Source: Pontiellaceae bacterium (GTDB lineage Bacteria > Verrucomicrobiota > Kiritimatiellia > Kiritimatiellales > Tichowtungiaceae). Taken from it: a stretch of DNA of 64,000 nucleotides. The notes under the pieces were generated by a model. It was not told the origin of the DNA. It saw only the letters and a program-made list of their open reading frames with translations, and did not search any database. The position numbers and the translations under genes were made by a program. Location: positions 27,745 to 91,744 of the forward strand of contig JBGAJP010000003.1 in NCBI GenBank assembly GCA_044224855.1, given 5' to 3'. Below, piece by piece: positions 1 through 64,000 of the stretch; the first letter of the stretch is position 1; each line of letters opens with the position of its first letter.

Positions 1-321
1 GCCGGGAACGGTGAAGTTCCACATCGGCATGGTGAGAACCAGAACGTCGGCGGCTTTGAAGGCTTCGGCCTGCTTCTGGGCATAGTTCAGGGCGGACTCT
101 TCAGCTTTGCTCGGCTCGTAAGCCACGTCAAAGACCGGCATCCAGCAGCGGCGGAAAAGATCGTTGGAGTAGTACGGCGGTTTGTCCTGATAGAGGTCGA
201 TGTTGTTGAGTTCGACATCGGGATTGAGTTCCATCAGTTTGCCGAAAAAGCGCGCGGCGAGCTGTTTAGAGACAGACTGCTCAATGGGCTTCGGGTTGGC
301 GCACACGTGCAAAATATTCAT
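1..321 (-). CDS. Flavodoxin-like-fold FMN-dependent NAD(P)H azoreductase/quinone reductase, N-terminal 107 codons only (rest lies outside the window)
   Basis: My own reverse-complement translation from the ATG (complement of 319-321) gives MNILHVCANPKPIEQSVSKQLAARFFGKLMELNPDVEL...AADVLVLTMPMWNFTVPG. The VLxxPMWNFxxP segment matches the AzoR/Flavodoxin_2 signature. It is absent from the ORF track because it runs off the window edge. Confidence 0.6.
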   Translation of the reverse strand, partial: MNILHVCANPKPIEQSVSKQLAARFFGKLMELNPDVELNNIDLYQDKPPYYSNDLFRRCWMPVFDVAYEPSKAEESALNYAQKQAEAFKAADVLVLTMPMWNFTVPG

Positions 322-518
322 TCGCTGATACTCCTTCGTTTCGTTCGGGTTATAAAATCAACCGCGAGACTGTAACAGCGGCGCGGGGCGCCGCACAAGC
401 GTTTCTTATAAGGAAGCGGGAATGATTCTGAATTCCGCGGGGCCGGTCTTGCCCCCGGCCGGTTTTTGTCTTACGCTCCCGGCTCTCTTTTCTTAACGAT
501 CTATATAAGGAGCCGGCT

Positions 519-1730
519 ATGAAAAAGGATTACCGCGATTACCTGCAGAACACCCCGGACGCCAACGGAAACTTCGGACCGTACGGCGGCGCCTATATCC
601 CGCCGCAGCTTGTCGGCCCGATGAAGGAAATCCACGAAGCCTACCTTAAGATAAGCCGCTCACACCGCTTTATCGAAGAGCTGCGCTCCATCCGGAAACA
701 CTATCAGGGCCGGCCGACGCCGGTTTACCACGCCGCGCGGCTGTCCGAAAAATGCGGCGGCGCCCAGATTTACCTCAAACGCGAAGACCTAAACCACACC
801 GGCGCGCACAAAATCAACCACTGCATGGGCGAAGGTCTGCTCGCCAAATACATGGGCAAGAAAAAGCTCATCGCGGAAACCGGCGCGGGCCAGCACGGCG
901 TCGCGCTCGCCACTGCCGCCGCCTACTTCGGCCTCGAATGCGAAATCCACATGGGCGAAGTCGATATCGCCAAAGAACATCCGAACGTCGTACGCATGAA
1001 ACTGCTCGGCGCCAAAGTCGTTCCGGTTTCCCACGGACTCAAAACTCTCAAAGAAGCGGTCGATTCCGCATTTCAGGCCTACCTTAAAGATCCTGCCACC
1101 TCAATTTACTGCATCGGATCTGTCGTCGGCCCTCATCCGTTCCCGATGATGGTGCGCGACTTCCAGCGCGTCGTCGGGATCGAAGCGCGCGAACAGTTCT
1201 TCGAAATGACCGGCGGAATGCCGGACGTGATCACCGCCTGCGTCGGTGGCGGCAGCAACGCCATGGGCATTTTCTCGGCGTTCCTCAACGACCCGTGCGA
1301 AATCTGGGGAGTCGAGCCGCTGGGCCGCGGCCCGAAAACCGGCGACCATGCCGCCACCGCCACCTACGGCATGCCCGGCATCATCCACGGCTTCAAATGC
1401 TATCTGCTGCAGGACGAAAAGGGCGAACCGTCGCCGGTTTACTCCATCGCCAGCGGACTCGACTATCCCGGCGTCGGCCCTGAACACAGCCACCTTAAAG
1501 ACGAAGGCCGCGTGCAGTACACCGCCATTGGTGACAAGGAATGCCTCGACGGATTCTTCACCCTCTGCCGCAGCGAAGGCATTATCCCGGCGCTCGAAAG
1601 TGCGCACGCCGTCGCTTTCGCCATGAAAAAAGCCAAAGAGATGAAGCACGGCACGATTCTGGTCAACCTCTCCGGCCGCGGCGACAAAGACCTCGACTTC
1701 GTGGTGGATAACTACGGCTACGGAGACTAG
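519..1730 (+). CDS. trpB: Tryptophan synthase beta chain (PLP-dependent), stand-alone with no trpA in the window
   Basis: 403-aa ORF with an AAGGAG-like RBS. Motifs: [25 protein letters not shown] (PLP lysine), [35 protein letters not shown]. Confidence 0.9.
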
Positions 1731-1808
1731 GAAGAAGGCTTTAGACCTTAGGCCGCAAGCTTGAGGCGTTGGAACGGCAGGCTGTTTTCTGAACCTCAAA
1801 CCTCAGGG

Positions 1809-2210
1809 CTAAAGCCTCCGGCCTTTTGCCTTTTGGCAGGAGGCTTTGAGCCAGACGGCGTATTCTTTTTGATCAATCTCTCCGGCGGCCAGCGCCAGCG
1901 TCTGCAAAACAACCTCTTCTTCGGGTGCAGAAAAACGAAGTCCGTTCGCTTCAAGAAAAAGCGCAGAAGCCATAAATCCGGCGCGCTTGTTGCCGTCAAG
2001 AAAAGGATGGTTCTTCACGATGCCCAGCGCATATTCCGCCGCCAGTTCGAACAAAGTCGGCTTCCCATAGGCAAAGAGATTTTGCGGACGGCTCAGCGCG
2101 GAAAGAAGAAGCCCCTCATCCCGCACTCCGGCGAGTCCGCCGAACGCCGCCAGCATTTCGAGCTGAAACGAGTACACATCGGACGCATCTATCCAAACCG
2201 GCTCTTTCAT
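1809..2210 (-). CDS. doc: Doc (death-on-curing) family toxin, Fic fold
   Basis: 133 aa with the Doc variant of the Fic motif, HPFLDGNKRAG. Its start overlaps the upstream antitoxin stop (ATGA at 2207-2210). Confidence 0.85.
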   Translation of the reverse strand: MKEPVWIDASDVYSFQLEMLAAFGGLAGVRDEGLLLSALSRPQNLFAYGKPTLFELAAEYALGIVKNHPFLDGNKRAGFMASALFLEANGLRFSAPEEEVVLQTLALAAGEIDQKEYAVWLKASCQKAKGRRL

Positions 2211-2437
2211 TTGGCCAGCTCGCGAAGGGCGTTGCGATAGCGCTTCATCAAATCTTCGGCGAGCTTTGCTTTCTCTGCAAAGCCGGGACGTTCCGGTGTC
2301 ATCTGAACTGAGTGTTCAGGAGCTTCGGTAATATAAAGCGTTGCGCCTTCTTCCACCTTCATCGCCTGAAGGGCTTCCTTGGGGAGCACGATGCCGAGTG
2401 AGTTGCCGATTTTCCGAACTTTTGTTTTGTAGGCCAT
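2207..2437 (-). CDS. AbrB/MazE/SpoVT-type antitoxin partner of Doc (Phd-like role)
   Basis: Internal ATG at 2435-2437 gives MAYKTKVRKIGNSLGIVLPKEALQAM..., the typical swapped-hairpin AbrB-type motif (IGNSxGxxLPK). The ORF-track start at 2542 adds an implausible Arg/Pro-rich leader. Confidence 0.75.
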   Translation of the reverse strand: MAYKTKVRKIGNSLGIVLPKEALQAMKVEEGATLYITEAPEHSVQMTPERPGFAEKAKLAEDLMKRYRNALRELAK

Positions 2438-2500
2438 GTGGGAACAATAGTTATAACACCGGGGTTTAACAAGCCCGGATTCCCGGGGTGCTGTTCTTCT

Positions 2501-2587
2501 GTACTGCCGGAACTCCGCCGCTATGCGGCGCGGATCCGGCATCTTTTTCCCGTTTCAGATCAGCCGGACCGAAGTTCCGGCTTTACT
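2501..2587 (-). repeat. REP-family element copy 1 (inverted relative to the copies at 51.6, 52.3 and 61.2 kb)
   Basis: gtactgccggaactc..cggatccggca followed by the hairpin agccggaccgaagttccggctttac. Same family as 43037, 51573, 52332 and 61226. Confidence 0.7.
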
Positions 2588-2641
2588 GCGCCGTTTGCCT
2601 TATTCCAGAATTCCGCCGCCAAAACACTGGAGGTTCGTTGT

Positions 2642-3046
2642 ATGAAAAAGATTCTGCTGTCTGCCGTCCTTCTCGCCGCCGTCACCGCCGTTGCGCAAAC
2701 GCCGCAGGCTGACAAACCTCTCCGCCCGTCTTACGCCTCGCAGTTTGTCGAAGAAAGCCCGCGCTTTCAGTCGTGTGAGAATACCGGCGGGTCCGGCTTC
2801 TTCTGGATGGATACTTCCAACGGCGAGCTGTGGAAACTGACGCCGCCCGCCATGGAATGGGTCTTTCTCGGCAGCCCGCGCGGCGCAAGCCCCGGTTTGA
2901 AAGGAACGTATCAGCTGCTGTCCGACCGTAACGGCGGAGTTTATATTCTTCATACGGAAAGAGGTTTGGGCTGGTGGACCGACGGTGCGACCTGGAAAGT
3001 CATCGGAGAACCCTCCCGCCGCGTAAAGAAACCGGAAGCGGAATAA
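2642..3046 (+). CDS. Secreted hypothetical protein
   Basis: The internal ATG gives MKKILLSAVLLAAVTAVAQT, a signal peptide with an AxA-like cleavage site. I recognise no motif. Confidence 0.55.
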   Translation: MKKILLSAVLLAAVTAVAQTPQADKPLRPSYASQFVEESPRFQSCENTGGSGFFWMDTSNGELWKLTPPAMEWVFLGSPRGASPGLKGTYQLLSDRNGGVYILHTERGLGWWTDGATWKVIGEPSRRVKKPEAE

Positions 3047-3062
3047 GATCCGGCTCCGGCGA

Positions 3063-3461
3063 TCAGGTTTGTTCTGCCGGGAGTAGTTCCTGAATCGCGG
3101 CCTGTATGCCGACGAAATCAAACGGCTTTTGAAAAACCCGTGCGGCACCGAACGCCTTTGCCTGATCTAAAAAACTGAGAGGCTTGGCACTCATCGTCAG
3201 CATGCCGCCGGATATAGCAATAACCGGAATACTGTCCGAAAGCTTGCGGCACCGTTTTTTGATCTCAAGAATGACCTCCAGCCCGTCCATTCCCGGCATA
3301 AAAATATCAGTAATCACGATGTCTGTTTTTTTCTGCTGAAGCAGATGCAACCCTTCGCGTCCGCTGGCGGCCAGAGAAACCATATAGCCGAATTTCTCCA
3401 GGAACCGTCTAAGCACGTCCCTGACCGAGTCGTCGTCATCTATAATCAGAATATGCGCCAT
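3063..3461 (-). CDS. Single-domain response regulator (CheY-like receiver)
   Basis: 132 aa: ILIIDDDDSVRDVL, the phospho-acceptor context DIVITDIFMPGMDG, and a conserved K in FQKPFD. Confidence 0.85.
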   Translation of the reverse strand: MAHILIIDDDDSVRDVLRRFLEKFGYMVSLAASGREGLHLLQQKKTDIVITDIFMPGMDGLEVILEIKKRCRKLSDSIPVIAISGGMLTMSAKPLSFLDQAKAFGAARVFQKPFDFVGIQAAIQELLPAEQT

Positions 3462-3699
3462 AGAAACCCTGTATATTTCAGCTGCATTTCCCCGACAGGC
3501 GCTCCTGTCCGTAAGTCATTAGCAACTTTCTGAGGCCTTGGCGCAGACTGTATGTTTTTTCGCGAGCGACCGCATGTCGGGGCATTGCCTGAAATTTATG
3601 AGGTAGCCGGCCTGACAGAATAGACGGAAGTCCGTGGTCGCAAGTCAGCCGGGAAACTTCCGCCTAAGGTCCAAAGCCTAAAGCCTTCTCTGCAAAGAT

Positions 3700-3773
3700 T
3701 GCCCCGGACAGGAGTCGAACCTGTAACCCTCAGATTCGAAATCTGATGCTCTATCCAGTTGAGCTACCGGGGC
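3700..3773 (-). tRNA. tRNA-Arg (anticodon TCG)
   Basis: The reverse complement reads GCCCCGGTAGCTCAACTGGATAGAGCATCAGATTTCGAATCTGAGGGTTACAGGTTCGACTCCTGTCCGGGGCA. It has a 7-bp acceptor stem, a T-loop GGTTCGA, and an anticodon loop TT-TCG-AA. Confidence 0.9.
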
Positions 3774-3775
3774 GG

Positions 3776-3817
3776 CTGGAATTTCTGAATGATCAATGAT
3801 GGGCACTGAATGTGCAA
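3776..3817. repeat. Direct repeat DR1, immediately upstream of the tRNA-Arg 5-prime end
   Basis: ctggaatttctgaatgatcaatgatg is identical at 3776-3801 and 4955-4980. Similarity continues imperfectly for about 15 more nt. Read on the minus strand it contains TTGCAC-N17-GATCAT. Confidence 0.85.
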
Positions 3818-3848
3818 CGGGTTTTTGCATCACGGGAAAAGCGGTCTT

Positions 3849-4856
3849 TTACTTGCACCGGTACCAGCCTGACTTCCGCGTTCCTTCGCGAAGAATGAGT
3901 CCGGCGTCCAGCAGTGGATTGATGAGATCCAGCGCGCCTTGTTTTGAAATATTCAGCGCCGCCCATATTTCTGCGGGGGTCATGCGATCTCGCGCCTGAA
4001 GCATTGTAAGCAGCTGTTCCTGTTTTGGGCGAAGCATCAGCTTCGGGGCGGCGGCGGCAACACTGAATTTCTGTATGCGCCCCCAGGTTCGCTCCAGCGT
4101 CTGCTGAATCCCTTCCGTACAATACTCAATCCACGACGTCAGATCGTCGCCGTTCTGCCGGACCGTCTGCAGCGCTGCGTAATATCGCGGACGGTCTTCC
4201 CAGTAGAATTCATCTACTGAAAAAATATGCTGCGTGTCGAACCCGCGCCGATACAGCTCCCAAAGCGCCAGTGCGCGGCCAACCCGTCCGTTGCCGTCCG
4301 CAAACGGATGAATTTCTTCAAACCGGTAATGCAGAATGGCTGAAGAAATCACCGGAGAGAGGGTTACCGCTTCGTTATTCCACCATGCGAGCAGATCGAA
4401 CATCATCACCGAAACCTCAGCAGGCGGTGGCGGGAAATGCGGCCCGACCTGCACCATGATCGTTCGGTACCGCCCCGCCTCGCCCTGATCCATCACACCG
4501 CCTCCGGCAATGATGCGATGAAGTTCAAATAAATCGTCGTGTCGAACCGTTTTGATGTCTGCCTGCTTTTCAATATGCCGGAGTCCGGCAAAATAGTTCA
4601 TCACTTCCCGCTTTGCACGGTCGGCCACGGCAGGAACCTCTCGCCCCTCTTCCACTGCCCGCACCTGTTCCAATGTTAACGGATTTCCTTCGATAGCGGT
4701 CGAGCAGTGTGCATTGCGCGCCTTTGAATCCATCTGCATAGCCGGGATCCAGGCCACATTCACCGCAGCATTCAAAATCCGTTCGCGCAGAGCCGCAATC
4801 TTCTCTATCCTGTTGATAAGGTGATGCGTTACGGAAAATACCGGTTCATATTTCAT
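3849..4856 (-). CDS. Fic family protein (AMPylase-type, class II with an N-terminal inhibitory helix) and a C-terminal winged-helix region
   Basis: Canonical Fic motif IHPFADGNGRVGRA. The inhibitory (S/T)xxxE(G/N) motif is present as STAIEGN. Start chosen at MKYEPVF (4854-4856); the ORF-track start at 4925 is also possible. Confidence 0.85.
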   Translation of the reverse strand: MKYEPVFSVTHHLINRIEKIAALRERILNAAVNVAWIPAMQMDSKARNAHCSTAIEGNPLTLEQVRAVEEGREVPAVADRAKREVMNYFAGLRHIEKQADIKTVRHDDLFELHRIIAGGGVMDQGEAGRYRTIMVQVGPHFPPPPAEVSVMMFDLLAWWNNEAVTLSPVISSAILHYRFEEIHPFADGNGRVGRALALWELYRRGFDTQHIFSVDEFYWEDRPRYYAALQTVRQNGDDLTSWIEYCTEGIQQTLERTWGRIQKFSVAAAAPKLMLRPKQEQLLTMLQARDRMTPAEIWAALNISKQGALDLINPLLDAGLILREGTRKSGWYRCK

Positions 4857-4954
4857 GGTGCGAACATACCGAGTAAGTCCAGTATGAGTCAAGTTATTAG
4901 TCAAGCAGCGCCGCAGATAAGTCAACTATTGGTCAAGTTGTCAGTCCGGGGTGA

Positions 4955-4995
4955 CTGGAATTTCTGAATGATCAATGATGAGCGCTGAATTGCAA
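4955..4995. repeat. Direct repeat DR2 (copy of DR1), immediately upstream of the Fic gene on the minus strand
   Basis: See DR1. The two copies bracket only the Fic gene. Confidence 0.85.
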
Positions 4996-5044
4996 GCCGG
5001 AGTTTGGTCTTCGATTTTTACCGGCGCCGCGCTACGTTTTGCGC

Positions 5045-5194
5045 ATGGACCACCTGACTCCAGAGAAACGCTCGTGGAATATGTCGCGGATCCGGGGCAA
5101 AGACACCAAACCGGAAGTCCTCGTCCGCTCCATGCTCCATCGCGCCGGCTACCGTTTCCGGAAGAATGTGAAGACTCTTCCCGGCAAATACTGA
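5045..5194 (+). pseudogene. vsr: Truncated very-short-patch-repair endonuclease (first ~49 codons, then a stop)
   Basis: My own translation gives MDHLTPEKRSWNMSRIRGKDTKPEVLVRSMLHRAGYRFRKNVKTLPGKY*. It matches the Vsr N-terminus (RSxNMSxIxxKDTKPE...R..L...GxRFR....LPGKPD) but stops where the catalytic core should continue. Confidence 0.7.
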
Positions 5195-5254
5195 AAAAGC
5201 CGACTGTTCTATATTAGAACACTTTATCGCTGTTCACCTGGTATCTTGCCGGGC

Positions 5255-5488
5255 ATGGATGTGCGAAATAAGAACATTGCCGGAGGACGAATCAAAGAGG
5301 CTAGAGCGACGTTGGGATTGTCTCAGGACCAGCTCTCCGGACGTCTCGCAAAAGTCGGCATCACTATCGACCGCGCCGGTATTTCAAAAATTGAGACGGG
5401 GTTCCGCGGCATCTACGACTTCGAGCTCAAGGCACTAGCCAAAGTTCTCAATGTCTCTACCGACTGGCTGATGGGAGCTGCCAAATGA
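5255..5488 (+). CDS. XRE-family helix-turn-helix regulator (controller-protein-like)
   Basis: IKEARATLGLSQDQLSGRLAKVGITIDRAGISKIETG is a classic HTH_3 motif. Its stop overlaps the next start (ATGA at 5485-5488). ATG at 5255 is preferred over the TTG at 5246. Confidence 0.8.
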   Translation: MDVRNKNIAGGRIKEARATLGLSQDQLSGRLAKVGITIDRAGISKIETGFRGIYDFELKALAKVLNVSTDWLMGAAK

Positions 5489-6186
5489 ATTCTCTCGGCA
5501 CGCCGGGCAGCGTCATTAACTGGCATGATATCTGTAAAACCGAGAGGGTTTCACAGCAAGGAATGAATTTCCGTATTGGCGGCAGTTACAGTGTAATTTT
5601 GATGAGCGTTCGAAAAGGCGCCCCTTACGCAGATAGAGTAGAAAACGACGGCGCTGTGTTGATCTACGAGGGGCATAATGAAAGACGCGGGCCCAAATGC
5701 AAATATCCCGACCGCGTTGATCAGCCGATGCGAAATCCCGGCGGAACTTTAACCCAAAATGGCCGATTTTTTGATGCCGCTATGCGTCATAAACAAAAAG
5801 GAACGGAGTCAGAATTTGTTCGCGTCTATGAAAAGGTCGTTCCTGGCGTTTGGGTTTACAACGGCCTTTTTCAGCTGGTGGATGCTTGGCAGGAAAACTC
5901 TGGTCGGCGACAGGTTTTTAAGTTCCGGCTCGAAATAACCGAGGATGACTTAGCGCAAGTTCGGCGCGCGCAGTCGGAACTCGATCATACTCGCATGATT
6001 CCCACTCAGGTAAAGCAAGCCGTCTGGGCCCGTGATGGCGGTAAATGTCGTTTGTGTGGTTCAACGGACAACTTACACTTCGACCACATTTTGCCTTTTT
6101 CGAAAGGTGGAACTTCCCTGCTGGCTGAAAACATCCAGTTGCTTTGTGCAAAGCACAATCTACAGAAGCACGATAAGATTGAGTGA
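5485..6186 (+). CDS. HNH endonuclease with an N-terminal SRA/PUA-like domain; candidate modification-dependent (type IV) restriction enzyme
   Basis: The C-terminus CRLCGSTDNLHFDHILPFSKGG...NIQLLCAKHNLQKHD is an HNH motif. N-terminal segments VLIYEGHN, FVRVYEK and VWVYNGLFQLVDAWQENSGRRQVFKFRLE resemble the SRA (YDG) core. The SRA call is from memory only. Confidence 0.6.
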   Translation: MNSLGTPGSVINWHDICKTERVSQQGMNFRIGGSYSVILMSVRKGAPYADRVENDGAVLIYEGHNERRGPKCKYPDRVDQPMRNPGGTLTQNGRFFDAAMRHKQKGTESEFVRVYEKVVPGVWVYNGLFQLVDAWQENSGRRQVFKFRLEITEDDLAQVRRAQSELDHTRMIPTQVKQAVWARDGGKCRLCGSTDNLHFDHILPFSKGGTSLLAENIQLLCAKHNLQKHDKIE

Positions 6187-6192
6187 GGCACT

Positions 6193-6456
6193 CTACGAAA
6201 TGTTCCGGTGTAAATCTTCGGCTGTTTCTATGTAACCGCCTTCGCCCAACTGTTTTTTAATGTTCCGAATAATTCGGCGGTAATACCTCAAAATCGCTTG
6301 CGCCTCCTCTACACCATTTACCTCAGCAATGTGGCCGTACGAAACGCCGTGTTTGTAATAGCCAACTGTTTCTTCGTACAACGCCACTCGACAGGCCAAA
6401 CCATCAAGAACCTGTCCCCATTCCTGCTCGTTCAGCTCTACTTTTGGTTTTTTCAT
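6193..6456 (-). CDS. Hypothetical protein
   Basis: ORF with ATG at MKKPKVEL (the track start at 6480 is GTG). No motif recognised. Lies in the AT-richer island. Confidence 0.4.
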   Translation of the reverse strand: MKKPKVELNEQEWGQVLDGLACRVALYEETVGYYKHGVSYGHIAEVNGVEEAQAILRYYRRIIRNIKKQLGEGGYIETAEDLHRNIS

Positions 6457-6582
6457 GTCCGCATCTTCCCGGCTATTCACCGTCTTTTCAACAGACTATC
6501 AGTCTCGTTTTCGGATTTGTCCACGGACGATGAGTCAAGTTGCGCAACGGGTTCTACTGAACGGAAAATTTCATTCCGGTAG

Positions 6583-6720
6583 ATGAAAAGTGCAACATGT
6601 TCCGCAAAAACCGGAGAGCACTATGACGCCCGAAGAACCGCTAAAAAAGGCCCGAACGCCGGAAATCAGTTTTTGGGCTGCTCCAACTATCCTGCCTGCC
6701 GAACCGTCTGCTCTGTGTAA
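6583..6720 (+). CDS. Small topoisomerase-type zinc-ribbon protein or gene remnant (45 aa)
   Basis: My own translation gives MKSATCSAKTGEHYDARRTAKKGPNAGNQFLGCSNYPACRTVCSV*. FLGCSNYPAC is the zf-C4_Topoisom signature, and the N-terminal CxxC pair is degenerate. Too short for the ORF track. Confidence 0.35.
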   Translation: MKSATCSAKTGEHYDARRTAKKGPNAGNQFLGCSNYPACRTVCSV

Positions 6721-6751
6721 TTACTCTGCGCCTTCGCGGCTTTGCAATTAA

Positions 6752-6937
6752 GATGCCGGAGCGCGCTATGTCGTTTACACCGACGGCGGCAAAGACAGCC
6801 GCAACTGGAGCGGTTACTACGGAACCTATTTTAAAACCGCCGAAGCGTCTGTGATTCCCGAACCGGCCACGGTCTCGATACTGTCGCTCGGCGCGCTGGT
6901 TCTCGGCCTTTACCGCCGCTTTTACGGCCGCGCCTGA
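6752..6937 (+). pseudogene. C-terminal remnant of a PEP-CTERM sorting-signal protein (no start codon)
   Basis: The frame reads ...YYGTYFKTAEASVIPEPATVSILSLGALVLGLYRRFYGRA*: a PEP motif, a TM helix and a basic tail. A stop (6749-6751) sits directly upstream and there is no ATG. Confidence 0.65.
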
Positions 6938-6942
6938 TTCCG

Positions 6943-7848
6943 TTATTCATCGCTCTTAATCGGATCAAGCACCCAGCGCTTGTTGAACCAGAAGTATTGT
7001 TCGGGGCGGGCGCGGATTTCGGCGTCGAAGATGGAGACGAGCTGCTGCATCATCCGCTGCCAGTCTTCTTTTTTGTCGGCGGCCGGATCGGGGAAGATGG
7101 GATCGAATACTTTGTAGTCGTGGTGTGTCCAGCCGTTGCGGATGAGGGCGACGGGATAGATCGGGCAGTGCGCCATCTGGGCAAAGAGCGCCGCGCCTGC
7201 GCCGAGGTTGGCTTTACCGCCGAGGAAATCAATTGCGAGCGCTTCGGTCCGTGAGCGGACGTCGGGCAGGATGGCCAGCACGCCGCCTTTTTTCAGCTGG
7301 CGGACGACGTTCTGCAGAACGCGCGAGTCGTTCAAGACGACTTCCATGCCGGTGGCGTTGCGCATTTTGTTGAGCAGTTCATCGGTCAGCGGATTTTTCT
7401 GGCGCCGTGCGATGGAAAAGACCGGTAGTCCGGCCAGTTTGCAGGCGACGCCGCCGAGATCCCAGTTGCCCATGTGGGCGGTGGCGAAAATGAAGGCGCC
7501 GTTTTTCCGGTGAAGTTCCTGCATCGCGACGATGCCGGGATAGAGCGCGGTTTTTTCCAGCTGTCCCATGGTCAGTTTGCCGAAGCGCGCGGCTTCGACC
7601 GCGTTGAAGCAGATGTTGCGGAAGGAAAGCCATGCAATGCGACGGCGCTCTTTGGCGGTGAAGCGGTCGCCGAATACTTCCTTCAGCCGGCGCTGCGCTT
7701 CGGCGGTGCGGAAGCGCAGGACATAAAAGAAAAACGCGCCGATCAGCCAGCCGACGGTCAGCGCGACGCGCAGCGGCAGAATATTCACAAGGCCGAGCAG
7801 TCCGCGCAGCAGAACGTATTCGACGATATGTTTCGGGCGGTGTTTCAT
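6943..7848 (-). CDS. Lipid A biosynthesis lauroyl/myristoyl acyltransferase family protein (LpxL/HtrB-like)
   Basis: N-terminal TM helix and an HX4D acyltransferase motif (ATAHMGNWDLGG). The track start at 7902 is TTG and overlaps the dnaE stop. ATG at 7848 is chosen, but the start is uncertain. Confidence 0.75.
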   Translation of the reverse strand: MKHRPKHIVEYVLLRGLLGLVNILPLRVALTVGWLIGAFFFYVLRFRTAEAQRRLKEVFGDRFTAKERRRIAWLSFRNICFNAVEAARFGKLTMGQLEKTALYPGIVAMQELHRKNGAFIFATAHMGNWDLGGVACKLAGLPVFSIARRQKNPLTDELLNKMRNATGMEVVLNDSRVLQNVVRQLKKGGVLAILPDVRSRTEALAIDFLGGKANLGAGAALFAQMAHCPIYPVALIRNGWTHHDYKVFDPIFPDPAADKKEDWQRMMQQLVSIFDAEIRARPEQYFWFNKRWVLDPIKSDE

Positions 7849-7898
7849 GCGGCGCAGTCTAAATGTCTTAAGGTCTGGAAGTCGAAGGTCATTTTTGA

Positions 7899-10800
7899 TC
7901 AACCTCGTTTCCCGTTGAATCTCCGGCGGGGCGGATCGTGCAGGAACGGTTTGGATTTTGTGCCGACATAAACGGCATCTTCGCCCAGCAGATGTTCGAG
8001 CTTGTGAATCAGTTCCGGCGAGGCGGCCACCTGCGAAGTCCGGTCGGCCTTGATGAAAATCTTTTCGCCGGAATCGAGCAGGACGCAGATATTCAGCGGC
8101 GTTGGGCCGGGATGTTCCGCTGCGATTTTTTTGACGGCCTCAAGCTTTTCTTTGCTCAGCGACGGTTCAGGCAGATGCAGGCTGACTTTCTCGGCAAACA
8201 GAGACGGAGCGGCGGCCAGCGGGAACAGTTCCGACACCTGAATTTCCAGTTCGTCACGGAAGTCTTTGGTGATGCGGCCTGAAGCCATCAGCGGCGCGCC
8301 GTCTTCGAGCAGTTTTTCAAACTTCGGAAACTCGCTGGACCAGACGACGGCGTTGACGGCGGCTTCGAGGCCCTCAAGCCGGAAGCGGGCGTAGGGCTTC
8401 GGACTGTCTTCCGGAGTTTTCGGTTTGGTGAAAACCTTTTTATATTTGTCTACCAGTCCGCCGACGCGCACATAGGCTTTCTGTTCGTCGTCTCCGGCGG
8501 CTTCGATCACATCGGCCATTTCGCCGATGCGCTGGAGCGCGAAGGTGCGCAGCGTCCATTCATGTTCGGCCAGCGGATGGCCGGAAATGTAAAAGCCGAT
8601 CAGTTCTTTTTCCGCCGAAAGCATTTCGCTGTCCGGCCACGGTTCGACGGCGGGCAGGTCGTCGTCGCTGTCCTGCGCGGGGCCGCCGCCGAGCATATCG
8701 AAGAGCGAGCATTGTCCGCTCAGTTTATCTTTTTGAGCGCTTTGCGCCCGGCCCATTGCCATTTCAATGCCGGCGAACAGGCGGCTGCGCGGTTTATGAC
8801 AGAAATCGAACGCGCCGCATTTGATCAGGCTTTCCAGCGTTTTACGGTTCACTTCGCGCGAATCGATACGGGCGCAGAAATCCATCAGCCCTTTGAACGG
8901 GCCGTTTTTTTCGCGTTCGGCGGAAATGATTTCAACCGCGCCGGCGCCGACGTTCTTCACGCCGGCCATCCCGAAGTGGATGGCGCCTTTGGCGGGGCGG
9001 AAGCGGGCGACGCTTTCGTTGACGCTCGGAGCCTGGACGTTGAGACCCATTTCGCGCGTTTCGGCCAGCATCATCGCCAGCTTGTCGGGATTGCCCATTT
9101 CACTGGAGAGCATGGCGGACATGAATTCTTCAGGGTAGTTGGCCTTCAGCCACGCGGTCTGGTAGGAGATGATGCCGTAGGCGGCGCTGTGCGATTTGTT
9201 GAAGCCGTACTGCGCGAATTTTTCGATCATATCCCAGAGCTTCTGGGCCAGCTTCTGGTCGATGTTGTTGGTTTTTTTGCAGCCGTCGATAAAGCTGGCG
9301 CGCTGGGCGTCCATGACGGCTTTATCTTTTTTACCCATCGCGCGGCGCAGCAAGTCGCCCTGACCGAGCGAGAATCCCGCCAGCTTGTTGGCGGCCTGCT
9401 GAATCTGTTCCTGATAGACGATAATGCCGTAGGTTTCTTTGACGATGCCTTCGAGCAGCGGATGTTCATACTGAATCTTCACCTTGCCGTGCTTGCGCGC
9501 GATAAATTCGTCGATGAACTGCATCGGGCCGGGACGGTAAAGCGCGATCATGGCGATCAGGTCTTCGACGCGGTCGAGGCCGATTTTGCGCAGCGTGTCG
9601 CGCATACCGGGACTTTCTACCTGAAACACGCCGATCGTATCACCGCGGTTGAGCAGTTCGTAGGTCTTCCTGTCGTCGAGCGGAATTTTCAGAATATCCA
9701 GTTCGACGCCGTGGTTGGCGCGGATGTTGTCCACGGCTTCCTGAATGACCGTCAGCGTTTTCAGACCGAGGAAGTCCATCTTAAGCAGGCCGATGGCTTC
9801 CATCGGCTTCATTTCAAACTGGGTGATGACCTGTTTGTCTTTATCCCGCGAGAGAGGAAGAATGTCGATCAGCGGCTTTTCGCCGATGACCACGCCGGCG
9901 GCGTGCGTGCCGGTATGACGCGGCAGACCTTCGAGGATCTGCGCGTACTTCATGATTTCGCGGGCGGTTGGATCGCTGGCGCAGGCGCGCTTGAAGTCGG
10001 GGTTTTCGGCCAGCGCCTGTTCGAGTGTTGCGCCGGGCGTTTCGGGAACCATCTTGGCGAGCTTGTCGCACTCGTTGAGCGGCAGGCCCAGTACGCGTCC
10101 GAGGTCGCGGATCACCGTCTTCGCGCCGAGCGTTCCGAAGGTGATAATCTGCGCGACGTTTTCGCGGCCGTACTTGTCTTTGACGTACTCAATCACTTCG
10201 CCGCGCCGCGCCTGGCAGAAGTCGATATCAAAGTCCGGCGGCGAAACGCGGTCGGGATTTAGGAAGCGTTCAAAAATCAGATTATAAAGCAGCGGGTCGA
10301 GCGCCGTGATGCCGAGCGCGTAGGCCAGCATGCTGCCTGCGCCCGAACCGCGGCCCGGGCCGACCGGAATGCCGTGGTCTTTTGCCCAGCTGATGAAGTC
10401 CTGTACCACGAGGAAATAGTTGATGAAGCCGGTTTTCTCGATGATGCCGACTTCATAGTTGAAGCGCTCGGCTACACGCTTCTCAATGTCGGTCTTCGGG
10501 TTGTCGAGATCTTCGACCGGATAGAGCCGCTTCAGCCCCGCAATACCGGTCGCCATCAGGTATTCCTTCTGGTTTTTGTATTCCGGCGGAATGGCGTAAG
10601 TCGGGAAATGCAGCGGCGGATTATCGACGTTAAACTCAACGTTGCAGCGGCGCGCGATTTCAACGGTGTTGGCGAGCGCTTCCGCATGGTCGGGGAAAAG
10701 CCGCTCCATCTCCGCGCCGCTCTTCATATAAAATTCGCTGCCGGAATAGCTCATCCGGTTGGTGTCGCTTACCAGATTGCCCTGCTGGAGACAGATCAGT

Positions 10801-11459
10801 ACATCGTGCGCATCGCGGTGATCTTTGCGGATATAGTGAACGTCGTTGGTGGCCACCAGCGGCAGGCCGGTGCGCTTCGCCACCTCAATAATGTGCTTAT
10901 TGGCGGTTTTCTGTTCCGGAATACCGTGATCCTGAATTTCCAGGAAGAAATTATCGATGCCGAGAATCTCCGCATACTCTTTCGCCAGCACCACAGCTTT
11001 ATCGACGGCACCTTCAGCGCAGGCTTCGGCGATTTCACCCTTCAGGCAGGCGGACAGGCCGATCAGTCCCTTGCTGTACTGGCGGAGAATTTTCTTATCA
11101 ATGCGCGGCTTGTAATAGAAGCCCTCCAGATGGCCGAGGGAAACCAGATGCATCAGGTTGTTGTAACCTTCGTTATCTTCCGCCAGCAGAACCAGATGCA
11201 GATTATCGGCCTGCGACGTCTTCTCGTCCATTCCGTTGCGGGCAATGTACACTTCGCAGCCGATGATCGGCTTAATGCCCGCTTTGCGCGCCTGCTTATA
11301 GAAATCAATCACGCCGTACAGAACGCCGTGGTCGGTAATCGCCAGATGCTCCTGACCCAGCTCCTTGGCGGTTTTAACGGCCTCCGCCACCTTGCACGAG
11401 CTGTCGAGCAGGCTGTATTCGGTGTGAAAATGAAGATGGCAGAACGGTACGGATTTCAT
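7899..11459 (-). CDS. dnaE: DNA polymerase III alpha subunit
   Basis: PHP domain start MKSVPFCHLHFHTEYSLLDS, polymerase core and OB-fold length are consistent. The track start at 11621 adds 54 non-conserved residues. Confidence 0.95.
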   Translation of the reverse strand: MKSVPFCHLHFHTEYSLLDSSCKVAEAVKTAKELGQEHLAITDHGVLYGVIDFYKQARKAGIKPIIGCEVYIARNGMDEKTSQADNLHLVLLAEDNEGYNNLMHLVSLGHLEGFYYKPRIDKKILRQYSKGLIGLSACLKGEIAEACAEGAVDKAVVLAKEYAEILGIDNFFLEIQDHGIPEQKTANKHIIEVAKRTGLPLVATNDVHYIRKDHRDAHDVLICLQQGNLVSDTNRMSYSGSEFYMKSGAEMERLFPDHAEALANTVEIARRCNVEFNVDNPPLHFPTYAIPPEYKNQKEYLMATGIAGLKRLYPVEDLDNPKTDIEKRVAERFNYEVGIIEKTGFINYFLVVQDFISWAKDHGIPVGPGRGSGAGSMLAYALGITALDPLLYNLIFERFLNPDRVSPPDFDIDFCQARRGEVIEYVKDKYGRENVAQIITFGTLGAKTVIRDLGRVLGLPLNECDKLAKMVPETPGATLEQALAENPDFKRACASDPTAREIMKYAQILEGLPRHTGTHAAGVVIGEKPLIDILPLSRDKDKQVITQFEMKPMEAIGLLKMDFLGLKTLTVIQEAVDNIRANHGVELDILKIPLDDRKTYELLNRGDTIGVFQVESPGMRDTLRKIGLDRVEDLIAMIALYRPGPMQFIDEFIARKHGKVKIQYEHPLLEGIVKETYGIIVYQEQIQQAANKLAGFSLGQGDLLRRAMGKKDKAVMDAQRASFIDGCKKTNNIDQKLAQKLWDMIEKFAQYGFNKSHSAAYGIISYQTAWLKANYPEEFMSAMLSSEMGNPDKLAMMLAETREMGLNVQAPSVNESVARFRPAKGAIHFGMAGVKNVGAGAVEIISAEREKNGPFKGLMDFCARIDSREVNRKTLESLIKCGAFDFCHKPRSRLFAGIEMAMGRAQSAQKDKLSGQCSLFDMLGGGPAQDSDDDLPAVEPWPDSEMLSAEKELIGFYISGHPLAEHEWTLRTFALQRIGEMADVIEAAGDDEQKAYVRVGGLVDKYKKVFTKPKTPEDSPKPYARFRLEGLEAAVNAVVWSSEFPKFEKLLEDGAPLMASGRITKDFRDELEIQVSELFPLAAAPSLFAEKVSLHLPEPSLSKEKLEAVKKIAAEHPGPTPLNICVLLDSGEKIFIKADRTSQVAASPELIHKLEHLLGEDAVYVGTKSKPFLHDPPRRRFNGKRG

Positions 11460-11811
11460 AGGTTGGCCGCCCATATTACCCATCCCGCCCGCCGGGGAAA
11501 GACCGGAGTTTTTCAGCCTCGGGAACTTTTCCGCTAACCCCTTCCAATTGTTGGAGAAATAAGAATAATTTTTTGCCATGTCTGGCGGACGTGACCCTGA
11601 AAATAGCGAGATAGCCCTCATTACCTTTCAGACCTAACAGCTCAGACTGCTGCCTGTCGGAGTCTCAGTATTTGCGGGATTTCCTTTGGAAAATATAAAA
11701 ACCTTCTATTACTCTTAATTTTCCTTTGATAGCATGCCGCAGTTCGCAGGCAGATATTCCGCAGTTTATATAAACTGCACCCTATTACGGAACACGAACA
11801 GGAGAGCGCAA

Positions 11812-12201
11812 ATGGAGGACATTATTTACTGCCGGCAATGCGGGCAGAAGAATCAGGAGAATAACTATAAATGCACGCAATGCGGAGTGGAGTTGCACCT
11901 GTCGCCGCGGCTCCCGGTGATTATTGAGGATGATAATACGCTGGGAGGCTTGATTCCGTATAAGAACGGACAAGCGCTGGCATCATACTATCTCGGAGTA
12001 TTCTCTTTCATTCCGGTTTTTGGAATTCTGCCGGGAGTGGCGGCGGTGATTACAGGGATTCTGGGTCTCCGGCGTTGCCGACTTACTCCGCAGATCCGTG
12101 GTGGAATACACGCCGGAGTCGGTTTGTTTTTAGGTGCCGTATGCACGGCCGGAAACGTTCTTCTAATTTTTTCTATCGTTAAATTGTTGAGCGGAAATTA
12201 A
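11812..12201 (+). CDS. Zinc-ribbon plus DUF4190-like small membrane protein
   Basis: MEDIIYCRQCGQKNQENNYKCTQCG (CxxC...CxxC) followed by two TM helices (GILPGVAAVITGILGL...). GGAGAG RBS. Confidence 0.65.
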   Translation: MEDIIYCRQCGQKNQENNYKCTQCGVELHLSPRLPVIIEDDNTLGGLIPYKNGQALASYYLGVFSFIPVFGILPGVAAVITGILGLRRCRLTPQIRGGIHAGVGLFLGAVCTAGNVLLIFSIVKLLSGN

Positions 12202-12215
12202 ACACGGAGGCAGAG

Positions 12216-12578
12216 ATGTATTGTCAGAAATGCGGAGCTCAGGTTGAAGATTCGGCGGATGTTTGCTCTCAATGCGGAGAAGCACAAACGGCGGCTGTTG
12301 CCGCAGCTATCCCTCCGGCGAAAATTCCAAACTATCTGGCACAGTCTATTCTGGTGACGTTGCTGTGCTGTCTGCCGCTGGGAATCCCTGCCATTGTATT
12401 CGCCGCACAGGTGAACGGAAAAATTCAGGCGGGAGATGTCTCCGGTGCTCAGGCGTCGTCCCGCAAGGCTAAGATGTGGTGCTGGTGGTCTTTTGGCGTT
12501 GGTTTGGTGGCCATTATCCTGCAAATAGGCTTCCAGATTCTGGTTATGGCGGGAGCTGTAGCCGCCAAAGCCCATTAA
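12216..12578 (+). CDS. Zinc-ribbon plus CD225/dispanin (IFITM-like) family membrane protein
   Basis: MYCQKCGAQVEDSADVCSQCG, then the CD225-type segment IPNYLAQSILVTLLCCLPLGIPAIVFAAQV and a second TM helix. Confidence 0.65.
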   Translation: MYCQKCGAQVEDSADVCSQCGEAQTAAVAAAIPPAKIPNYLAQSILVTLLCCLPLGIPAIVFAAQVNGKIQAGDVSGAQASSRKAKMWCWWSFGVGLVAIILQIGFQILVMAGAVAAKAH

Positions 12579-12958
12579 TGAACTTGTTTGCTCGCCAAAC
12601 CCTTCCATTCGTCATTGCGGGCGGAGTGTTTCTGTCTGCAACGACGGTTTTGTTTCTGGTTGATCCATCCGGGGTCAAATGGTTTCCGTCGTGTCCTGTT
12701 TATTCGCTGGCGGGCGTTTACTGCCCCGGCTGCGGATCGCTCCGGGCGCTTCATCAGCTGCTGCATGGGAATTTTACCGGCGCTCTGGCCATGAATCCAT
12801 TGATGGTGCTGTCGTTGCCGTTCCTTGGTGCGCTATTTTTGCGACCATCGTTTGGTCATAAGGTTTGGGTGCCTTGGTTTTGTTTTGTCGTTCTAATTCT
12901 TTATTGTGTTCTCAGAAATATTCCACTGTTACCGTTTACCTGGCTGGCCCCGCATTAA
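12578..12958 (+). CDS. DUF2752 family membrane protein
   Basis: SCPVYSLAGVYCPGCGSLRALHQLLHG is the DUF2752 CP...CPGCG signature. The start overlaps the previous stop (TAATG). Confidence 0.65.
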   Translation: MNLFARQTLPFVIAGGVFLSATTVLFLVDPSGVKWFPSCPVYSLAGVYCPGCGSLRALHQLLHGNFTGALAMNPLMVLSLPFLGALFLRPSFGHKVWVPWFCFVVLILYCVLRNIPLLPFTWLAPH

Positions 12959-12971
12959 ATAAAAGGAGTAC

Positions 12972-13385
12972 ATGATGAATGCTGAGGAAAACAAGTATGT
13001 CAACCTGCTTTCGGTTTTTCATTATGTAGTAGGCGGCCTAACTGCTTTGATTTCCTGCATCTTTCTCCTCCACTTTTTTGTGGGCCTTGCGATGGTGACC
13101 GGTATGTTCCCGATGAAGCCCGGTGATACGCCGCCGCCACAGTTGTTCGGCTGGTTTTTTGTTGTGATGGGCGCGGTATTTGTTTTCGGGGGCTGGACAA
13201 TAGCGGTCAGCATGATTGTCGCGGGCATAAAACTGAAAAAACACAAAGCGCGAATATTCTGTATGGTGGTTGCTGGGATCGAATGCATGTTTATGCCGTT
13301 TGGAACGGTTTTAGGTGTCTTTACTCTGATTCTGCTCAACAAGGATTCCATCAAACAGGCTTTTGTACCGGTAGATGCTTCCTAG
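12972..13385 (+). CDS. Small multi-pass membrane protein, unknown function
   Basis: 137 aa with four hydrophobic segments. AAGGAG RBS. Confidence 0.55.
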   Translation: MMNAEENKYVNLLSVFHYVVGGLTALISCIFLLHFFVGLAMVTGMFPMKPGDTPPPQLFGWFFVVMGAVFVFGGWTIAVSMIVAGIKLKKHKARIFCMVVAGIECMFMPFGTVLGVFTLILLNKDSIKQAFVPVDAS

Positions 13386-13390
13386 TGTTC

Positions 13391-13876
13391 TCACTCCGCC
13401 TGTTGAGTGAGAGGCTTGGGGCGGAATTCGGGATGGCGGATCTGTCCGCCGGCTTCGGCCGTCCAGACGAGCAGAGCGGTGCAGACAATGCAGGCGGCCA
13501 GTACAATGACGGCGAGTTTATACTGATGCCGGGGCCGGATGCGCATGACCAGCAGTCCTGCAGCGGAAAGTCCCATCGCGATGTAAACAAAAGCCGACGC
13601 AATATCGGCCCGTTCTTCATGTTCGTGCAGAAACATTCCGGCGGCAGGGTCGAGCTGAACTCCGGCCGCGTCCGTGGCCAGCCGTTCGGCCGCGACGTCG
13701 CCGGTTTCCGAAACAGCCGGAATGCTGAGTCCGCAGAGAAGAACGATCAAAAAGCCGGAAAGCAGAGCGCCCCGGTCTTTAGTAATCAGGGCAATTGCCA
13801 GAGGAATGATGGCGACTGCCAGTCCGATCAGCGCGACGTGATTCAGTGCGACATGCAGATGTTCCGGTGTAAACAT
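13391..13876 (-). CDS. Multi-pass membrane protein, unknown function
   Basis: 161 aa, hydrophobic, with a strong AAGGAGG RBS. Confidence 0.55.
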   Translation of the reverse strand: MFTPEHLHVALNHVALIGLAVAIIPLAIALITKDRGALLSGFLIVLLCGLSIPAVSETGDVAAERLATDAAGVQLDPAAGMFLHEHEERADIASAFVYIAMGLSAAGLLVMRIRPRHQYKLAVIVLAACIVCTALLVWTAEAGGQIRHPEFRPKPLTQQAE

Positions 13877-13894
13877 GATGATTCCTCCTTTTGG

Positions 13895-15679
13895 TTATGA
13901 TACGGGGGCGTGCTGCAGCAGTTCGTAGAGTTGGCGGTAGTATCCGTCGTGCGCCATGAGTTCGTCGTGTGTGCCCTGGTCGATCAGTTCGCCGTGGCGC
14001 ATGACGAGGATGCGGTCGGCATAGCGGATGGTGGAGAGGCGGTGGGCGATGACGATGCTGGTGCGGTTTTCCATCAGTTTGCCGAGTGCATCCTGAATGA
14101 GCATTTCCGTGGCGGTATCGACGTTGGCGGTGGCTTCATCAAGGACGAAGAGCAGTTCGGGATTCTGTGCCAGCGTGCGGGCCATGACGATGAGCTGTTT
14201 CTGGCCGAGCGAAAGCCCGCCGCCGCGCTCATTCAGAACGGTGTCGTAGCCGGCCGGCAGAGCGCTGATGAATTTATGCGCATTCACCGACTGGGCGGCG
14301 CGGACGATGTCGTCGCGGGTCAGGCCGGGATGAAGCAGGGAAATGTTATCCGCGACTGAACCGGCGAAAAGAAACGGTTCCTGGAAAACATAGCCGACCC
14401 GGCTGCGCAGATCCGTTTTACTGAAGTCGCGCACGTCGGTTCCGCCGATGGTGACGCGCCCGCGCTGTACATCGTAGAAACGGCCGATGAGGTTGATGAT
14501 GGTGCTCTTGCCCGCGCCGGTCGCGCCGACGACGGCGAGGACCTGTCCGGGTTCGACGGAAAAGCTCAGGTCTTTAATCACCCAGTTTTCTTTTTCGTAC
14601 GCGAACCAGACATTTTCGAAGGCGATCGCGCCGCCGATGCGCCCGCCGGAAACCGGATGCACGGGATCGGGGACGGTTTCCGGCGTATCCATCAGCTCAA
14701 AGATGCGTTCGGCCGAGGCCATGGCGACCTGAAACGCGCCGGCTTTGTCGGAGAGCGAACCGAGCGGGCGGAAGAAGTCGCGGATGTAGGCGAGGAAGGC
14801 GATGAGCACGCCGAGCGTCAGCGCATTGCCGCCGTGCAGAAGCCACCAGCCTCCGGCGCCGAGAATGACCGCGATAGCCAGCGCCTGACCGGTTTCAATG
14901 ACCGGGAAATAGATGCTGAACCAGCGGACTTCCTCATAGTTTGCGGCGCGCAGGTCGGTGTTATGCGCATCAAAGTCAGCTTTCGCGGTCGGCTCGCGGT
15001 TGAAGAGCTGGATGGTGGGCATGCCGGTGATATCTTCCTGAAGCAGCGCATTCAGCGCGGCCTGCCGCTTGCGGATCTGCCGGTTCGCCTCGCGCAGATG
15101 GCGGTTGACCCAAACGAGCAGCGCAAAGAGCGGCGGAAGCAGAACAAACAAGACGCCTGAAAGCCGCGGGCTGATGGCGATCATATAGCCCATAATGCCG
15201 AGCAGCATGAACAGGTCGGCGACGGTTCCGACCACACCTTCCGTAACGAAATTTTCCAGCCGTTCGATGTCGGAGGTGACGCGGGTCAGCAGCGTGCCGA
15301 CGGGAGTCCGGTCGAACCAGGCCTGCTGCATGCGCAGCGCTTTTTTGAATACTGCGACGCGCAGATCATAAATGATCCGCTGGCCGATCCACGCGGTCAG
15401 CATGCCTTGCAGGTAGCGCAGCGAGTAGCCGACTACGGCGATGACGAGGTAAATCCAGCTGATGCGCGACAGCCGGTCGAGCCGGACTTCGGCAGGCGCG
15501 GCCGTATCCAGCAGGCAGGAGTCGGTCAGCTGTTTGATCAGCACCGGCAGGTAGTTGATCAGGACGGAAACCGCCAGAATCAGCACCAGCGAGACCAGCA
15601 GTCCGCGCCAGTAAGGCAGCGCATACTGCAGCAGCCGCCGCGCGAGACTGCGTTTCGGTTTGATGTCCGGCGCGCTCAT
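13895..15679 (-). CDS. ABC exporter, fused permease/ATPase (MsbA/MdlB-like), subunit 2 of a heterodimer
   Basis: Six-TM N-terminal half. Walker A GATGAGKST, signature LSLGQKQ, Walker B LFVLDEATA. The start overlaps the upstream partner's stop. Confidence 0.9.
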   Translation of the reverse strand: MSAPDIKPKRSLARRLLQYALPYWRGLLVSLVLILAVSVLINYLPVLIKQLTDSCLLDTAAPAEVRLDRLSRISWIYLVIAVVGYSLRYLQGMLTAWIGQRIIYDLRVAVFKKALRMQQAWFDRTPVGTLLTRVTSDIERLENFVTEGVVGTVADLFMLLGIMGYMIAISPRLSGVLFVLLPPLFALLVWVNRHLREANRQIRKRQAALNALLQEDITGMPTIQLFNREPTAKADFDAHNTDLRAANYEEVRWFSIYFPVIETGQALAIAVILGAGGWWLLHGGNALTLGVLIAFLAYIRDFFRPLGSLSDKAGAFQVAMASAERIFELMDTPETVPDPVHPVSGGRIGGAIAFENVWFAYEKENWVIKDLSFSVEPGQVLAVVGATGAGKSTIINLIGRFYDVQRGRVTIGGTDVRDFSKTDLRSRVGYVFQEPFLFAGSVADNISLLHPGLTRDDIVRAAQSVNAHKFISALPAGYDTVLNERGGGLSLGQKQLIVMARTLAQNPELLFVLDEATANVDTATEMLIQDALGKLMENRTSIVIAHRLSTIRYADRILVMRHGELIDQGTHDELMAHDGYYRQLYELLQHAPVS

Positions 15680-17421
15680 TGTCCGCCCTCCAGTTTCTGC
15701 TGAAGCTGCTGCAGAGTATTGAGTTCGGAGTAATAACCGGGCTGTTTCACGAGCTCGTCATGTGTGCCGCGCTGGGTGATGCGGCCGTCTTCAATGACGA
15801 TGATTTCGTCGGTGTAGCGCAGGGTCGAGACGCGGTGGCTGACAAACAGGCAGGTGCGGTCTTTCATGACCGGCCGGAGCTTGCCCATAATGGCGGCCTC
15901 CGTCTGCGTATCGACGGCGGAGAGCACGTCGTCGAGAATCAGAATCTGCGGTCTGCGCGCCACGGCGCGGCTGATCGAGGTGCGCTGCCGCTGCCCGCCG
16001 GAAAGCGTAATGCCGCGCTCGCCGAGTACGGTTTGATAGTGTTCTGGGAACTCCGCGATATCGCCGTTCAGGTGCGCGATGTCCGCCGCCCAGTCGATGG
16101 TTTCCTGGCCGGGCGTAGTAATGCCGAACGCAATGTTGTGCTCCAGTGTCCGCGAGAAGAGGACCGGCTCCTGCGCGGCGAAGCCGATATGGCGGCGCAG
16201 TACGTCGAGCGGAATGGTGCGGACGGCATGGCCGCCGACGGTCAGCCCGCCTTCGGTGACATCCATCAGACGGGCGGCCAGCGAAACCAGCAGGGTTTTA
16301 CCGCTGCCGGTCGGGCCGGTAATTCCGACGGTTTTTCCGGCGGGAACGGTCAGGCTGATGTTATGCAGGCGGCGCGCGCCGTCGATTTCGAGCGATACAT
16401 TGCGCCATTCGAGCGAGCCGTCCAGCACGGTGATGCCGGTATCGGTTTCCGCGGAATCGGCAATCTTCGGTTCGCGCCGGAACAGTTCCAGAATCCGCCG
16501 CCAGCTCACCTTGCCGCGCTGCATGAGGCTCAGCGTCCAGCTCAGCGAAAGCAGCGGCCACTGCATATAGAGCAGATACTGGAGAAACTGCACAACCACG
16601 CCGACGCTGACGGTACCGCGGATCACCTGTCGGCCGCCGACGTACAGCAGAAGCAGGGTGCCGATGCCGAACCAGAACGCCATCAGCGGCCAGAGAAGCT
16701 GCCGGGCGGTTTGCAGCTGGATCGTTTTTTTAATCAGTCCGCGGTTCAGCAGTTCGAAAAATCCGGTCCGCCGCTTTTCGAGCGCAAACCCTTTGATGCA
16801 GCGGATTCCGGAAAAGCTTTCCTGCGCGAAGTTGGAAACTTCGGAGAGCTGTTCCTGCAGCACCTTCTGGCGGTCGCGCATCACGTTGAGCACCAGGAAG
16901 AAGAAAACGATGATCGGCAGGTAGAGCGAAAAAAGCAGCAGCGCGAGCTTCGGGTCGGTCCAGACCATGACAACGGAGGCGAACAGCAGCGCCCCGCCGG
17001 TACGAAGGCCCTGCAGCAGTCCCTGACCGATGGAGTCGGTGACGATCGTCAGATCCGACGACATACGCGTCATCAGATCGCCGGTGCGCTCCTTGCGGAA
17101 AAACTCCGCATCGAGCCGCGTCAGGTGGGCGAAAAGGTCGCGGCGCACGTCGTATTCGATTTTATGCGAAAGCTTCAGCGGAATTCCGCGCAGGTAGCGG
17201 GCGAACCAGACGGTGAAAACCGCCAGACCGGCATAGATGAACACGTAGCGACACAATCCGGCATTCGTCAGCGTACCGCCGGTCAGCCCGTCGATCGCCA
17301 GCCGCATCAGGTAGGGCATGATCAGGTTGGCGCCGACCGTCACCAGTACGCAGACACAGGTCAGCGCGATCTCGGCCTTATGCGCCGCGATGTAGCGGCT
17401 TAATTTGACGTCGGACTTCAT
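15676..17421 (-). CDS. ABC exporter, fused permease/ATPase, subunit 1 of a heterodimer
   Basis: Walker A GPTGSGKT, signature LSGGQRQR, Walker B ILILDDVLS. Confidence 0.9.
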   Translation of the reverse strand: MKSDVKLSRYIAAHKAEIALTCVCVLVTVGANLIMPYLMRLAIDGLTGGTLTNAGLCRYVFIYAGLAVFTVWFARYLRGIPLKLSHKIEYDVRRDLFAHLTRLDAEFFRKERTGDLMTRMSSDLTIVTDSIGQGLLQGLRTGGALLFASVVMVWTDPKLALLLFSLYLPIIVFFFLVLNVMRDRQKVLQEQLSEVSNFAQESFSGIRCIKGFALEKRRTGFFELLNRGLIKKTIQLQTARQLLWPLMAFWFGIGTLLLLYVGGRQVIRGTVSVGVVVQFLQYLLYMQWPLLSLSWTLSLMQRGKVSWRRILELFRREPKIADSAETDTGITVLDGSLEWRNVSLEIDGARRLHNISLTVPAGKTVGITGPTGSGKTLLVSLAARLMDVTEGGLTVGGHAVRTIPLDVLRRHIGFAAQEPVLFSRTLEHNIAFGITTPGQETIDWAADIAHLNGDIAEFPEHYQTVLGERGITLSGGQRQRTSISRAVARRPQILILDDVLSAVDTQTEAAIMGKLRPVMKDRTCLFVSHRVSTLRYTDEIIVIEDGRITQRGTHDELVKQPGYYSELNTLQQLQQKLEGGQ

Positions 17422-17527
17422 GGCAGCTCAAAACTAAAGACTCTGTTCCGGAATACAAGCGCAGAGCCGCATGATGCGGCGGGCATTTTGTTTCCAAGGG
17501 GCGCGAAAACAGAGTATGTTTTTGCTG

Positions 17528-18406
17528 ATGTTTAGAAAAACACAGATCATTTGGCGGTGCCGCGGGCGGGAGATCGTTTGCGGGCAGAAAACGCTGATTA
17601 TGGGCATCCTGAATGTGACGCCGGATTCCTTCTCGGACGGCGGAAAGTTCCAATGCTTGGAAACTGCGGTGGCGCGCGGCCTGCAGATGGCCGCGGAAGG
17701 CGCTGACATTATTGATATCGGCGGAGAATCGACCCGTCCCGGCTCCCGTCCGGTTCCGGTGCCGGAAGAAATTGCGCGGCCGGTTCCGGTTATTGCAAAG
17801 CTGCGGGCTGAAACCGGCGCGCTGATTTCGATCGATACCCGCAACGCGGAAACCGCCCGTGCGGCGGTCGCCGCCGGCGCGGACATTATCAACGATATTT
17901 CGGCGCTGTCCGACCCCGGTATGGCGGCGGTTGCGGCGGAAACCGGCGCAGGGCTGGTGCTGATGCATATGCTCGGAACGCCGGAGACGATGCAGAATGA
18001 TCCGCACTACGGCGATGTGGTTTCCGAGGTCGGAAGTTTTTTGGAAGAGCGGACAGCCTTCGCGGTGGAGCGAGGCATTGCTCCGGAACAGATTACGCTC
18101 GATCCGGGCATCGGGTTCGGAAAAACGGATGAGCATAATCTGGCGCTTTTGCGCGGAATTTCCGCGCTGGCGGCGGCGGGGCGTCCGGTGCTGATCGGCG
18201 CGAGCCGTAAAGGGTTTATCGGACGGCTGACCGGCTGCGAACCGGCTGACCGGCTGGCGGGTTCGCTGGCGGTTGCGGTCTTTTCTATTCTGCGCGGTGC
18301 GCAGATTTTGCGGGTGCACGATGTAAAGGAATCTTGCGACGCCGCGCGGCTTGTGGATACACTGCGGGCTCAAGGAACGCATGATGAACTGGCTCCACAG
18401 CATTGA
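17528..18406 (+). CDS. folP: Dihydropteroate synthase
   Basis: IMGILNVTPDSFSDGG, DIIDIGGESTRPG, DPGIGFGK. Start is uncertain (ATGs at 17471, 17516 and 17528). Confidence 0.9.
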   Translation: MFRKTQIIWRCRGREIVCGQKTLIMGILNVTPDSFSDGGKFQCLETAVARGLQMAAEGADIIDIGGESTRPGSRPVPVPEEIARPVPVIAKLRAETGALISIDTRNAETARAAVAAGADIINDISALSDPGMAAVAAETGAGLVLMHMLGTPETMQNDPHYGDVVSEVGSFLEERTAFAVERGIAPEQITLDPGIGFGKTDEHNLALLRGISALAAAGRPVLIGASRKGFIGRLTGCEPADRLAGSLAVAVFSILRGAQILRVHDVKESCDAARLVDTLRAQGTHDELAPQH

Positions 18407-19232
18407 GTATCCCGGCAAGACCGGCATGGTCGAGATTCTGATTCTCGCCGTCGTTTTCTATTTTCTGGTGAAGTTCTTCCGCGGTACGCGCGGCGCGGCT
18501 ATTCTGACCGGTCTGGCGATTCTTTTTACGTTCCTGATGGTGATTACAAAATTCACCAACCTGCTGATTATCAACTGGCTGCTGCAGAAGCTGATGGTCT
18601 ATCTGGCCCTCGCGCTGATTGTGATCTTCCAGCCGGAAATCCGCCGCGCGCTGGCACGGCTCGGACGGCACGGCAATTTTATGGCAAGCAAGACCCGCCG
18701 CGCATTAACGGATCCGATTGCCGATGCGGTGCTGATGATGGCTTCGCGCAAAATCGGCGCGCTGATTGCAATTGAACGCGAGGCGGAAACCCGCGCGATT
18801 CAGGATACCGGCACGGCGTTGAACGGCGAGGTGAGCGCGGAGCTTCTGACCACTATTTTTTATCCCGGCACACCGCTGCACGACGGCGGCGCGATTATCA
18901 GTGACGAGCGCATTGTAGCGGCCGGCTGCGTTTTTCCGCTGACGCAGACGGATACGCTGACCAGCGATCTCGGTACGCGCCACCGCGCGGCTATCGGGCT
19001 GACGGAGGAAACGGATACGCTGGTGATTGTCGTTTCCGAAGAGACCGGCATAATTTCGGTCGCCTATAACGGACGCCTCAAGCGCGGCTTTGACGGGCCG
19101 CGCCTGCGCCGCGTACTGACTTCGTTCATTGGTCACGAGGGCCGCAGCCTTCAGCGGCGGTTCACCCGCCAGCGTGCCGCTGAAGATAATGAACAGCGGA
19201 GTTTCATTTTCGAGGAGGCCGAAAATGATTAA
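18381..19232 (+). CDS. cdaA: Diadenylate cyclase (membrane-anchored, DAC domain)
   Basis: Three N-terminal TM helices, then GALIAIE, PLHDGGAII and GTRHRAAIGL (the DGA and RHR motifs). Confidence 0.9.
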   Translation: MMNWLHSIEYPGKTGMVEILILAVVFYFLVKFFRGTRGAAILTGLAILFTFLMVITKFTNLLIINWLLQKLMVYLALALIVIFQPEIRRALARLGRHGNFMASKTRRALTDPIADAVLMMASRKIGALIAIEREAETRAIQDTGTALNGEVSAELLTTIFYPGTPLHDGGAIISDERIVAAGCVFPLTQTDTLTSDLGTRHRAAIGLTEETDTLVIVVSEETGIISVAYNGRLKRGFDGPRLRRVLTSFIGHEGRSLQRRFTRQRAAEDNEQRSFIFEEAEND

Positions 19233-20199
19233 GCGGAGTATGAAAATATCCATGCCTCCGTTCAGCCTGAAGCCTGTCTGGCGGTCACTTACCCGTCACT
19301 GGATGATGAAGCTGTTCTGCATCGTACTGGCGTTTGCGGTGTGGCAGTCCGTCCGTGAAAACATCAGCTTTGAGGTGGTCGTGGCGGATGTTCCGGTTAC
19401 CGTGACCGCGGGGGATGGCCGGGCGGTTTCCGACCAGTCCGCCGATACGGTTAACATTACGTTTCGCGGTTCGCGTGACGACATCCGGTTTATCAGCAGC
19501 GATCAGGTGGAGGTGAAGGTTGATATTTCAAACCACCCCGACCGGCTGCGCCAGACCGTTAAATTTTCTCCGCGCTATGTCAAAGCGCCGTCGCACGCCC
19601 ATGCGGTGCAGTTCGATCCGCCGGAGGTGACCGTGACGGTAGACCGTGAAGTGGAGCGGGTTCTTCCGGTGAAGGCCGTGCTGGAAGGCGAGCTTCCCCA
19701 GGGCATTCAAATGGAACAGACGGTATGCACACCTGCTTCCGTGAAGGTGCGCGGCGCCGAGCGTCTGCTGAGTGAACTGGAACAGGTGCGGACGGTGCCG
19801 GTCAGTCTCGACGGGCGCTATAACTCGTTTAAAACCCATGTGGCGATCGCATCGTCCGGCCAGCCATGGACGGTTTCCCCGGAGCGCGTTACAACGGAGG
19901 TTTTGCTGGTGGAACGCGTGGCGAGCCGCCGCATCGACAACAGCTATGTGCGTCCGCTGCTGGCATCCGACGATACGCGGGTGGTTAAAATCCGGCCCGA
20001 AAAAGTTTCGGTAACGCTGCGCGGCAGTCCGCAGCGGATTGAAGAGTTGAATGCGCGCGATGTGTATACGTATATCGACTGTACCGCGCTAACTGAACCG
20101 GCAGACTATGAAGTTTCCGTGCGCGCCGACGCGCCGGCCGGCCTGCAGATCGAAAAAATTGAACCCGCGGCGGTCAAAGTGACCGTCAAAAAAATGTGA
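19225..20199 (+). CDS. cdaR: YbbR-domain protein, CdaA regulator
   Basis: Overlaps the cdaA stop. N-terminal TM helix followed by repeated YbbR-like beta modules. Position directly after cdaA. Confidence 0.7.
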   Translation: MIKRSMKISMPPFSLKPVWRSLTRHWMMKLFCIVLAFAVWQSVRENISFEVVVADVPVTVTAGDGRAVSDQSADTVNITFRGSRDDIRFISSDQVEVKVDISNHPDRLRQTVKFSPRYVKAPSHAHAVQFDPPEVTVTVDREVERVLPVKAVLEGELPQGIQMEQTVCTPASVKVRGAERLLSELEQVRTVPVSLDGRYNSFKTHVAIASSGQPWTVSPERVTTEVLLVERVASRRIDNSYVRPLLASDDTRVVKIRPEKVSVTLRGSPQRIEELNARDVYTYIDCTALTEPADYEVSVRADAPAGLQIEKIEPAAVKVTVKKM

Positions 20200-20206
20200 G
20201 CAGCCT

Positions 20207-21076
20207 ATGCGATATCTATTCTTTATTTTAACCGGCGCGCTTCCGGCCGCCTTTGTACTGGCTCAAGGCGTTCCGCAAGGCCCGTCGCCGCTGAATATCG
20301 GCGTTTATGAACCGGCAGCCAATGCGGCCGTGAAAGCCGATCCGTCTTCGGCGCAGAGTAATCCTCAGGGGCCGTCTCCGTTGAATATCGTTGCAGATGA
20401 AAAACAAACCAACACCACCATGCAGACCGGGATCGAAGCACCGGATGTTTCTCAGGATCCCATGCTGAAGGTTCCCGGCGGAACTGTAGAGCCGGCAAAA
20501 CCCGCCGCTCCGAACGAGGTCGCCGGATCGACTAATGAGACAAAATCCGCCCGGGTTTCTTTTTTGATGAATACCGGCGTTCAGTATGCCGACGCAGGGG
20601 ACTATCAGGAGGCCGAGCGGGCGTATCTGCGTGCGCGGGAAGCCGATCCGGACAACCCGAATATCCTTTTCGCTCTGAGCAACCTCTATGTTCAGATGGA
20701 ACGCTATAAAACTGCGGTGGATATATTGAACGGCATGGCCGCGAAGTTTCCCGAGAATGCGCTGGTTCATAACAATCTGGCCTGGATTTATTCCACCGGC
20801 GGCTCGATGAAAAACGGGAAACTGGCCGTGCGGCACGCCCTTGAGGCGATCATGTCTGCGCCGATTGAGGCCTCCATGTGGAACACTCTGGCCGAAGCTT
20901 TTTATGTTGCCGGGCAGTATGATAAGGCGCTGAGCGCCTCTGAATACGCCATCGACCTGCTCAAAATGCAAAATGCCTCCGCAGAAGGAATTGCCGAGTT
21001 TGAAAAGCAGCGTGCAAAAATTACGCGGGCTGACGAGGCGACAAAAAGGCTTCTGAATCTGGACGATAAGAAATAG
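20207..21076 (+). CDS. Secreted TPR-repeat protein
   Basis: Signal peptide, a duplicated PQGPSPLNI motif, and TPR units (AGDYQEAERAYLRAREADPDNP...). Confidence 0.7.
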   Translation: MRYLFFILTGALPAAFVLAQGVPQGPSPLNIGVYEPAANAAVKADPSSAQSNPQGPSPLNIVADEKQTNTTMQTGIEAPDVSQDPMLKVPGGTVEPAKPAAPNEVAGSTNETKSARVSFLMNTGVQYADAGDYQEAERAYLRAREADPDNPNILFALSNLYVQMERYKTAVDILNGMAAKFPENALVHNNLAWIYSTGGSMKNGKLAVRHALEAIMSAPIEASMWNTLAEAFYVAGQYDKALSASEYAIDLLKMQNASAEGIAEFEKQRAKITRADEATKRLLNLDDKK

Positions 21077-22021
21077 CTACTGCCAGATGCTGGTCTTGAT
21101 ATGCGGCATGCGATCGTCTGTAAACGGATCCGCCTTATTGATCGGCGATGATTTCCGGATCGCTTCCATCGGCGTCAGCACGGGGGTTTCCGGCTCACTC
21201 CAGTCGGGCGATAAAGTAGCGCGGGCGGGCAGCGGGCGGGCAGGCGCCCCGAGATTTGGGTTAAGCGACGGGCTTCTGGTGGACCGGAGCGGATCACTAT
21301 CCGGAGCTGAAGAAGCCCGTGCTGCCTGAGGGGAGAATAAGGGCGGCGTAACCGGCGTTTCTTTCTTCGGTGTCAACCGGACCGCGGCCATCGGGTCGGG
21401 AGTTCCGCTTTGCGGAGTCATATATAAAGGAGCGTCGGGATCCTTCTCCTTACTGCCAAACAGTTTCTGCGGGGCAAGCTGATACTGCTTCAGACGGTCC
21501 AGTTCCGGCGAACTGCTCTTCGGGGCTGTTTTTTCGCGCAGAAGTTTTTCAGCCAGCTCGTTATCTTTCGTTGCCGTGGCTTCCCGCGCCTTCAGCTCCT
21601 TCTGCCGCTCCATTTCCCGGATAAGCCAGGAATCTTCTGTCGCGCCATTAGTCAGCGACATTGCCGCGTCCTGATCCATCATCGCCGGAGTCAGCCAGTT
21701 TTGATTTTCCGCGGATCGTACTGTTGCGGCGGCCGGCCGTACCGGCATGGACTGCTGAACCATCGCTCCCGGCCGGGCATCCCGCTCCCGCTCGGCTTCC
21801 ATAGCTTCTAATTTTTTATCAAGTTCCTTTTCTTCAGCGGAAGCCTGGCGCGGAATAACCAGATTCTCATTGTGAAGCAAAGCACTGTCCGAATAGACGT
21901 GGCGCTGGGCTTTCTTTTTCTGCGCCGCCAGAGCGGCGTCCAGATCTTCGGAAAACGAAGCCGCGCTGCAGGCGGCAATAACCGTCAGCAGAACGAAAAA
22001 TCTGTAATCCAGCCGCTTCAT
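21077..22021 (-). CDS. Secreted low-complexity (Pro/Ser/Ala/Lys-rich, coiled-coil-like) protein
   Basis: The start at MKRLDYRFFVLLTVIAACSAASF gives a signal peptide. No enzymatic motif. Confidence 0.5.
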   Translation of the reverse strand: MKRLDYRFFVLLTVIAACSAASFSEDLDAALAAQKKKAQRHVYSDSALLHNENLVIPRQASAEEKELDKKLEAMEAERERDARPGAMVQQSMPVRPAAATVRSAENQNWLTPAMMDQDAAMSLTNGATEDSWLIREMERQKELKAREATATKDNELAEKLLREKTAPKSSSPELDRLKQYQLAPQKLFGSKEKDPDAPLYMTPQSGTPDPMAAVRLTPKKETPVTPPLFSPQAARASSAPDSDPLRSTRSPSLNPNLGAPARPLPARATLSPDWSEPETPVLTPMEAIRKSSPINKADPFTDDRMPHIKTSIWQ

Positions 22022-22117
22022 AGAAGTTCGCAACATACGCCTCCTGATATACCCCGTCAACCGCTGGATTAGACGCCGCCGGTTGCCTTCTGTTCAGCTT
22101 CCTGCTACCTTCCCTCC

Positions 22118-23521
22118 GTGCGCAAAATCTTCCAGACAACCCTCTTAGCCCTTTGCACTGTAACGGCTTCCGTGCAGGCCGTTGTCTCTGAATTCCGCCT
22201 CGACCAGAACCGTCTTTGGATCACTGCCAAAGACGAACCGCTTCCGCAGCTTCTCGGACATTTCGCCGCCGCCGGAATTGACGTACAGATTGATCCTGCC
22301 GCGGAGAAAACCGTCACCGGCTCCTGCAGTGCCGCCGATGTCGAAGCCGTTCTCGACAAACTTCTCCCCCCGTACAGCTACCTGCTCGACTGGCGGCGCG
22401 AACCCGGCCCGCTCGGCGACCTGACCCGCCTTACCGGTATTCGTGTTTTCCGCGAAGGCCACGCCTCATCCGTAAAGCCGCTTCGCAACACACGCCGCAT
22501 CGAAACTTCGCTGGACGGACGCTTCCGGTATATGGCCCGCGAAATCCTCATCGGCTTCCGGCCCGGATCCTCCATCGAAAACCTGCGCGCCTTTCTTGCC
22601 CGGACCGGCGGAACCGTCATTTCCGCCAACGCCGATCTCGGAATCTACCGCATTCTGCTTCCCGAAGGAGCCAATGTCCTCGACCTTGCCGGCCAGCTCG
22701 GCAACGAAAGCAGTCTGGCTCTCGCCGAACCGAATTACGTTTATGACCTGCCCGGACTTCTGCCTGTCGAAAAAGGCCTTTCCACTGCTCCGGCGCAGTG
22801 GGATGCTCCCGATAAAAGCGGCAAAATCGCCGTCTCAGTGCTCGATTCAGGGCTTGCATCCGACAGCAGTCTGGATCGCGCCGTTATCAGCGCCTTTGAT
22901 GCCACCAACCCCGGCTCGCCGCTCACTGCCGACGCTGTCGGACACGGCACACTCATGGCGCAGCTCGCCGCCGGACTGATCGATCCGTACAACAGCCCCG
23001 TCGGCGAAGGCGTGCCGGTTGTCGCTGTCAAAGCATTTGCCGACGACGGCTCCGCCGATTCCTTTACTCTCATGAATGCCATGACCCACGCCGTCAAAAA
23101 CAGCTCCGGCCCCGTCAGCCTCAGCTGGGGTTCCGAAACACCCAGTAAATTCATTGAATCCGCCGTGCAATACGCCATTTCTCAGGACCGGCCCGTCTTC
23201 GCCGCCGTCGGCAACAAAAATACCGGACGGGCAATGTATCCGGCTGCCTATCCCGGCGTTGTCGGCGTCGCCGCCTCGAACGGCGACCGGTTCGCCGACT
23301 ACTCCAACCGCGGCGACTTCGTTGATTTAATTGCGCCCGGCTCCGCGGGCGGCTCGCAAGGGACTTCGGTAGCCACGGCTTATGTCGCCCACATCGCTGC
23401 GCGCTACATGAAAAATCATCCCGGTGTTTCCGCCTTCGACACCGTCGCCGCGCTCAAAAAAGCCGCCGGCCCGACCGGCTTTCTCACCGAATCCGCCGTC
23501 AAACAGCTCCTTATCAAATGA
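22118..23521 (+). CDS. Secreted subtilisin-like serine peptidase (S8 family)
   Basis: GTG start and a signal peptide. Catalytic triad contexts VLDSGL (D), HGTLMAQ (H) and GTSVATAYVA (S). Confidence 0.85.
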   Translation: MRKIFQTTLLALCTVTASVQAVVSEFRLDQNRLWITAKDEPLPQLLGHFAAAGIDVQIDPAAEKTVTGSCSAADVEAVLDKLLPPYSYLLDWRREPGPLGDLTRLTGIRVFREGHASSVKPLRNTRRIETSLDGRFRYMAREILIGFRPGSSIENLRAFLARTGGTVISANADLGIYRILLPEGANVLDLAGQLGNESSLALAEPNYVYDLPGLLPVEKGLSTAPAQWDAPDKSGKIAVSVLDSGLASDSSLDRAVISAFDATNPGSPLTADAVGHGTLMAQLAAGLIDPYNSPVGEGVPVVAVKAFADDGSADSFTLMNAMTHAVKNSSGPVSLSWGSETPSKFIESAVQYAISQDRPVFAAVGNKNTGRAMYPAAYPGVVGVAASNGDRFADYSNRGDFVDLIAPGSAGGSQGTSVATAYVAHIAARYMKNHPGVSAFDTVAALKKAAGPTGFLTESAVKQLLIK

Positions 23522-23570
23522 GGTTCAAATGCTTTGAAAAGCAAAACACGGCGCCCTTGTGGAGGTTGCT

Positions 23571-24026
23571 TCACATAGCTTTTTTAGTTTTTCCTGAAGT
23601 CCATAGACGCATGTGAAATACGTGTTTCTTGTCAGATGGTTTGAGTTTCATATCTTTCCGCATTTCCAACAGCAATCGATCTAATGCGAGCTGCTTTTTC
23701 TCACCCGATGGTGCCGGATTAGTTATGCGAATCTCTTCCTGATATTGCCACAAGGCCTTCAACACATCAGAAGGGGCCAGTGCGTGAAGATCATTACAGG
23801 CTTTTGCAAAGTGAATTTCACCTGCATCAGTAATTTCTGAGTCCGTGATACCACTAAGAGCCTCCACAAAATTCAGGTAGAACTTTAATTTTTCTCTGCG
23901 CCATTCAGCCTCTCTCTCGGCCTCCTTTGCCTTAAAGAAAGTCCAGACGGCGAGTAGAAAAGGGGCGATGATTGCCCAAAAATTTGGGGATGCGAGGATG
24001 TTTTTAATTATTTCCATATATGGCAT
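23571..24026 (-). CDS. Hypothetical N-terminally anchored protein in an AT-rich patch
   Basis: 151 aa with one TM helix (FWAIIAPFLLAVWTFF). Visibly lower GC than its neighbours. Confidence 0.45.
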   Translation of the reverse strand: MPYMEIIKNILASPNFWAIIAPFLLAVWTFFKAKEAEREAEWRREKLKFYLNFVEALSGITDSEITDAGEIHFAKACNDLHALAPSDVLKALWQYQEEIRITNPAPSGEKKQLALDRLLLEMRKDMKLKPSDKKHVFHMRLWTSGKTKKAM

Positions 24027-24108
24027 ATGCTCCGTTGTTTAAACCGTCTATAGCACGGGAGCTTTCTATCAGTTTCGCAGGCAACGGGTAAAGAGGTTCC
24101 TGTCCAAG

Positions 24109-24156
24109 GTGGAAGAGGCTTCCAGCCTCTGGCCAGCGGCAGGATGCCGCTTCCAC
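24109..24156. repeat. Nested palindromic element (outer stem enclosing two hairpins)
   Basis: gtggaag / cttccac encloses agaggc-ttcca-gcctct and gcggca-gga-tgccgc. Confidence 0.5.
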
Positions 24157-24247
24157 ATTTCCGAGACTTGGTAAATCCGCGTCCATTCGTGTTCATCCGC
24201 GGTTAAAAATCTTCCGGACTCCGGCAAAAGCCGCTAATGTCCCGCCG

Positions 24248-26035
24248 ATGAATCAGCACATCCAGATGCTCCCGGATCATGTGATCAATAAGATCGCGGC
24301 GGGAGAGGTGATCGAGCGGCCCGCTTCGGTGATGAAGGAGCTGGTCGAAAATGCGCTCGATGCCGGCGCGACACAGGTGGATGTCGAGGTCGTGCAGGGC
24401 GGAATGCAGCTGATTGCGGTGTCCGACAACGGTTCAGGAATGAACCGCGACGATGCTCTGCTTTCCATCGAACGCCACGCGACCAGTAAAATCCGCACGG
24501 CGGAAGAGGTTGAAGCGGTGGCGACGCTCGGGTTCCGCGGCGAGGCGCTCTCGTCCATCTCCGCCGTGTCGCGCTTTACGCTGATTACGCGGCCCGCCGC
24601 CGAACTGAGCGGCACGCAAATCCTGATCGCCGGCGGCAAACTTCAGGACGTACTCGACGCCGGCTGCCCGCCGGGAACGCGGTTTGAAATTCGCAATCTG
24701 TTTTTCAACGTGCCGGCGCGGCGCAAGTTTCTGCGCACGGAAGCGACCGAGCTGGCGCAGATCCGCCAGCTGTTTGCGGTCTATGCGCTGGCGCATCCGG
24801 AAACGGGGCTGACGTTCACCTCCGACGGACGCGAAGTCTATAATCTGCCCGGCGGCTCGTCGCTGGCCGACCGCATTACCGCGCTGTACAGTCCGGCGTT
24901 TCTGAGCCATCTGCGTAAACTCGATTTTGAAGCGGACGGAGTGAGGATTGCCGGGTTTGCCGGACTTCCGCAGACGGGTCGCTCGGACCGTTCGGATCAG
25001 TATGTGTTTATCAACGGCCGTCCGGCATCCGCACCGGTCATTTTCCACGCGCTGAACGAGGCGTATCACGCGGTGCTGGCGCGCGGGCGTTATCCGTCGG
25101 CTTTTCTTTTCATCGAAACGCCGCCTGCTCAGGTGGATGTGAATGTGCATCCGGCGAAAAAGGAAGTGCGGTTCCGCCATCCTGCCGCTGTGCGCGACGC
25201 CGTCATCGCGGCGGTGCAGAAAGCGCTGGCGCTGGAAGCGCCGGAAACCGAGCGCCGCGAACCGGCTTTTAAATTCGATGCGCCGCGGCCCGCGCCGCGT
25301 GTCGAAAAGCAGCATGAACTGGATATCAGGGGACAGGTGTCAGGGGTCGGGAGTCAGGGGTCAGGATTCAGGGCGCAGGAGACAGAATCGAACCAGAGAA
25401 AGTCTCTGACGTCTGACGTGCCGACGCCGGTTCAAGGCGGCGACAAAGCGCCGTGGAAGTGGTGCCGCGTGCTGGGACAGGCGGGCGGCCTTTACGCCGT
25501 GCTGGAAACAGAAGAGGGCATCGTGCTGATGGATCCGCAGGCGGCGCACGAGCGGGTGCTGTTTGAAAAATTTATGCACGATCTGACCGCCGGGAAGCCG
25601 TCGCGGCAGGGGCTGCTGACTCCGGAAGCGATCGAGCTGATGCCTGCCGATGCCGAGGCGCTCCGCCGCCATTTGCCGGTGCTGGATGAAATGGGCTTCG
25701 GTGTTTCCGCTTTCGGCCAGGATACGTTTATCGTCGATGCGCTTCCGGTTCATTTGCAGAACGGTTCGCCGATTGTCATTCTAAGCGGCATTGCGCGGGC
25801 GCTGGAAAAAAGCGGCGCGGCAGCAAGGGCAACGCGCGAAGCGTTGCGCGAAACGGTGGCGCAGGCCGCCTGCCGCACGTCGATTAAAGCCAAAGACGCT
25901 CTTCCGGCGGCGGCGATTGAGCGTCTGGTGGAGGATCTGGCGAAAACTGAAATGCCGTACACCTGTCCGCATGGAAGGCCGACGCTGATCTTCACCAGCT
26001 TTACGGAGCTAAACCGTAAGTTCGGAAGATCCTAA
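24248..26035 (+). CDS. mutL: DNA mismatch repair protein MutL
   Basis: GHKL ATPase N-terminus INKIAAGEVIERPASVMKELVENALDAGA, a low-complexity linker, and a C-terminal dimerisation domain. Confidence 0.95.
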   Translation: MNQHIQMLPDHVINKIAAGEVIERPASVMKELVENALDAGATQVDVEVVQGGMQLIAVSDNGSGMNRDDALLSIERHATSKIRTAEEVEAVATLGFRGEALSSISAVSRFTLITRPAAELSGTQILIAGGKLQDVLDAGCPPGTRFEIRNLFFNVPARRKFLRTEATELAQIRQLFAVYALAHPETGLTFTSDGREVYNLPGGSSLADRITALYSPAFLSHLRKLDFEADGVRIAGFAGLPQTGRSDRSDQYVFINGRPASAPVIFHALNEAYHAVLARGRYPSAFLFIETPPAQVDVNVHPAKKEVRFRHPAAVRDAVIAAVQKALALEAPETERREPAFKFDAPRPAPRVEKQHELDIRGQVSGVGSQGSGFRAQETESNQRKSLTSDVPTPVQGGDKAPWKWCRVLGQAGGLYAVLETEEGIVLMDPQAAHERVLFEKFMHDLTAGKPSRQGLLTPEAIELMPADAEALRRHLPVLDEMGFGVSAFGQDTFIVDALPVHLQNGSPIVILSGIARALEKSGAAARATREALRETVAQAACRTSIKAKDALPAAAIERLVEDLAKTEMPYTCPHGRPTLIFTSFTELNRKFGRS

Positions 26036-26592
26036 ACCGGCGTCGCCGTGGCTTTTTCCGCTTCGCCGTCGGCCAGTTCTTCGAAATGTTTATAGGCTTT
26101 TTCGTAGCGGACTTTGTCTTCGGCGGTCATTTTGGCGACGCTGGTCTGCCGGAGATCCCGGAACGGTTTTTCCGCTTTCTGCAGAATCAGGAGAAGACCT
26201 TTTAATATGTGCGCGGCGCATCGCCGGTAATGCCCGCTCATTTTCGAGCCGGTATCGCCGGAGCCGAGGAACAGGTCGAGCGGATTGTGCGGGACATTCA
26301 CACTGATCTGGCGGCGCAGCAGGCTGGTGATCGACTGGGTGTTGTCGACGGTTGTATCCATAAAATCCATGAAAAGCCGGTTTTGCGTGGAGGTTTTTTC
26401 CGAAAGATTGGCCGCCTCGGCGCAGATGCGCGCTTCGAGCAGCAGAAACAGCGCCTCTTCGGCGGTTTTACACTGTTCAGCGGGCTGGTCCTGCGTCTTG
26501 AGTTTCCGGATGCGCACTACGGCTTTTTCAAAAAAAACGTCGCGGCGGGCAAGGTGGACTGGCCGGTTCAAATGGAAAGGGTCGGCGCTCAT
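26032..26592 (-). CDS. Hypothetical protein
   Basis: 186-aa ORF convergent with mutL (4-nt overlap). No motif recognised. Confidence 0.4.
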   Translation of the reverse strand: MSADPFHLNRPVHLARRDVFFEKAVVRIRKLKTQDQPAEQCKTAEEALFLLLEARICAEAANLSEKTSTQNRLFMDFMDTTVDNTQSITSLLRRQISVNVPHNPLDLFLGSGDTGSKMSGHYRRCAAHILKGLLLILQKAEKPFRDLRQTSVAKMTAEDKVRYEKAYKHFEELADGEAEKATATPV

Positions 26593-26710
26593 GAGCGTAA
26601 GATAACAGGACGCTTCTATGGCGGCAACCCCTGAAAAAGCCGCAGTTTAAGGTGGTAATCGAGAGTCTCTCAGTTAAAATTCGCGCGCAATTTAACCAAA
26701 GGGAGATCCA

Positions 26711-27661
26711 ATGATCGTAACAACAAAAGAACTGTTTAAGCATGCCTACGGCAAATACGCCGTCGGTGCTTATAACATCAACAACGCCGAACAGGTGATG
26801 GGTCTGTTCCGCGGCTGCATGGAAAGCAAAGCACCGTTTATCGTGCAGCTCTCCAAGGGCGCCCGCACCTACACCGACAAACGCATGCTCGAAGCGATGC
26901 TGCGCGCAGCGGACGAAATTTTCCCGGATGCCATCTTCGCAGTGCATCTCGACCACGGCGACGAAAAGACCTGTATGGACTGTATCGACAGCGGTTTCTA
27001 CAGCTCCGTCATGATCGACGCCAGCCATGAGTCGTTCGACGAAAACATTGCCATCAGCAAGCGCGTCGCAGATGCCGCTCATGCTAAAGGCCTCGTAGTC
27101 GAAGCGGAACTCGGCCAGCTCGGCGGCGTGGAAGAACACGTTTCCGTCAGCGAAGCGGATGCCAAACTGACCAATCCTGAACAGGCGAAAGAATTTGTCG
27201 AACGCAGCGGCGTCGATTCACTGGCCTGTGCTATCGGCACCTCGCACGGCGCGTTCAAGTTCAGCGGTTCACAGGGCCTGCACTTCGACGTACTGAAAGA
27301 AATCCAGAAGCGTCTGCCGGGCTTCCCGCTCGTCATGCACGGTTCCAGCTCGGTTCCGCAGGACGAAGTGGCCCGCATCAACGCTGCCGGCGGAAAACTG
27401 GCTGGCGCTAAAGGCGTGGACGAAACTCAGTTCCTGCCTGCCGCCAAGCTCGGTGTAACCAAGATCAACATCGACACCGACGGACGTCTGGTCTGGTGCC
27501 GCGTACACCGCGAAGAGTTCATGAAGAATCCTGAAAACTTCGACCTGCGTCCCCCGGGCAAAGTGTTCATGGCCGAATACGCCAAGTATATCGCCCACAA
27601 GAACACCGTTCTCGGCAGCGCCGGCCAGCTCGACAGCGTCCGCGCCAGCCTCAAAAAGTAA
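26711..27661 (+). CDS. fba: Class II fructose-1,6-bisphosphate aldolase
   Basis: GAYNINN, HLDHG, TSHGAFK and PLVMHGSS motifs. GGGAGA RBS. Confidence 0.9.
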   Translation: MIVTTKELFKHAYGKYAVGAYNINNAEQVMGLFRGCMESKAPFIVQLSKGARTYTDKRMLEAMLRAADEIFPDAIFAVHLDHGDEKTCMDCIDSGFYSSVMIDASHESFDENIAISKRVADAAHAKGLVVEAELGQLGGVEEHVSVSEADAKLTNPEQAKEFVERSGVDSLACAIGTSHGAFKFSGSQGLHFDVLKEIQKRLPGFPLVMHGSSSVPQDEVARINAAGGKLAGAKGVDETQFLPAAKLGVTKINIDTDGRLVWCRVHREEFMKNPENFDLRPPGKVFMAEYAKYIAHKNTVLGSAGQLDSVRASLKK

Positions 27662-27686
27662 GCAGAATTTGAATTCTGCTTATGAA

Positions 27687-27719
27687 AACGCTCCGGAATT
27701 CCGGAGCGTTTTTTGTTTT
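27687..27719 (+). terminator. Rho-independent terminator after fba
   Basis: aacgctccgg-aa-ttccggagcgtt followed by ttttgtttt. It is preceded by a second hairpin, aagcagaatttgaattctgctt. Confidence 0.8.
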
Positions 27720-27775
27720 CAGGAAGGAGCGGGATCGGGCAGACTGCCCGCCGTTTAAATGTTGGGAGAAACCGG

Positions 27776-28321
27776 ATGTCTGAACTTTCTGTCGCTGCTC
27801 TTCTGATCGGCCTGCTCGCCTTGGCCGGCGGGGTGATTTCTTTGCTGGTTCCGGCAAAAATCCGCGCCGGTGTGGCGGCGTTTCCGCGCAGTATCTGGCC
27901 GGGCCGCATTCTGGCCGCGATTGATCTGGTTTGGGCGGCTTATGAACTCGCGCAGATGCACCTCGGCATGTTTGACGCCTGGAAAGTTCATCTCTACTGG
28001 CTGACACCGGTCGCTATTGTTCTTTGCGTCGTTTATCTCGACGAACTGCTTTCACCGCGCGCGCTCGGTGGCTTGCTGCTGCTGGTCGCGGGTCCGGTTC
28101 TGGATATCGCGCGCTGGCATCCGTCAGACTGGCGGCTTGTTGTCACCGTCATCGCCTATCTCTGGATCCTGCTCGGCCTTGTTTTCCTGCTTTCGCCGTG
28201 GTGGTTCCGCCGGATTTCCGTCTGGCTGACCGGACGTGGCGACCATGCCGTACGCATCAGCGGTGCCATTAAAGCGGCGGCGGGCCTTGGATTAATTGTA
28301 CTGGCCCTGCTGGTTTACTGA
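27776..28321 (+). CDS. Multi-pass membrane protein, unknown function
   Basis: The start at MSELSVAALLIGLLALAGGV begins a run of hydrophobic segments. Confidence 0.5.
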   Translation: MSELSVAALLIGLLALAGGVISLLVPAKIRAGVAAFPRSIWPGRILAAIDLVWAAYELAQMHLGMFDAWKVHLYWLTPVAIVLCVVYLDELLSPRALGGLLLLVAGPVLDIARWHPSDWRLVVTVIAYLWILLGLVFLLSPWWFRRISVWLTGRGDHAVRISGAIKAAAGLGLIVLALLVY

Positions 28322-28326
28322 TCGCC

Positions 28327-29103
28327 ATGACTCCGGAAATACTCACCCGGCTTACCGAACGCTTCCGCGCTTTCACCGACCGCTACCGGATGGACGGTCG
28401 GCTGGAGCCGATGCTCCAGCTTAAGCTCGAACACACCATACGCGTTGCCGCCGATGCGCGCGCCATCGCCGCGGGGATGAATTGGCCGGAAGAAGAAGTC
28501 TGTCTGGCGGAAGCGGTCGGCCTTTTTCATGACGTTGCCCGCTTTCCGCAGTTTAAGCAGCACCGCTCTTTTTCCGACGCCGAAACGATCGACCACGGCG
28601 ATCTGGGAGCGCAGACACTGCAAAGCGAACCTCTGCTCGCCGGTATAGCGGGCGAACCGCGCGCCCTGATTCTCCATGCGGTTCAGCACCACAACAAAAA
28701 AGAGCTGCCACCCAGGCTTACTGTACACGAAGAAAAACATCTGCGGCTTATCCGCGATGCCGACCGGCTGGATATCTTTTTTGTCTGCTGGGACTCCATC
28801 CGGACCGGACACATCCATGATCATCCGGAGATCATCATGAACATTGATTTCAACGGTTCACCGACTCCGGCGGTGATGGATCAGTTTGAGCGCGGCGAAA
28901 AAATTGATTACCGGAACATGAAAAGCATGGCCGACCGTTTTGTTCTGCAACTCAGCTGGATGCATGATTTGAGCTACGCTTCAACTAAACGACTGGTTCG
29001 CGAGCGCAGCATCCTCAACAAGTTCGTCGATGTGCTGCCGGTCAGAACGGACCGGTTGATGCGCTGCTTCGAAAAAACCGCTGCCTTTATCGCCGACGCT
29101 TAA
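28327..29103 (+). CDS. HD-domain phosphohydrolase family protein
   Basis: LEHTIRVA ... GLFHDVARF ... DHGDLGA (the H...HD...D pattern). Confidence 0.7.
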   Translation: MTPEILTRLTERFRAFTDRYRMDGRLEPMLQLKLEHTIRVAADARAIAAGMNWPEEEVCLAEAVGLFHDVARFPQFKQHRSFSDAETIDHGDLGAQTLQSEPLLAGIAGEPRALILHAVQHHNKKELPPRLTVHEEKHLRLIRDADRLDIFFVCWDSIRTGHIHDHPEIIMNIDFNGSPTPAVMDQFERGEKIDYRNMKSMADRFVLQLSWMHDLSYASTKRLVRERSILNKFVDVLPVRTDRLMRCFEKTAAFIADA

Positions 29104-29159
29104 AATGAGAAAGCCGCCGTTGCCGGCGGCTGTATGTTCTCTGCAGGCAGTTGGTGTTT

Positions 29160-29474
29160 TTAAGCTGTCAGCACTTCGACGAGCGCGGCTTCCTGCTGGA
29201 CGCCGATGAAGTCGCGGACTTTCTGGCCGTTTTTGAAGAGAATCAGTGTCGGAATCGAGCGTACGCCGAACTGTGCGGCCAGTGCCGGGCTTTCATCCAC
29301 ATTCACTTTAGCGATCACCGCTTTATCGCCGATTTTGTCAGCAACTTTATCAAGAATTGGAGTCTGCATCTTACATGGGCCGCACCAGGGAGCCCAGAAA
29401 TCCACCAGCACGGTTCCGGTGGCGATGGTTGCGGCGAAATTTTCAGCGGTAAGTTCTTTTACTTTATCGGACAT
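29160..29474 (-). CDS. trxA: Thioredoxin
   Basis: 104 aa with the active site WAPWCGPCK. Confidence 0.95.
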   Translation of the reverse strand: MSDKVKELTAENFAATIATGTVLVDFWAPWCGPCKMQTPILDKVADKIGDKAVIAKVNVDESPALAAQFGVRSIPTLILFKNGQKVRDFIGVQQEAALVEVLTA

Positions 29475-29537
29475 GGCTTTCTCCTGTTTATTTAATGCCG
29501 ACTATAAAGCTTGGGTATTGGCGGAACAAGTGCGGAT

Positions 29538-30638
29538 TTAGACATTGAACAGAAACTCGATCACATCCCCGTCCTGCACAACGTAATCTTTGCCTTCGGT
29601 GCGCATCAGCCCTTTTTCGCGGCAGCCGGTTTCGCCGCCGTAAGTGATGTAGTCGTTATAGGAAATCACCTGCGCGCGGATGAAACCGCGTTCGAAGTCG
29701 GTGTGAATCACGCCCGCCGCCGCCGGAGCTTTCCATCCGCGGTGAATCGTCCATGCATGAACTTCTTTCGGACCGGCAGTGAGATAGCTGATGAGGCCAA
29801 GCGTGTGGTAGCCGGTGCGGGCGATCTGATCGAGCCCGCTTTCGGTTACGTTGTACTCCTTGAGAAATTCAGCCGCTTCGGCGTCGTCCATACCGATGAG
29901 ATCTTCTTCCATCTTGGCGCAGATTTTCACGGTGTCGGCACCTTTGGAATCGGCATAGGCGCGAACGGCCTTCACATAGGCGCCGTCTTCCGCCATGCCG
30001 GATTCGTCCACGTTGGCGCAGTAGATGATTTTTTTATCCGTCAGCAACGGCGACTCTTTCAGGAACGCTTTGATCTCATCGGTATCATGCTCCGGAAAGC
30101 TGACTGCCGGTTTGCCTTCGCCGAGATGCGCCAGCAGACGCTTTACCGCGGCCAGCTGTTCGGCAACCTTCTTGTCGTTGCGGGCCAGCTTTTCCATCCG
30201 CTGGGCGCGGGCTTCCACGGTCTGGTAATCAGCCAGAACCAGCTCGGTTTCAATCACCTCAATGTCGCGCAACGGATCGACGGAGCCGTCCACATGAACT
30301 ACGTTTTCATCCGCAAAGCAGCGGACAACGTGGAGCAGGGCATCCGCTTCGCGGATGTTGGCGAGAAACTTGTTGCCGAGACCTTCGCCGCGGCTGGCTC
30401 CTTTGACAAGGCCGGCGATATCCACAAAATCGACCGTGGCGTACAGAAGTTTCTGCGACTTGGCGATGGCCGCCAGCTTGGCCAACCGTTCGTCCGGTAC
30501 CGGAACAACTGCTTTGTTCGGCTCAATCGTACAGAAAGGATAGTTGGCGGCCTCCGCGTTCTGCGCGCGTGTCAGCGCATTAAAAATCGTTGATTTACCA
30601 ACGTTCGGAAGACCCAGAATACCAATGCTCAAGCTCAT
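29538..30638 (-). CDS. ychF: Ribosome-binding ATPase YchF
   Basis: The start at [23 protein letters not shown] gives the P-loop. C-terminal TGS-like end [11 protein letters not shown]. The track start at 30845 adds 69 implausible residues. Confidence 0.9.
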
Positions 30639-30721
30639 ATGAAAACTCCGTTCAAAAGGGCGGCCAATAAAGCACGAAACGGCGGGCGGGGCAAGCGGGT
30701 TTACAATCGTTGGCAAACCGG

Positions 30722-31882
30722 TCAGAGCTTGATGTCGAAATTGTGGACTTTGCCGGAGTTGATCACCAGCCGGAGCAGGGCGGAAAGCAGCGGAACTTTC
30801 GGGAAGACGACGAAGTGCCAGATGGGCCGGTGCTGGACGTTCCATTTGGCGAGGATCGGCGGGTCGGAGAAATAGTTAATCTCGTCAAACTCGCCGGAAT
30901 CGCAGGCGGTTTCAATGACCTTGATCATAAGCAGGTTGCCGGGCGAGCTGTTGATGAATTCCTCATCATAAGCCATTTTCAGAATATACAGCGTCCGCCC
31001 GTTGCGCATGGAATAATGCGCGGCGATGGGGCGGCCGGCGGACTCAATAAAACAGAACATCATCTGATTTGCTGCGGCCAGTCCTTCCGCGGCCTCTTCA
31101 AAAACGGCGGCGCTGCCCGGAAAGTCCCGGATCGTCGTTCCGCGTTCGCTCTTCCAGTTGCGCTGTTCAACATCCAGAAACCGTGTGGTGTTTTCTTTGG
31201 CGGAGCGGGTGATTTCATGAAAGCGGAACTGAACATCCGGAAGCTTTTCCAGTTCACGGGCGGCGCGGCGCAGGTTCTGCCGGAGTTTTCCGGCGAGCCC
31301 GGCGGAATATTCCCCGGCGGTTTTCGGCAGGGGAAGAACCGCTTCTGTTCCGGCAGATTTCTGTACAAAGCAAAGACGGTGTTTTCCGGTGTTTAAATAC
31401 CGGACGGACGGGTAATGATCCGGAATATGTTTGAGGCTGAGGCAGGGAATTGAGCGGGGGATGCTGTTTAAATAATCCATGAACAGGCTGATGACCCCTT
31501 CCCGTCCGGGCAGAGTCAGGCAGTCGGTGCCGCTTGTATGGGCGTAGTGATAAGGCAGTTTAAAAAGCCGCAGGGAAAATCCGAGCACCCGGACGGCGTA
31601 GCTCGACATGAGCGGCATAATTCCGATCAGCCGTTCGTTTTCGTAGGCAAACAGGCATAGCCAGCGTTCCGGTGCGGTAACCTGATTCCGGAAGAAGGCG
31701 CGCATCCACGGATAGGAAAGCATCGGCGTCAGCCGTCCGGCCTGGCTGTACAGTTCATTCCATCCGGCGGCGTGCTGATCCAGTTCTTCAATCGTGCGGA
31801 CATCTACCAGCCGGATTCCGGCGGGAGGCCGGAAGTTCCAGCGATCCGGCAGGTCATAATGTTTGGATACGACCTTCAGCAT
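30722..31882 (-). CDS. GNAT-fold acetyltransferase of the CelD/BioF2-like (FemAB-related) type
   Basis: About 386 aa from MLKVVSKHYDL. The organisation recalls CelD-like Acetyltransf_6 proteins. Assigned from memory and weak. Confidence 0.45.
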   Translation of the reverse strand: MLKVVSKHYDLPDRWNFRPPAGIRLVDVRTIEELDQHAAGWNELYSQAGRLTPMLSYPWMRAFFRNQVTAPERWLCLFAYENERLIGIMPLMSSYAVRVLGFSLRLFKLPYHYAHTSGTDCLTLPGREGVISLFMDYLNSIPRSIPCLSLKHIPDHYPSVRYLNTGKHRLCFVQKSAGTEAVLPLPKTAGEYSAGLAGKLRQNLRRAARELEKLPDVQFRFHEITRSAKENTTRFLDVEQRNWKSERGTTIRDFPGSAAVFEEAAEGLAAANQMMFCFIESAGRPIAAHYSMRNGRTLYILKMAYDEEFINSSPGNLLMIKVIETACDSGEFDEINYFSDPPILAKWNVQHRPIWHFVVFPKVPLLSALLRLVINSGKVHNFDIKL

Positions 31883-31892
31883 AGAGGCCTCT

Positions 31893-32855
31893 CTATGGTA
31901 CGGCAGCGTAGGACGTGGCGGCGGTGACGGCTTCGAGAATTTTGCCGCGCAGCTCGGCAATACGGGGAGCATCGGAAGAGAAGGCGGCCAGCACGTCGGC
32001 TTCGCTGAGCTCTTTCGGCTCTTTGATGGCCAGCGCTTCAAGCTGTTTGGCGAGCTCCGGCTTTTCCATGCCGAAGAAGCGGACTTCCTGCGGGATGCGC
32101 TCGATCAGATCGCGGTAGGCTTTAACGGCCGGTCCCCAGGCTTCGGAATCCTCAAAACGGTTGAACACCTTGTTTGAATCTTCCCAGTACGGATTCTTTT
32201 TGCCGGCCAGCAATGAAAAAAAGGAGGCCGCCAGTTTCTGGGCAATGCCGGCTTCGCCGCCGACCGGACGTTTCGGAAAGAGCAGTTTTTCGTGTTTTTC
32301 GATCAGTGCGTGCAGGATGGCTTCGAAGTGATAGACCGTTTCGGTTTTCGGCGGCTTCCCGCCCAGCAGGCCGACGACTTCCTCCTGCACCTTTTCAATT
32401 TCCGCCAGCTTGAGTTCCGGGTCGATCACCAGAAATGTTTCGCCGCTCTTCTTATGTTCGTACACGCGTACTTTGGTCTGGTCTTCGCGGGTCTGGACAT
32501 CTTTTTCGACCAGTATCCGTTTGCGTTCGAGCATGACGGCGAGAATATAGATGGCATTGATATCGTCGGCGTCTTCTTTGGCGACAAGTTTGCGCAGAAG
32601 CGTTTCGGCGTTTTCCTTTTTCACCACTTCCGCGGGCGGCGGCGGAACGCGAAAAACACTTTTCCACGAGCTGAGGCCGTGGTCGGGCTGATGTTCGTTC
32701 CAGTACGAAAGCTTGTAGTCTTCGCGGATGTATTCGCCGTCTTTGAAAAGCAGGCGGGTAACGATTTCCTCTTTATCGCTGAACGGTTCGTTTGTCCCGG
32801 CGCAGAGGTCGGAACGTCGTTTAATCTGCCAGCTTTCTTCGCGTACGTTTGCCAT
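31893..32855 (-). CDS. Conserved-looking hypothetical protein
   Basis: 320-aa ORF with normal amino-acid composition. No motif recognised. Confidence 0.45.
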   Translation of the reverse strand: MANVREESWQIKRRSDLCAGTNEPFSDKEEIVTRLLFKDGEYIREDYKLSYWNEHQPDHGLSSWKSVFRVPPPPAEVVKKENAETLLRKLVAKEDADDINAIYILAVMLERKRILVEKDVQTREDQTKVRVYEHKKSGETFLVIDPELKLAEIEKVQEEVVGLLGGKPPKTETVYHFEAILHALIEKHEKLLFPKRPVGGEAGIAQKLAASFFSLLAGKKNPYWEDSNKVFNRFEDSEAWGPAVKAYRDLIERIPQEVRFFGMEKPELAKQLEALAIKEPKELSEADVLAAFSSDAPRIAELRGKILEAVTAATSYAAVP

Positions 32856-32893
32856 AGGGTGAACAGGTTACAGAGCAGGCGTTCTTTTTCAAT

Positions 32894-33457
32894 TTAATTG
32901 CGGAGAAGCGACAGATTCTGGCGGAAGTAGAGGATGCCGCTCCAGACGGTCAGTACGGTTACAGCTCCGCCGGCCCACAGCAGAATCTGCCGGTAGAGGT
33001 CACTTTCCAGAAAACTCCAGGGATAAATCCAGTAAACCATGCGCAGCAGCAGAACGGCACTGATAAAGACCATCTGCCAGACGGTTTTATGTTTGCCCCA
33101 GACTCCGGCGGCGAGAACGATCCCCTTGTCGGCAGCGAGCAGCCGCAGGCCGGTCACCATCATTTCGCGGGAGAGAATCAGCGTAACCATCCACGCGGGC
33201 ATGATTTTGAGTTCGACGAAGCCGATGAAGGCGGCGGCGGTGAGGACTTTATCGGCCAGCGGATCCATCAGCTTGCCGAAGACGGAGCAGCCGTACACTT
33301 TGCGGGCGAGGTGCCCGTCAAGAGCATCTGTCAGCGCGGCAACGCCGAAAACGATTACTGCGGCCAGCGGCTCGCCGGGAAAGGAGACGCTCAGGCAGAC
33401 CATAAATATGGCGGCCAAGGCAAACCGGCTGACGGTGAGGACATTAGGTGGATTCAT
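32894..33457 (-). CDS. pgsA: CDP-diacylglycerol--glycerol-3-phosphate 3-phosphatidyltransferase
   Basis: CDP-alcohol phosphatidyltransferase motif DALDGHLARKVYGCSVFGKLMDPLADK. Confidence 0.85.
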   Translation of the reverse strand: MNPPNVLTVSRFALAAIFMVCLSVSFPGEPLAAVIVFGVAALTDALDGHLARKVYGCSVFGKLMDPLADKVLTAAAFIGFVELKIMPAWMVTLILSREMMVTGLRLLAADKGIVLAAGVWGKHKTVWQMVFISAVLLLRMVYWIYPWSFLESDLYRQILLWAGGAVTVLTVWSGILYFRQNLSLLRN

Positions 33458-34059
33458 CGTGAACTTTCAATTTTTCCGGGCTCAACCAGATAGATGTCGG
33501 GCAGGGGCTTATCGAGAAGCAGGCGGGCGGAAGCTTCGGCGGGCTGTTTCGCGGATTTTTCAGCGCCATGCCGGCGCACGAAGTTGGTTGCGCTGACGAC
33601 CAGAACAATCAACACCAGTAAAGCGGCTACTCCGATGGCGAGTGCGCGAAGGTCTTTCACCACATACGGCTGCAGGCCTTTGGTTAAATTTTTGGCAGGG
33701 GCGCTGAACCATGCGAGCGGATTGATCTTTTTTGGAAGCCATTTGCGGACGGCGGCAAAAGACGGCGGCAAAAGACGGCGGTTCTGTTCCAGCTGGCTTG
33801 CTTCATCAATCAGCGGCTTGGTCGCAGCTGTATGCCGGATCATATATTCTTCGATCAGCGGATCCGGGTTGAGGCCGAGGTATCCGGCGTAGAGGCGGAT
33901 GAATCCTTTGGCGTAGGTCGGAGCCGCCATGCCGGAGAAATCGTCGGCTTCCATGGCGACAATGATCCGGGTCAGGATTTTTGTCGCGGCACCGGCGTCT
34001 GATTCGCTGACTCCTTTGGCCTCGCGTGCGGCTTTGAACTGCTGTCCGAGTGTTGCCAT
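33454..34059 (-). CDS. RodZ-like HTH membrane protein
   Basis: N-terminal HTH_25-like LGQQFKAAREAKGVSESDAGAATKI and YAKGFIRLYAGYLGL, followed by a single TM helix. Confidence 0.65.
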   Translation of the reverse strand: MATLGQQFKAAREAKGVSESDAGAATKILTRIIVAMEADDFSGMAAPTYAKGFIRLYAGYLGLNPDPLIEEYMIRHTAATKPLIDEASQLEQNRRLLPPSFAAVRKWLPKKINPLAWFSAPAKNLTKGLQPYVVKDLRALAIGVAALLVLIVLVVSATNFVRRHGAEKSAKQPAEASARLLLDKPLPDIYLVEPGKIESSR

Positions 34060-34064
34060 GGCGG

Positions 34065-36482
34065 TTAATCCTCCGTTTTATGCTCCTCTTCGTCGTCCAA
34101 AAATTCCTGCGGGGCTTCTGCTTCGGAGAGAGGTTCGGCGCTTCCGCCGTGTTCGGGGATTTCACCGTCAAGGTCGATCAGAATATCGCGCGGACCGGTT
34201 TCAGTCGGCGGGCCGATGATGCCCTTTTCTTCAAGGATATCCATCAGCCGGGCGGCGCGGTTGTAGCCGATTTTCAGGCGGCGCTGGAGCGAAGAGGTGG
34301 AGGCGCGCTTGGTGCTGCGGAGTACCTCAACCGCGGCTTCGAGGAGATCGTCGCTTTCGTCCATATCCGGCAGTTCCGGCCGGTTGTTTTCGATCTTCTG
34401 TTTGATTTCGGTAATGAACTCCGGCATGCCCTGCGTGCGGATAAAGTCGGTGACACGGTGCATTTCGCCGTCGCTGGTCCAGGTTCCCTGCAGACGGACC
34501 GGTTTGTTTTTTCCGGGCGGCAGATAAAGCATATCGCCTTTACCGAGCAGTTTTTCGGCGCCGATGGTGTCGAGAATGGTGCGGCTGTCATTGCCCTGCG
34601 CCACCTGGAAAGCGATACGGCCCGGAATGTTGGCCTTGATCGTTCCGGTGATGACGTTGACGGACGGGCGCTGCGTGGCGAGGATCATATGAATCCCTGC
34701 CGCGCGGGAGAGCTGGGCCAGACGGACAATGCACGGCTCGATTTCCTGCTGCGCGACGCTCATCAGTTCGGCCAGCTCGTCCACGACGATGACGATGTAG
34801 GGCAGTTTGGCCGGAACCACATCTTTCGGCTGATCGTCTTCTTCGACGGCCGCGCCGAACAGGTCGGTCTGCTTTTCGATCGGGCGGGTATTGAAGCCCT
34901 TGATGTCGCGTACTTTCACCTTTTTGAATAAGGCGTAGCGTTTTTCCATTTCCTTAATCGCCCAGCGCAGACCGAGCGTCACCTTCTTGGCGTCGGTGAT
35001 GATCGGAACGACCAGGTGCTTGAGGTTTTCGTAGGCCTGGAACTCGAAGGTTTTCGGGTCCACCAGAATCAGGCGGAGCTGCTCGGGTGTGCGCGAAAGC
35101 AGCAGGCCGGTCAGCAGAGAATTCATACAGACGGTTTTACCCGCGCCGGTAGCTCCGGCGATCAGCATATGCGGCATGGCGGAAAGGTCGCCGACGACCA
35201 TGCGTCCGCTGACATCTTTACCGAGCGCAAGCGGCAGGGCGATGTCGGGATTGTGGAAAATAGGACTTTCAGCCAGTTCACGCAGATAGACAGCTGTACT
35301 CTTGGAGTTCGGCACTTCGATACCGACCGCGCCTTTACCGGGAATCGGCGCCTGAATACGGATGCTCTGGGCGCGGAGCGCCAGCGCAATATTGCGTTCC
35401 AGCGCGGAGATGCGTTCGACTCGTACGCCGGGGGCCGGCGTGATTTCGTAGGAAGTAACCGTCGGGCCGGTTTCGACGTGCGTCACCTGCCCCTGTACAT
35501 CAAACTCTTCGAGCGTGGCCTGAAGAATTTTCGCCTTTTCCTCGGTGTTTTCGGTCGATGTACGGGAAGCCAGCGAAGGCAGCTCGTCGAGGATCGTCAG
35601 CGGCGGGAGCTGATAGCCGGATTCGTCGCGGCCCGGAGCGATATTGACGGAAACGTTGGACAGCTCATCGGCGGGCGGCGGCGCAACCGGTTTAACTTTG
35701 GGCTGAGGTTTGACCGGTTCTGGTTTGGGTTCCGCTTTAGGCTCGGCTTTCGGTATCGAAACCGGCGGAACAAAGAGTTCGCCATCAGCCTGAGCAGGTT
35801 CGGGCGGCGGCAGAACGGCTTTCTTCGGCTTTTCTTTTTCAACCGGCTTCACCTGGCGGCCGAACTTCGGTTTCGGTGCCGCTGCGCGCGCTTCTTTGCG
35901 GGCGGCTCTGAACTCCTGAATTTTCCCCCAGAGGAATGTAAACGGGGTGAACGGGTGCATGCCGGTCAGCTGCAGGACGGCGAGAATGAAAACGGTGACA
36001 AAAACAATTCCTGCCCCAGTATGATTGATCAGCTTTCCGACCGTACGGATAGCCAGCAGCTGGCCGATCAGTCCGCCGGGGCTGCCCAGATTCAGGATAT
36101 CTTTCAGTCCGGCCCATAGACCGGTCTGATATTCAAAAAGGCTCGAAAGAGAGCTTAACCCGGCGACCAGCCAGGCCCAGACCGGCCAGCCGCGCTCGTA
36201 GGAGCGGAAGGTCATCATCAGGCCGCCCGTCAGCAGAAGGAAGGGAAGCAGGTATCCGCCGACACCGAAGAGCAGAAAGCCGATGAAAGCGAACCAGGCT
36301 CCGAACGGGCCGACCAGATTATGCGGCGGCGACGCTGGCGGGTTGTGCAGCCAGCCGATATCTTCGGGGTTGAACGAAAAGACACAGAGAAAGCTGAGCA
36401 GACAGAGTGCCAGAAGAATGACGCCGACTGCTTCGCGCTTCGGGGAACGGACAATTTCGGATTGCTTAGATTGTTTTGCCAT
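34065..36482 (-). CDS. ftsK: DNA translocase FtsK
   Basis: Four or five N-terminal TM helices, a Pro/Lys-rich linker, Walker A AGATGAGKT, and the gamma wHTH STSSLQRRLKIGYNRAARLMD. Confidence 0.95.
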   Translation of the reverse strand: MAKQSKQSEIVRSPKREAVGVILLALCLLSFLCVFSFNPEDIGWLHNPPASPPHNLVGPFGAWFAFIGFLLFGVGGYLLPFLLLTGGLMMTFRSYERGWPVWAWLVAGLSSLSSLFEYQTGLWAGLKDILNLGSPGGLIGQLLAIRTVGKLINHTGAGIVFVTVFILAVLQLTGMHPFTPFTFLWGKIQEFRAARKEARAAAPKPKFGRQVKPVEKEKPKKAVLPPPEPAQADGELFVPPVSIPKAEPKAEPKPEPVKPQPKVKPVAPPPADELSNVSVNIAPGRDESGYQLPPLTILDELPSLASRTSTENTEEKAKILQATLEEFDVQGQVTHVETGPTVTSYEITPAPGVRVERISALERNIALALRAQSIRIQAPIPGKGAVGIEVPNSKSTAVYLRELAESPIFHNPDIALPLALGKDVSGRMVVGDLSAMPHMLIAGATGAGKTVCMNSLLTGLLLSRTPEQLRLILVDPKTFEFQAYENLKHLVVPIITDAKKVTLGLRWAIKEMEKRYALFKKVKVRDIKGFNTRPIEKQTDLFGAAVEEDDQPKDVVPAKLPYIVIVVDELAELMSVAQQEIEPCIVRLAQLSRAAGIHMILATQRPSVNVITGTIKANIPGRIAFQVAQGNDSRTILDTIGAEKLLGKGDMLYLPPGKNKPVRLQGTWTSDGEMHRVTDFIRTQGMPEFITEIKQKIENNRPELPDMDESDDLLEAAVEVLRSTKRASTSSLQRRLKIGYNRAARLMDILEEKGIIGPPTETGPRDILIDLDGEIPEHGGSAEPLSEAEAPQEFLDDEEEHKTED

Positions 36483-36552
36483 TTCGTCGAGTATAGCCGC
36501 AGAAAAATGATTTTGAATACCGAAATCTCATTTATCTAGGGCTTCCAAATAC

Positions 36553-36585
36553 AAAAAACCCCGCCGGAATGACGGGGTTTTTTTA
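36553..36585 (-). terminator. Rho-independent terminator downstream of EF-hand gene 1
   Basis: aaaaaaccccgccgg-aatga-cggggttttttt, symmetric with an A-run and a T-run. Confidence 0.75.
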
Positions 36586-36633
36586 AAAACAGCGGTTGGG
36601 CGCGAAGACCCGATCCGCATCGCATAAACCTGC

Positions 36634-36885
36634 TTATTCAGCATCTTTTTTTGGAGCGGCCGTTTTTTGTGCCTCAAACGCTTTTTGTTCCGCCGGAGAA
36701 ATCAGGCCGTCTTTATTTGTGTCTACTTTATTAAAATATGCGAGCACGCCCGCTTCATTGAAATCTTTTCCAGCCGCTTCCGCCTGGGCTTTTTTCTTAG
36801 CAAGGAGCTGCTCTTTGTTCATATCGGCGGCACTTGCGGTAATACCAATCATGGCGATCATGCTAAACAGAAGTAACTTCTTCAT
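36634..36885 (-). CDS. Small secreted EF-hand calcium-binding protein, paralog 1
   Basis: Signal peptide MKKLLLFSMIAMIGITASAA and EF-hand loop DTNKDGLISPAE. Confidence 0.75.
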   Translation of the reverse strand: MKKLLLFSMIAMIGITASAADMNKEQLLAKKKAQAEAAGKDFNEAGVLAYFNKVDTNKDGLISPAEQKAFEAQKTAAPKKDAE

Positions 36886-36993
36886 CCTGCTCTCTCCCCC
36901 GGTGTTTGATGTTAAACAAGAACCCCTCCATCGGAGCTCACTATACAGAACAAAAGATGCCGCCAGACCCGGTAAAAGTCAATTTATAAGGCG
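36827..36993. repeat. 167-bp near-identical block (signal-peptide codons + 5-prime UTR + promoter region), copy 1
   Basis: Aligns with 37321-37487 with only about a dozen mismatches by eye. The mature-protein parts are much more diverged. Confidence 0.85.
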
Positions 36994-37048
36994 TAACACG
37001 GCAGGAATCGATTATTGGTAATTCTCTATCCATCAGCCGAATATAAAA

Positions 37049-37079
37049 CAAAAAACCCCGCCTCAATGGCGGGGTTTTT
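37049..37079 (-). terminator. Rho-independent terminator downstream of EF-hand gene 2
   Basis: aaaaaaccccgcc-tcaat-ggcggggttttt. Confidence 0.75.
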
Positions 37080-37124
37080 GTTGGGATCCTGAATCCTTTT
37101 AGCAAGTCAGATTTATCTGCTGCC

Positions 37125-37379
37125 TTACTGGGCTTTTTTCGCTTCGACAGCGGCCTTTGCGGCGGCTTTGGCGGCGGCCTGTTCTTCATCTGACAGTACA
37201 CCGTCCTTATTCAGATCCTGTCTTTCGAAGTTTCCCGAGTGTCCTTTTTCGTTGAAAGTTTTTCCGGCCTTTTCAGCGTCGGCTTTCTTTTTGGCCATAT
37301 AATCTGGTTTTGTTATGTCTGCGGCGCTTGCGGTAATACCAATCATGGCGATCATGCTGAACAGAAGTAACTTCTTCAT
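37125..37379 (-). CDS. Small secreted EF-hand calcium-binding protein, paralog 2
   Basis: The first 20 residues (MKKLLLFSMIAMIGITASAA) are identical to paralog 1. EF-hand loop DLNKDGVLSDEE. Confidence 0.75.
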   Translation of the reverse strand: MKKLLLFSMIAMIGITASAADITKPDYMAKKKADAEKAGKTFNEKGHSGNFERQDLNKDGVLSDEEQAAAKAAAKAAVEAKKAQ

Positions 37380-37487
37380 CTTGCTCTCTCCCCCGGTGTT
37401 TGATGTTAAACAAGAACCCCTCCATCGGAGCTCACTATACGGAGCAAAAGATGCCGCCGGAGCAGGTAGAAGTCAATTTATAAGGCG
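37321..37487. repeat. 167-bp near-identical block, copy 2
   Basis: See 36827-36993. The spacing between copies is 494 bp. Confidence 0.85.
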
Positions 37488-38278
37488 GTACACTTGAAAA
37501 GCAGCACGACAGGAATGCGGGCGAGCTGGGGATAAAGTTCGCGCCAGCCTGCGCTGTCATACGGAACCTTGGCGCGGATTTCCGCTTCACTCATTTCAGG
37601 AATCGGCATTGGCACCGGTTCGAGCAGCCGTTCTATGACCAGTCCGGCGGAATGAATCCATTCGGCAACGGCTGAAACCGGCCAGTAGTTCGCGGCGCTC
37701 ATGGTTTTATCGTCCAGTGACATCCGTACGTCCGGTTCCGGCCGGAAATAGTCGGGCAGAAAGACCCCGTCTTCTCCGTCGCCGATGTCAAGCCATTCGC
37801 CCGCATAAAGCGGATGGCCGGTTGTCAGCAGAAAGGTGCCGCCGGGCTTCAGCATCGCAGCGGCATCCGCAATTACCTTTTGCGGATCGGCGGAAAAGGG
37901 CAGTGCGTACGCCGAATGAATCAGGTCGAATTTTCCAAGGTCGCCCATCGCGTCCATCGAAATGCAGCGGAAATCCACTGCGACCTTTTCCGCGGCGGCC
38001 AGCTTACGGCCGTGCGCCAGCTGTGCTTCGGAGATATCAATGGCGACGCATTCAGCGCCCTGCTTGGCGAGAAAGATGGAATTCTGTCCCGCGCCGCAGC
38101 CGATCTCCAGGCAACTGCGTTGCGGCAAAGGGGGAAGCAGGCCAAGAATAGAATCCCCCGGAAGGAGCGGGCCGTAGTGGAAATCATCCGTCGAGATACG
38201 TGTTTCGCGCTGGTAGAGTTCCGCGAGGTCGTCCCAGTAGCGCGCGCTGCTTCGGTCGCTGTTGCCTTTAAACCGCAT
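37478..38278 (-). CDS. Class I SAM-dependent methyltransferase
   Basis: Motif I CLEIGCGAGQNS. Confidence 0.75.
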   Translation of the reverse strand: MRFKGNSDRSSARYWDDLAELYQRETRISTDDFHYGPLLPGDSILGLLPPLPQRSCLEIGCGAGQNSIFLAKQGAECVAIDISEAQLAHGRKLAAAEKVAVDFRCISMDAMGDLGKFDLIHSAYALPFSADPQKVIADAAAMLKPGGTFLLTTGHPLYAGEWLDIGDGEDGVFLPDYFRPEPDVRMSLDDKTMSAANYWPVSAVAEWIHSAGLVIERLLEPVPMPIPEMSEAEIRAKVPYDSAGWRELYPQLARIPVVLLFKCTAL

Positions 38279-38282
38279 AGGG

Positions 38283-39101
38283 TCAGGCTTTCATGCCCGT
38301 TGCGATAAAAACGCCGACCGAGCCCCATGCATTCGGAGCCTGCGCGGCGGATTTAATCTTTTTGAGCTGCGGCAGCGCGAACAGCTTCTGCAGTTTATTG
38401 AGCATTTCCAGGCGGAAAAGCACCGCAACGCCGAGAAACATCTTTACGCCGATGTCTTCGGTGGTGATCGGCCGGATTCTGGTAGAGACCTCTTTGAATC
38501 CGGCTTCATTCAGCATTCCGTAAAGCTGCGAGCCGATCAGCCGGTTGCCGCCTTTGCGCTTCTGCCCGGCGCCGGCCTTGCGGATGAATTTGACGAACGC
38601 GTCGCTTTCCGGCGCGAAGCTGGTCCAGTTATCGTCAATGTCCAGCACGCAGAGAATCCCGCCCGGCTTTAAAACGCGCATAATGTTCTGAAGTGCCAGC
38701 TGCGGTTTTTCCAGATGCTGGAAAACGAAGCGGGCGTAGATGAAATCGAAAGCGTTTTTCGGCAGGGCGAGATTGTAGACATTGCCGGTCAGGAACGAGA
38801 CGTTATCCACTTTTTCGGACACCTTGGCCTGATGGGCGGTAAAGATCAGCTCTTTGCTGATGTCCACACCGGTAACCGTTCCGGTTCCGGCTACCCGGGC
38901 CAGCTCGCAACTGATGAATCCGGGGCCGCAGGCAAGATCGAGCACGTTCATACCGGGTTTTAAGCCTGCGTTTTTCCAAACCTCCCGCTCAATATCAATC
39001 GCCACCGTCGCCTGCATCTTCAGGCGGGCAAGCTCCTCGGCATTTTTCTGAAACCGGCCGAACTTGTACGATCCGGCATCTGAAAGTTGGTCATCGGTCA
39101 T
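38283..39101 (-). CDS. Class I SAM-dependent methyltransferase
   Basis: Motif I VLDLACGPGFIS and post-I VTGVDIS. Confidence 0.75.
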   Translation of the reverse strand: MTDDQLSDAGSYKFGRFQKNAEELARLKMQATVAIDIEREVWKNAGLKPGMNVLDLACGPGFISCELARVAGTGTVTGVDISKELIFTAHQAKVSEKVDNVSFLTGNVYNLALPKNAFDFIYARFVFQHLEKPQLALQNIMRVLKPGGILCVLDIDDNWTSFAPESDAFVKFIRKAGAGQKRKGGNRLIGSQLYGMLNEAGFKEVSTRIRPITTEDIGVKMFLGVAVLFRLEMLNKLQKLFALPQLKKIKSAAQAPNAWGSVGVFIATGMKA

Positions 39102-39114
39102 GGAATTCTCCGTG

Positions 39115-39705
39115 TTACGGCGCGTCGATCAGCGCCTGAAGTTTTTCGGCCAGAGCGGTGAATCCGCGATCCTTGGCAAATTTCGCGGCGGTGTCGTTAT
39201 CCTTATCTTTCATTTTCGGGTCGGCCCCGCGTTCGAGCAGAATATCCACCACTGGCGAAAGCCCTTCGGCGGCCGCGAACATCAGCGCGTTAAAATGATC
39301 CACGTTATCAACTGCGTTTATCTCGGAACCTTTATCGAGCAGCAGCCGGACCGCGGCCGGAAACGGACCGGAAGAGGCAAACATCAGTGCGGTCCGCCCG
39401 TTTTTATCACGCAGTTTAATGTCTGCGCCGGCATCGAGCAGAACCTGTATGACGTTGGTATGACCGTTAAACGAAGCCAGCATCAATCCTGTGTTTCCGG
39501 TTTCTTCCGCCTGATTCACCGGCATGCCGGCTTTAAGCGCGGCAGCGACCTTTTGCACATCTCCGTTGAAAGCGGCGTCGGCAAAAGCGGCGATCGCTTC
39601 GGCGGTCGGTGGCGGAACGGGAGCCGGCTGCGGTTTTTTCCCGCAGCCGCAGAATACGGCAGAACAGGCGAGCAGAGCCAGAACCGGGAAAGCTGTTATA
39701 CGCAT
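39115..39705 (-). CDS. Ankyrin-repeat lipoprotein
   Basis: Lipobox-like LLACSAVFCGCG after MRITAFPVLA. ANK repeats GNTGLMLASFNGHTNVIQVLLDAGADI and GRTALMFA. Confidence 0.75.
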   Translation of the reverse strand: MRITAFPVLALLACSAVFCGCGKKPQPAPVPPPTAEAIAAFADAAFNGDVQKVAAALKAGMPVNQAEETGNTGLMLASFNGHTNVIQVLLDAGADIKLRDKNGRTALMFASSGPFPAAVRLLLDKGSEINAVDNVDHFNALMFAAAEGLSPVVDILLERGADPKMKDKDNDTAAKFAKDRGFTALAEKLQALIDAP

Positions 39706-39790
39706 AAGAACCCCTTTGTTAGGGGCAGACCATAAAGTTGCCGCCATCCGATTGCCAGCTCTTTTGTCCTTCTGCGCCGGACTTCCGGCC

Positions 39791-40198
39791 TCACGCTTTA
39801 AAAAACGTTTTTACCTTCGCGACAACCTGCGGTTCGGTCATCTTATCGCACGTTTCCACGGCGGAAATCCGGACACGCAAACCCTTATTCTTCTCAATCT
39901 CCTTCACCAGCTCGTGTTTGGCGTCGCCGGGGCCGAAAATGAAAAGCTCTTCGGCTGCGCCGACGGCTTTGATTAATTCCTGATAGTAGGCGTGAAGATG
40001 ATGCTTACGGCGTTCATCTTCTTTTTGTTCTTTGACGATCGATTGCGCCATAGCCGTTCCGCCCGCCTTCCAGCCGCCGGACGGACTGAAGCGGGTTCCG
40101 ACCTCCGATTCCACGCGGCGAACCGACGTTGCGCCATCCTTCATCGAAACCAGAACCGCTTCCTTGTGATCAATCCAGAGTCCAATCGTTCTGCTCAT
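39791..40198 (-). CDS. Hypothetical protein (possibly eRF1/host-attachment-protein-like fold)
   Basis: 135 aa with a strong GGAGG RBS. The fold suggestion is a weak recollection only. Confidence 0.4.
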   Translation of the reverse strand: MSRTIGLWIDHKEAVLVSMKDGATSVRRVESEVGTRFSPSGGWKAGGTAMAQSIVKEQKEDERRKHHLHAYYQELIKAVGAAEELFIFGPGDAKHELVKEIEKNKGLRVRISAVETCDKMTEPQVVAKVKTFFKA

Positions 40199-40305
40199 AG
40201 GAGCCTCCTTCCTCTGGCGGAAGACCGGAGTTCAATCCTCTGCTTCTCCCGTCGGCTGTATTTTGATCCAGAACCGCCCGGGAAGAAAGGAGTATTTTGA
40301 AGGTT

Positions 40306-41550
40306 CTAGCCGCGCAACGTGAGCAGAAAAACCTTATCCTGACGGCGAGCCTTGCGGGGCAGGGCGAGCGTAACGGCATCGTTCGGCTGTGCGGACTCGG
40401 CCGGCTCGCCGTTTACGCGCAAACCTTCGACGGGGAACCGCAGCGCGCCGGTCGTCGGCCCTTCAATCAAAAGCGAATCGCCGGTTTTGATCGAATGACG
40501 CCGCAAGGTGAACTCGGCGATATTGGCTTTGCTGTAAAAATTGCTGAGAACGCCGACTTCGTCGCGCTGCTCGGTCGCCTGCGAATCGGCGGCACCGGCC
40601 CACTCGCCGAGCTTTTCGCCGCAGTAATAGCCGCCGTGCCAGAACCCGCGGTTAAAAACCTTCTCCAGTTCCGCCGTCCATGCCGCGCATTTTTCCGGCG
40701 TATAGGTTCCGGCGGCCAGCGCGTCGAGCGCTTCGCGGTAAACCTTCGTTACCGTTGCGACGTAATCGGCGGAGCGGCCGCGGCCTTCGATCTTCAGCAC
40801 CGAAATTCCGGCGTCGGTGATTTTATCCAGAAACTGAATCGTGCAGATATCCTTCGGCGACATCACATACTTATTGTCGATCACCAGCTCCGCGCCGGTT
40901 TCGTTGTCGGTCACGCGGTAACTGCGGCGGCAGGGCTGGAAACAGGCGCCGCGGTTGGCGGAATGGTCGTACTGCGCGAGGCTCATGTAGCACTTGCCGC
41001 TGACCGCCACGCACAGCGCGCCGTGAGCGAACAGTTCGAGCCGGACCGGTTCGCCGGACGGCCCGCGCAGATTTTTCTCCTGCACTTTTTTCGCGATCGA
41101 GGAAATCTGTTCCAGCGAAAGCTCGCGCGCCAGCACCACGGTATCGGCGTAACGGGCATAAAATTCCAACGCCTGGAAATTCGTCACGTTGGCCTGCACC
41201 GAAATATGCACTTCGAGTCCGATTGAGCGGGCGTATTCAATCGTCGCGATGTCGGTGGCGATCACGGCGGAAACGCCGGCGGCCTTGGCGGCATCGCACA
41301 ACGCCTGCATTTCCTCCATCTCATCGTCATAAACAATCGTATTAAGCGTCAGGTAGCTCTTTACGCCTGCCGACCGGCAGAGCCGCGCAACCTTCGGCAG
41401 ATCCTCCGGCGCCAGATCGGCGGAGCGGGCGCGCATATTCAGTTTGCCGACGCCGAAATAAACGGAATCCGCGCCGGCGCGGATCGCTGCCGCCAGCGCC
41501 GCCTCGGAGCCCGCTGGGCTCATCAGTTCGATTTTTGAGGGGTTGTTCAT
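40306..41550 (-). CDS. Peptidase U32 family protein (RlhA/TrhP-type RNA hydroxylase family)
   Basis: N-terminus IELMSPAGSEAALAAAIRAGADSVYFG, typical of U32. Start taken at MNNPSK. Confidence 0.8.
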   Translation of the reverse strand: MNNPSKIELMSPAGSEAALAAAIRAGADSVYFGVGKLNMRARSADLAPEDLPKVARLCRSAGVKSYLTLNTIVYDDEMEEMQALCDAAKAAGVSAVIATDIATIEYARSIGLEVHISVQANVTNFQALEFYARYADTVVLARELSLEQISSIAKKVQEKNLRGPSGEPVRLELFAHGALCVAVSGKCYMSLAQYDHSANRGACFQPCRRSYRVTDNETGAELVIDNKYVMSPKDICTIQFLDKITDAGISVLKIEGRGRSADYVATVTKVYREALDALAAGTYTPEKCAAWTAELEKVFNRGFWHGGYYCGEKLGEWAGAADSQATEQRDEVGVLSNFYSKANIAEFTLRRHSIKTGDSLLIEGPTTGALRFPVEGLRVNGEPAESAQPNDAVTLALPRKARRQDKVFLLTLRG

Positions 41551-41768
41551 AGGTTTTTCTGAAGTCTGCCACTCTCTGCGACTATTGCCCAGCAACAGCT
41601 AAGTCTCTTTTCGTTATCGCCTAATAGAGGAAACATTTTGCCAATCAACCGTCAACTCGCTAAAACCTTCTGCGCCGCAGGAGCTTGTGGAAAATGATGA
41701 AGAAAAAACAAAAGAAGCGGTGCGATGGTCTGAACCTTTTCGTCCTCCGGATCGTCCTATAGGCAAAT

Positions 41769-42308
41769 ATGCAAGGTAACTGTGAAACGATAAGGGATGA
41801 GATTCTTGTTCTGCAAAGCAAGCAGGGTTGCGCCGATGCCTTTGGAAAACTGGTTGATCGATGGCAGAAGCGGCTTTGGTTTTGCGCTTTTCGGATCACG
41901 CAAAACGAAGCGGCGTCTTGGGACATTGTTCAGGACACATGGGCAAAGGCAATGAACTCTCTTTCACGGCTCGACGATTCTGCCGCTTTCCCCGGATGGA
42001 TTCTCAGGATTACAAATAATCTCGCGATAGATTGGGTCAGAAGGGAAATTCGGCAACGGGAGGCGCAGGAATCCTACACACGGTTTGCCGAACAAACGAC
42101 CGACGCGACGCATCTTACCTTGGAAGCCGTTCGCTTTGCGTTGACCCGACTTTCCGGGACAGACGCCGAAATTCTGACTCTTTTTTACTTTGCCGGATTC
42201 AAGCTGGCTGAAATTTCCGGTCTGCTGGGCATTCCTGAGGGCACGGCTAAATCGCGTCTTCATTACGCACGAGCCAAGATTAAAACCGTTCTGGAGGAAC
42301 AGCCATGA
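41769..42308 (+). CDS. ECF-type RNA polymerase sigma factor
   Basis: Region 2 (DIVQDTWAKA) and the region 4 HTH (LAEISGLLGIPEGTAKSRLHYARAKI). AT-richer than its surroundings. Confidence 0.85.
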   Translation: MQGNCETIRDEILVLQSKQGCADAFGKLVDRWQKRLWFCAFRITQNEAASWDIVQDTWAKAMNSLSRLDDSAAFPGWILRITNNLAIDWVRREIRQREAQESYTRFAEQTTDATHLTLEAVRFALTRLSGTDAEILTLFYFAGFKLAEISGLLGIPEGTAKSRLHYARAKIKTVLEEQP

Positions 42309-42676
42309 CAGAAAAACGATTTGACGAAGAGCTGTTTAAACTGGTTGCACAGGGAACGCCATATGATCAACAGAAGCATGAAAAAATGCTTCAGGAGGTA
42401 ACGATGAAATACAAAGTAAAAACAAACAAAGCAAAATATCTAACTTGGGCCTATCTTGCCGTTTGCACGAGCCTGATATTGCTTGGGTTTCAGCAGTTCT
42501 TCAGGACGGATGACATCAAAAAGATGATCTTCATTATGACACTCATCATTATCTTTCATAGTGGAACGGTTTTGATGAAACTGTGGTGGTGGACATACAG
42601 TTCTCGCAATGCCGTCCTGGAAGAGTTGAAAACGATCCGATTGCAACTGGCAGAAATGCAGTCCACTGATAAATAA
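42305..42676 (+). CDS. Putative membrane anti-sigma factor
   Basis: Overlaps the sigma factor stop (ATGA). 123 aa with two TM helices. Confidence 0.5.
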   Translation: MTEKRFDEELFKLVAQGTPYDQQKHEKMLQEVTMKYKVKTNKAKYLTWAYLAVCTSLILLGFQQFFRTDDIKKMIFIMTLIIIFHSGTVLMKLWWWTYSSRNAVLEELKTIRLQLAEMQSTDK

Positions 42677-42942
42677 ACACGGTACAAACTACTTGTGGAA
42701 AGTGGACTTGGGAGCTGTTGACAGTGCTGCTTCCGGCCCTGCCGGAGACATCAGCTCGATTCCGGAGAACTTATCTACGATCAAGAAAACTTCTCTGCTG
42801 AAGTTATCCATTCGAAATTGCGCGAGTACGGTACTTACATGTTTCGGCTAAAGCTCAATCATATTCAACTCGTTCGCTGGCATCCATTTGTTCGCTATGC
42901 CCGCGAAGTCTGACCTTGCGTTGCAGAACACATTCCAGCGAG

Positions 42943-43022
42943 CAGGCCGCAGGCGGCACCAATATCCTTGCCGCCGCTGTAGCGCCGGGCGAGGCGAGGT
43001 GACGGCGCAGGGCGTCGCGGAA
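42943..43022 (-). pseudogene. Duplicated, frameshifted fragment of the rlmN-like 3-prime end
   Basis: About 80 nt align with 43155-43241 (caggccgcaggcggcaccaatatccttgccgccgctgtagcg...) with a 7-nt deletion. Confidence 0.75.
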
Positions 43023-43036
43023 CGAATGGTTTTCAA

Positions 43037-43137
43037 GTACTGCCGGAACTCAGCCGTACCCGGCGTGGATCCGGCAAGCTCATCCATCCCGTCCGTAAGA
43101 CGGATCTACGAGCTTCGCTCTAAGCTCCGGCTTTACT
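43037..43137 (-). repeat. REP-family element copy 2 (long variant), abutting the rlmN-like stop codon
   Basis: gtactgccggaactcagccgtacccggcgtggatccggcaa ... ctaagctccggctttac. Confidence 0.7.
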
Positions 43138-44162
43138 TACTTCTGACCGGCCAGTAGGCCGCAAGCGGCACCAATATCTTTGCCGCCGCTGTAGCGGCGG
43201 GCGAAGGGCGCGGCGAGGTGGCGGCGCAGGGCGTCGCGGAAGGCGTTTAATTCTTCCGGTGATGGCGGCGTAAATTTTCCGGACGGGTCGTTTACGTCAA
43301 TTAAGTCGAGTTTGACCGGCAGTCCGCGGGTGAGTTCCGCCAGCTGTTTGGCATCTTCTTCGCCGGTGTTGATGCCGGAAATCATCGTCCATGCCAGCGT
43401 GGTGCGTTCGCCGATGACGGCGTAGCGTTCGCGGAGTGCGGCCATCAGCTCGACGGTCGGATGCAAGCTTTCAACCGGCATGAGTTCGCGCCGTTTCTGC
43501 GGGTCGGCGGAGGTGAGCGATACGACCAGCCGGAACGGTTGTTTCTCGGCGGTGAACCGCCGGATGGCGGGCGCGATGCCGGAAGTGGAAACGGTAATGG
43601 CTTTGGCGGAGATGGCGCCGCCGCACGGTTCGGAGAGGATGCGCGCGGCGCGGATGACTTCGTCGTAGTTAAGGAACGGTTCGCCCATGCCCATGAAAAC
43701 CACGCCGCGCACCGGATGTTCGGAGTCGTCGCGGATTTTGAGTACCTGATCGACCATTTCCCATGCGGAGAGGTTGCGGATGAAGCCCATTCTGCCGGTG
43801 TAGCAGAACGAACAGCCCATCGCACAGCCGACCTGCGAGCTGACGCAGACGATATATTTCTGATCTTCCTCGCGGTGCAGCAGCGGAATGCGCACGGCTT
43901 CGAACGGTTCCGGGCCGTCGCCGCGAAACAAGTATTTGGCGAAGCCGTCCTGCGGCGAAACGGTTTTATTCTTCAGGGTCAGGTTCGGAATTTCCGCCGC
44001 GGCGCGGACGGCTTTCAGTGCCTTTTCCGAAATCTCGGCCTGTACCTCCGGCAACTGTCCTTTCCGGATGACGACGGCCTGAATCATCCGCGCCTGACGG
44101 AGCGTAATGCCGAGCTGGCTGTGCAGCTCTTCGGCGGTCTGGTTTTTCAGGAGGATCGACAT
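43137..44162 (-). CDS. rlmN: Radical SAM 23S rRNA/tRNA adenine-C2 methyltransferase (RlmN/Cfr family)
   Basis: CVSSQVGCAMGCSFCYTG cluster motif and C-terminal GKDIGAACGLL. Confidence 0.8.
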   Translation of the reverse strand: MSILLKNQTAEELHSQLGITLRQARMIQAVVIRKGQLPEVQAEISEKALKAVRAAAEIPNLTLKNKTVSPQDGFAKYLFRGDGPEPFEAVRIPLLHREEDQKYIVCVSSQVGCAMGCSFCYTGRMGFIRNLSAWEMVDQVLKIRDDSEHPVRGVVFMGMGEPFLNYDEVIRAARILSEPCGGAISAKAITVSTSGIAPAIRRFTAEKQPFRLVVSLTSADPQKRRELMPVESLHPTVELMAALRERYAVIGERTTLAWTMISGINTGEEDAKQLAELTRGLPVKLDLIDVNDPSGKFTPPSPEELNAFRDALRRHLAAPFARRYSGGKDIGAACGLLAGQK

Positions 44163-44218
44163 TCAGTTTCCAAGTTTAAACTTCCGCAGTGTCCGCTGTC
44201 CGGATAAAATCCGCAACC

Positions 44219-44677
44219 ATGAAGAAGCCCGGAACGTTCCTGCTGTTTATCGTCATTGCGTTTCTGCCGTCAGTCAGCGCTGTTTTCGTGGAGACCGGCG
44301 GCTGGTATGCGGCGCTGAATAAGCCGTCCTGGAATCCGCCCGGCTGGCTTTTCGGTCCGGTGTGGTCGTGTCTTTATCTGATGATCGGGCTGGCGGGCTA
44401 TTTTGCATGGACGCGCGGCAGACCTGCCGAGCGGAGTGCTGTCTTTACTGTTTACGGCGCGCAGCTTCTGGTGAACGGACTCTGGAGCTGGATCTTTTTC
44501 GGCCTGCACCGGCCCGACTGGGCGATGGCTGATCTGCTGCTGCTCTGGTTTTTGATTCCGCTCTGCCTTTGGCTTTTCGCTCAACAAAGCCGGCCGGCGG
44601 CGTGGCTGATGTTTCCGTATTTCCTGTGGGTCTCGTTCGCCGGAGTGCTGAATGCGGCGATCTGGATGATGAACTGA
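44219..44677 (+). CDS. tspO: TspO/MBR tryptophan-rich sensory protein
   Basis: LNKPSWNPPGWLFGPVWSCLYLMIGLAGYFAW and five TM helices. Confidence 0.85.
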   Translation: MKKPGTFLLFIVIAFLPSVSAVFVETGGWYAALNKPSWNPPGWLFGPVWSCLYLMIGLAGYFAWTRGRPAERSAVFTVYGAQLLVNGLWSWIFFGLHRPDWAMADLLLLWFLIPLCLWLFAQQSRPAAWLMFPYFLWVSFAGVLNAAIWMMN

Positions 44678-44724
44678 TCGGATTTTTGCTTTCCGGAAAG
44701 CGGAGCTTCGGCTACTTTCCGCGC

Positions 44725-45477
44725 ATGGCCGTTAAACCAAATGCCGATTGGACTCCGGAGCTGGACAAAGAAAACGACAAAGCCGTCTGGGTGCATGTCA
44801 TCCCGTATCTGGCATGGCTGTTGATGATGTCTTTGCTGGGCGATCCATCCGGAACGCGCTACGCCATTCAGACCGTCGGCGGCATTATTCTCCTGCTGAT
44901 CTGCCGTCCGTGGCGCTGGTACACACCGCCGCAGCTCAAAAATATTCCGCTCGCGCTGGCGGTCGGTCTGCTGGTGTTTGTTTTCTGGGTCGGCCCGGAA
45001 TCCGAGTTTTTCAGAAGCGTCTTTCCAAAGATCAGCGAATTTTATGACCGGTATTTTGTTGAGCTGATCCGGCTCGGGGACCTGCGCCAGCCGCTGGAGC
45101 TGGGTGCCAACGGACTTCACCACTATGATCCGCGAACCACCGGCTGGCCGCTTTTCTGGGTGCATATGTTCGGCACCACCGTGATCATCGGCGCCATCGA
45201 AGAGTTCATGTTCCGCGGGTTTCTCTACCGCTGGATGCAGGGCAGCCCCTTCTTTAAGAAAGACATCGGCGCGATGGACTCGAAAATGTGCATCCTTGTC
45301 GCCGTGCTCTTTGCGCTCGAGCACAACGAATGGCTGATGGGCTTTCTCTGCGGACTTTTCTTCACCTGGCTGATGGTCAGAACCCGCGATATCTGGGCCG
45401 CCGTTCTGGCGCATGCCTTCACCAACGGCCTGCTCGGCTGGTACGCCGTCAAAACCGGCGCCTACTGGTTCTGGTAA
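44725..45477 (+). CDS. CPBP (CAAX protease / Abi) family intramembrane metalloprotease
   Basis: Motif 1 GAIEEFMFRGFLY, motif 2 FALEHN, motif 3 AHAFTNGL. Confidence 0.8.
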   Translation: MAVKPNADWTPELDKENDKAVWVHVIPYLAWLLMMSLLGDPSGTRYAIQTVGGIILLLICRPWRWYTPPQLKNIPLALAVGLLVFVFWVGPESEFFRSVFPKISEFYDRYFVELIRLGDLRQPLELGANGLHHYDPRTTGWPLFWVHMFGTTVIIGAIEEFMFRGFLYRWMQGSPFFKKDIGAMDSKMCILVAVLFALEHNEWLMGFLCGLFFTWLMVRTRDIWAAVLAHAFTNGLLGWYAVKTGAYWFW

Positions 45478-45571
45478 CCGGCCGCGCCGGTTGTTTTTCA
45501 GGAATCCGTTCTTCCAAGGCTTGTAAAGATATGTCAGAAACTTTCCTGACGCTTTACGGAGACAGCCTGAC

Positions 45572-46093
45572 ATGAACGAACTGAAATTGATTGAACCTCT
45601 GATTCTGACTCTGCGAGGTCAGAAGGTAATTCTGGATACTGATCTTGCGGAGATTTACGGCGTGCCTACTAAGCGGCTCAATGAGCAAATTAAACGCAAT
45701 GCCGATCGGTTTCCCGAAGATTTTATGTTTCGCCTTACGGAAGCGGAGAAAAACGAGGTGGTCGCAAATTGCGACCACCTCCAGAAGCTCAAATTTTCTC
45801 CGCAATTACCAGCCGCCTTCACCGAACACGGCGCGATTATGGCGGCGACGGTGCTGAGCAGTCCGGAAGCTGTTGCGATGAGCGTGTTTGTGGTGCGGGC
45901 GTTTGTCCGGATGCGCGAACAGCTGGCCGCCAACGCGGCGATTCTCAAACGGCTGGCTGAAATTGATAAGACCCTGCTGGAACACGACCGGGCGCTGGGC
46001 GTGATCTGGGAACAGCTTCAGCCGCTGCTGGCTCCGCCGCCGGAGCCGCCCAAGCGGCAGATCGGGTTCGATTGCCACCGGAAAGATGAATGA
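45572..46093 (+). CDS. ORF6N (KilA-N-related) DNA-binding domain protein
   Basis: LRGQKVILDTDLAEIYGVPTKRLNEQIKRNADRFPEDFMFRLT is the ORF6N signature. Confidence 0.75.
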   Translation: MNELKLIEPLILTLRGQKVILDTDLAEIYGVPTKRLNEQIKRNADRFPEDFMFRLTEAEKNEVVANCDHLQKLKFSPQLPAAFTEHGAIMAATVLSSPEAVAMSVFVVRAFVRMREQLAANAAILKRLAEIDKTLLEHDRALGVIWEQLQPLLAPPPEPPKRQIGFDCHRKDE

Positions 46094-46201
46094 CAGCAAA
46101 GGCTTTCGCCGCAAAATTCACCAAGTTAAGGAGTGTAAAAAACTGCTGAATTTGGTCTTCTTGAAGCACAATAGCCGCCGCAGAGCGGTCAGGAGGACTC
46201 T

Positions 46202-47395
46202 ATGGGAAAATGGATGCTGGGCTTGATGGTTGCAGCGATAGCTGCCGGCGGATATGGCAACGACTGGCCGGTTTGGCGAGGTCCAGATAATAACGGAATT
46301 TCAAAAGAGACCGGCTGGGATCCCAGGAGTGCCAAAAAACTCTGGACGAAGGAACTGGGCGACGGCTACTCATCGGTCAGCGTCAAAGACGGCCGGCTTT
46401 ACACGACCGGGTTTTCATCCGGCGCTGACAAGGCGGGCAAAGACACGGTTTATTGTCTCGATGCAAAAACCGGAAAAGAAATCTGGAGCCACTCGTATCC
46501 CAGTCAGTCCGGATCGTACAAGGGTCCGCGCGCCACGCCGGTTTGTGACGGCGACGTGGTTTATATGTTCAGCCGCGAAGGTCTGCTGATCTGTCTCGAC
46601 GCCGCTTCCGGCAAAGTGAAGTGGGAAACGGATGTACTCACCGGAACCGGCAACCAGAACATTAAATGGGGGCTGTCCTCCTCTCCGGTTGTTGAAGGCG
46701 ACCTGATTCTGCTTAACGTTGGTTCCACCGGAACGGCCGTTGACAAAAACAGCGGCAAAATCAAATGGAAGAGCGCCGGAACCTCCGGTTACGCCTCGCC
46801 GGTAGTCTTTGATTTCAAAGGCAAACGCTGCGCCGCGATCTTTTCAGCGCCCGGTCTTCAGGTGGTCGATGTCAAAACCGGCGGTAAGATCAGCTCCTTT
46901 AACTGGGAAACCAAATACGACGTCAACAGCGCCGACCCGCTGGTTATCGGCGATCGGATCTTCATCTCTTCCGGTTACGCCCGCGGCTGCGGCATGCTCG
47001 ATTTTTCCTCCGGCGAACTGAAACCGGTGTGGGAAAACAGCCTGATCAAAGCGCATTTCGGCAGCAGTGTCTGTATCGACGGGTTCATCTACGGTGTCGA
47101 CGGACAGGCTAAAGGAAAAGGCCCGCTGCGCTGTGTTTCCGCCGCTGACGGTTCCGAGCAGTGGAACGCGCCGGTCAACTTCGGCTCGCTGATGGCCGCC
47201 GACGGCAAGCTGATTGTACTCGGCGAAGACGGAACACTTATCTTCGCGGATGTCTCTGCCGAAAAATATACCGAGATTTCCAGAATGGACACCGGAATCG
47301 GCCCGCTCTGCTGGACCGCGCCGGTATTGGCGAACGGCATCATCTACTGCCGCAATGACAAGGGAACGCTCGTCGCGATCGATGTCAGCAAATAA
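46202..47395 (+). CDS. PQQ-like beta-propeller repeat protein, paralog P1 (secreted)
   Basis: AGGAGG RBS and a signal peptide. N-terminal motif NDWPVWRGPDNNG, followed by repeated blade-like units such as VKDGRLY, GDVVYMF and CLDAKTGKEIW. Confidence 0.8.
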   Translation: MGKWMLGLMVAAIAAGGYGNDWPVWRGPDNNGISKETGWDPRSAKKLWTKELGDGYSSVSVKDGRLYTTGFSSGADKAGKDTVYCLDAKTGKEIWSHSYPSQSGSYKGPRATPVCDGDVVYMFSREGLLICLDAASGKVKWETDVLTGTGNQNIKWGLSSSPVVEGDLILLNVGSTGTAVDKNSGKIKWKSAGTSGYASPVVFDFKGKRCAAIFSAPGLQVVDVKTGGKISSFNWETKYDVNSADPLVIGDRIFISSGYARGCGMLDFSSGELKPVWENSLIKAHFGSSVCIDGFIYGVDGQAKGKGPLRCVSAADGSEQWNAPVNFGSLMAADGKLIVLGEDGTLIFADVSAEKYTEISRMDTGIGPLCWTAPVLANGIIYCRNDKGTLVAIDVSK

Positions 47396-48077
47396 GACAC
47401 TCCTGATCTGCCGCTGCGCCGGGCGCCGCCTGCTTAAACAGGAGGCGCTCGAACCGCTTTTGCGGCAGGACGGGGCGGTTACGGTTCCCGATCTCTGTCA
47501 GGCCGCCGCTGCAAAAGACCCGGTTCTTGGGCAAATCGCCGGCGCGGAATTTCCGGTCGTTTGCGCCTGCCATCCGCGCGCGGTTCGCGCGCTCTTTGCG
47601 TTTGCCGGGTTTCCGCTTCCGCAAAACACGGAATTTATAAACCTTCGCATTTCATCCGGCGGTTCATCCGTTCAATCGGATGCCGCCTGGTATCCGGTCA
47701 TAGACGAAAACCGCTGCACGAACTGCGGGCAGTGTTTCGAGTTCTGCCTTTTCGGTGTCTATGAAAAGAATTCCGCCGGGAAAGTCCGCGTGGTGAATCC
47801 GCACAGCTGCAAAAACAACTGTCCGGCCTGTGCCCGGATCTGTCCCGCCGCCGCCATTATTTTCCCCAAAGTCGGCGAAGCGCCGATCAACGGCGCAGAA
47901 ATTTCCGACGAGGAAGCCCTTAAGGCGAACATCAAAATCAACGTCGACGAAATTCTTGGCGGCGATGTTTACGCCGCGCTGAATGCCCGCAAACAGAAGC
48001 GCCGCTCGCTGCTCGATCAAAAGAAAATCGAGCAGGCGCTGGCGGAGCGGAAGAAATGTTCGGAGGGCAGCGTATGA
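47382..48077 (+). CDS. 4Fe-4S dicluster ferredoxin-domain protein with a Cys-rich N-terminal domain
   Basis: CTNCGQCFEFC and CKNNCPACARICP. The start at MSANKT overlaps the end of P1 by 14 nt. Confidence 0.7.
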   Translation: MSANKTLLICRCAGRRLLKQEALEPLLRQDGAVTVPDLCQAAAAKDPVLGQIAGAEFPVVCACHPRAVRALFAFAGFPLPQNTEFINLRISSGGSSVQSDAAWYPVIDENRCTNCGQCFEFCLFGVYEKNSAGKVRVVNPHSCKNNCPACARICPAAAIIFPKVGEAPINGAEISDEEALKANIKINVDEILGGDVYAALNARKQKRRSLLDQKKIEQALAERKKCSEGSV

Positions 48078-49267
48078 GCGCCACGTTGATGAAACGGATG
48101 CTGACCGAGCCGGACAAGCGACTGCTGTGGAAGTTCGCCTATAACTTCGGCTTTAAAGGAATGCGCTCCATCGAAAAATTCCAGAAGCGCCTCAAGCGCG
48201 GCGAATATTTCCCGGCCTTTTTATTTCTGTCGGTCACCAACGCCTGCAATCTTGCCTGTCAGGGATGCTGGGTGTCACAAACCAATCCGCCCAAACAGAT
48301 CGCGCCCGGAACGCTTGATAACGTCATCACCGAATGTAAGGCGCAGGGTTCCTGTTTCTTCGGTATCCTCGGCGGCGAACCGCTGCTCTATGACGGCCTC
48401 TTCAAGGTTTTCGAAAAACATCCCGACTGCTATTTCCTGCTCTTCACCAATGGCACGATGATCACAGACGCGGTCGCGAAAGAGATGCGGCGTATCGGCA
48501 ACATCAGTCCGCTCATCAGCATCGAAGGGCTTGAGGAAGTCAGCGACGTGCGCCGCGGCGGAAACAAGGTGTATGAACAGACGCTGGCGGGACTGGCTAA
48601 CTGCCGCGCGAACCGTCTGGTTACCGGTGTCTGCACCAGCGTCTGCAAATCCAACATCGACGACCTGGCTACCGAAAAGTTCGTGAACGATGCCGCCGCG
48701 TTCGGCGCGCACTATCTCTGGTATTACATCTACCGCCCGGTCGGACCGAATCCGTCGCCGGAACTCGCGCTTGACGCGGAACAGATCACCCGCCTGCGCC
48801 GCTTCATCGTCGATATCCGCCTCACAGCGCCGCTGGTGGTGGTTGACGCCTACTGGGACGATAAAGGCCGGGCGCTCTGCCCGGCGGCAGTCGGCATCGC
48901 CAATCACGTCAGTCCTGACGGTTATATCGAACCGTGCCCGCCGCTTCAGTTCGCCAAGGACAACATCGGCGACGGAACCGGGCTCTACGACCTTTTCAAC
49001 CATTCCGAATTTCTCGCTGACTTCCGCCGGATGTGCTGCAAAACCACGCAGGGCTGCATCATCATGGAACATCCCGATCAGCTCGCGGACTTTATCAAAC
49101 GCGAAGATGCGGTCGACAGCTCCGGGCGCGGCACGCTGCTGGCCGAGCTTGGCCGGACGTGTCCTTGCGGCAGCCACCATCAGCCCGGCGAAGAAATTCC
49201 GGAGCGCAGTTGGGCCTACCGTTTTGCGAAGAAAAACTGGTTTTTCGGTTTCGGAGCGTACGGGTGA
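48074..49267 (+). CDS. Radical SAM protein, subfamily not recognised
   Basis: SVTNACNLACQGCW (CX3CX2C) and GGEPLL. C-terminal Cys-rich region. ATGA overlap with the ferredoxin gene. Confidence 0.8.
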   Translation: MSATLMKRMLTEPDKRLLWKFAYNFGFKGMRSIEKFQKRLKRGEYFPAFLFLSVTNACNLACQGCWVSQTNPPKQIAPGTLDNVITECKAQGSCFFGILGGEPLLYDGLFKVFEKHPDCYFLLFTNGTMITDAVAKEMRRIGNISPLISIEGLEEVSDVRRGGNKVYEQTLAGLANCRANRLVTGVCTSVCKSNIDDLATEKFVNDAAAFGAHYLWYYIYRPVGPNPSPELALDAEQITRLRRFIVDIRLTAPLVVVDAYWDDKGRALCPAAVGIANHVSPDGYIEPCPPLQFAKDNIGDGTGLYDLFNHSEFLADFRRMCCKTTQGCIIMEHPDQLADFIKREDAVDSSGRGTLLAELGRTCPCGSHHQPGEEIPERSWAYRFAKKNWFFGFGAYG

Positions 49268-50790
49268 TGAAACAGACGGCGGCAAAATACGGAGTTCCGA
49301 CGGAACGGTTCGAACGCGAGCAGCTCATGCTCGCAGTTTCCCGGTATGCCGCGGAACATCAGCTGGTGCCGCCGCTCTCGATAGAAGAACTGCGCGATCA
49401 CGCCGGAAATATTGCGGCCGATCCGGGCCTGATCGACTATGTGATGGTGCTGCTCAACAACGAAGTCTGGCGCGAAACAGTCGCTTCCATTCCGTACGAA
49501 CGCCGCCTGCTTCTTCTTCCGCAATGCCTGCGCGACATTCAAGCCTGTCCGGCCAAACTCGATGAGTTCGGCCTGCTCTGCGAAGAGTGCGGACGGTGCA
49601 ATATCGGCGGACTTCAGGCTCTCGCCGAAGAACTGGGTTACGTCGTACTGATCGCCGAAGGCTCAACGGTCGTTTCCAGACTGCTGGAAGGCGGCAAGGT
49701 CGATGCGGTCATCGGCGTCAGCTGCCTCGCCGCGCTGGAAAAATCTTTTTCGCGCATGGCGGATGGTGCCATTCCCGGTCTCGCGATTCCGCTGACCGTT
49801 GATGGCTGCGCCGGAACTGAAATAGACGTCGAGCATGTCCGCGATGCGATCAAACTGAAATCTTCCGCACCGTGGAAAAACACGCTCGATACCGCCCGTC
49901 TGCACGAAGTCGTCGACGGATGGTTTTCCGCCGTCGGCGATTGGAATACGGAAACCCGTACCGGCCAGATCGCCTGCGAGTGGCTGCTCAAAGACGGCAA
50001 GCGCTGGCGTCCGTATCTGCTGGCTTGCACCTACAGCGCGCTCAACGGCGGCACAACGGAACTGCCCGACGAAGTCCGCCGCCTCGCCATTGCCGTCGAA
50101 TGTTTTCACAAAGCTTCGCTTATTCACGATGACATCGAAGACGGCGACGACCTGCGTTACGGCGAGCCTGCGCTTCACCGTCAATACGGACTTGCCGTTG
50201 CCATCAACGCCGGCGACCTGCTGGTCGGCGAAGGCTACCGCTGGATCGCTTCCGTCGAAACCCGTACCGCCGAACTGCTGCGTATTGCCGCAGAAAATCA
50301 CCGTACTCTCTGCCTCGGGCAGGGCGAGGAACTCTACGGTCTTGCGAACGGAACAGCGTTTACCGCGAAAGAGATCATTGAAATTTTCCGGCGCAAAACC
50401 GCGCCGGCTTTCGGCGCGGCGCTTCTGCTCGGCGCCGTCGCTGCCGGAGCGGACCGCGCGCTGCTCGAAACGCTCCAGTCTTTCAGCGAATCGCTTGGTA
50501 TCGCCTACCAGATCCGCGACGATCTCGAAGAATACAAATCCGGCGAAGCACGCGACCTGCGTGCTTCGCTGCTGCTCGCGCTGGCCAATGACCATTCGCC
50601 GGCGCTCCGGCTGACCGCTGAAACCGCGCAGTTGAGCCACCTCTTTGATGAACTGATGATTCCAGAAAAAGCGGCGCAGCTGCTGGAGCACTATAAAAAC
50701 GAAGCGGTCCGCGCACTGAACCCGCTGAAAAACGCGTTGCTCAAAAGTCTGCTCCGGCGGGTTGCCGCTAAAATGCTGGGCGGAGGATGA
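49267..50790 (+). CDS. Fusion of a DUF116-like Cys-rich domain and a trans-polyprenyl diphosphate synthase
   Basis: The N-terminal half has LPQCLRDIQACP...LLCEECGRCNIGG. The C-terminal half has GKRWRP, FARM LIHDDIEDGDDLR, KTAPAF, and a variant second Asp-rich motif IRDDLEE. Confidence 0.75.
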   Translation: MKQTAAKYGVPTERFEREQLMLAVSRYAAEHQLVPPLSIEELRDHAGNIAADPGLIDYVMVLLNNEVWRETVASIPYERRLLLLPQCLRDIQACPAKLDEFGLLCEECGRCNIGGLQALAEELGYVVLIAEGSTVVSRLLEGGKVDAVIGVSCLAALEKSFSRMADGAIPGLAIPLTVDGCAGTEIDVEHVRDAIKLKSSAPWKNTLDTARLHEVVDGWFSAVGDWNTETRTGQIACEWLLKDGKRWRPYLLACTYSALNGGTTELPDEVRRLAIAVECFHKASLIHDDIEDGDDLRYGEPALHRQYGLAVAINAGDLLVGEGYRWIASVETRTAELLRIAAENHRTLCLGQGEELYGLANGTAFTAKEIIEIFRRKTAPAFGAALLLGAVAAGADRALLETLQSFSESLGIAYQIRDDLEEYKSGEARDLRASLLLALANDHSPALRLTAETAQLSHLFDELMIPEKAAQLLEHYKNEAVRALNPLKNALLKSLLRRVAAKMLGGG

Positions 50791-50794
50791 CGCC

Positions 50795-51574
50795 ATGGAA
50801 TCTCTGGCCGACCGCCTGATTCACGCCGCCGCCTGCTCCCGCCGGTTTCTGGAACAGGAATCGCGCAGTCAAATCGCCCGCTTCATTCTCAGCCGGCAGA
50901 ATTCTGACGGCGGGTTTCGAGGAAAAAGCGCGGAGAGCGATCTCTACTATACGGTTTTTGCTGCGGCCGGGCTGAAGGCGCTCGGCTGGCGTATTCCGGC
51001 ATGGTCGCTTTGGAAATACATCAGGCAGTTCGGTTCGGGCGAAGAGCTCGATCTGGTTCATCTGTTCTGTCTGATCCGCTTGCGCGCAGCTTTTCCGATG
51101 ACGGGTAAAACGAGGCGTCAGCTTTTCCGGAACATGGAAGAACTGCCTGCGGACTCAGCTTATGATTTTTTCCTGAAACAGCTGTCCGGGGATTGCCTGG
51201 GAATCGCCCGTCTGCCGGTTGCGCCGCGACCCGTTTCGCTTACGGATCCGACGCCGAATCTCGCGGCGGCGATCGTCGTCAACCGGACCGAGGGGAAAGT
51301 CGCCGCCGGGGTATTGCTCAATCGGATTTGCAGTTCCGGCGGCTTTGCCGCAACGGATCAGCTGAATTCCGCCGACCTGCTGTCCACCGCTACGGCGCTG
51401 TTTGCGCTGAGGATTCTCCATGCGGATCTCGATCCGGTCCGCCGCCCGTGTATGGAATTTATCGAATCGCTCTGGCGCGACAGCGGCGGCTTCGCCGGAC
51501 ATGTAACGGACGAATTCGAAGACGTCGAATACACCTTCTACGCGCTGCTCAGTATCGGATGTTTAATGGAATGA
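50795..51574 (+). CDS. Prenyltransferase/squalene-oxidase repeat protein (protein-prenyltransferase beta-subunit-like alpha-alpha toroid)
   Basis: Repeated QNSDGGFRG, SSGGFAA and DSGGFAG motifs across 259 aa. Confidence 0.7.
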   Translation: MESLADRLIHAAACSRRFLEQESRSQIARFILSRQNSDGGFRGKSAESDLYYTVFAAAGLKALGWRIPAWSLWKYIRQFGSGEELDLVHLFCLIRLRAAFPMTGKTRRQLFRNMEELPADSAYDFFLKQLSGDCLGIARLPVAPRPVSLTDPTPNLAAAIVVNRTEGKVAAGVLLNRICSSGGFAATDQLNSADLLSTATALFALRILHADLDPVRRPCMEFIESLWRDSGGFAGHVTDEFEDVEYTFYALLSIGCLME

Positions 51575-51648
51575 TTTGCCGGATCCACGCCGGGTACGGC
51601 TGAGTTCCGGCAGTACTGGTAAAGCCGGACCTGAAAGTTCCGGCTTAT
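51573..51648 (+). repeat. REP-family element copy 3 (left flank of the RAYT gene)
   Basis: gatttgccggatccacgccgggtacggctgagttccggcagtact (45 nt identical to 52332-52376), then the hairpin aagccggacctgaaagttccggctt. Confidence 0.85.
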
Positions 51649-51714
51649 GGGTTGGAATGGTAAAGCCTGAGCTTAGCGCGAAGCGCGTAGCCCCGGCTTC
51701 AAATGGAGAGAAGG

Positions 51715-52329
51715 ATGGAAAATACAGTGAAGTTCTTCCGGCGGAACCTGCCTCACTGGCTGGTGTCAGACCGGTCATACTTCGTTACCATCCGTTTGCA
51801 TGGAACACTTCCGCAAACCGTTGTGCGGACTTTTCAGGAGGAGCGGGATCGTCTGGATGCTTCCTCGCCCGAGCTTATGGATTTACAGCGCAGACAGTTT
51901 TTGCAGTTGGAGAAAATGCTGGATGCGTGCGAAGCGGGGAGTGCTTGGCTGGCGAATCCTGATATTGCCGCCATGGTTTTGGAAAACCTGGATTGGCTTC
52001 GCGCGGAACGCGGATGGCGGATTTATGCCGGAGTCGTGATGCCAACGCATCTGCATTTACTGATGCGCAGTGAGGACGAACGATCCGGCGATCTCCTGAA
52101 TGATCTGGCTCATTTTAAACGCTTTTCAGCGAGCAAAGCGAATCAGATGCTGGGACGAACCGGGCCGTTCTGGGCGAGGGAACATTTTGATCATTGGATT
52201 CGAAACCGGGGAAAATTCGAAGGAACGGTTCGGTATATTCTAAACAATCCGGTGAAGGCCGGATTGGCGGCAGACTGGCGGGAATGGCCGTGGTATTGTC
52301 TGGATGACTCAATTCGGGAACTGGTTTGA
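51715..52329 (+). mobile_element. REP-associated tyrosine transposase (RAYT, IS200/Y1-type HUH)
   Basis: FFRRNLPHW, HUH motif PTHLHLLM, and C-terminal catalytic-Tyr context VRYILNNPVKAGL. Flanked by REP copies. An alternative ATG lies at 51703. Confidence 0.85.
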
Positions 52330-52331
52330 AA

Positions 52332-52409
52332 GATTTGCCGGATCCACGCCGGGTACGGCTGAGTTCCGGCAGTACTTTAGTAAAGCCGGAACTTTTAGGT
52401 CCGGCTTAT
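52332..52409 (+). repeat. REP-family element copy 4 (right flank of the RAYT gene)
   Basis: Same 45-mer, then the hairpin aagccggaacttttaggtccggctt. Confidence 0.85.
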
Positions 52410-52411
52410 GA

Positions 52412-54064
52412 ATGGTGAAAATGGGTATCGAGAAAGAACAGATTAAAACTGCGCTGGCTTCTTCGCGGAAGACGCTACTGGCCGGGCTGACGCCGGAAGG
52501 CCGGTGGGAAGGCGAGCTGTCGAGTTCCGCGCTGGCGACAGCGGTGGCTTCGTTTGCGCTGAAGACCTCTGGGAAAACAGATCTGGCGGAACGCGGGTTC
52601 CAATGGCTGAAAACTCATCGCAACGCTGACGGCGGCTGGGGCGACAGTCCGGAGAGTCCGAGCAACTTTACAACGACACTGCTTTGCCGCTGTGTGCTGG
52701 ACGAAGAGGTCGGTACGCCGGAAGAAGTTGTCCGAGCGATTCTCGAACATTATGGTGATGACCGCACTTTCTCCGTTCCGATCCTGACGATGTGCATGCT
52801 TGCGGGAAAGCTGGGCGACGACTGGTCGGTTGTTCCGCAGCTTCCGTTCGAGCTGGCGATATTTCCGCACCGTTTCTACAAATTTCTCAGGCTTCCAGTA
52901 GTCAGCTATGCGTTGCCCGCGCTGATTGCGATCGGCCTGGTGCGGCATGTCAGCCGTCCGGCCCGGCTTTCCTTTGTCCGGCAGCGGATCATTCCGCGTG
53001 CGCTGAATATTCTGCAGAAGATCCAGCCCGAAAGCGGCGGCTACCTCGAAGCCGCGCCGCTGACCGGTTTCGTGGCGATGAGTCTGATGGCGGCGGGATA
53101 CGGCGATCATCCGGCGGCGCAGTCGTGTTTCCGGTTTCTGGAAAACACGGTGCGCGCAGACGGCAGCTGGCCGATCGACGTTAACCTCTCCTCGTGGGTG
53201 ACGTCGCTGGCGGTCCGCGCGCTGGACGACCGTCTTTCCGATGAACAGAAGGAGCGCATCCGGTCATATCTGCTGGAGAATCAGTGGAAAGAGGAGCATC
53301 CGTTCACTCATGCCGCGCCCGGCGGCTGGGGCTGGACGTATGAAAAGGGCGGAGTTCCCGACGCCGACGATACGGCCGCCGCGCTGATCGCGCTTCACCA
53401 TTTGGAGTGCGATACGGAGACGGCTGAAAAGGGAATCCACTGGCTGTTGGATTTGCAGAACCGCGACGGCGGGATGCCGACGTTCTGCAAGGGCTGGGGA
53501 AAGCTGCCGTTCGACCGCAGCTGTCCGGATCTGACGGCGCACATGATCCGCGCATTTATGGCATGGCGCGGAGCTGTCGGTTCCGGACTTGCTGTAAAAA
53601 TGAAACACTCGATCCTCCGGGGGTTGCGTTATCTAAAGAAACAGCAGCGCGCCGACGGTTCGTGGCTTCCGCTCTGGTTCGGCAGTCAGGCCGATCCGAA
53701 GCATGAAAATCCGGTTTACGGAACGGTGCGTGTGCTGGAAGCGCTGCGCGAACTGGATGAGAACGAGTTTCCGGTTTCCGGGGAAATGAAACGGCGCGGG
53801 TTTCAATGGCTGGAGACTGCGCAGAATCCGGACGGCAGCTGGGGAAGTTCGGTCGAGGAGATGGCGCTGGCGGCGGGGCTGACGGGGAAAGGGTTTGAGC
53901 GGTTGCTGGAAATGACGGAGAGCGGAACGAAATTTCCGGCGGCACCGATCGGATTGTATTTTGCGAGCCTGTGGTATTCGGAGAAAATGTACCCGCTGAT
54001 CTTTACGGTCGAGGCGCTTCAAAGATACACTCCGGAATTTGAACAGGAAGGCGGCAGAAAATGA
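52412..54064 (+). CDS. Squalene-hopene-cyclase-family class II terpene cyclase (short, 550 aa)
   Basis: PGGWGWTYEKGGVPDADDTAAAL contains the DxDDTA motif. QW-like repeats RNADGGWG, QNRDGGMP, QRADGSW and QNPDGSWG. The order of C-terminal segments parallels A. acidocaldarius SHC as I recall it. Confidence 0.8.
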   Translation: MVKMGIEKEQIKTALASSRKTLLAGLTPEGRWEGELSSSALATAVASFALKTSGKTDLAERGFQWLKTHRNADGGWGDSPESPSNFTTTLLCRCVLDEEVGTPEEVVRAILEHYGDDRTFSVPILTMCMLAGKLGDDWSVVPQLPFELAIFPHRFYKFLRLPVVSYALPALIAIGLVRHVSRPARLSFVRQRIIPRALNILQKIQPESGGYLEAAPLTGFVAMSLMAAGYGDHPAAQSCFRFLENTVRADGSWPIDVNLSSWVTSLAVRALDDRLSDEQKERIRSYLLENQWKEEHPFTHAAPGGWGWTYEKGGVPDADDTAAALIALHHLECDTETAEKGIHWLLDLQNRDGGMPTFCKGWGKLPFDRSCPDLTAHMIRAFMAWRGAVGSGLAVKMKHSILRGLRYLKKQQRADGSWLPLWFGSQADPKHENPVYGTVRVLEALRELDENEFPVSGEMKRRGFQWLETAQNPDGSWGSSVEEMALAAGLTGKGFERLLEMTESGTKFPAAPIGLYFASLWYSEKMYPLIFTVEALQRYTPEFEQEGGRK

Positions 54065-55386
54065 AAAACGCATGGCTTTATATCGCAGTCGGGTTTGCAT
54101 GGTTTACAACGGCATTTGCCGGCGACTGGCCGCAGCTTGGCGGCCCGGCCCGAAACAATATTTCAACCGAAACCGGGCTGGCGGATTCGTGGCCGTCGTC
54201 CGGTCCGAACGTGCTGTGGGAAAAAACCGTATCCGACGGGTATTCCGGACCGACGATTAAAGACGGCAAAATCTATCTGATTGATCACGAGGGCGACGAC
54301 AGCATTCTCCGCTGCCTGGCGCTGAGCTCCGGAGAGGAAATCTGGAATTATTCTTTCAGCGATCCGGGTAAAATGAGCGGCGGAAAATTTGCCGGAACGC
54401 GCGGTAATCCGACGGTGACGGATGATGCTGTTTATCTGGTCACGGGCCATGGAACGTTTATTTGCATGGATCTCCGGACGCGGCAGGTGAAGTGGATGCA
54501 CCATCTGCTGAAAGATTATGGAAACAAACTGCACCAGTTCGGCGTTGTGCAGGCTCCCTTTATCTATAAAAACATGGTTCTGGTCGCGCCCAACACCAAA
54601 GAAGCCGGTGCCGCTGCATACGACACGACAACCGGCGAGAGGTTGTGGGTCTCGTCCGGTCTGGGCGATCACGCCTATATCACGCCGCAGGTTGTCGAAT
54701 TCTGCGGACAGGAAATGGTTCTGGCGGTTGGATCCAAGCAGGAGACGCCGAAACCGCGCAGGCGGCAGCCGGGTGCCGGCCCGGAGGAACCGGTCGCGCC
54801 GCCGATGGCCGGGCACATAACGGGGCTTTCGCTGAAAGACGGTTCAGTTCTGTGGGATTACACCGGCTGGCAGTGTGACAGCGCGATTCCCGCGCCGGTG
54901 CTGTTGAGCGACAATCGTCTGTTTATCACGGGCGACTACGGTGCCGGTTCAGCCATGATTCAGGTGGTGAGGGACGGCCCCGGTTTTGCGGCCAGGGAAA
55001 TTTACAAGACCGACGCGGTCGGCGCGCAGCTGCAGCCGCCTATTCAGGTCGGAGACCATTTCTTCATCGGCAGCAACGGGAACGGACGGAAAGACGGATT
55101 AGTCTGCTTCAGCCTCGACGGGAAGCTGGAGTGGCGGACAAAAGATATAGAAGGCGCACCCAATTTTGAGCGCGGTCCGTTTATTCTAGCCGACGGAAAA
55201 CTGATTCTGCTCGATGGCAAGAGCGGGATTCTCTATCTCGTGAAAGCAGACGCTTCCGGTTACAAACAGCTGGCCGCGGCTCAGATGGTGAAGGAAAACA
55301 GCATGGCCTGGGCTCCGCTTGCGCTTTCCGGCGGCAAACTGCTCGTCCGTGACTGGAACACGTTGAAGTGTGTTGATTTGAAATAA
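54061..55386 (+). CDS. PQQ-like beta-propeller repeat protein, paralog P2 (secreted)
   Basis: ATGA overlap with the cyclase stop. Signal peptide and motif GDWPQLGGPARNN. Internal Pro/Arg-rich insert KPRRRQPGAGPEEPVAPP. Confidence 0.8.
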   Translation: MKNAWLYIAVGFAWFTTAFAGDWPQLGGPARNNISTETGLADSWPSSGPNVLWEKTVSDGYSGPTIKDGKIYLIDHEGDDSILRCLALSSGEEIWNYSFSDPGKMSGGKFAGTRGNPTVTDDAVYLVTGHGTFICMDLRTRQVKWMHHLLKDYGNKLHQFGVVQAPFIYKNMVLVAPNTKEAGAAAYDTTTGERLWVSSGLGDHAYITPQVVEFCGQEMVLAVGSKQETPKPRRRQPGAGPEEPVAPPMAGHITGLSLKDGSVLWDYTGWQCDSAIPAPVLLSDNRLFITGDYGAGSAMIQVVRDGPGFAAREIYKTDAVGAQLQPPIQVGDHFFIGSNGNGRKDGLVCFSLDGKLEWRTKDIEGAPNFERGPFILADGKLILLDGKSGILYLVKADASGYKQLAAAQMVKENSMAWAPLALSGGKLLVRDWNTLKCVDLK

Positions 55387-55436
55387 TAGGGGATACTCAG
55401 CTCCGCGGTAACAGCGGCAAGACGGCTAAATTCCGA

Positions 55437-55484
55437 AAAAATGTACCCCTTGATCTTTACGGTCGAGGCGCTTCAAAGATACAC
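55437..55484 (+). repeat. Copy of the last ~48 nt of the cyclase gene (53984-54031), placed upstream of paralog P3
   Basis: aaaatgtacccNNtgatctttacggtcgaggcgcttcaaagatacact matches at 46 of 48 positions. It contains the stem atcttt/aaagat. Confidence 0.85.
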
Positions 55485-55535
55485 TGCGCGTACTCAGAGT
55501 TATCCATAAGGATTTAAACAGAAAGGCCGCAGAAA

Positions 55536-56864
55536 ATGAACAAAGCTGTGATTTGTGCAATGGCGGGACTCACGTTGTTTTCACAGGCATTTGCTGCCGA
55601 CTGGCCGCAGTTTTGCGGTCCGGACCGGAACAATACTTCTGCTGAAACCGGGCTGGCCCGGAGCTGGCCTGCTGCCGGTCCCGACGTGCTGTGGACCGCA
55701 AACGTCACAAGCGGGTATGCCGGTCCTGCCGTTAAAAACGGCGCGGTGTATCTGCTGGAGCACGACGGAGTCCGCAGCAGCGTCCGTGCGCTGGAGCTCG
55801 GTTCCGGCAAAGAACTCTGGATCTGTTCATTTGATGATCCCGGATCGGTGGATAAAAAGTATCCGGGTACCCGCGGTACGCCCACGGTAACGGACGATTC
55901 GCTGTATGCTGTGACACTTCTCGGCACAGTGGTCTGCGTGGATTTGAAATCTCATCAGATAAAATGGCAGCACAACCTGACTAAGGATTATGGCAAGAAA
56001 CGGGGTGGCTGGGGAGTTGCTCAGTCGCCGGTGCTGGTTGATGACCTGGTAATTATCGCGCCGCTGACGGAAACCGGAAGCCTCGTGGCTTTGAACAAAA
56101 ATTCCGGCAAGGAAGTCTGGAAAGTAGCCGGATTTCCCGGCGACGGGTTCGTTTCGCCGGCGATGATTTCCATCGACGGGGAGGATCAGATTCTTATGGT
56201 GGCGGGCGGATCAAAGCCCGAGAAGCCGCCTCGCCGCGCAAAAGATGCCGACGCGGAAGACGAGGCGCCAAAAGGAAAGCAGCGCCCCACGTATGTTTTT
56301 GCCGTTTCGCCGAAGGACGGCAGGGTGCTTTGGAGCTATGAGGGATGGTCCTGCAGCAACCCGATCCCACATCCGGTTCCGGCGGGCGCAAACACGCTGT
56401 TTATCACGTCCGGGTACAAAGCCGTTTCTTCACTGCTCAAGGTGGAGAAAAAAGCCGACGGTTATGAAATCAAAGAACTGTTTAAAACCGAAAGCGCGGC
56501 GACACAGATTGAGCAGCCGGTTTTTGCAAACAACCATCTGTTTGTCGGCGGCACAACGAAAAGCGCCCGGCGGGGACTCGTCTGCATGGATCTGGAAGGA
56601 AACGTAAAGTGGGAGAGCAGCAAGGTTGAAGGCTCTCCGGCGTTCAATGATCTTAATATGATTGCCGCCGACGGAATGCTGATCGGCCTCGATGGCGATT
56701 CCGGGAAACTGTATCTGATCGACGCGACACCCAAGGCCTTCAAGGCGCTCGCGGCCGCCACCGTTCTGCCCGAAAAAGGCCAAACCTGGGCGCCGATTGC
56801 TTTGTCGGACGGCAAACTGCTTGTCCGGGATCACACGGTGATGAAGTGCCTCAACCTGAAATAA
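55536..56864 (+). CDS. PQQ-like beta-propeller repeat protein, paralog P3 (secreted)
   Basis: Signal peptide and motif ADWPQFCGPDRNN. Collinear with P2, with an insert KPPRRAKDADAEDEAPKGKQRP at the same position. Confidence 0.8.
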   Translation: MNKAVICAMAGLTLFSQAFAADWPQFCGPDRNNTSAETGLARSWPAAGPDVLWTANVTSGYAGPAVKNGAVYLLEHDGVRSSVRALELGSGKELWICSFDDPGSVDKKYPGTRGTPTVTDDSLYAVTLLGTVVCVDLKSHQIKWQHNLTKDYGKKRGGWGVAQSPVLVDDLVIIAPLTETGSLVALNKNSGKEVWKVAGFPGDGFVSPAMISIDGEDQILMVAGGSKPEKPPRRAKDADAEDEAPKGKQRPTYVFAVSPKDGRVLWSYEGWSCSNPIPHPVPAGANTLFITSGYKAVSSLLKVEKKADGYEIKELFKTESAATQIEQPVFANNHLFVGGTTKSARRGLVCMDLEGNVKWESSKVEGSPAFNDLNMIAADGMLIGLDGDSGKLYLIDATPKAFKALAAATVLPEKGQTWAPIALSDGKLLVRDHTVMKCLNLK

Positions 56865-56878
56865 ATTTTGCTGAATGC

Positions 56879-58324
56879 ATGCGTCGCATGAAACAGAAAA
56901 CAGCCAGTCTGCTGACAGCGGTACCCGTTCTTGTTCTATGCGGGGGTCTCGCCGCTTTTCTGCTCGCGCGCTGGTTTGCGTATGATCCGGCGCGCGGGCT
57001 GGCGCGCAGCCTGCCCGGTATGGACGGCAGTCCTGCCGGATCGAAACAGGCGGGCGCGAGCGACTTGAAGGTTGATCTGGCCGGAACGCTTGAAAAGTTC
57101 GACGGCGTACCGTCCAGTCTGCCCGGCTCGTGGCCGCGCTTTCGCGGTCCGGATTTTGATAACATCTATAAAGCCGGTGTGAAGCTGGCGGACAGCTGGC
57201 CGGAGTCCGGCCCGGAAATTCTCTGGTCGGTTGCGCTGGGCGAAGGCCACGCCGCGCCCGCCGTTTTCAACGGCTGCGTCTATCTGTTCGACTACGACGA
57301 GCAGAAGCGTTCTGACGCGCTGCGCTGTTTTTCGCTGGCCGACGGCAAAGAAATCTGGCGGCACTCCTACATACTGCCCGCCAAGCGGAACCATGGACTT
57401 TCACGAACCATTCCGGCGGTCACCGAAGACTGCATCGTGACGATCGGTCCGCGCTGCCACGTTTCATGTGTCGAAACCGCGACCGGCAAATTCCGCTGGG
57501 GGATTGATCTGCAAAAGGAGTATGGCACTACGGAACCGCTGTGGTTTACCGGACAATGTCCGCTGATCGATGAAGGCCGCGCGATTCTTGCGCCCGGCGG
57601 GCCCGACGTCCTGCTGATGGCAGTTGACTGCAAAACCGGCGCTGTCATTTGGAAGACGCCGAATCCGGGCGGCTGGAAAATGTCGCACTCATCCGTTATG
57701 CCGCTGACGCTTCACGGCGAAGCCATGTATGTTTACGCCGCGGTCGGCGGCATGGCCGGCATTTCCAAAGACGGAAAACTCCTGTGGCAGATTCCCTGGA
57801 GCGCCTCGGTGATCGCTCCGTCACCGGTTCCGGTTTCCGGAAACCGGATTTTCATCACCGCCGGTTACGGCGCGGGCAGTCTGATGGTACAGATCGACAA
57901 GACTGCTGACGGCTTTACCGCAAAAGAAGTTGCGCGCACCGGCCCGCAGGACTGGCTGGCGAGCGAACAGCAGACGCCGGTTCTGCACGACGGCCTGCTT
58001 TATGGAATCATGCCGAAAGACGGCGGTGCGCTGAAACAGCAGTTCGTCTGCTACGATCCGGCCGGCGGACTGGTCTGGTCGAGCGGCAAAACGAGTCGCT
58101 TCGGACTCGGCCCGTTCCTGCTGGCCGACGGAAAGTTTTTTATATTGGACGACGACGGCACATTAACCATGCTGGCCGTTAGCCGGGACGGATATAAACA
58201 GCTCGCGCAGCACAAGGTGCTGGACGGACACGATGCCTGGGGGCCGATCGCCATCGCCGGAACCCGAATGCTCCTGCGCGATTCGACCCGGATGGTCTGT
58301 ATTGAAACCGGAGTTAAAAAATGA
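56879..58324 (+). CDS. PQQ-like beta-propeller repeat protein, paralog P4 (N-terminal TM anchor)
   Basis: TM helix LLTAVPVLVLCGGLAAFLLA and motif GSWPRFRGPDFDN. Confidence 0.8.
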   Translation: MRRMKQKTASLLTAVPVLVLCGGLAAFLLARWFAYDPARGLARSLPGMDGSPAGSKQAGASDLKVDLAGTLEKFDGVPSSLPGSWPRFRGPDFDNIYKAGVKLADSWPESGPEILWSVALGEGHAAPAVFNGCVYLFDYDEQKRSDALRCFSLADGKEIWRHSYILPAKRNHGLSRTIPAVTEDCIVTIGPRCHVSCVETATGKFRWGIDLQKEYGTTEPLWFTGQCPLIDEGRAILAPGGPDVLLMAVDCKTGAVIWKTPNPGGWKMSHSSVMPLTLHGEAMYVYAAVGGMAGISKDGKLLWQIPWSASVIAPSPVPVSGNRIFITAGYGAGSLMVQIDKTADGFTAKEVARTGPQDWLASEQQTPVLHDGLLYGIMPKDGGALKQQFVCYDPAGGLVWSSGKTSRFGLGPFLLADGKFFILDDDGTLTMLAVSRDGYKQLAQHKVLDGHDAWGPIAIAGTRMLLRDSTRMVCIETGVKK

Positions 58325-59271
58325 GCAGTGCAAAGCAAAGCTGGATCTGGTTTGCCGTGCTTTTGCTGCTGATTGCCGGCTCCGGAATTTATTTGGGAAC
58401 GAGCCGCCGCGCAGAGCTTGGCAAAAGTTTTGCCTACTCCGTCGATGACTACCGGCAGGTTGACCCCGCGCTTCTGCGTTACGCCGAGACAGGCAGCCTC
58501 CGTCCGGCGATTAAAAAACTTTCCGCGTTGGCTATTGCACCGGACGGGAAAATTTACGTCGCCGGCGAAAATGCCATCGAAATTCTTCCGGACAGAACCA
58601 TTCTCCCGGTTGCCGGAACGCCGGCCTGTATTGCGGTGGATGACGACGGTACGGTATTTGCCGGCCTGCAAAATCACGTCGAAGTTTTTTCCAAAGACGG
58701 AAAAAGCACGACGTGGCCGTCGCCCGGCGACAAGGCTTACCTGACTTCCATCGCGGTTGATGACCGGTATGTTTATGTGGCTGACGCAGGCAGCCGCCGC
58801 GTCTGGCGGTACGGCAAGGCGGGTGGCGCGCCGTTTGAAATCGGTGCAAAAGATGAGGCGAACGGCGTGCGCGGTTTCTATATTCCCAGTCCGTTCTTTG
58901 ATCTGGCTGTCGGAACCGACGGCTCGCTGTGGGTGGTTAATCCCGGTTATCACGCGCTGGAAAATTACAGCGTGGACGGACGGCTTATTTCATCTTGGCA
59001 GAACAGTTCATTCGGCATTCAGGGATTCAGCGGATGCTGCAACCCGGCGAATTTTGCGCTGATGCCCGACGGTTCATTCGTTACCGCTGAAAAAGGACTG
59101 CCGCGTATCAAGATTCACAATCTGGACGGTTCGCTGCGGTGCGTCGTCGCGGCACCGGATCAGTTTGAAAAAGGCGCGGCCGGACTCGACGTGGCGGCGG
59201 ACCGGCAGGGCCGCGTCTATGTGCTCGACCCGGTTCGTGACGCTGTCCGGATTTTTGAGGAGAAAAAATGA
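58321..59271 (+). CDS. NHL-repeat six-bladed beta-propeller protein (N-terminal TM anchor)
   Basis: ATGA overlap with P4. TM helix WIWFAVLLLLIAGSGIYL. NHL-like units YVYVADAGSRRVWRY, GSLWVVNPGYHALENY and GRVYVLDPVRDAVRIF. Confidence 0.7.
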   Translation: MSSAKQSWIWFAVLLLLIAGSGIYLGTSRRAELGKSFAYSVDDYRQVDPALLRYAETGSLRPAIKKLSALAIAPDGKIYVAGENAIEILPDRTILPVAGTPACIAVDDDGTVFAGLQNHVEVFSKDGKSTTWPSPGDKAYLTSIAVDDRYVYVADAGSRRVWRYGKAGGAPFEIGAKDEANGVRGFYIPSPFFDLAVGTDGSLWVVNPGYHALENYSVDGRLISSWQNSSFGIQGFSGCCNPANFALMPDGSFVTAEKGLPRIKIHNLDGSLRCVVAAPDQFEKGAAGLDVAADRQGRVYVLDPVRDAVRIFEEKK

Positions 59272-59897
59272 AAACGGCCGGAAGACGGGATTTTATTAAA
59301 AACCTCGCACGAGGCGCAGTGCTGGCCTGTATCGCCGGAGTCTGCGGCATACTGATTTCGCGGAAAAATAAATATCAATGCAACGGGCGCTGCGGTACGT
59401 GCAAACCTGCCAACGGCGGGGCGTGCCCGATGGGATCATCCGGATTCGTCTGGCAGATTGACCCGGAGAAATGCACCCAGTGCGGACGCTGCGCCACGCA
59501 TTGCGTACTGGCGCCGTCGGCGGTGAAGTGCTTTCACTCCTATTCCATCTGCGGCTATTGCGATCTATGCGGCGGCTATCTGCGTCCCGATGCTAAAGAG
59601 CGCAATACCGGAGCGGAAAACCAGCTCTGTCCGACGGCGGCTATTCGCCGGAAATTCATTGAGGATCCTTATTACCAGTACACCATTGACGAAAAGCTCT
59701 GCATCGGTTGCGGCAAATGCGTGAAGGGCTGCGGTATGTTCGGCAACGGTTCGCTTTATCTTCAGGTCAAACATGACCTTTGCGTTAATTGCAACGAATG
59801 CGCCATCGCCCGCGCCTGTCCGTCCGGTGCCTTCCGGCGTGTGCCTGCCTCCGATCCCTATCTGCTGAAATCCAACAAGGAACGGAGAATCAGCTGA
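59268..59897 (+). CDS. NapG-like Tat-signal poly-ferredoxin (periplasmic 4Fe-4S protein)
   Basis: Twin-arginine motif GRRDFIKNLARGAVLA. Cluster motifs CTQCGRCATHC, CGYCDLCGG, CIGCGKCVKGC and CVNCNECAIARAC. Confidence 0.7.
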   Translation: MKTAGRRDFIKNLARGAVLACIAGVCGILISRKNKYQCNGRCGTCKPANGGACPMGSSGFVWQIDPEKCTQCGRCATHCVLAPSAVKCFHSYSICGYCDLCGGYLRPDAKERNTGAENQLCPTAAIRRKFIEDPYYQYTIDEKLCIGCGKCVKGCGMFGNGSLYLQVKHDLCVNCNECAIARACPSGAFRRVPASDPYLLKSNKERRIS

Positions 59898-61270
59898 TGC
59901 AGAAATCAGTTCAAACCGCAAAGACGCAAAGACGCCAAGCCCACGGGACTGCCTTCCTTCGCTTCTTCGCGCCTTTGCGGTCGATCATCCCGATGTTTTG
60001 TTTAGCAGGTTCTGCGCAGGCGGAATTCCGCTTTCCGATGCCGGAGTTCGCTTCGGGCTATAAATACCCGGCGGTCTATACGCCAGAGCCGTCGAACCTG
60101 ATGGCGGGCTGGGACATCGTGGTACTGATCGCCGCGCTGACGCTGGCGGCAATCTTTGTGTTAAAGCGCCGCAGGCGCCGCGAAATATTTCTGCTCACGC
60201 TTTTTTCACTGATCTATTTCGGCTTCTGGCGCAACGGCTGCGTCTGTTCGGTCGGCTCGGTGCAGAACGTCGCGACGGGTTTGTTTAATCCTGCCTTTGG
60301 CGTTCCGCTGACGGTGCTGGTTTTTTTTGCCGTACCGCTGATCTTTGCTTTACTGTTCGGCCGCGTTTTCTGTGCGGCGGTCTGTCCGCTGGGTGCGATT
60401 CAGGAATCCGTCGCGATCAAACCGGTCAAAGTTCCGCTGGCGGTCGAGAAGGTGCTATCGATTGTTCCGGTTATCTATCTCGGACTGGCGATGCTTTCCG
60501 TGGCGATGGGCGCGGGCTTCCTCATCTGCCGGTACGATCCGTTCGTTGGATTCTTCCGCATGGGTGCCAGCTTCAGTCTGCTGATTTTCGGCGGCCTCAT
60601 GCTGGTGCTCGGTATTTTTGTGGCGCGGCCTTACTGCCGTTTTCTCTGTCCTTACGGCGTACTGCTCAACTGGGCGTCGAAACTTTCGCGCCGTCACGCC
60701 ACCATTACACCGTCAGAGTGTATCCAGTGCGGACTTTGCGCTGATTCGTGTCCCTACAACGCCATCAACGAACCGGCGCCCGAAGCGGCGCCGGAAAGCC
60801 GCCGCAAGGGCGCACGGCGGCTCGGCCTGCTGATTCTGCTGCTTCCGGTTCTCATTGCGCTCGGCATTGGAACCGGCAGCCTGCTGCGCGAACCGCTTTC
60901 GCGGTTGCATCCAACCGTCCGGCTGGCCGAACGCATCGCCGGCGAAGAGCTGGGGAGGTACACGGATAATACAATCGAGTCCGCAGCCTTTCGCGCATCG
61001 GATACTCCCAACGAAAAACTTTATACGGAAGCCGTGGCGCTTAAAGGCCGGTTCGGACGCGGTGGAAAATGGTTCGGCGCGTTTATCGGTCTGATGATCG
61101 GCTGCAAGCTGATCGGCGTTTCCGTCCGCCGGAAACGTGCGGGTTATGAACCGGACCGCGGCACCTGCTACAGCTGCGGCCGCTGTTTTAAATTTTGCCC
61201 GGTGAAGGCCTCGTGCCGCGAAAAACTTGCCGGGCCCACGCCGGATACGACTGAGTTCCGGCAGTACTGA
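59897..61270 (+). CDS. NapH/NosH-like integral-membrane polyferredoxin (putative quinol dehydrogenase subunit)
   Basis: Membrane CX3CP motifs FCAAVCPLG and YCRFLCPYG, plus CIQCGLCADSCP and CYSCGRCFKFCP. The 5-prime 90 nt and the last 13 codons are built from repeat elements, so both the true start and the true end are uncertain. Confidence 0.7.
   Translation: MQKSVQTAKTQRRQAHGTAFLRFFAPLRSIIPMFCLAGSAQAEFRFPMPEFASGYKYPAVYTPEPSNLMAGWDIVVLIAALTLAAIFVLKRRRRREIFLLTLFSLIYFGFWRNGCVCSVGSVQNVATGLFNPAFGVPLTVLVFFAVPLIFALLFGRVFCAAVCPLGAIQESVAIKPVKVPLAVEKVLSIVPVIYLGLAMLSVAMGAGFLICRYDPFVGFFRMGASFSLLIFGGLMLVLGIFVARPYCRFLCPYGVLLNWASKLSRRHATITPSECIQCGLCADSCPYNAINEPAPEAAPESRRKGARRLGLLILLLPVLIALGIGTGSLLREPLSRLHPTVRLAERIAGEELGRYTDNTIESAAFRASDTPNEKLYTEAVALKGRFGRGGKWFGAFIGLMIGCKLIGVSVRRKRAGYEPDRGTCYSCGRCFKFCPVKASCREKLAGPTPDTTEFRQY
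59914..59981. repeat. Empty inverted-repeat hairpin of the KDAK-type family that flanks the GxxExxY gene
   Basis: aaccgcaaagacgcaaagacgccaag ... cttccttcgcttcttcgcgcctttgcggt. The arms are reverse complements at about 21 of 25 positions and resemble 63052-63079. Confidence 0.7.
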
Positions 61271-61320
61271 AGTAAAGCCGGAACTTAGGGTGTATTCGCC
61301 CGTAGATCCGGCCTATAAGG
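61226..61320 (+). repeat. REP-family element copy 5 (long variant), overlapping the 3-prime end of the NapH-like ORF
   Basis: cttgccgggcccacgccggatacgactgagttccggcagtactgaagtaaagccggaacttaggg...cgtagatccggcc. Confidence 0.7.
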
Positions 61321-61327
61321 GTGGTGT

Positions 61328-63046
61328 ATGGAAGAGAAATCAGAATTTAAACAGCGGCCGGTGCTGAGTCTGCTGGCGCAGAGCGTCGCGATGGCGGCGG
61401 CTGTGTTCTCGCTGATCCTCTGCATCCTGCTGATCGCCGACTTCGTGCGGATTCAGAAAATGGATCCGCTGAACGATCCGCATCTACTTCAGCTGCGCGA
61501 AAAGCTGGCCGATTCGACGGACGGCCGCGAAGCGCTGGCGGAACAGATCCGCACGTTCGATCTTTATGCACGTCGCGCCTTTTTCAGCAATCAGGAGCAG
61601 CGGCACATGGGCGGCCTGCTTCTGTTGGGCGGTGCAGCGGTCTGTTTTGCTGCGCTGAAACTTTCCAGGCTTTGGAAGCCGGAACTTCCGAAGGTCGGTA
61701 AACCGGAACCGGTGGATCATTGGGAACTCAACGCGCTGTTCCGGCAGTTGATGGCCATGAGCGGTATTCTGCTGGCTGCCGTTGCGCTGTTCCTGGCTTT
61801 CGCGGTGAAAAGTGATTTGTCCGTTGTACTTGAGCAGTCGAAGCAACAACCCGTAGCGCCTGCCGCGCAAGTGACACAAACAGCTCAGCCTATGCAATTC
61901 ATGGGCGCGGCGAAAACCAATTGGCCGTCACTGCGCGGACCGGGCGGAACCGGCGTAGCGCATTTCACGAACGCGCCGACCGGTTGGGATGTTAAAACCG
62001 GCGAAGGCATCCTGTGGAAAACAGAAATTCCTGTCCCCGGATTCAACTCGCCGATTGTCTGGGGCGGCCGGATTTTCATGTCGGGTGCCGATGATGAAGG
62101 GCAGGAGATTTTCTGCTTCGATGCGGATACAGGTAAACAGCTCTGGACGAAGGCGGTGAAGACCGCGGTCAAACTTCCTGAAGTGTCGAAAGATACAGGC
62201 TATGCCGCGCCGACGATGACAACCGATGGCCGGCGTGTGTTTGCCATCTTCGCGACCGGCGAGCTGGCCGCGTTCGGTTTCGACGGCAACCCCGTCTGGC
62301 AGAAAAATCTGGGCGTGCCGGAAAATCCGTACGGCATGGGCTCGTCGCTCATTACCGATGGCGAACGGCTGTTTGTGCAATACGACCATCAGGATGCGCA
62401 AAAAATAATGGCCTTTGACTGCGCCACCGGCAATCCGGTCTGGCAAACTGCGCGCGCGCATATTTCCTGGTCGAGCCCGGCGCTGATCGAAACCGCTTCC
62501 GGCCCGCAGCTGATTCTCAACGACGAAGAAAATGTGACGGCCTATGACCCGGTTTCCGGAAAACAGATCTGGCAGGTCAAATGTCTCGGCGGCGAAGTCG
62601 CACCGTCACCCGCTTTCAACGGCAGGGACATTGTTTTCGTGGCGAACGAATATGCGCAGGCCAGCGCGCTGAAGCTGAGCGGCGGCACGCCGGAAATCCT
62701 GTGGCAGTATGAAAAATTGCTGCCGGAGATCAGCAGCCCCGTCGCGGCGGAAAACTTTTTTTTCATCGCCACCTCGGCGGGGGATGTAGTCTGTCTTGAT
62801 GCCGCGACAGGCAAAGAGAAGTGGAAGCAGGAGTTCGACGAAGGATTCACTTCATCGCCGGTACTCGTCGGCGACCGTATTTACGCCATCGACCTCACCG
62901 GCGTCATGCACATTTTCGCCGCCGCCGGAGAATATAAGGAGATCGGAACGGTCGAAACGGGCGAGCCGGTTTACGCCACACCTGCTTTCATGAACGGACG
63001 GATTTATATTCGCGGCGATAACAACCTCTACTGCGTCGGAAGATGA
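61328..63046 (+). CDS. PQQ-like beta-propeller repeat protein, paralog P5 (three N-terminal TM helices)
   Basis: About 190 aa of membrane domain, then TNWPSLRGPGGTG and propeller repeats. Confidence 0.8.
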   Translation: MEEKSEFKQRPVLSLLAQSVAMAAAVFSLILCILLIADFVRIQKMDPLNDPHLLQLREKLADSTDGREALAEQIRTFDLYARRAFFSNQEQRHMGGLLLLGGAAVCFAALKLSRLWKPELPKVGKPEPVDHWELNALFRQLMAMSGILLAAVALFLAFAVKSDLSVVLEQSKQQPVAPAAQVTQTAQPMQFMGAAKTNWPSLRGPGGTGVAHFTNAPTGWDVKTGEGILWKTEIPVPGFNSPIVWGGRIFMSGADDEGQEIFCFDADTGKQLWTKAVKTAVKLPEVSKDTGYAAPTMTTDGRRVFAIFATGELAAFGFDGNPVWQKNLGVPENPYGMGSSLITDGERLFVQYDHQDAQKIMAFDCATGNPVWQTARAHISWSSPALIETASGPQLILNDEENVTAYDPVSGKQIWQVKCLGGEVAPSPAFNGRDIVFVANEYAQASALKLSGGTPEILWQYEKLLPEISSPVAAENFFFIATSAGDVVCLDAATGKEKWKQEFDEGFTSSPVLVGDRIYAIDLTGVMHIFAAAGEYKEIGTVETGEPVYATPAFMNGRIYIRGDNNLYCVGR

Positions 63047-63051
63047 GATTT

Positions 63052-63079
63052 AACCGCAAAGGCGCAAAGACACGAAGGA
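63052..63079. repeat. Left inverted repeat of the GxxExxY cassette
   Basis: aaccgcaaaggcgcaaagacacgaagga. Its reverse-complement partner is at 63481-63506 (about 21 of 26 match). Confidence 0.7.
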
Positions 63080-63086
63080 GAGAGGA

Positions 63087-63473
63087 ATGACCGAGACAAC
63101 GGAACGGCAAGAGGAATTGGTGACCCGATTTATCGATGCGGCGATCGAGGTTCATCGTGAGCTCGGTCCGGGGTATGATGAGTCTGTCTATGAAAATGCG
63201 CTGGTGATTGAAATGAAGCTGCGGGGCATTCCGTTTGAGCGGCAGAAGAGCATAGAGGTTTTTTATAAAGGAACAGGTGTTGGGGAGGGCAGACTGGATT
63301 TGTTTTTAGACGGAGAGGTGGTTGTTGAATTAAAGGCGGTCGATCAGTTGAATGAGAAACATGTTGCGCAGGTTATCTCGTATTTGAAAGCAACGAAGAA
63401 ACCATTGGGTCTGCTGCTCAACTTTCATGAATTTCTCCTGAAGAAAGGACTTAAGCGCATAATTTATTCATAA
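63087..63473 (+). CDS. GxxExxY protein (PD-(D/E)XK nuclease superfamily, PDDEXK_3)
   Basis: LGPGYDESVYENAL (the GxxExxY motif), then RLDLFLDGEVVVELKAV (the D...ExK core). Confidence 0.85.
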   Translation: MTETTERQEELVTRFIDAAIEVHRELGPGYDESVYENALVIEMKLRGIPFERQKSIEVFYKGTGVGEGRLDLFLDGEVVVELKAVDQLNEKHVAQVISYLKATKKPLGLLLNFHEFLLKKGLKRIIYS

Positions 63474-63480
63474 CAGGCTT

Positions 63481-63506
63481 TCTTCGTGCCTTGGCGTCTT
63501 AGCGGT
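63481..63506. repeat. Right inverted repeat of the GxxExxY cassette
   Basis: tcttcgtgccttggcgtcttagcggt. Confidence 0.7.
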
Positions 63507-63516
63507 CGAAAAAGAA

Positions 63517-64000
63517 ATGAACAGCAATATTAACATTCAGGAAGTGGACCGGATCGTCGCGGAACTTGGCCGCGACGCATCGGCGGTTATTCCGATCCTG
63601 CAGGCGGTGCAAAAGGAGTTTAGATATCTTCCGGAAGCGGCGCTGCGGCGGATTTGCGAAATCAGCGACATCACACCGGCGCAGATCGAAGGCGTCGCTT
63701 CATTCTTTTCGCAGTTCCGCCGGACGCCGGTCGGCAAACACATGATCAGCGTTTGCGACGGCACGGCCTGCCACGTTAAAGGCGCCGAAGCGATTCATGG
63801 TTCCGTGCTGAGCGCGCTGGGCATCAAAGAAGGCGACACCGATGCCGCCGGACTTTTCACCGTTCAGAAAGTGGCCTGCCTCGGCTGTTGCACGCTGGCA
63901 CCGGCGGTACAGATTGACGGTGTAACCTACGGTCACCTCCGGACCAGCACCGTCTCAAACATGATCACCGATTTTCTGGAGAATGAATCCAGCCGGACTC
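63517..64000 (+). CDS. NuoE/HndA-like [2Fe-2S] thioredoxin-like ferredoxin subunit, partial (continues beyond the window)
   Basis: My own translation gives MNSNINIQEVDRIVAELGRDASAVIPILQAVQKEFRYLPEAALRRICEISDITPAQIEGVASFFSQFRRTPVGKHMISVCDGTACHVKGA...VACLGCCTLAP. This shows the CxxxxC...CxxC NuoE pattern. Confidence 0.8.
   Translation, partial: MNSNINIQEVDRIVAELGRDASAVIPILQAVQKEFRYLPEAALRRICEISDITPAQIEGVASFFSQFRRTPVGKHMISVCDGTACHVKGAEAIHGSVLSALGIKEGDTDAAGLFTVQKVACLGCCTLAPAVQIDGVTYGHLRTSTVSNMITDFLENESSRT

Follow-up and report, generated by a model that had tools for sequence, protein, structure and literature searches.

Gene content of the locus

The window analysed here is a 64,000-nucleotide stretch of contig JBGAJP010000003.1 from a Pontiellaceae bacterium. 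It carries at one locus five PQQ_2 propellers (P1–P5), an NHL propeller, a twin-arginine 4×[4Fe-4S] ferredoxin and a NapH-like membrane polyferredoxin, and all genes described below are on the + strand. P1 (46202..47395; Pfam PQQ_2, E 2e-36) is a secreted eight-bladed propeller of the PQQ_2 type and the first gene of an isoprenoid module, termed module A. Its stop overlaps the start, at 47382, of FdLike2 (47382..48077), a ferredoxin-like 2×[4Fe-4S] protein of the Pfam Fer4 families. Next are a radical SAM enzyme (48056..49267; Radical_SAM, E 3e-15) with a Cys-rich, SPASM-like C-terminal region, and a DUF116–polyprenyl diphosphate synthase fusion (49267..50790; DUF116, E 3e-37; polyprenyl_synt, E 2e-41) whose ATG at 49267 overlaps the radical SAM stop codon. 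A small prenyltransferase/terpene-cyclase-like α/α-toroid protein, PT-like (50762..51574; Prenyltrans, E 8e-12), precedes a 550 aa class II terpene cyclase, SHC-like (52412..54064; SQHop_cyclase_C, E 3e-36; SQHop_cyclase_N, E 6e-16).

The secreted propellers P2 (54061..55386), which has a charged insert, and P3 (55536..56864), its paralogue with the same insert, are followed by the membrane-anchored P4 (56879..58324). The P4 reading frame opens at 56846, and its probable ATG is at 56879 or 56888. The 316 aa NHL protein (58321..59271; Pfam NHL) is a membrane-anchored six-bladed propeller. After it come the 209 aa ferredoxin (59268..59897; Fer4 families), the seven-helix NapH-like protein (59897..61270; Fer4_5 ×2 and Fer4) and P5 (61328..63046; PQQ_2, E 7e-33), a PQQ_2 propeller that follows an N-terminal membrane domain of ~190 aa. 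Start and stop codons overlap at SHC-like/P2 (ATGA), P4/NHL, NHL/ferredoxin and ferredoxin/NapH-like. The window had been described as holding no recognizable terminal reductase. It does hold a further redox partner, the 5′ part of a NuoE–NuoF–ferredoxin fusion of BfuC-BfuB-like type, which begins at 63517 and runs beyond the window end (63517..64000).

The WPxxxGP motif and the propeller family

A first-pass annotation, made from the letters alone, described five PQQ-like propellers with a common N-terminal WPxxxGP motif, together with an NHL propeller, and this description is borne out. All five belong to Pfam PQQ_2 (E 1e-18 to 2e-36). The W, P, G and P are invariant columns in a MAFFT alignment of the paralogues (23–28% identity to P1), and in P1 the motif reads DWPVWRGP directly after the signal peptide. 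The Pro/Lys/Arg-rich insert noted earlier in P2 and P3 does occupy the same alignment position in both (columns 421–449). The strict motif occurs in only 5 of 1,551 unrelated open reading frames (≥150 aa, fetched loci), and its presence is thus not due to chance. It is not, however, a mark of this cluster alone. Among diverse relatives, 88 of the best 150 representatives at 50% identity carry it, with the consensus DWPxWRGPxxxG[IV]S, and it is also found at internal propeller starts within multi-domain proteins. WPxxxGP is the N-terminal signature of a very large PQQ_2 subfamily and is not specific to the cluster.

The propellers show no recognizable cofactor motif, neither CxxCH nor a NosZ-type His cluster, and score 32–47 bits against PQQ-dehydrogenase models that have cut-offs of 480 or more. 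Fold searches gave generic matches only (BamB, NHL and tetrathionate hydrolase).

The first-pass annotation had taken all the propellers as candidate electron acceptors or scaffolds. Of these, P4, P5 and the NHL protein alone are constant and are therefore the candidates for a core role. The number of P1–P3 propellers varies from 0 to 5 per locus. P1-like propellers also lead the isoprenoid module in six other loci (L046, L087, L111, L116, L130 and L167).

The conserved candidate core propellers

P4 is the most conserved propeller, with 62–64% identity between Kiritimatiellales and Nitrospirae/Hydrogenedentes, and is a candidate for the catalytic or ligand-binding subunit. More than 100 of its alignment columns are invariant, including KRNHGxSRTxP, GQCP, MSHSS, EQQTP, RFGxGP and DAWGP. 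In the AlphaFold2 model (pLDDT 86) each of these motifs falls immediately ahead of an inner strand, and all eight strand-D-to-strand-A loops contain invariant polar residues. The closest PDB folds are BamB, in BAM complexes, and tetrathionate hydrolase; the latter is a precedent for a cofactor-less catalytic PQQ_2 propeller.

The NHL protein is modelled with a pLDDT of 87.5 as an N-terminal helix (residues 3–35) and a six-bladed NHL fold. The helix, and that of P4 (residues 2–32), agree with the membrane anchors proposed earlier for both proteins. An F-x-G-C-C-N-P loop is invariant in the NHL protein, and GCCNP, with C239-C240, is kept in 70/70 orthologues. In the model GCCNP sits directly before an inner strand, in a CC loop of low confidence (pLDDT <50 at 233–235). 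The loops equivalent to the P4 D-to-A loops also hold invariant polar residues. The earlier reading required a conserved pocket, and the positions of conserved residues relative to the predicted strands suggest one, since in both P4 and the NHL protein invariant polar residues would line the predicted entrance of the central channel.

In P5, R75, D78 and R82 of the membrane domain are invariant. The N-termini of P4, P5 and the NHL protein are of Sec type and not Tat type, and any terminal redox centre must therefore rely on thiols or acquire its cofactor after export.

The ferredoxin and the NapH-like membrane protein

A twin-arginine ferredoxin with four clusters had been described here, and 17 conserved Cys, sufficient for four [4Fe-4S] clusters, uphold the cluster count. 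The protein is nevertheless a natural in-frame fusion, in which a small RRxF + TM + 4-Cys protein (residues ~1–57) is joined to the 4×[4Fe-4S] ferredoxin proper (~58–209). The small protein exists elsewhere as a separate product of 54–67 aa, and in such genomes the two genes each have their own RR motif; the fused ferredoxin half has no Tat signal of its own. Besides the window, L007, L008, L087 and L088 have the fused gene; L012, L014 and L024 have two genes instead. A fusion in one subclade, of the Rosetta-stone type, indicates that the small protein and the ferredoxin cooperate on the same side of the membrane.

The NapH-like protein is 54–59% identical across phyla, with >130 invariant columns. 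It has the CX3CP motifs reported in the first-pass annotation, two in number and invariant, as well as two CxxCxxCxxxCP motifs and GCxC. All orthologues have an AxA signal-peptidase site before an invariant EFRFPMPEF, the mature N-terminus. K/R-rich loops alternate along the sequence, which on our reading of the topology would place both [4Fe-4S] motifs and both CX3CP motifs in the cytoplasm. The membrane part has no homologue among solved structures.

NapH-family proteins are classically regarded as quinol dehydrogenases, and a Fer4_5 membrane protein together with a Tat-exported four-cluster ferredoxin is the arrangement of NapH/NapG and NosH/NosG. The pair was earlier assigned to this architecture. 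The resemblance stands, as do the Fer4 families, but scores against the curated models are far below the cut-offs (NapG 20.8 vs 269 bits, NapH 37 vs 213 and NosR 44 vs 1000), and the pair thus resembles these families without belonging to them. According to a published proposal (PMC8238504), NapH-like proteins act as modular conduits that carry electrons across the membrane to or from enzymes of the periplasm, among them the propeller enzymes NirS and ExaA.

Synteny and distribution

At least 500 species-level genomes, spread over about a dozen lineages, contain this uncharacterized gene set. Around the NapH-like orthologues, the order P4–NHL–small 4-Cys protein–Tat-ferredoxin–NapH-like–P5 is nearly invariant (59/62 to 73/73). 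Counting only loci of NapH-like orthologues with sufficient flank, linkage is 73/73 for the Tat-ferredoxin, 66/67 for the NHL protein, 59/62 for P4 and 71/72 for P5, which lies downstream. The same order is seen in Kiritimatiellales, Victivallales, Nitrospirales, Hydrogenedentota, Planctomycetota and Bacteroidota, and also in Calditrichota, KSB1, Latescibacterota, Aminicenantia and Holophagae. The genes often overlap (e.g. NapH-like/P5/NuoEF in L001, and P5/NuoEF in L003 and L006). The NapGH-like pair is therefore functionally tied to the propellers, with which it co-occurs in other genomes as the first-pass annotation anticipated, and does not belong to a respiratory locus of its own. The flanks of the cluster show no further recurrent gene family, and no published description of the cluster was found in the literature.

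A putative NAD(P)H-linked donor

In the same set of loci, the cluster continues downstream with the NuoE–NuoF fusion in 59/59 and with a GltD-like flavoprotein gene in 49/54, the latter being absent beside five. Over 160 aa, the translated window gene at 63517 shares 81% identity with its orthologue in L005. A full-length NuoEF orthologue aligns along its whole length with NfnB (9n5u_B, E 9e-215), StnB (8oh5_B) and HydB, and the N-terminus of the GltD-like protein aligns with NfnA and StnA; these are the best relatives of known structure. The two proteins thus resemble the electron-bifurcating (Bfu) enzymes NfnABC and Stn. NfnABC is a Bfu enzyme that oxidizes NADPH and reduces NAD+ and ferredoxin. 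From this linkage and homology, cytoplasmic NAD(P)H appears a likelier electron source than the quinol proposed earlier.

It should be pointed out that the NapH-like protein may have a quinol site, and that the Nfn-like pair could instead be a co-regulated cytoplasmic transhydrogenase and not a docked donor. Bfu enzymes are reversible, and electrons may run in either direction.

The isoprenoid and export modules

The genes between P1 and P2, earlier taken as unrelated, prove to be co-conserved with the system. The radical SAM enzyme gives only sub-threshold NCBIfam matches (NirJ/AhbC/AhbD, PqqE and HpnH), and FdLike2 gives weak HgcB/PorD-like ones. FdLike2 is syntenic with the radical SAM gene in L019, L022, L046, L087 and many metagenome loci, and is probably the partner of that enzyme. 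The PT-like gene always precedes the SHC-like gene, and the GGVPDADDT (DxDD) motif of the latter is invariant in six orthologues.

Module A adjoins in the window and in L006, L008, L014, L015, L018, L019, L022, L024, L046 and L087–L091, and the order is reversed (module B, then A) in L095 and L158. In Pontiella desulfatans the isoprenoid genes are interleaved with propeller genes, with the DUF116–polyprenyl synthase between P2 and P4. Adjacency in either order and interleaving indicate that the polyprenyl synthase, terpene cyclase and radical SAM genes belong to the system. Of the NapH-centred loci, only 6/41 have module A alongside, and module B is lacking in the neighbourhood of many SHC-like loci.

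An export module (module C) lies on either side within 10 kb in 39/56 loci and is absent in 17/56. It consists of a GT4 glycosyltransferase, a duplicated FtsX/MacB-type permease, another (sixth) propeller and a LolD-like ATPase (260 bits vs a cut-off of 307).

Possible function

The best explanation as a whole, to which we give a probability of about 0.5, is that the window shows part of one conserved supercluster of ~25–30 kb for extracytosolic electron transfer, in which electrons would pass outward from NAD(P)H through the NapH-like protein and the ferredoxin to P4, NHL and P5. A cytoplasmic NfnABC/Stn-like (Bfu-type) flavoprotein, made up of the NuoE–NuoF–ferredoxin fusion and the GltD-like subunit, would oxidize NAD(P)H. 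Electrons, possibly at low potential through flavin-based bifurcation, would enter the two cytoplasmic [4Fe-4S] clusters of the NapH-like protein and cross the membrane via Cys motifs, the two CX3CP inside and GCxC with one further Cys outside. The Tat-exported ferredoxin and the small Tat-type 4-Cys protein, here fused, would relay them to a membrane-anchored periplasmic complex of P4, NHL and P5. The site of reaction may be the conserved channel entrance of P4, the invariant vicinal Cys-Cys of the NHL protein, or both, with the soluble P1–P3 as variable accessories. Gene content, synteny, motifs, folds and homologies are observed here; topology, direction of flow, bifurcation, the physical complex and the substrate are inferred. 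Our best guess for the substrate is a cyclized polyprenyl (glyco)lipid, on which the redox chemistry would act or depend. Such a lipid could come from the co-encoded module of polyprenyl synthase, class II cyclase and radical SAM genes, and then pass to the GT4 glycosyltransferase, the Lol/MacB-type ABC exporter and the sixth propeller that lie beside the cluster in most genomes.

Flow in the opposite sense is unlikely but deserves attention. Here P4 and/or NHL would oxidize a periplasmic donor, and electrons would move inward via the ferredoxin and the NapH-like protein to the Bfu-type module, which would reduce NAD(P)+ by confurcation with another donor or by splitting to ferredoxin. The reversibility of Bfu enzymes would permit this, the propellers fall within the PQQ-propeller superfamily, and there is a parallel in the NapH-like proteins of 172 genomes, for which electron uptake from ExaA, a PQQ propeller alcohol oxidase of the periplasm, has been proposed (PMC8238504). 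Yet inward electrons oppose the membrane potential and require a donor of very low potential, and the neighbouring genes suggest no candidate donor chemistry. The low PQQ-dehydrogenase scores also count against it, and an all-[4Fe-4S] relay fits low-potential outward delivery at least equally well.

A quinol dehydrogenase of the NapGH/NosGH type, feeding the propellers as terminal reductases from the quinol pool in anaerobic respiration, is improbable. It would account for the Fer4_5 protein with two CX3CP motifs, the Tat four-cluster ferredoxin and the strict co-conservation of this pair with the propellers, but it leaves the NuoE–NuoF and GltD-like genes of the same overlapping string superfluous. 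The curated-model scores and the lack of an identified quinone-binding signature point the same way. In addition, strains of Pontiella, a carrier genus, grew only fermentatively according to the species description (PMC7356697).

It is also rather doubtful that the propellers lack catalytic activity and serve as BamB-like or LolA/LptA-like scaffolds or carriers in the export and insertion of a cyclic polyprenyl glycolipid or a lipoprotein, made and exported by modules A and C. The Fe-S chain would then have only a supporting role, for instance in maintaining a reduced thiol or metal centre or in redox sensing; such roles have been proposed for NosR and for MauM/MauN. The BamB matches of P4, the variable number of P1–P3, the make-up of module C and the interleaved terpenoid genes are all compatible with this. 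The enzyme-like conservation of P4, with invariant polar residues at its predicted channel entrance, argues otherwise, and every locus has at least six [4Fe-4S] sites in the ferredoxin and NapH-like protein and a three-domain flavoprotein, whereas within 10 kb module C is missing from 17/56 loci and module A from most. A mere neighbourhood of unrelated genes, in which coincidence or local tandem duplication had placed the propellers beside the ferredoxin/NapH-like pair, is ruled out by the fixed order of overlapping genes across lineages, even though WPxxxGP is generic to the family and PQQ_2 genes are abundant in these phyla.

A long operon that combines propellers with an iron–sulfur chain, and that recurs so widely, is thus probably a hitherto undescribed redox machine of the bacterial cell envelope.

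Gene organization

From position 46202 to the end of the window, all substantial genes are on the + strand, and neighbours are tightly packed or overlapping. The series starts with P1 (46202-47395, +), the first of five PQQ_2-type propellers termed P1 to P5. It continues with a small two-cluster ferredoxin-like protein (47382-48077, +), a radical-SAM enzyme (48056-49267, +), a DUF116–polyprenyl synthase fusion (49267-50790, +), a small prenyltransferase-like toroid protein (50762-51574, +) and a squalene-hopene-cyclase-like protein of 550 aa (52412-54064, +). After the cyclase come, in order and all on the + strand, P2, P3, P4, an NHL propeller protein, a 209-aa ferredoxin, a NapH-like membrane protein and P5. 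These are followed by a GxxExxY/PDDEXK_3 gene with a nuclease fold (63087-63473, +) and, from 63517 (+), by the start of a NuoE/NuoF-like gene that is truncated at the window edge. The domain assignments are borne out by Pfam and NCBIfam, and no window protein reaches the curated cut-offs of NapG, NapH, NosR, BamB, PQQ dehydrogenase or squalene-hopene cyclase (SHC). Nearest relatives are from Pontiellaceae (Kiritimatiellota). The proteins are annotated at source only as '4Fe-4S binding protein', 'PQQ-binding-like beta-propeller repeat protein', 'NHL repeat-containing protein' or 'hypothetical'.

Inserted genes are also found. A homologue of the REP-associated tyrosine transposases (RayT/IS200-like; NCBIfam NF047646, 83.9 bits, cut-off 80) at 51703-52329 (+) splits the toroid protein from the cyclase within the operon, and a related ORF is present in one fetched locus from another genome (L061). 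In Pontiella desulfatans F1 (L167; CAAHFG010000004.1, ~1.078-1.099 Mb; PDESU_06116/06117), a Y1_Tnp gene lies between the NapH-like gene and P5 (13427-13879), and a gene of the glyoxalase/bleomycin-resistance (VOC) family, absent from the window, lies between the cyclase and P2 (5304-5720). The GxxExxY/PDDEXK_3 gene is found at the same site, between P5 and the NuoE-NuoF gene, in L007, L014, L024, L067 and P. desulfatans; the recurrence of this insertion at one position marks it as a stable part of the operon in some lineages.

The genes upstream of the cluster (40306-46093) look unrelated to it. They comprise a U32-peptidase/UbiU-TrhP-like protein (− strand), an ECF sigma factor with a small downstream ORF (41769-42676), an RlmN-like radical-SAM methyltransferase (43137-44162, −; 415 bits, cut-off 441), a 330-aa ORF with no family assigned (44581-45573, −) and an ORF6N-domain gene (45572-46093).

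Conservation across genomes

NapH-like orthologues were aligned, and one genome per species of GTDB was then scanned. At least 600 pattern matches resulted, and 507 of those listed encode NapH-like relatives, a lower bound. The best 80 loci are from Kiritimatiellales, Victivallales/Lentisphaerales, Limisphaerales, Nitrospirales, Hydrogenedentota and several Planctomycetota orders, as well as from Bacteroidota (Prolixibacteraceae, Rikenellaceae, Lentimicrobiaceae), Calditrichota, KSB1, Latescibacterota, Aminicenantia and Holophagae. Habitats of the carriers are mostly anoxic.

Annotation of all loci against the window's proteins reveals a fixed order: propellers of the P1/P2/P3 type, whose copy number varies from 0 to 5 per locus, then P4, the NHL protein, a small Cys protein, a Tat-ferredoxin, the NapH-like protein, P5, a NuoE-NuoF fusion (NuoEF) and a GltD-like flavoprotein. 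Among loci with enough flanking sequence to be scored, the Tat-ferredoxin is present in 73/73 and NuoEF in 59/59; P5 is found in 71 of 72, NHL in 66 of 67, P4 in 59 of 62 and the GltD-like gene in 49 of 54. Overlapping genes are frequent (NapH-like, P5 and NuoEF mutually in L001; P5 and NuoEF also in L003 and L006). Clustering of all unassigned flank ORFs yielded no additional conserved partners such as cytochromes, ApbE or molybdoenzymes, and recovered only the GxxExxY/PDDEXK_3 gene, in some Kiritimatiellales.

The first-pass annotation had tied the NapGH-like pair, i.e. the ferredoxin and the NapH-like protein, to the propellers, and the fixed order and the partner counts bear this out. The alternative of a neighbouring respiratory locus as the home of the pair is rejected, because linkage of the partners is near-complete, their order is fixed, genes overlap and no other flank family recurs.

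Complete clusters of the bacterial type are also present on the contigs DATKVG010000122.1, assigned to a 'Candidatus Bathyarchaeia archaeon', and in CAZIDF010000047.1, assigned to 'Eubacteriales'. The assignments probably reflect mis-binning; if they are real, an archaeon or a monoderm would have acquired the cluster horizontally.

The propeller proteins

Alignment of the five propellers (23-28% identity to P1) confirms the common WPxxxGP motif, with W, P, G and P invariant. Among 1,551 unrelated ORFs in the loci fetched, only 5 have the strict pattern, and thus its sharing goes beyond chance. The charged insert reported in P2 and P3 (genes within 54061-56864) is also seen in the alignment. 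It consists of ~28 residues rich in Pro/Lys/Arg/Glu (alignment columns 421-449) and is missing from P1, P4 and P5.

The motif is not special to this locus. A HMMER scan with P1 gives 29,898 clusters at 50% identity, 2,298 of them at E ≤1e-30, and 88 of the best 150 representatives have the strict motif (consensus DWPxWRGPxxxG[IV]S), which is also found at internal propeller starts within multi-domain proteins. Within the cluster's own orthologue groups it is present in 58/83 P5 and 17/66 P4 sequences, and in 0/39 of a sixth propeller type. In P1-P3 it starts 1-2 residues past the predicted signal-peptide cleavage site, and in the P4 model it is ~25 residues ahead of the strand preceding blade 1. 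WPxxxGP is therefore read as a structural N-terminal signature of the propeller family. The N-terminal W-x-x-[WY]-x-G presumably resembles the signature before the closing strand of quinoproteins.

The signal peptides of P1-P3 are of the non-lipoprotein type, and P4 and P5 are anchored by transmembrane segments. P4 is unusually conserved among propellers, with 62-64% identity between Kiritimatiellales and Nitrospirae or Hydrogenedentes. In its AlphaFold2 model (pLDDT 86), invariant polar residues directly precede the inner strand of all eight blades: E120/H122, K167-R-N-H-G-x-S-R-T175, E217…Q224-C-P, M266-S-H-S-S, E361-Q-Q-T-P, R405-F-G-x-G-P and D450-A-W-G-P (479-aa numbering). The D-to-A loops of β-propellers surround the entrance of the central channel, and the model would place the invariant polar residues of P4 there. 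Most conserved Cys residues of P4 are at the canonical buried position of each blade. P5 has a conserved N-terminal membrane domain and fewer polar invariants.

The NHL protein is modelled (pLDDT 87.5) as a six-bladed propeller behind a transmembrane helix. An invariant F-x-G-C-C-N-P is directly ahead of an inner strand, and D155, H211, E214, E257 and K264 are further invariants; R262 is invariant across 70 orthologues and R159 within Kiritimatiellales. For P4 and NHL, the invariant residues thus argue against the view that the propellers have no conserved pocket.

The best structural matches of the P4 model are BamB and tetrathionate hydrolase (Foldseek E ~1e-16), 8-bladed proteins of the PQQ_2 type that lack PQQ and belong to the same Pfam family. 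Identity is 15-19%, and P4 differs from both in its N-terminal transmembrane helix and its invariant channel residues. Tetrathionate hydrolase is catalytic without a cofactor and provides a precedent for this fold. Membership in BamB is rejected (30-112 bits; TIGR03300 and NF008351 cut-offs 285 and 423), although the fold is BamB-like. PQQ-dependent alcohol and glucose dehydrogenases are of the same propeller superfamily, but scores of 32-47 bits (<=46.6 for any propeller tested) are far from the cut-offs of TIGR03075 (480) and TIGR03074 (833), and no PQQ biosynthesis genes are within the cluster. A NosZ-like metal site is likewise rejected, as the propellers have no conserved multi-His set.

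A less likely reading is that the propellers are carriers or scaffolds, with the redox chain serving their maintenance. P4 and NHL have Sec-type N-termini and no cofactor motif of known kind, and PDB fold matches of their models include no redox enzyme, only generic NHL domains (TRIM2, PknD, Vgb lyase), BamB and tetrathionate hydrolase.

The polyferredoxin pair

Most relatives have two genes between NHL and the NapH-like gene. One encodes a protein of 54-67 aa with an RRxF motif, a hydrophobic helix and Cx4-8CxxCx5-8C (recovered in 53/68 loci by a crude scan), and the other a ferredoxin of ~186 aa with its own RRDF signal. In the window and its closest relatives (L007, L008, L087 and L088) an in-frame fusion joins the small protein and the ferredoxin, and the latter has lost its own signal; sister Kiritimatiellales have two genes. 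The description of a twin-arginine ferredoxin with four Cys clusters holds as far as the RRDF signal and the 17 conserved Cys are concerned, but the window's 209-aa protein proves to be a fusion. The 17 Cys form four groups in 82 orthologues, enough for four clusters. The natural fusion argues for joint action of the two proteins on one side of the membrane. The idea that the small protein is a RiPP/PqqA-like radical-SAM precursor was dropped, since it is kept in loci without a nearby radical-SAM gene and has a Tat-type RR motif and a membrane helix.

With a twin-arginine signal and four [4Fe-4S]-type Cys groups, the ferredoxin has a NapG/NosG-like architecture; membership in NapG is nonetheless rejected (20.8 bits, equivalog cut-off 269; NF007012). 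For one orthologue (L005 9333-9890), the sole near-full-length solved relative is 9mqx_E, a weak match (E 2e-5). This chain is a polyferredoxin subunit with four clusters, and its deposited name is 'Fe-S-cluster-containing hydrogenase subunit'. Other chains of this entry are NuoF-/NuoG-like and are also among the matches of NuoEF and GltD-like queries. It may be a hint that the ferredoxin could oligomerise or lengthen a cluster chain.

The NapH-like protein shows 54-59% identity across phyla, with >130 invariant columns. An AxA site followed by an invariant EFRFPMPEF is present in all orthologues, which should put the mature N-terminus in the periplasm. There are seven hydrophobic segments with alternating K/R-rich loops. 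On our reading of this topology, both CX3CP and both CxxCxxCxxxCP motifs would be cytoplasmic, and an invariant GCxC, another invariant Cys (CRYDPF) and a conserved segment of 60 aa would face the periplasm. The CX3CP motifs noted previously are two in number and invariant (C159/C163-P164, C247/C251-P252), and the [4Fe-4S] motifs are C275/278/281/285 and C424/427/430/434. Pfam Fer4_5 matches twice, and the protein has the architecture of this group, i.e. two CX3CP at helix ends plus CxxCxxCxxxCP. Scores of 37 and 28.5 bits reject NapH/MauN membership (TIGR02163 and NF007013, cut-offs 213 and 234). NosR membership (NF046105) is also rejected: 44 bits against 1000 cover model positions 411-645 only, and Pfam finds no FMN_bind. 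A sequence search of the PDB gave no solved structure related to the membrane domain. In a single locus (L005, Pontiellaceae B12227), the NapH-like gene and P5 are separated by an additional membrane protein of 325 aa (11193-12170), which matches Peptidase_M50 faintly.

NosZ and the heavy subunit of methylamine dehydrogenase are β-propellers. NapGH (periplasmic nitrate reductase), NosGH (clade II N2O reductase) and MauMN (methylamine dehydrogenase) also combine a Tat-exported multi-[4Fe-4S] ferredoxin with a Fer4_5 membrane protein having two CX3CP and cytoplasmic [4Fe-4S] motifs, and there too the genes adjoin the periplasmic enzyme served. Besides scores far under the curated cut-offs of NapG, NapH and NosR, the present system differs in the cleaved signal peptide, conserved periplasmic N-terminus, seven predicted helices and extra periplasmic 60-aa segment of its NapH-like protein, whose second [4Fe-4S] motif comes after the C-terminal helix hairpin. 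It also has the additional small Tat-type 4-Cys protein and a downstream NAD(P)H module (NuoEF/GltD-like), and lacks a molybdo-, copper- or TTQ-enzyme.

Méheust et al. (2021; PMC8238504) propose that NapH-like proteins are modular transmembrane conduits serving NosZ, PceA, NirS and ExaA. Flavinylated NosR/PceC-type systems with 'NapH-like' proteins resemble the present one in having an Fe-S conduit to or from periplasmic oxidoreductases, including the propellers NirS and ExaA. Here the periplasmic relay is a polyferredoxin instead of a flavin, and the partner propellers are not recognizable as NirS or ExaA. The cluster and its flanks yielded neither an FMN-binding domain nor an ApbE gene.

The electron donor

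The whole NuoF-like part of NuoEF aligns to NfnB of NfnABC (9n5u_B, E 9e-215; residues 173-779 to NfnB 3-593), with a NuoE-like domain at the N-terminus. Further solved matches are 9bov_B, the Stn subunit 8oh5_B and HydB of bifurcating hydrogenases. NuoEF thus has a full-length BfuB with C-terminal 2×[4Fe-4S] and BfuC homology, the hallmarks of the Bfu family (NfnABC/StnABC/HydABC). The GltD-like protein shares with NfnA and StnA an N-terminal [2Fe-2S]/[4Fe-4S] region and a nucleotide-binding domain, and matches NfnA residues 10-267 plus a second stretch. In contrast to the known Bfu complexes, a single fused protein here stands for BfuC and BfuB, the BfuA-like subunit has roughly half the length of NfnA (473-525 against 963 aa), and the module is in one gene string with membrane and periplasmic proteins.

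NfnABC oxidizes NADPH and reduces NAD+ and ferredoxin. In the Bfu survey (PMC9304861), the membrane partners described are all of the Mbh or Nuo type, and 17 BfuB clades have no assignment; propeller, PQQ, NapH, polyferredoxin and periplasm are unmentioned in its text.

Since a Bfu-type module is linked in every scorable locus, NAD(P)H would be a better candidate donor than quinol. A quinol-fed module of the NapGH type, as the earlier reading had it, agrees with the architecture of the polyferredoxin pair; however, NapG and NapH cut-offs are missed and the context argues for another donor. Electrons might also run in reverse, from a periplasmic oxidase. For NAD(P)H as donor with flow toward the periplasm, we put the odds at about even. 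Bifurcation and docking of the flavoprotein onto the NapH-like protein, like flow direction, are inferences.

Isoprenoid and export genes

The genes between P1 and P2, from the ferredoxin-like protein to the cyclase, had been treated as unrelated, a view that has to be abandoned. This isoprenoid module adjoins the redox set (P4 to the GltD-like gene) in the window, L006, several Kiritimatiellales, a Victivallales genome, L022 and an Aminicenantia genome. L095 and L158 show the opposite order (NuoEF–GltD-like–tandem propeller–isoprenoid module), and in the cultured P. desulfatans the polyprenyl synthase is between P2 and P4. Adjacency in both orders and interleaving argue for a functional link. 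A reverse metagenome scan with the cyclase found the module in at least 470 loci; it adjoins genes of the redox set or the export module in at least 11, and is headed by a P1-like propeller in 11 of the 29 loci with >=8 kb of upstream sequence.

The cyclase matches SQHop_cyclase_N and SQHop_cyclase_C and retains an invariant DxDD (GGVPDADDT), the mark of class II terpene cyclases. The polyprenyl synthase has small residues ahead of the first DDxxD, which in this family usually signify long products. As in squalene-hopene cyclase and sporulene-type (C35) pathways, α/α-toroid SHC domains with invariant DxDD are paired with a polyprenyl diphosphate synthase. However, the cyclase is 550 aa long and under the SHC cut-offs, and the squalene-hopene cyclase equivalog (TIGR01507) is rejected at 97 bits against 431. 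The DUF116 fusion, the radical-SAM enzyme and the dedicated ferredoxin also set the module apart, as they are not known in hopanoid or sporulene synthesis. HpnH and PqqE identities are rejected, with curated models far under cut-off.

An export module is within 10 kb, on either side, in 39/56 loci. It consists of a GT4 glycosyltransferase, the sixth propeller, a LolD-like ATPase and an 1100-aa (1106) FtsX/MacB-type permease. In the related loci, where alone these were scored, the LolD model gives 260 bits (cut-off 307) and the permease matches FtsX twice plus MacB_PCD. The combination of a LolD-like ATPase with a permease having MacB-type periplasmic and FtsX domains resembles that of DevBCA/LolCDE-type type VII ABC exporters. 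In Pontiella the GT4 gene, the first of this module, comes after the GltD-like gene, where the fetched locus ends, and the rest of the module is probably just past the present window.

Interpretation and significance

We consider it very likely (roughly 0.85) that these genes constitute one system of which the propellers are integral parts. In the best-supported reading, a cytoplasmic Nfn-like flavoprotein would pass electrons to the NapH-like transmembrane Fe-S conduit, and the Tat-ferredoxin and small Cys protein would relay them to a membrane-anchored P4/NHL/P5 complex; the whole would be functionally tied to the cyclic polyprenoid pathway and the exporter. Any guess at the substrate is well short of even odds. 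A fuller proposal is tentative, and on balance we think it unlikely in its entirety. It holds that the cluster encodes a formerly unrecognized envelope redox machine of many phyla, in which a bifurcating Nfn-like flavoprotein on the NapH-like protein exports low-potential electrons without haem, flavinylation or quinone to a new propeller enzyme, P4/NHL. This enzyme, with vicinal Cys-Cys or a periplasmically assembled site, would act on or require a cyclic polyprenyl glycolipid made and exported by the supercluster.

Taken singly, the components have known counterparts, and in principle NapH-like conduits that serve periplasmic propeller enzymes are known as well. In the full-text literature, no published description was found of the cluster or of its combination of the NapH-like protein with a Bfu-type donor, an all-Fe-S periplasmic relay, propeller acceptors that appear to lack a cofactor, and a terpenoid pathway. 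Propellers and NapH are unmentioned in a paper on Hydrogenedentota hydrogenases and in the Bfu survey.

If the model of a single machine is correct, it would represent a fourth route for bacterial electrons out of the cytoplasm, beside quinol/cytochrome chains, flavinylated NapH/PepSY/MsrQ-type systems and DsbD. This route would be all-iron-sulfur, fed directly by an NAD(P)H-oxidizing and possibly bifurcating flavoprotein, and one unassigned Bfu clade would gain an assignment. As cultured Pontiella species carry the cluster, the hypothesis is directly testable. The link to a terpene cyclase and a radical-SAM enzyme points to a novel cyclic polyprenoid lipid in anaerobes, which could serve as a biomarker. 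In addition, the very large 'PQQ-like / BamB-like' propeller families, so abundant in Planctomycetota, Verrucomicrobiota/Kiritimatiellota, Hydrogenedentota, Bacteroidota and further lineages of sediments, would for the first time be placed in a functional context.
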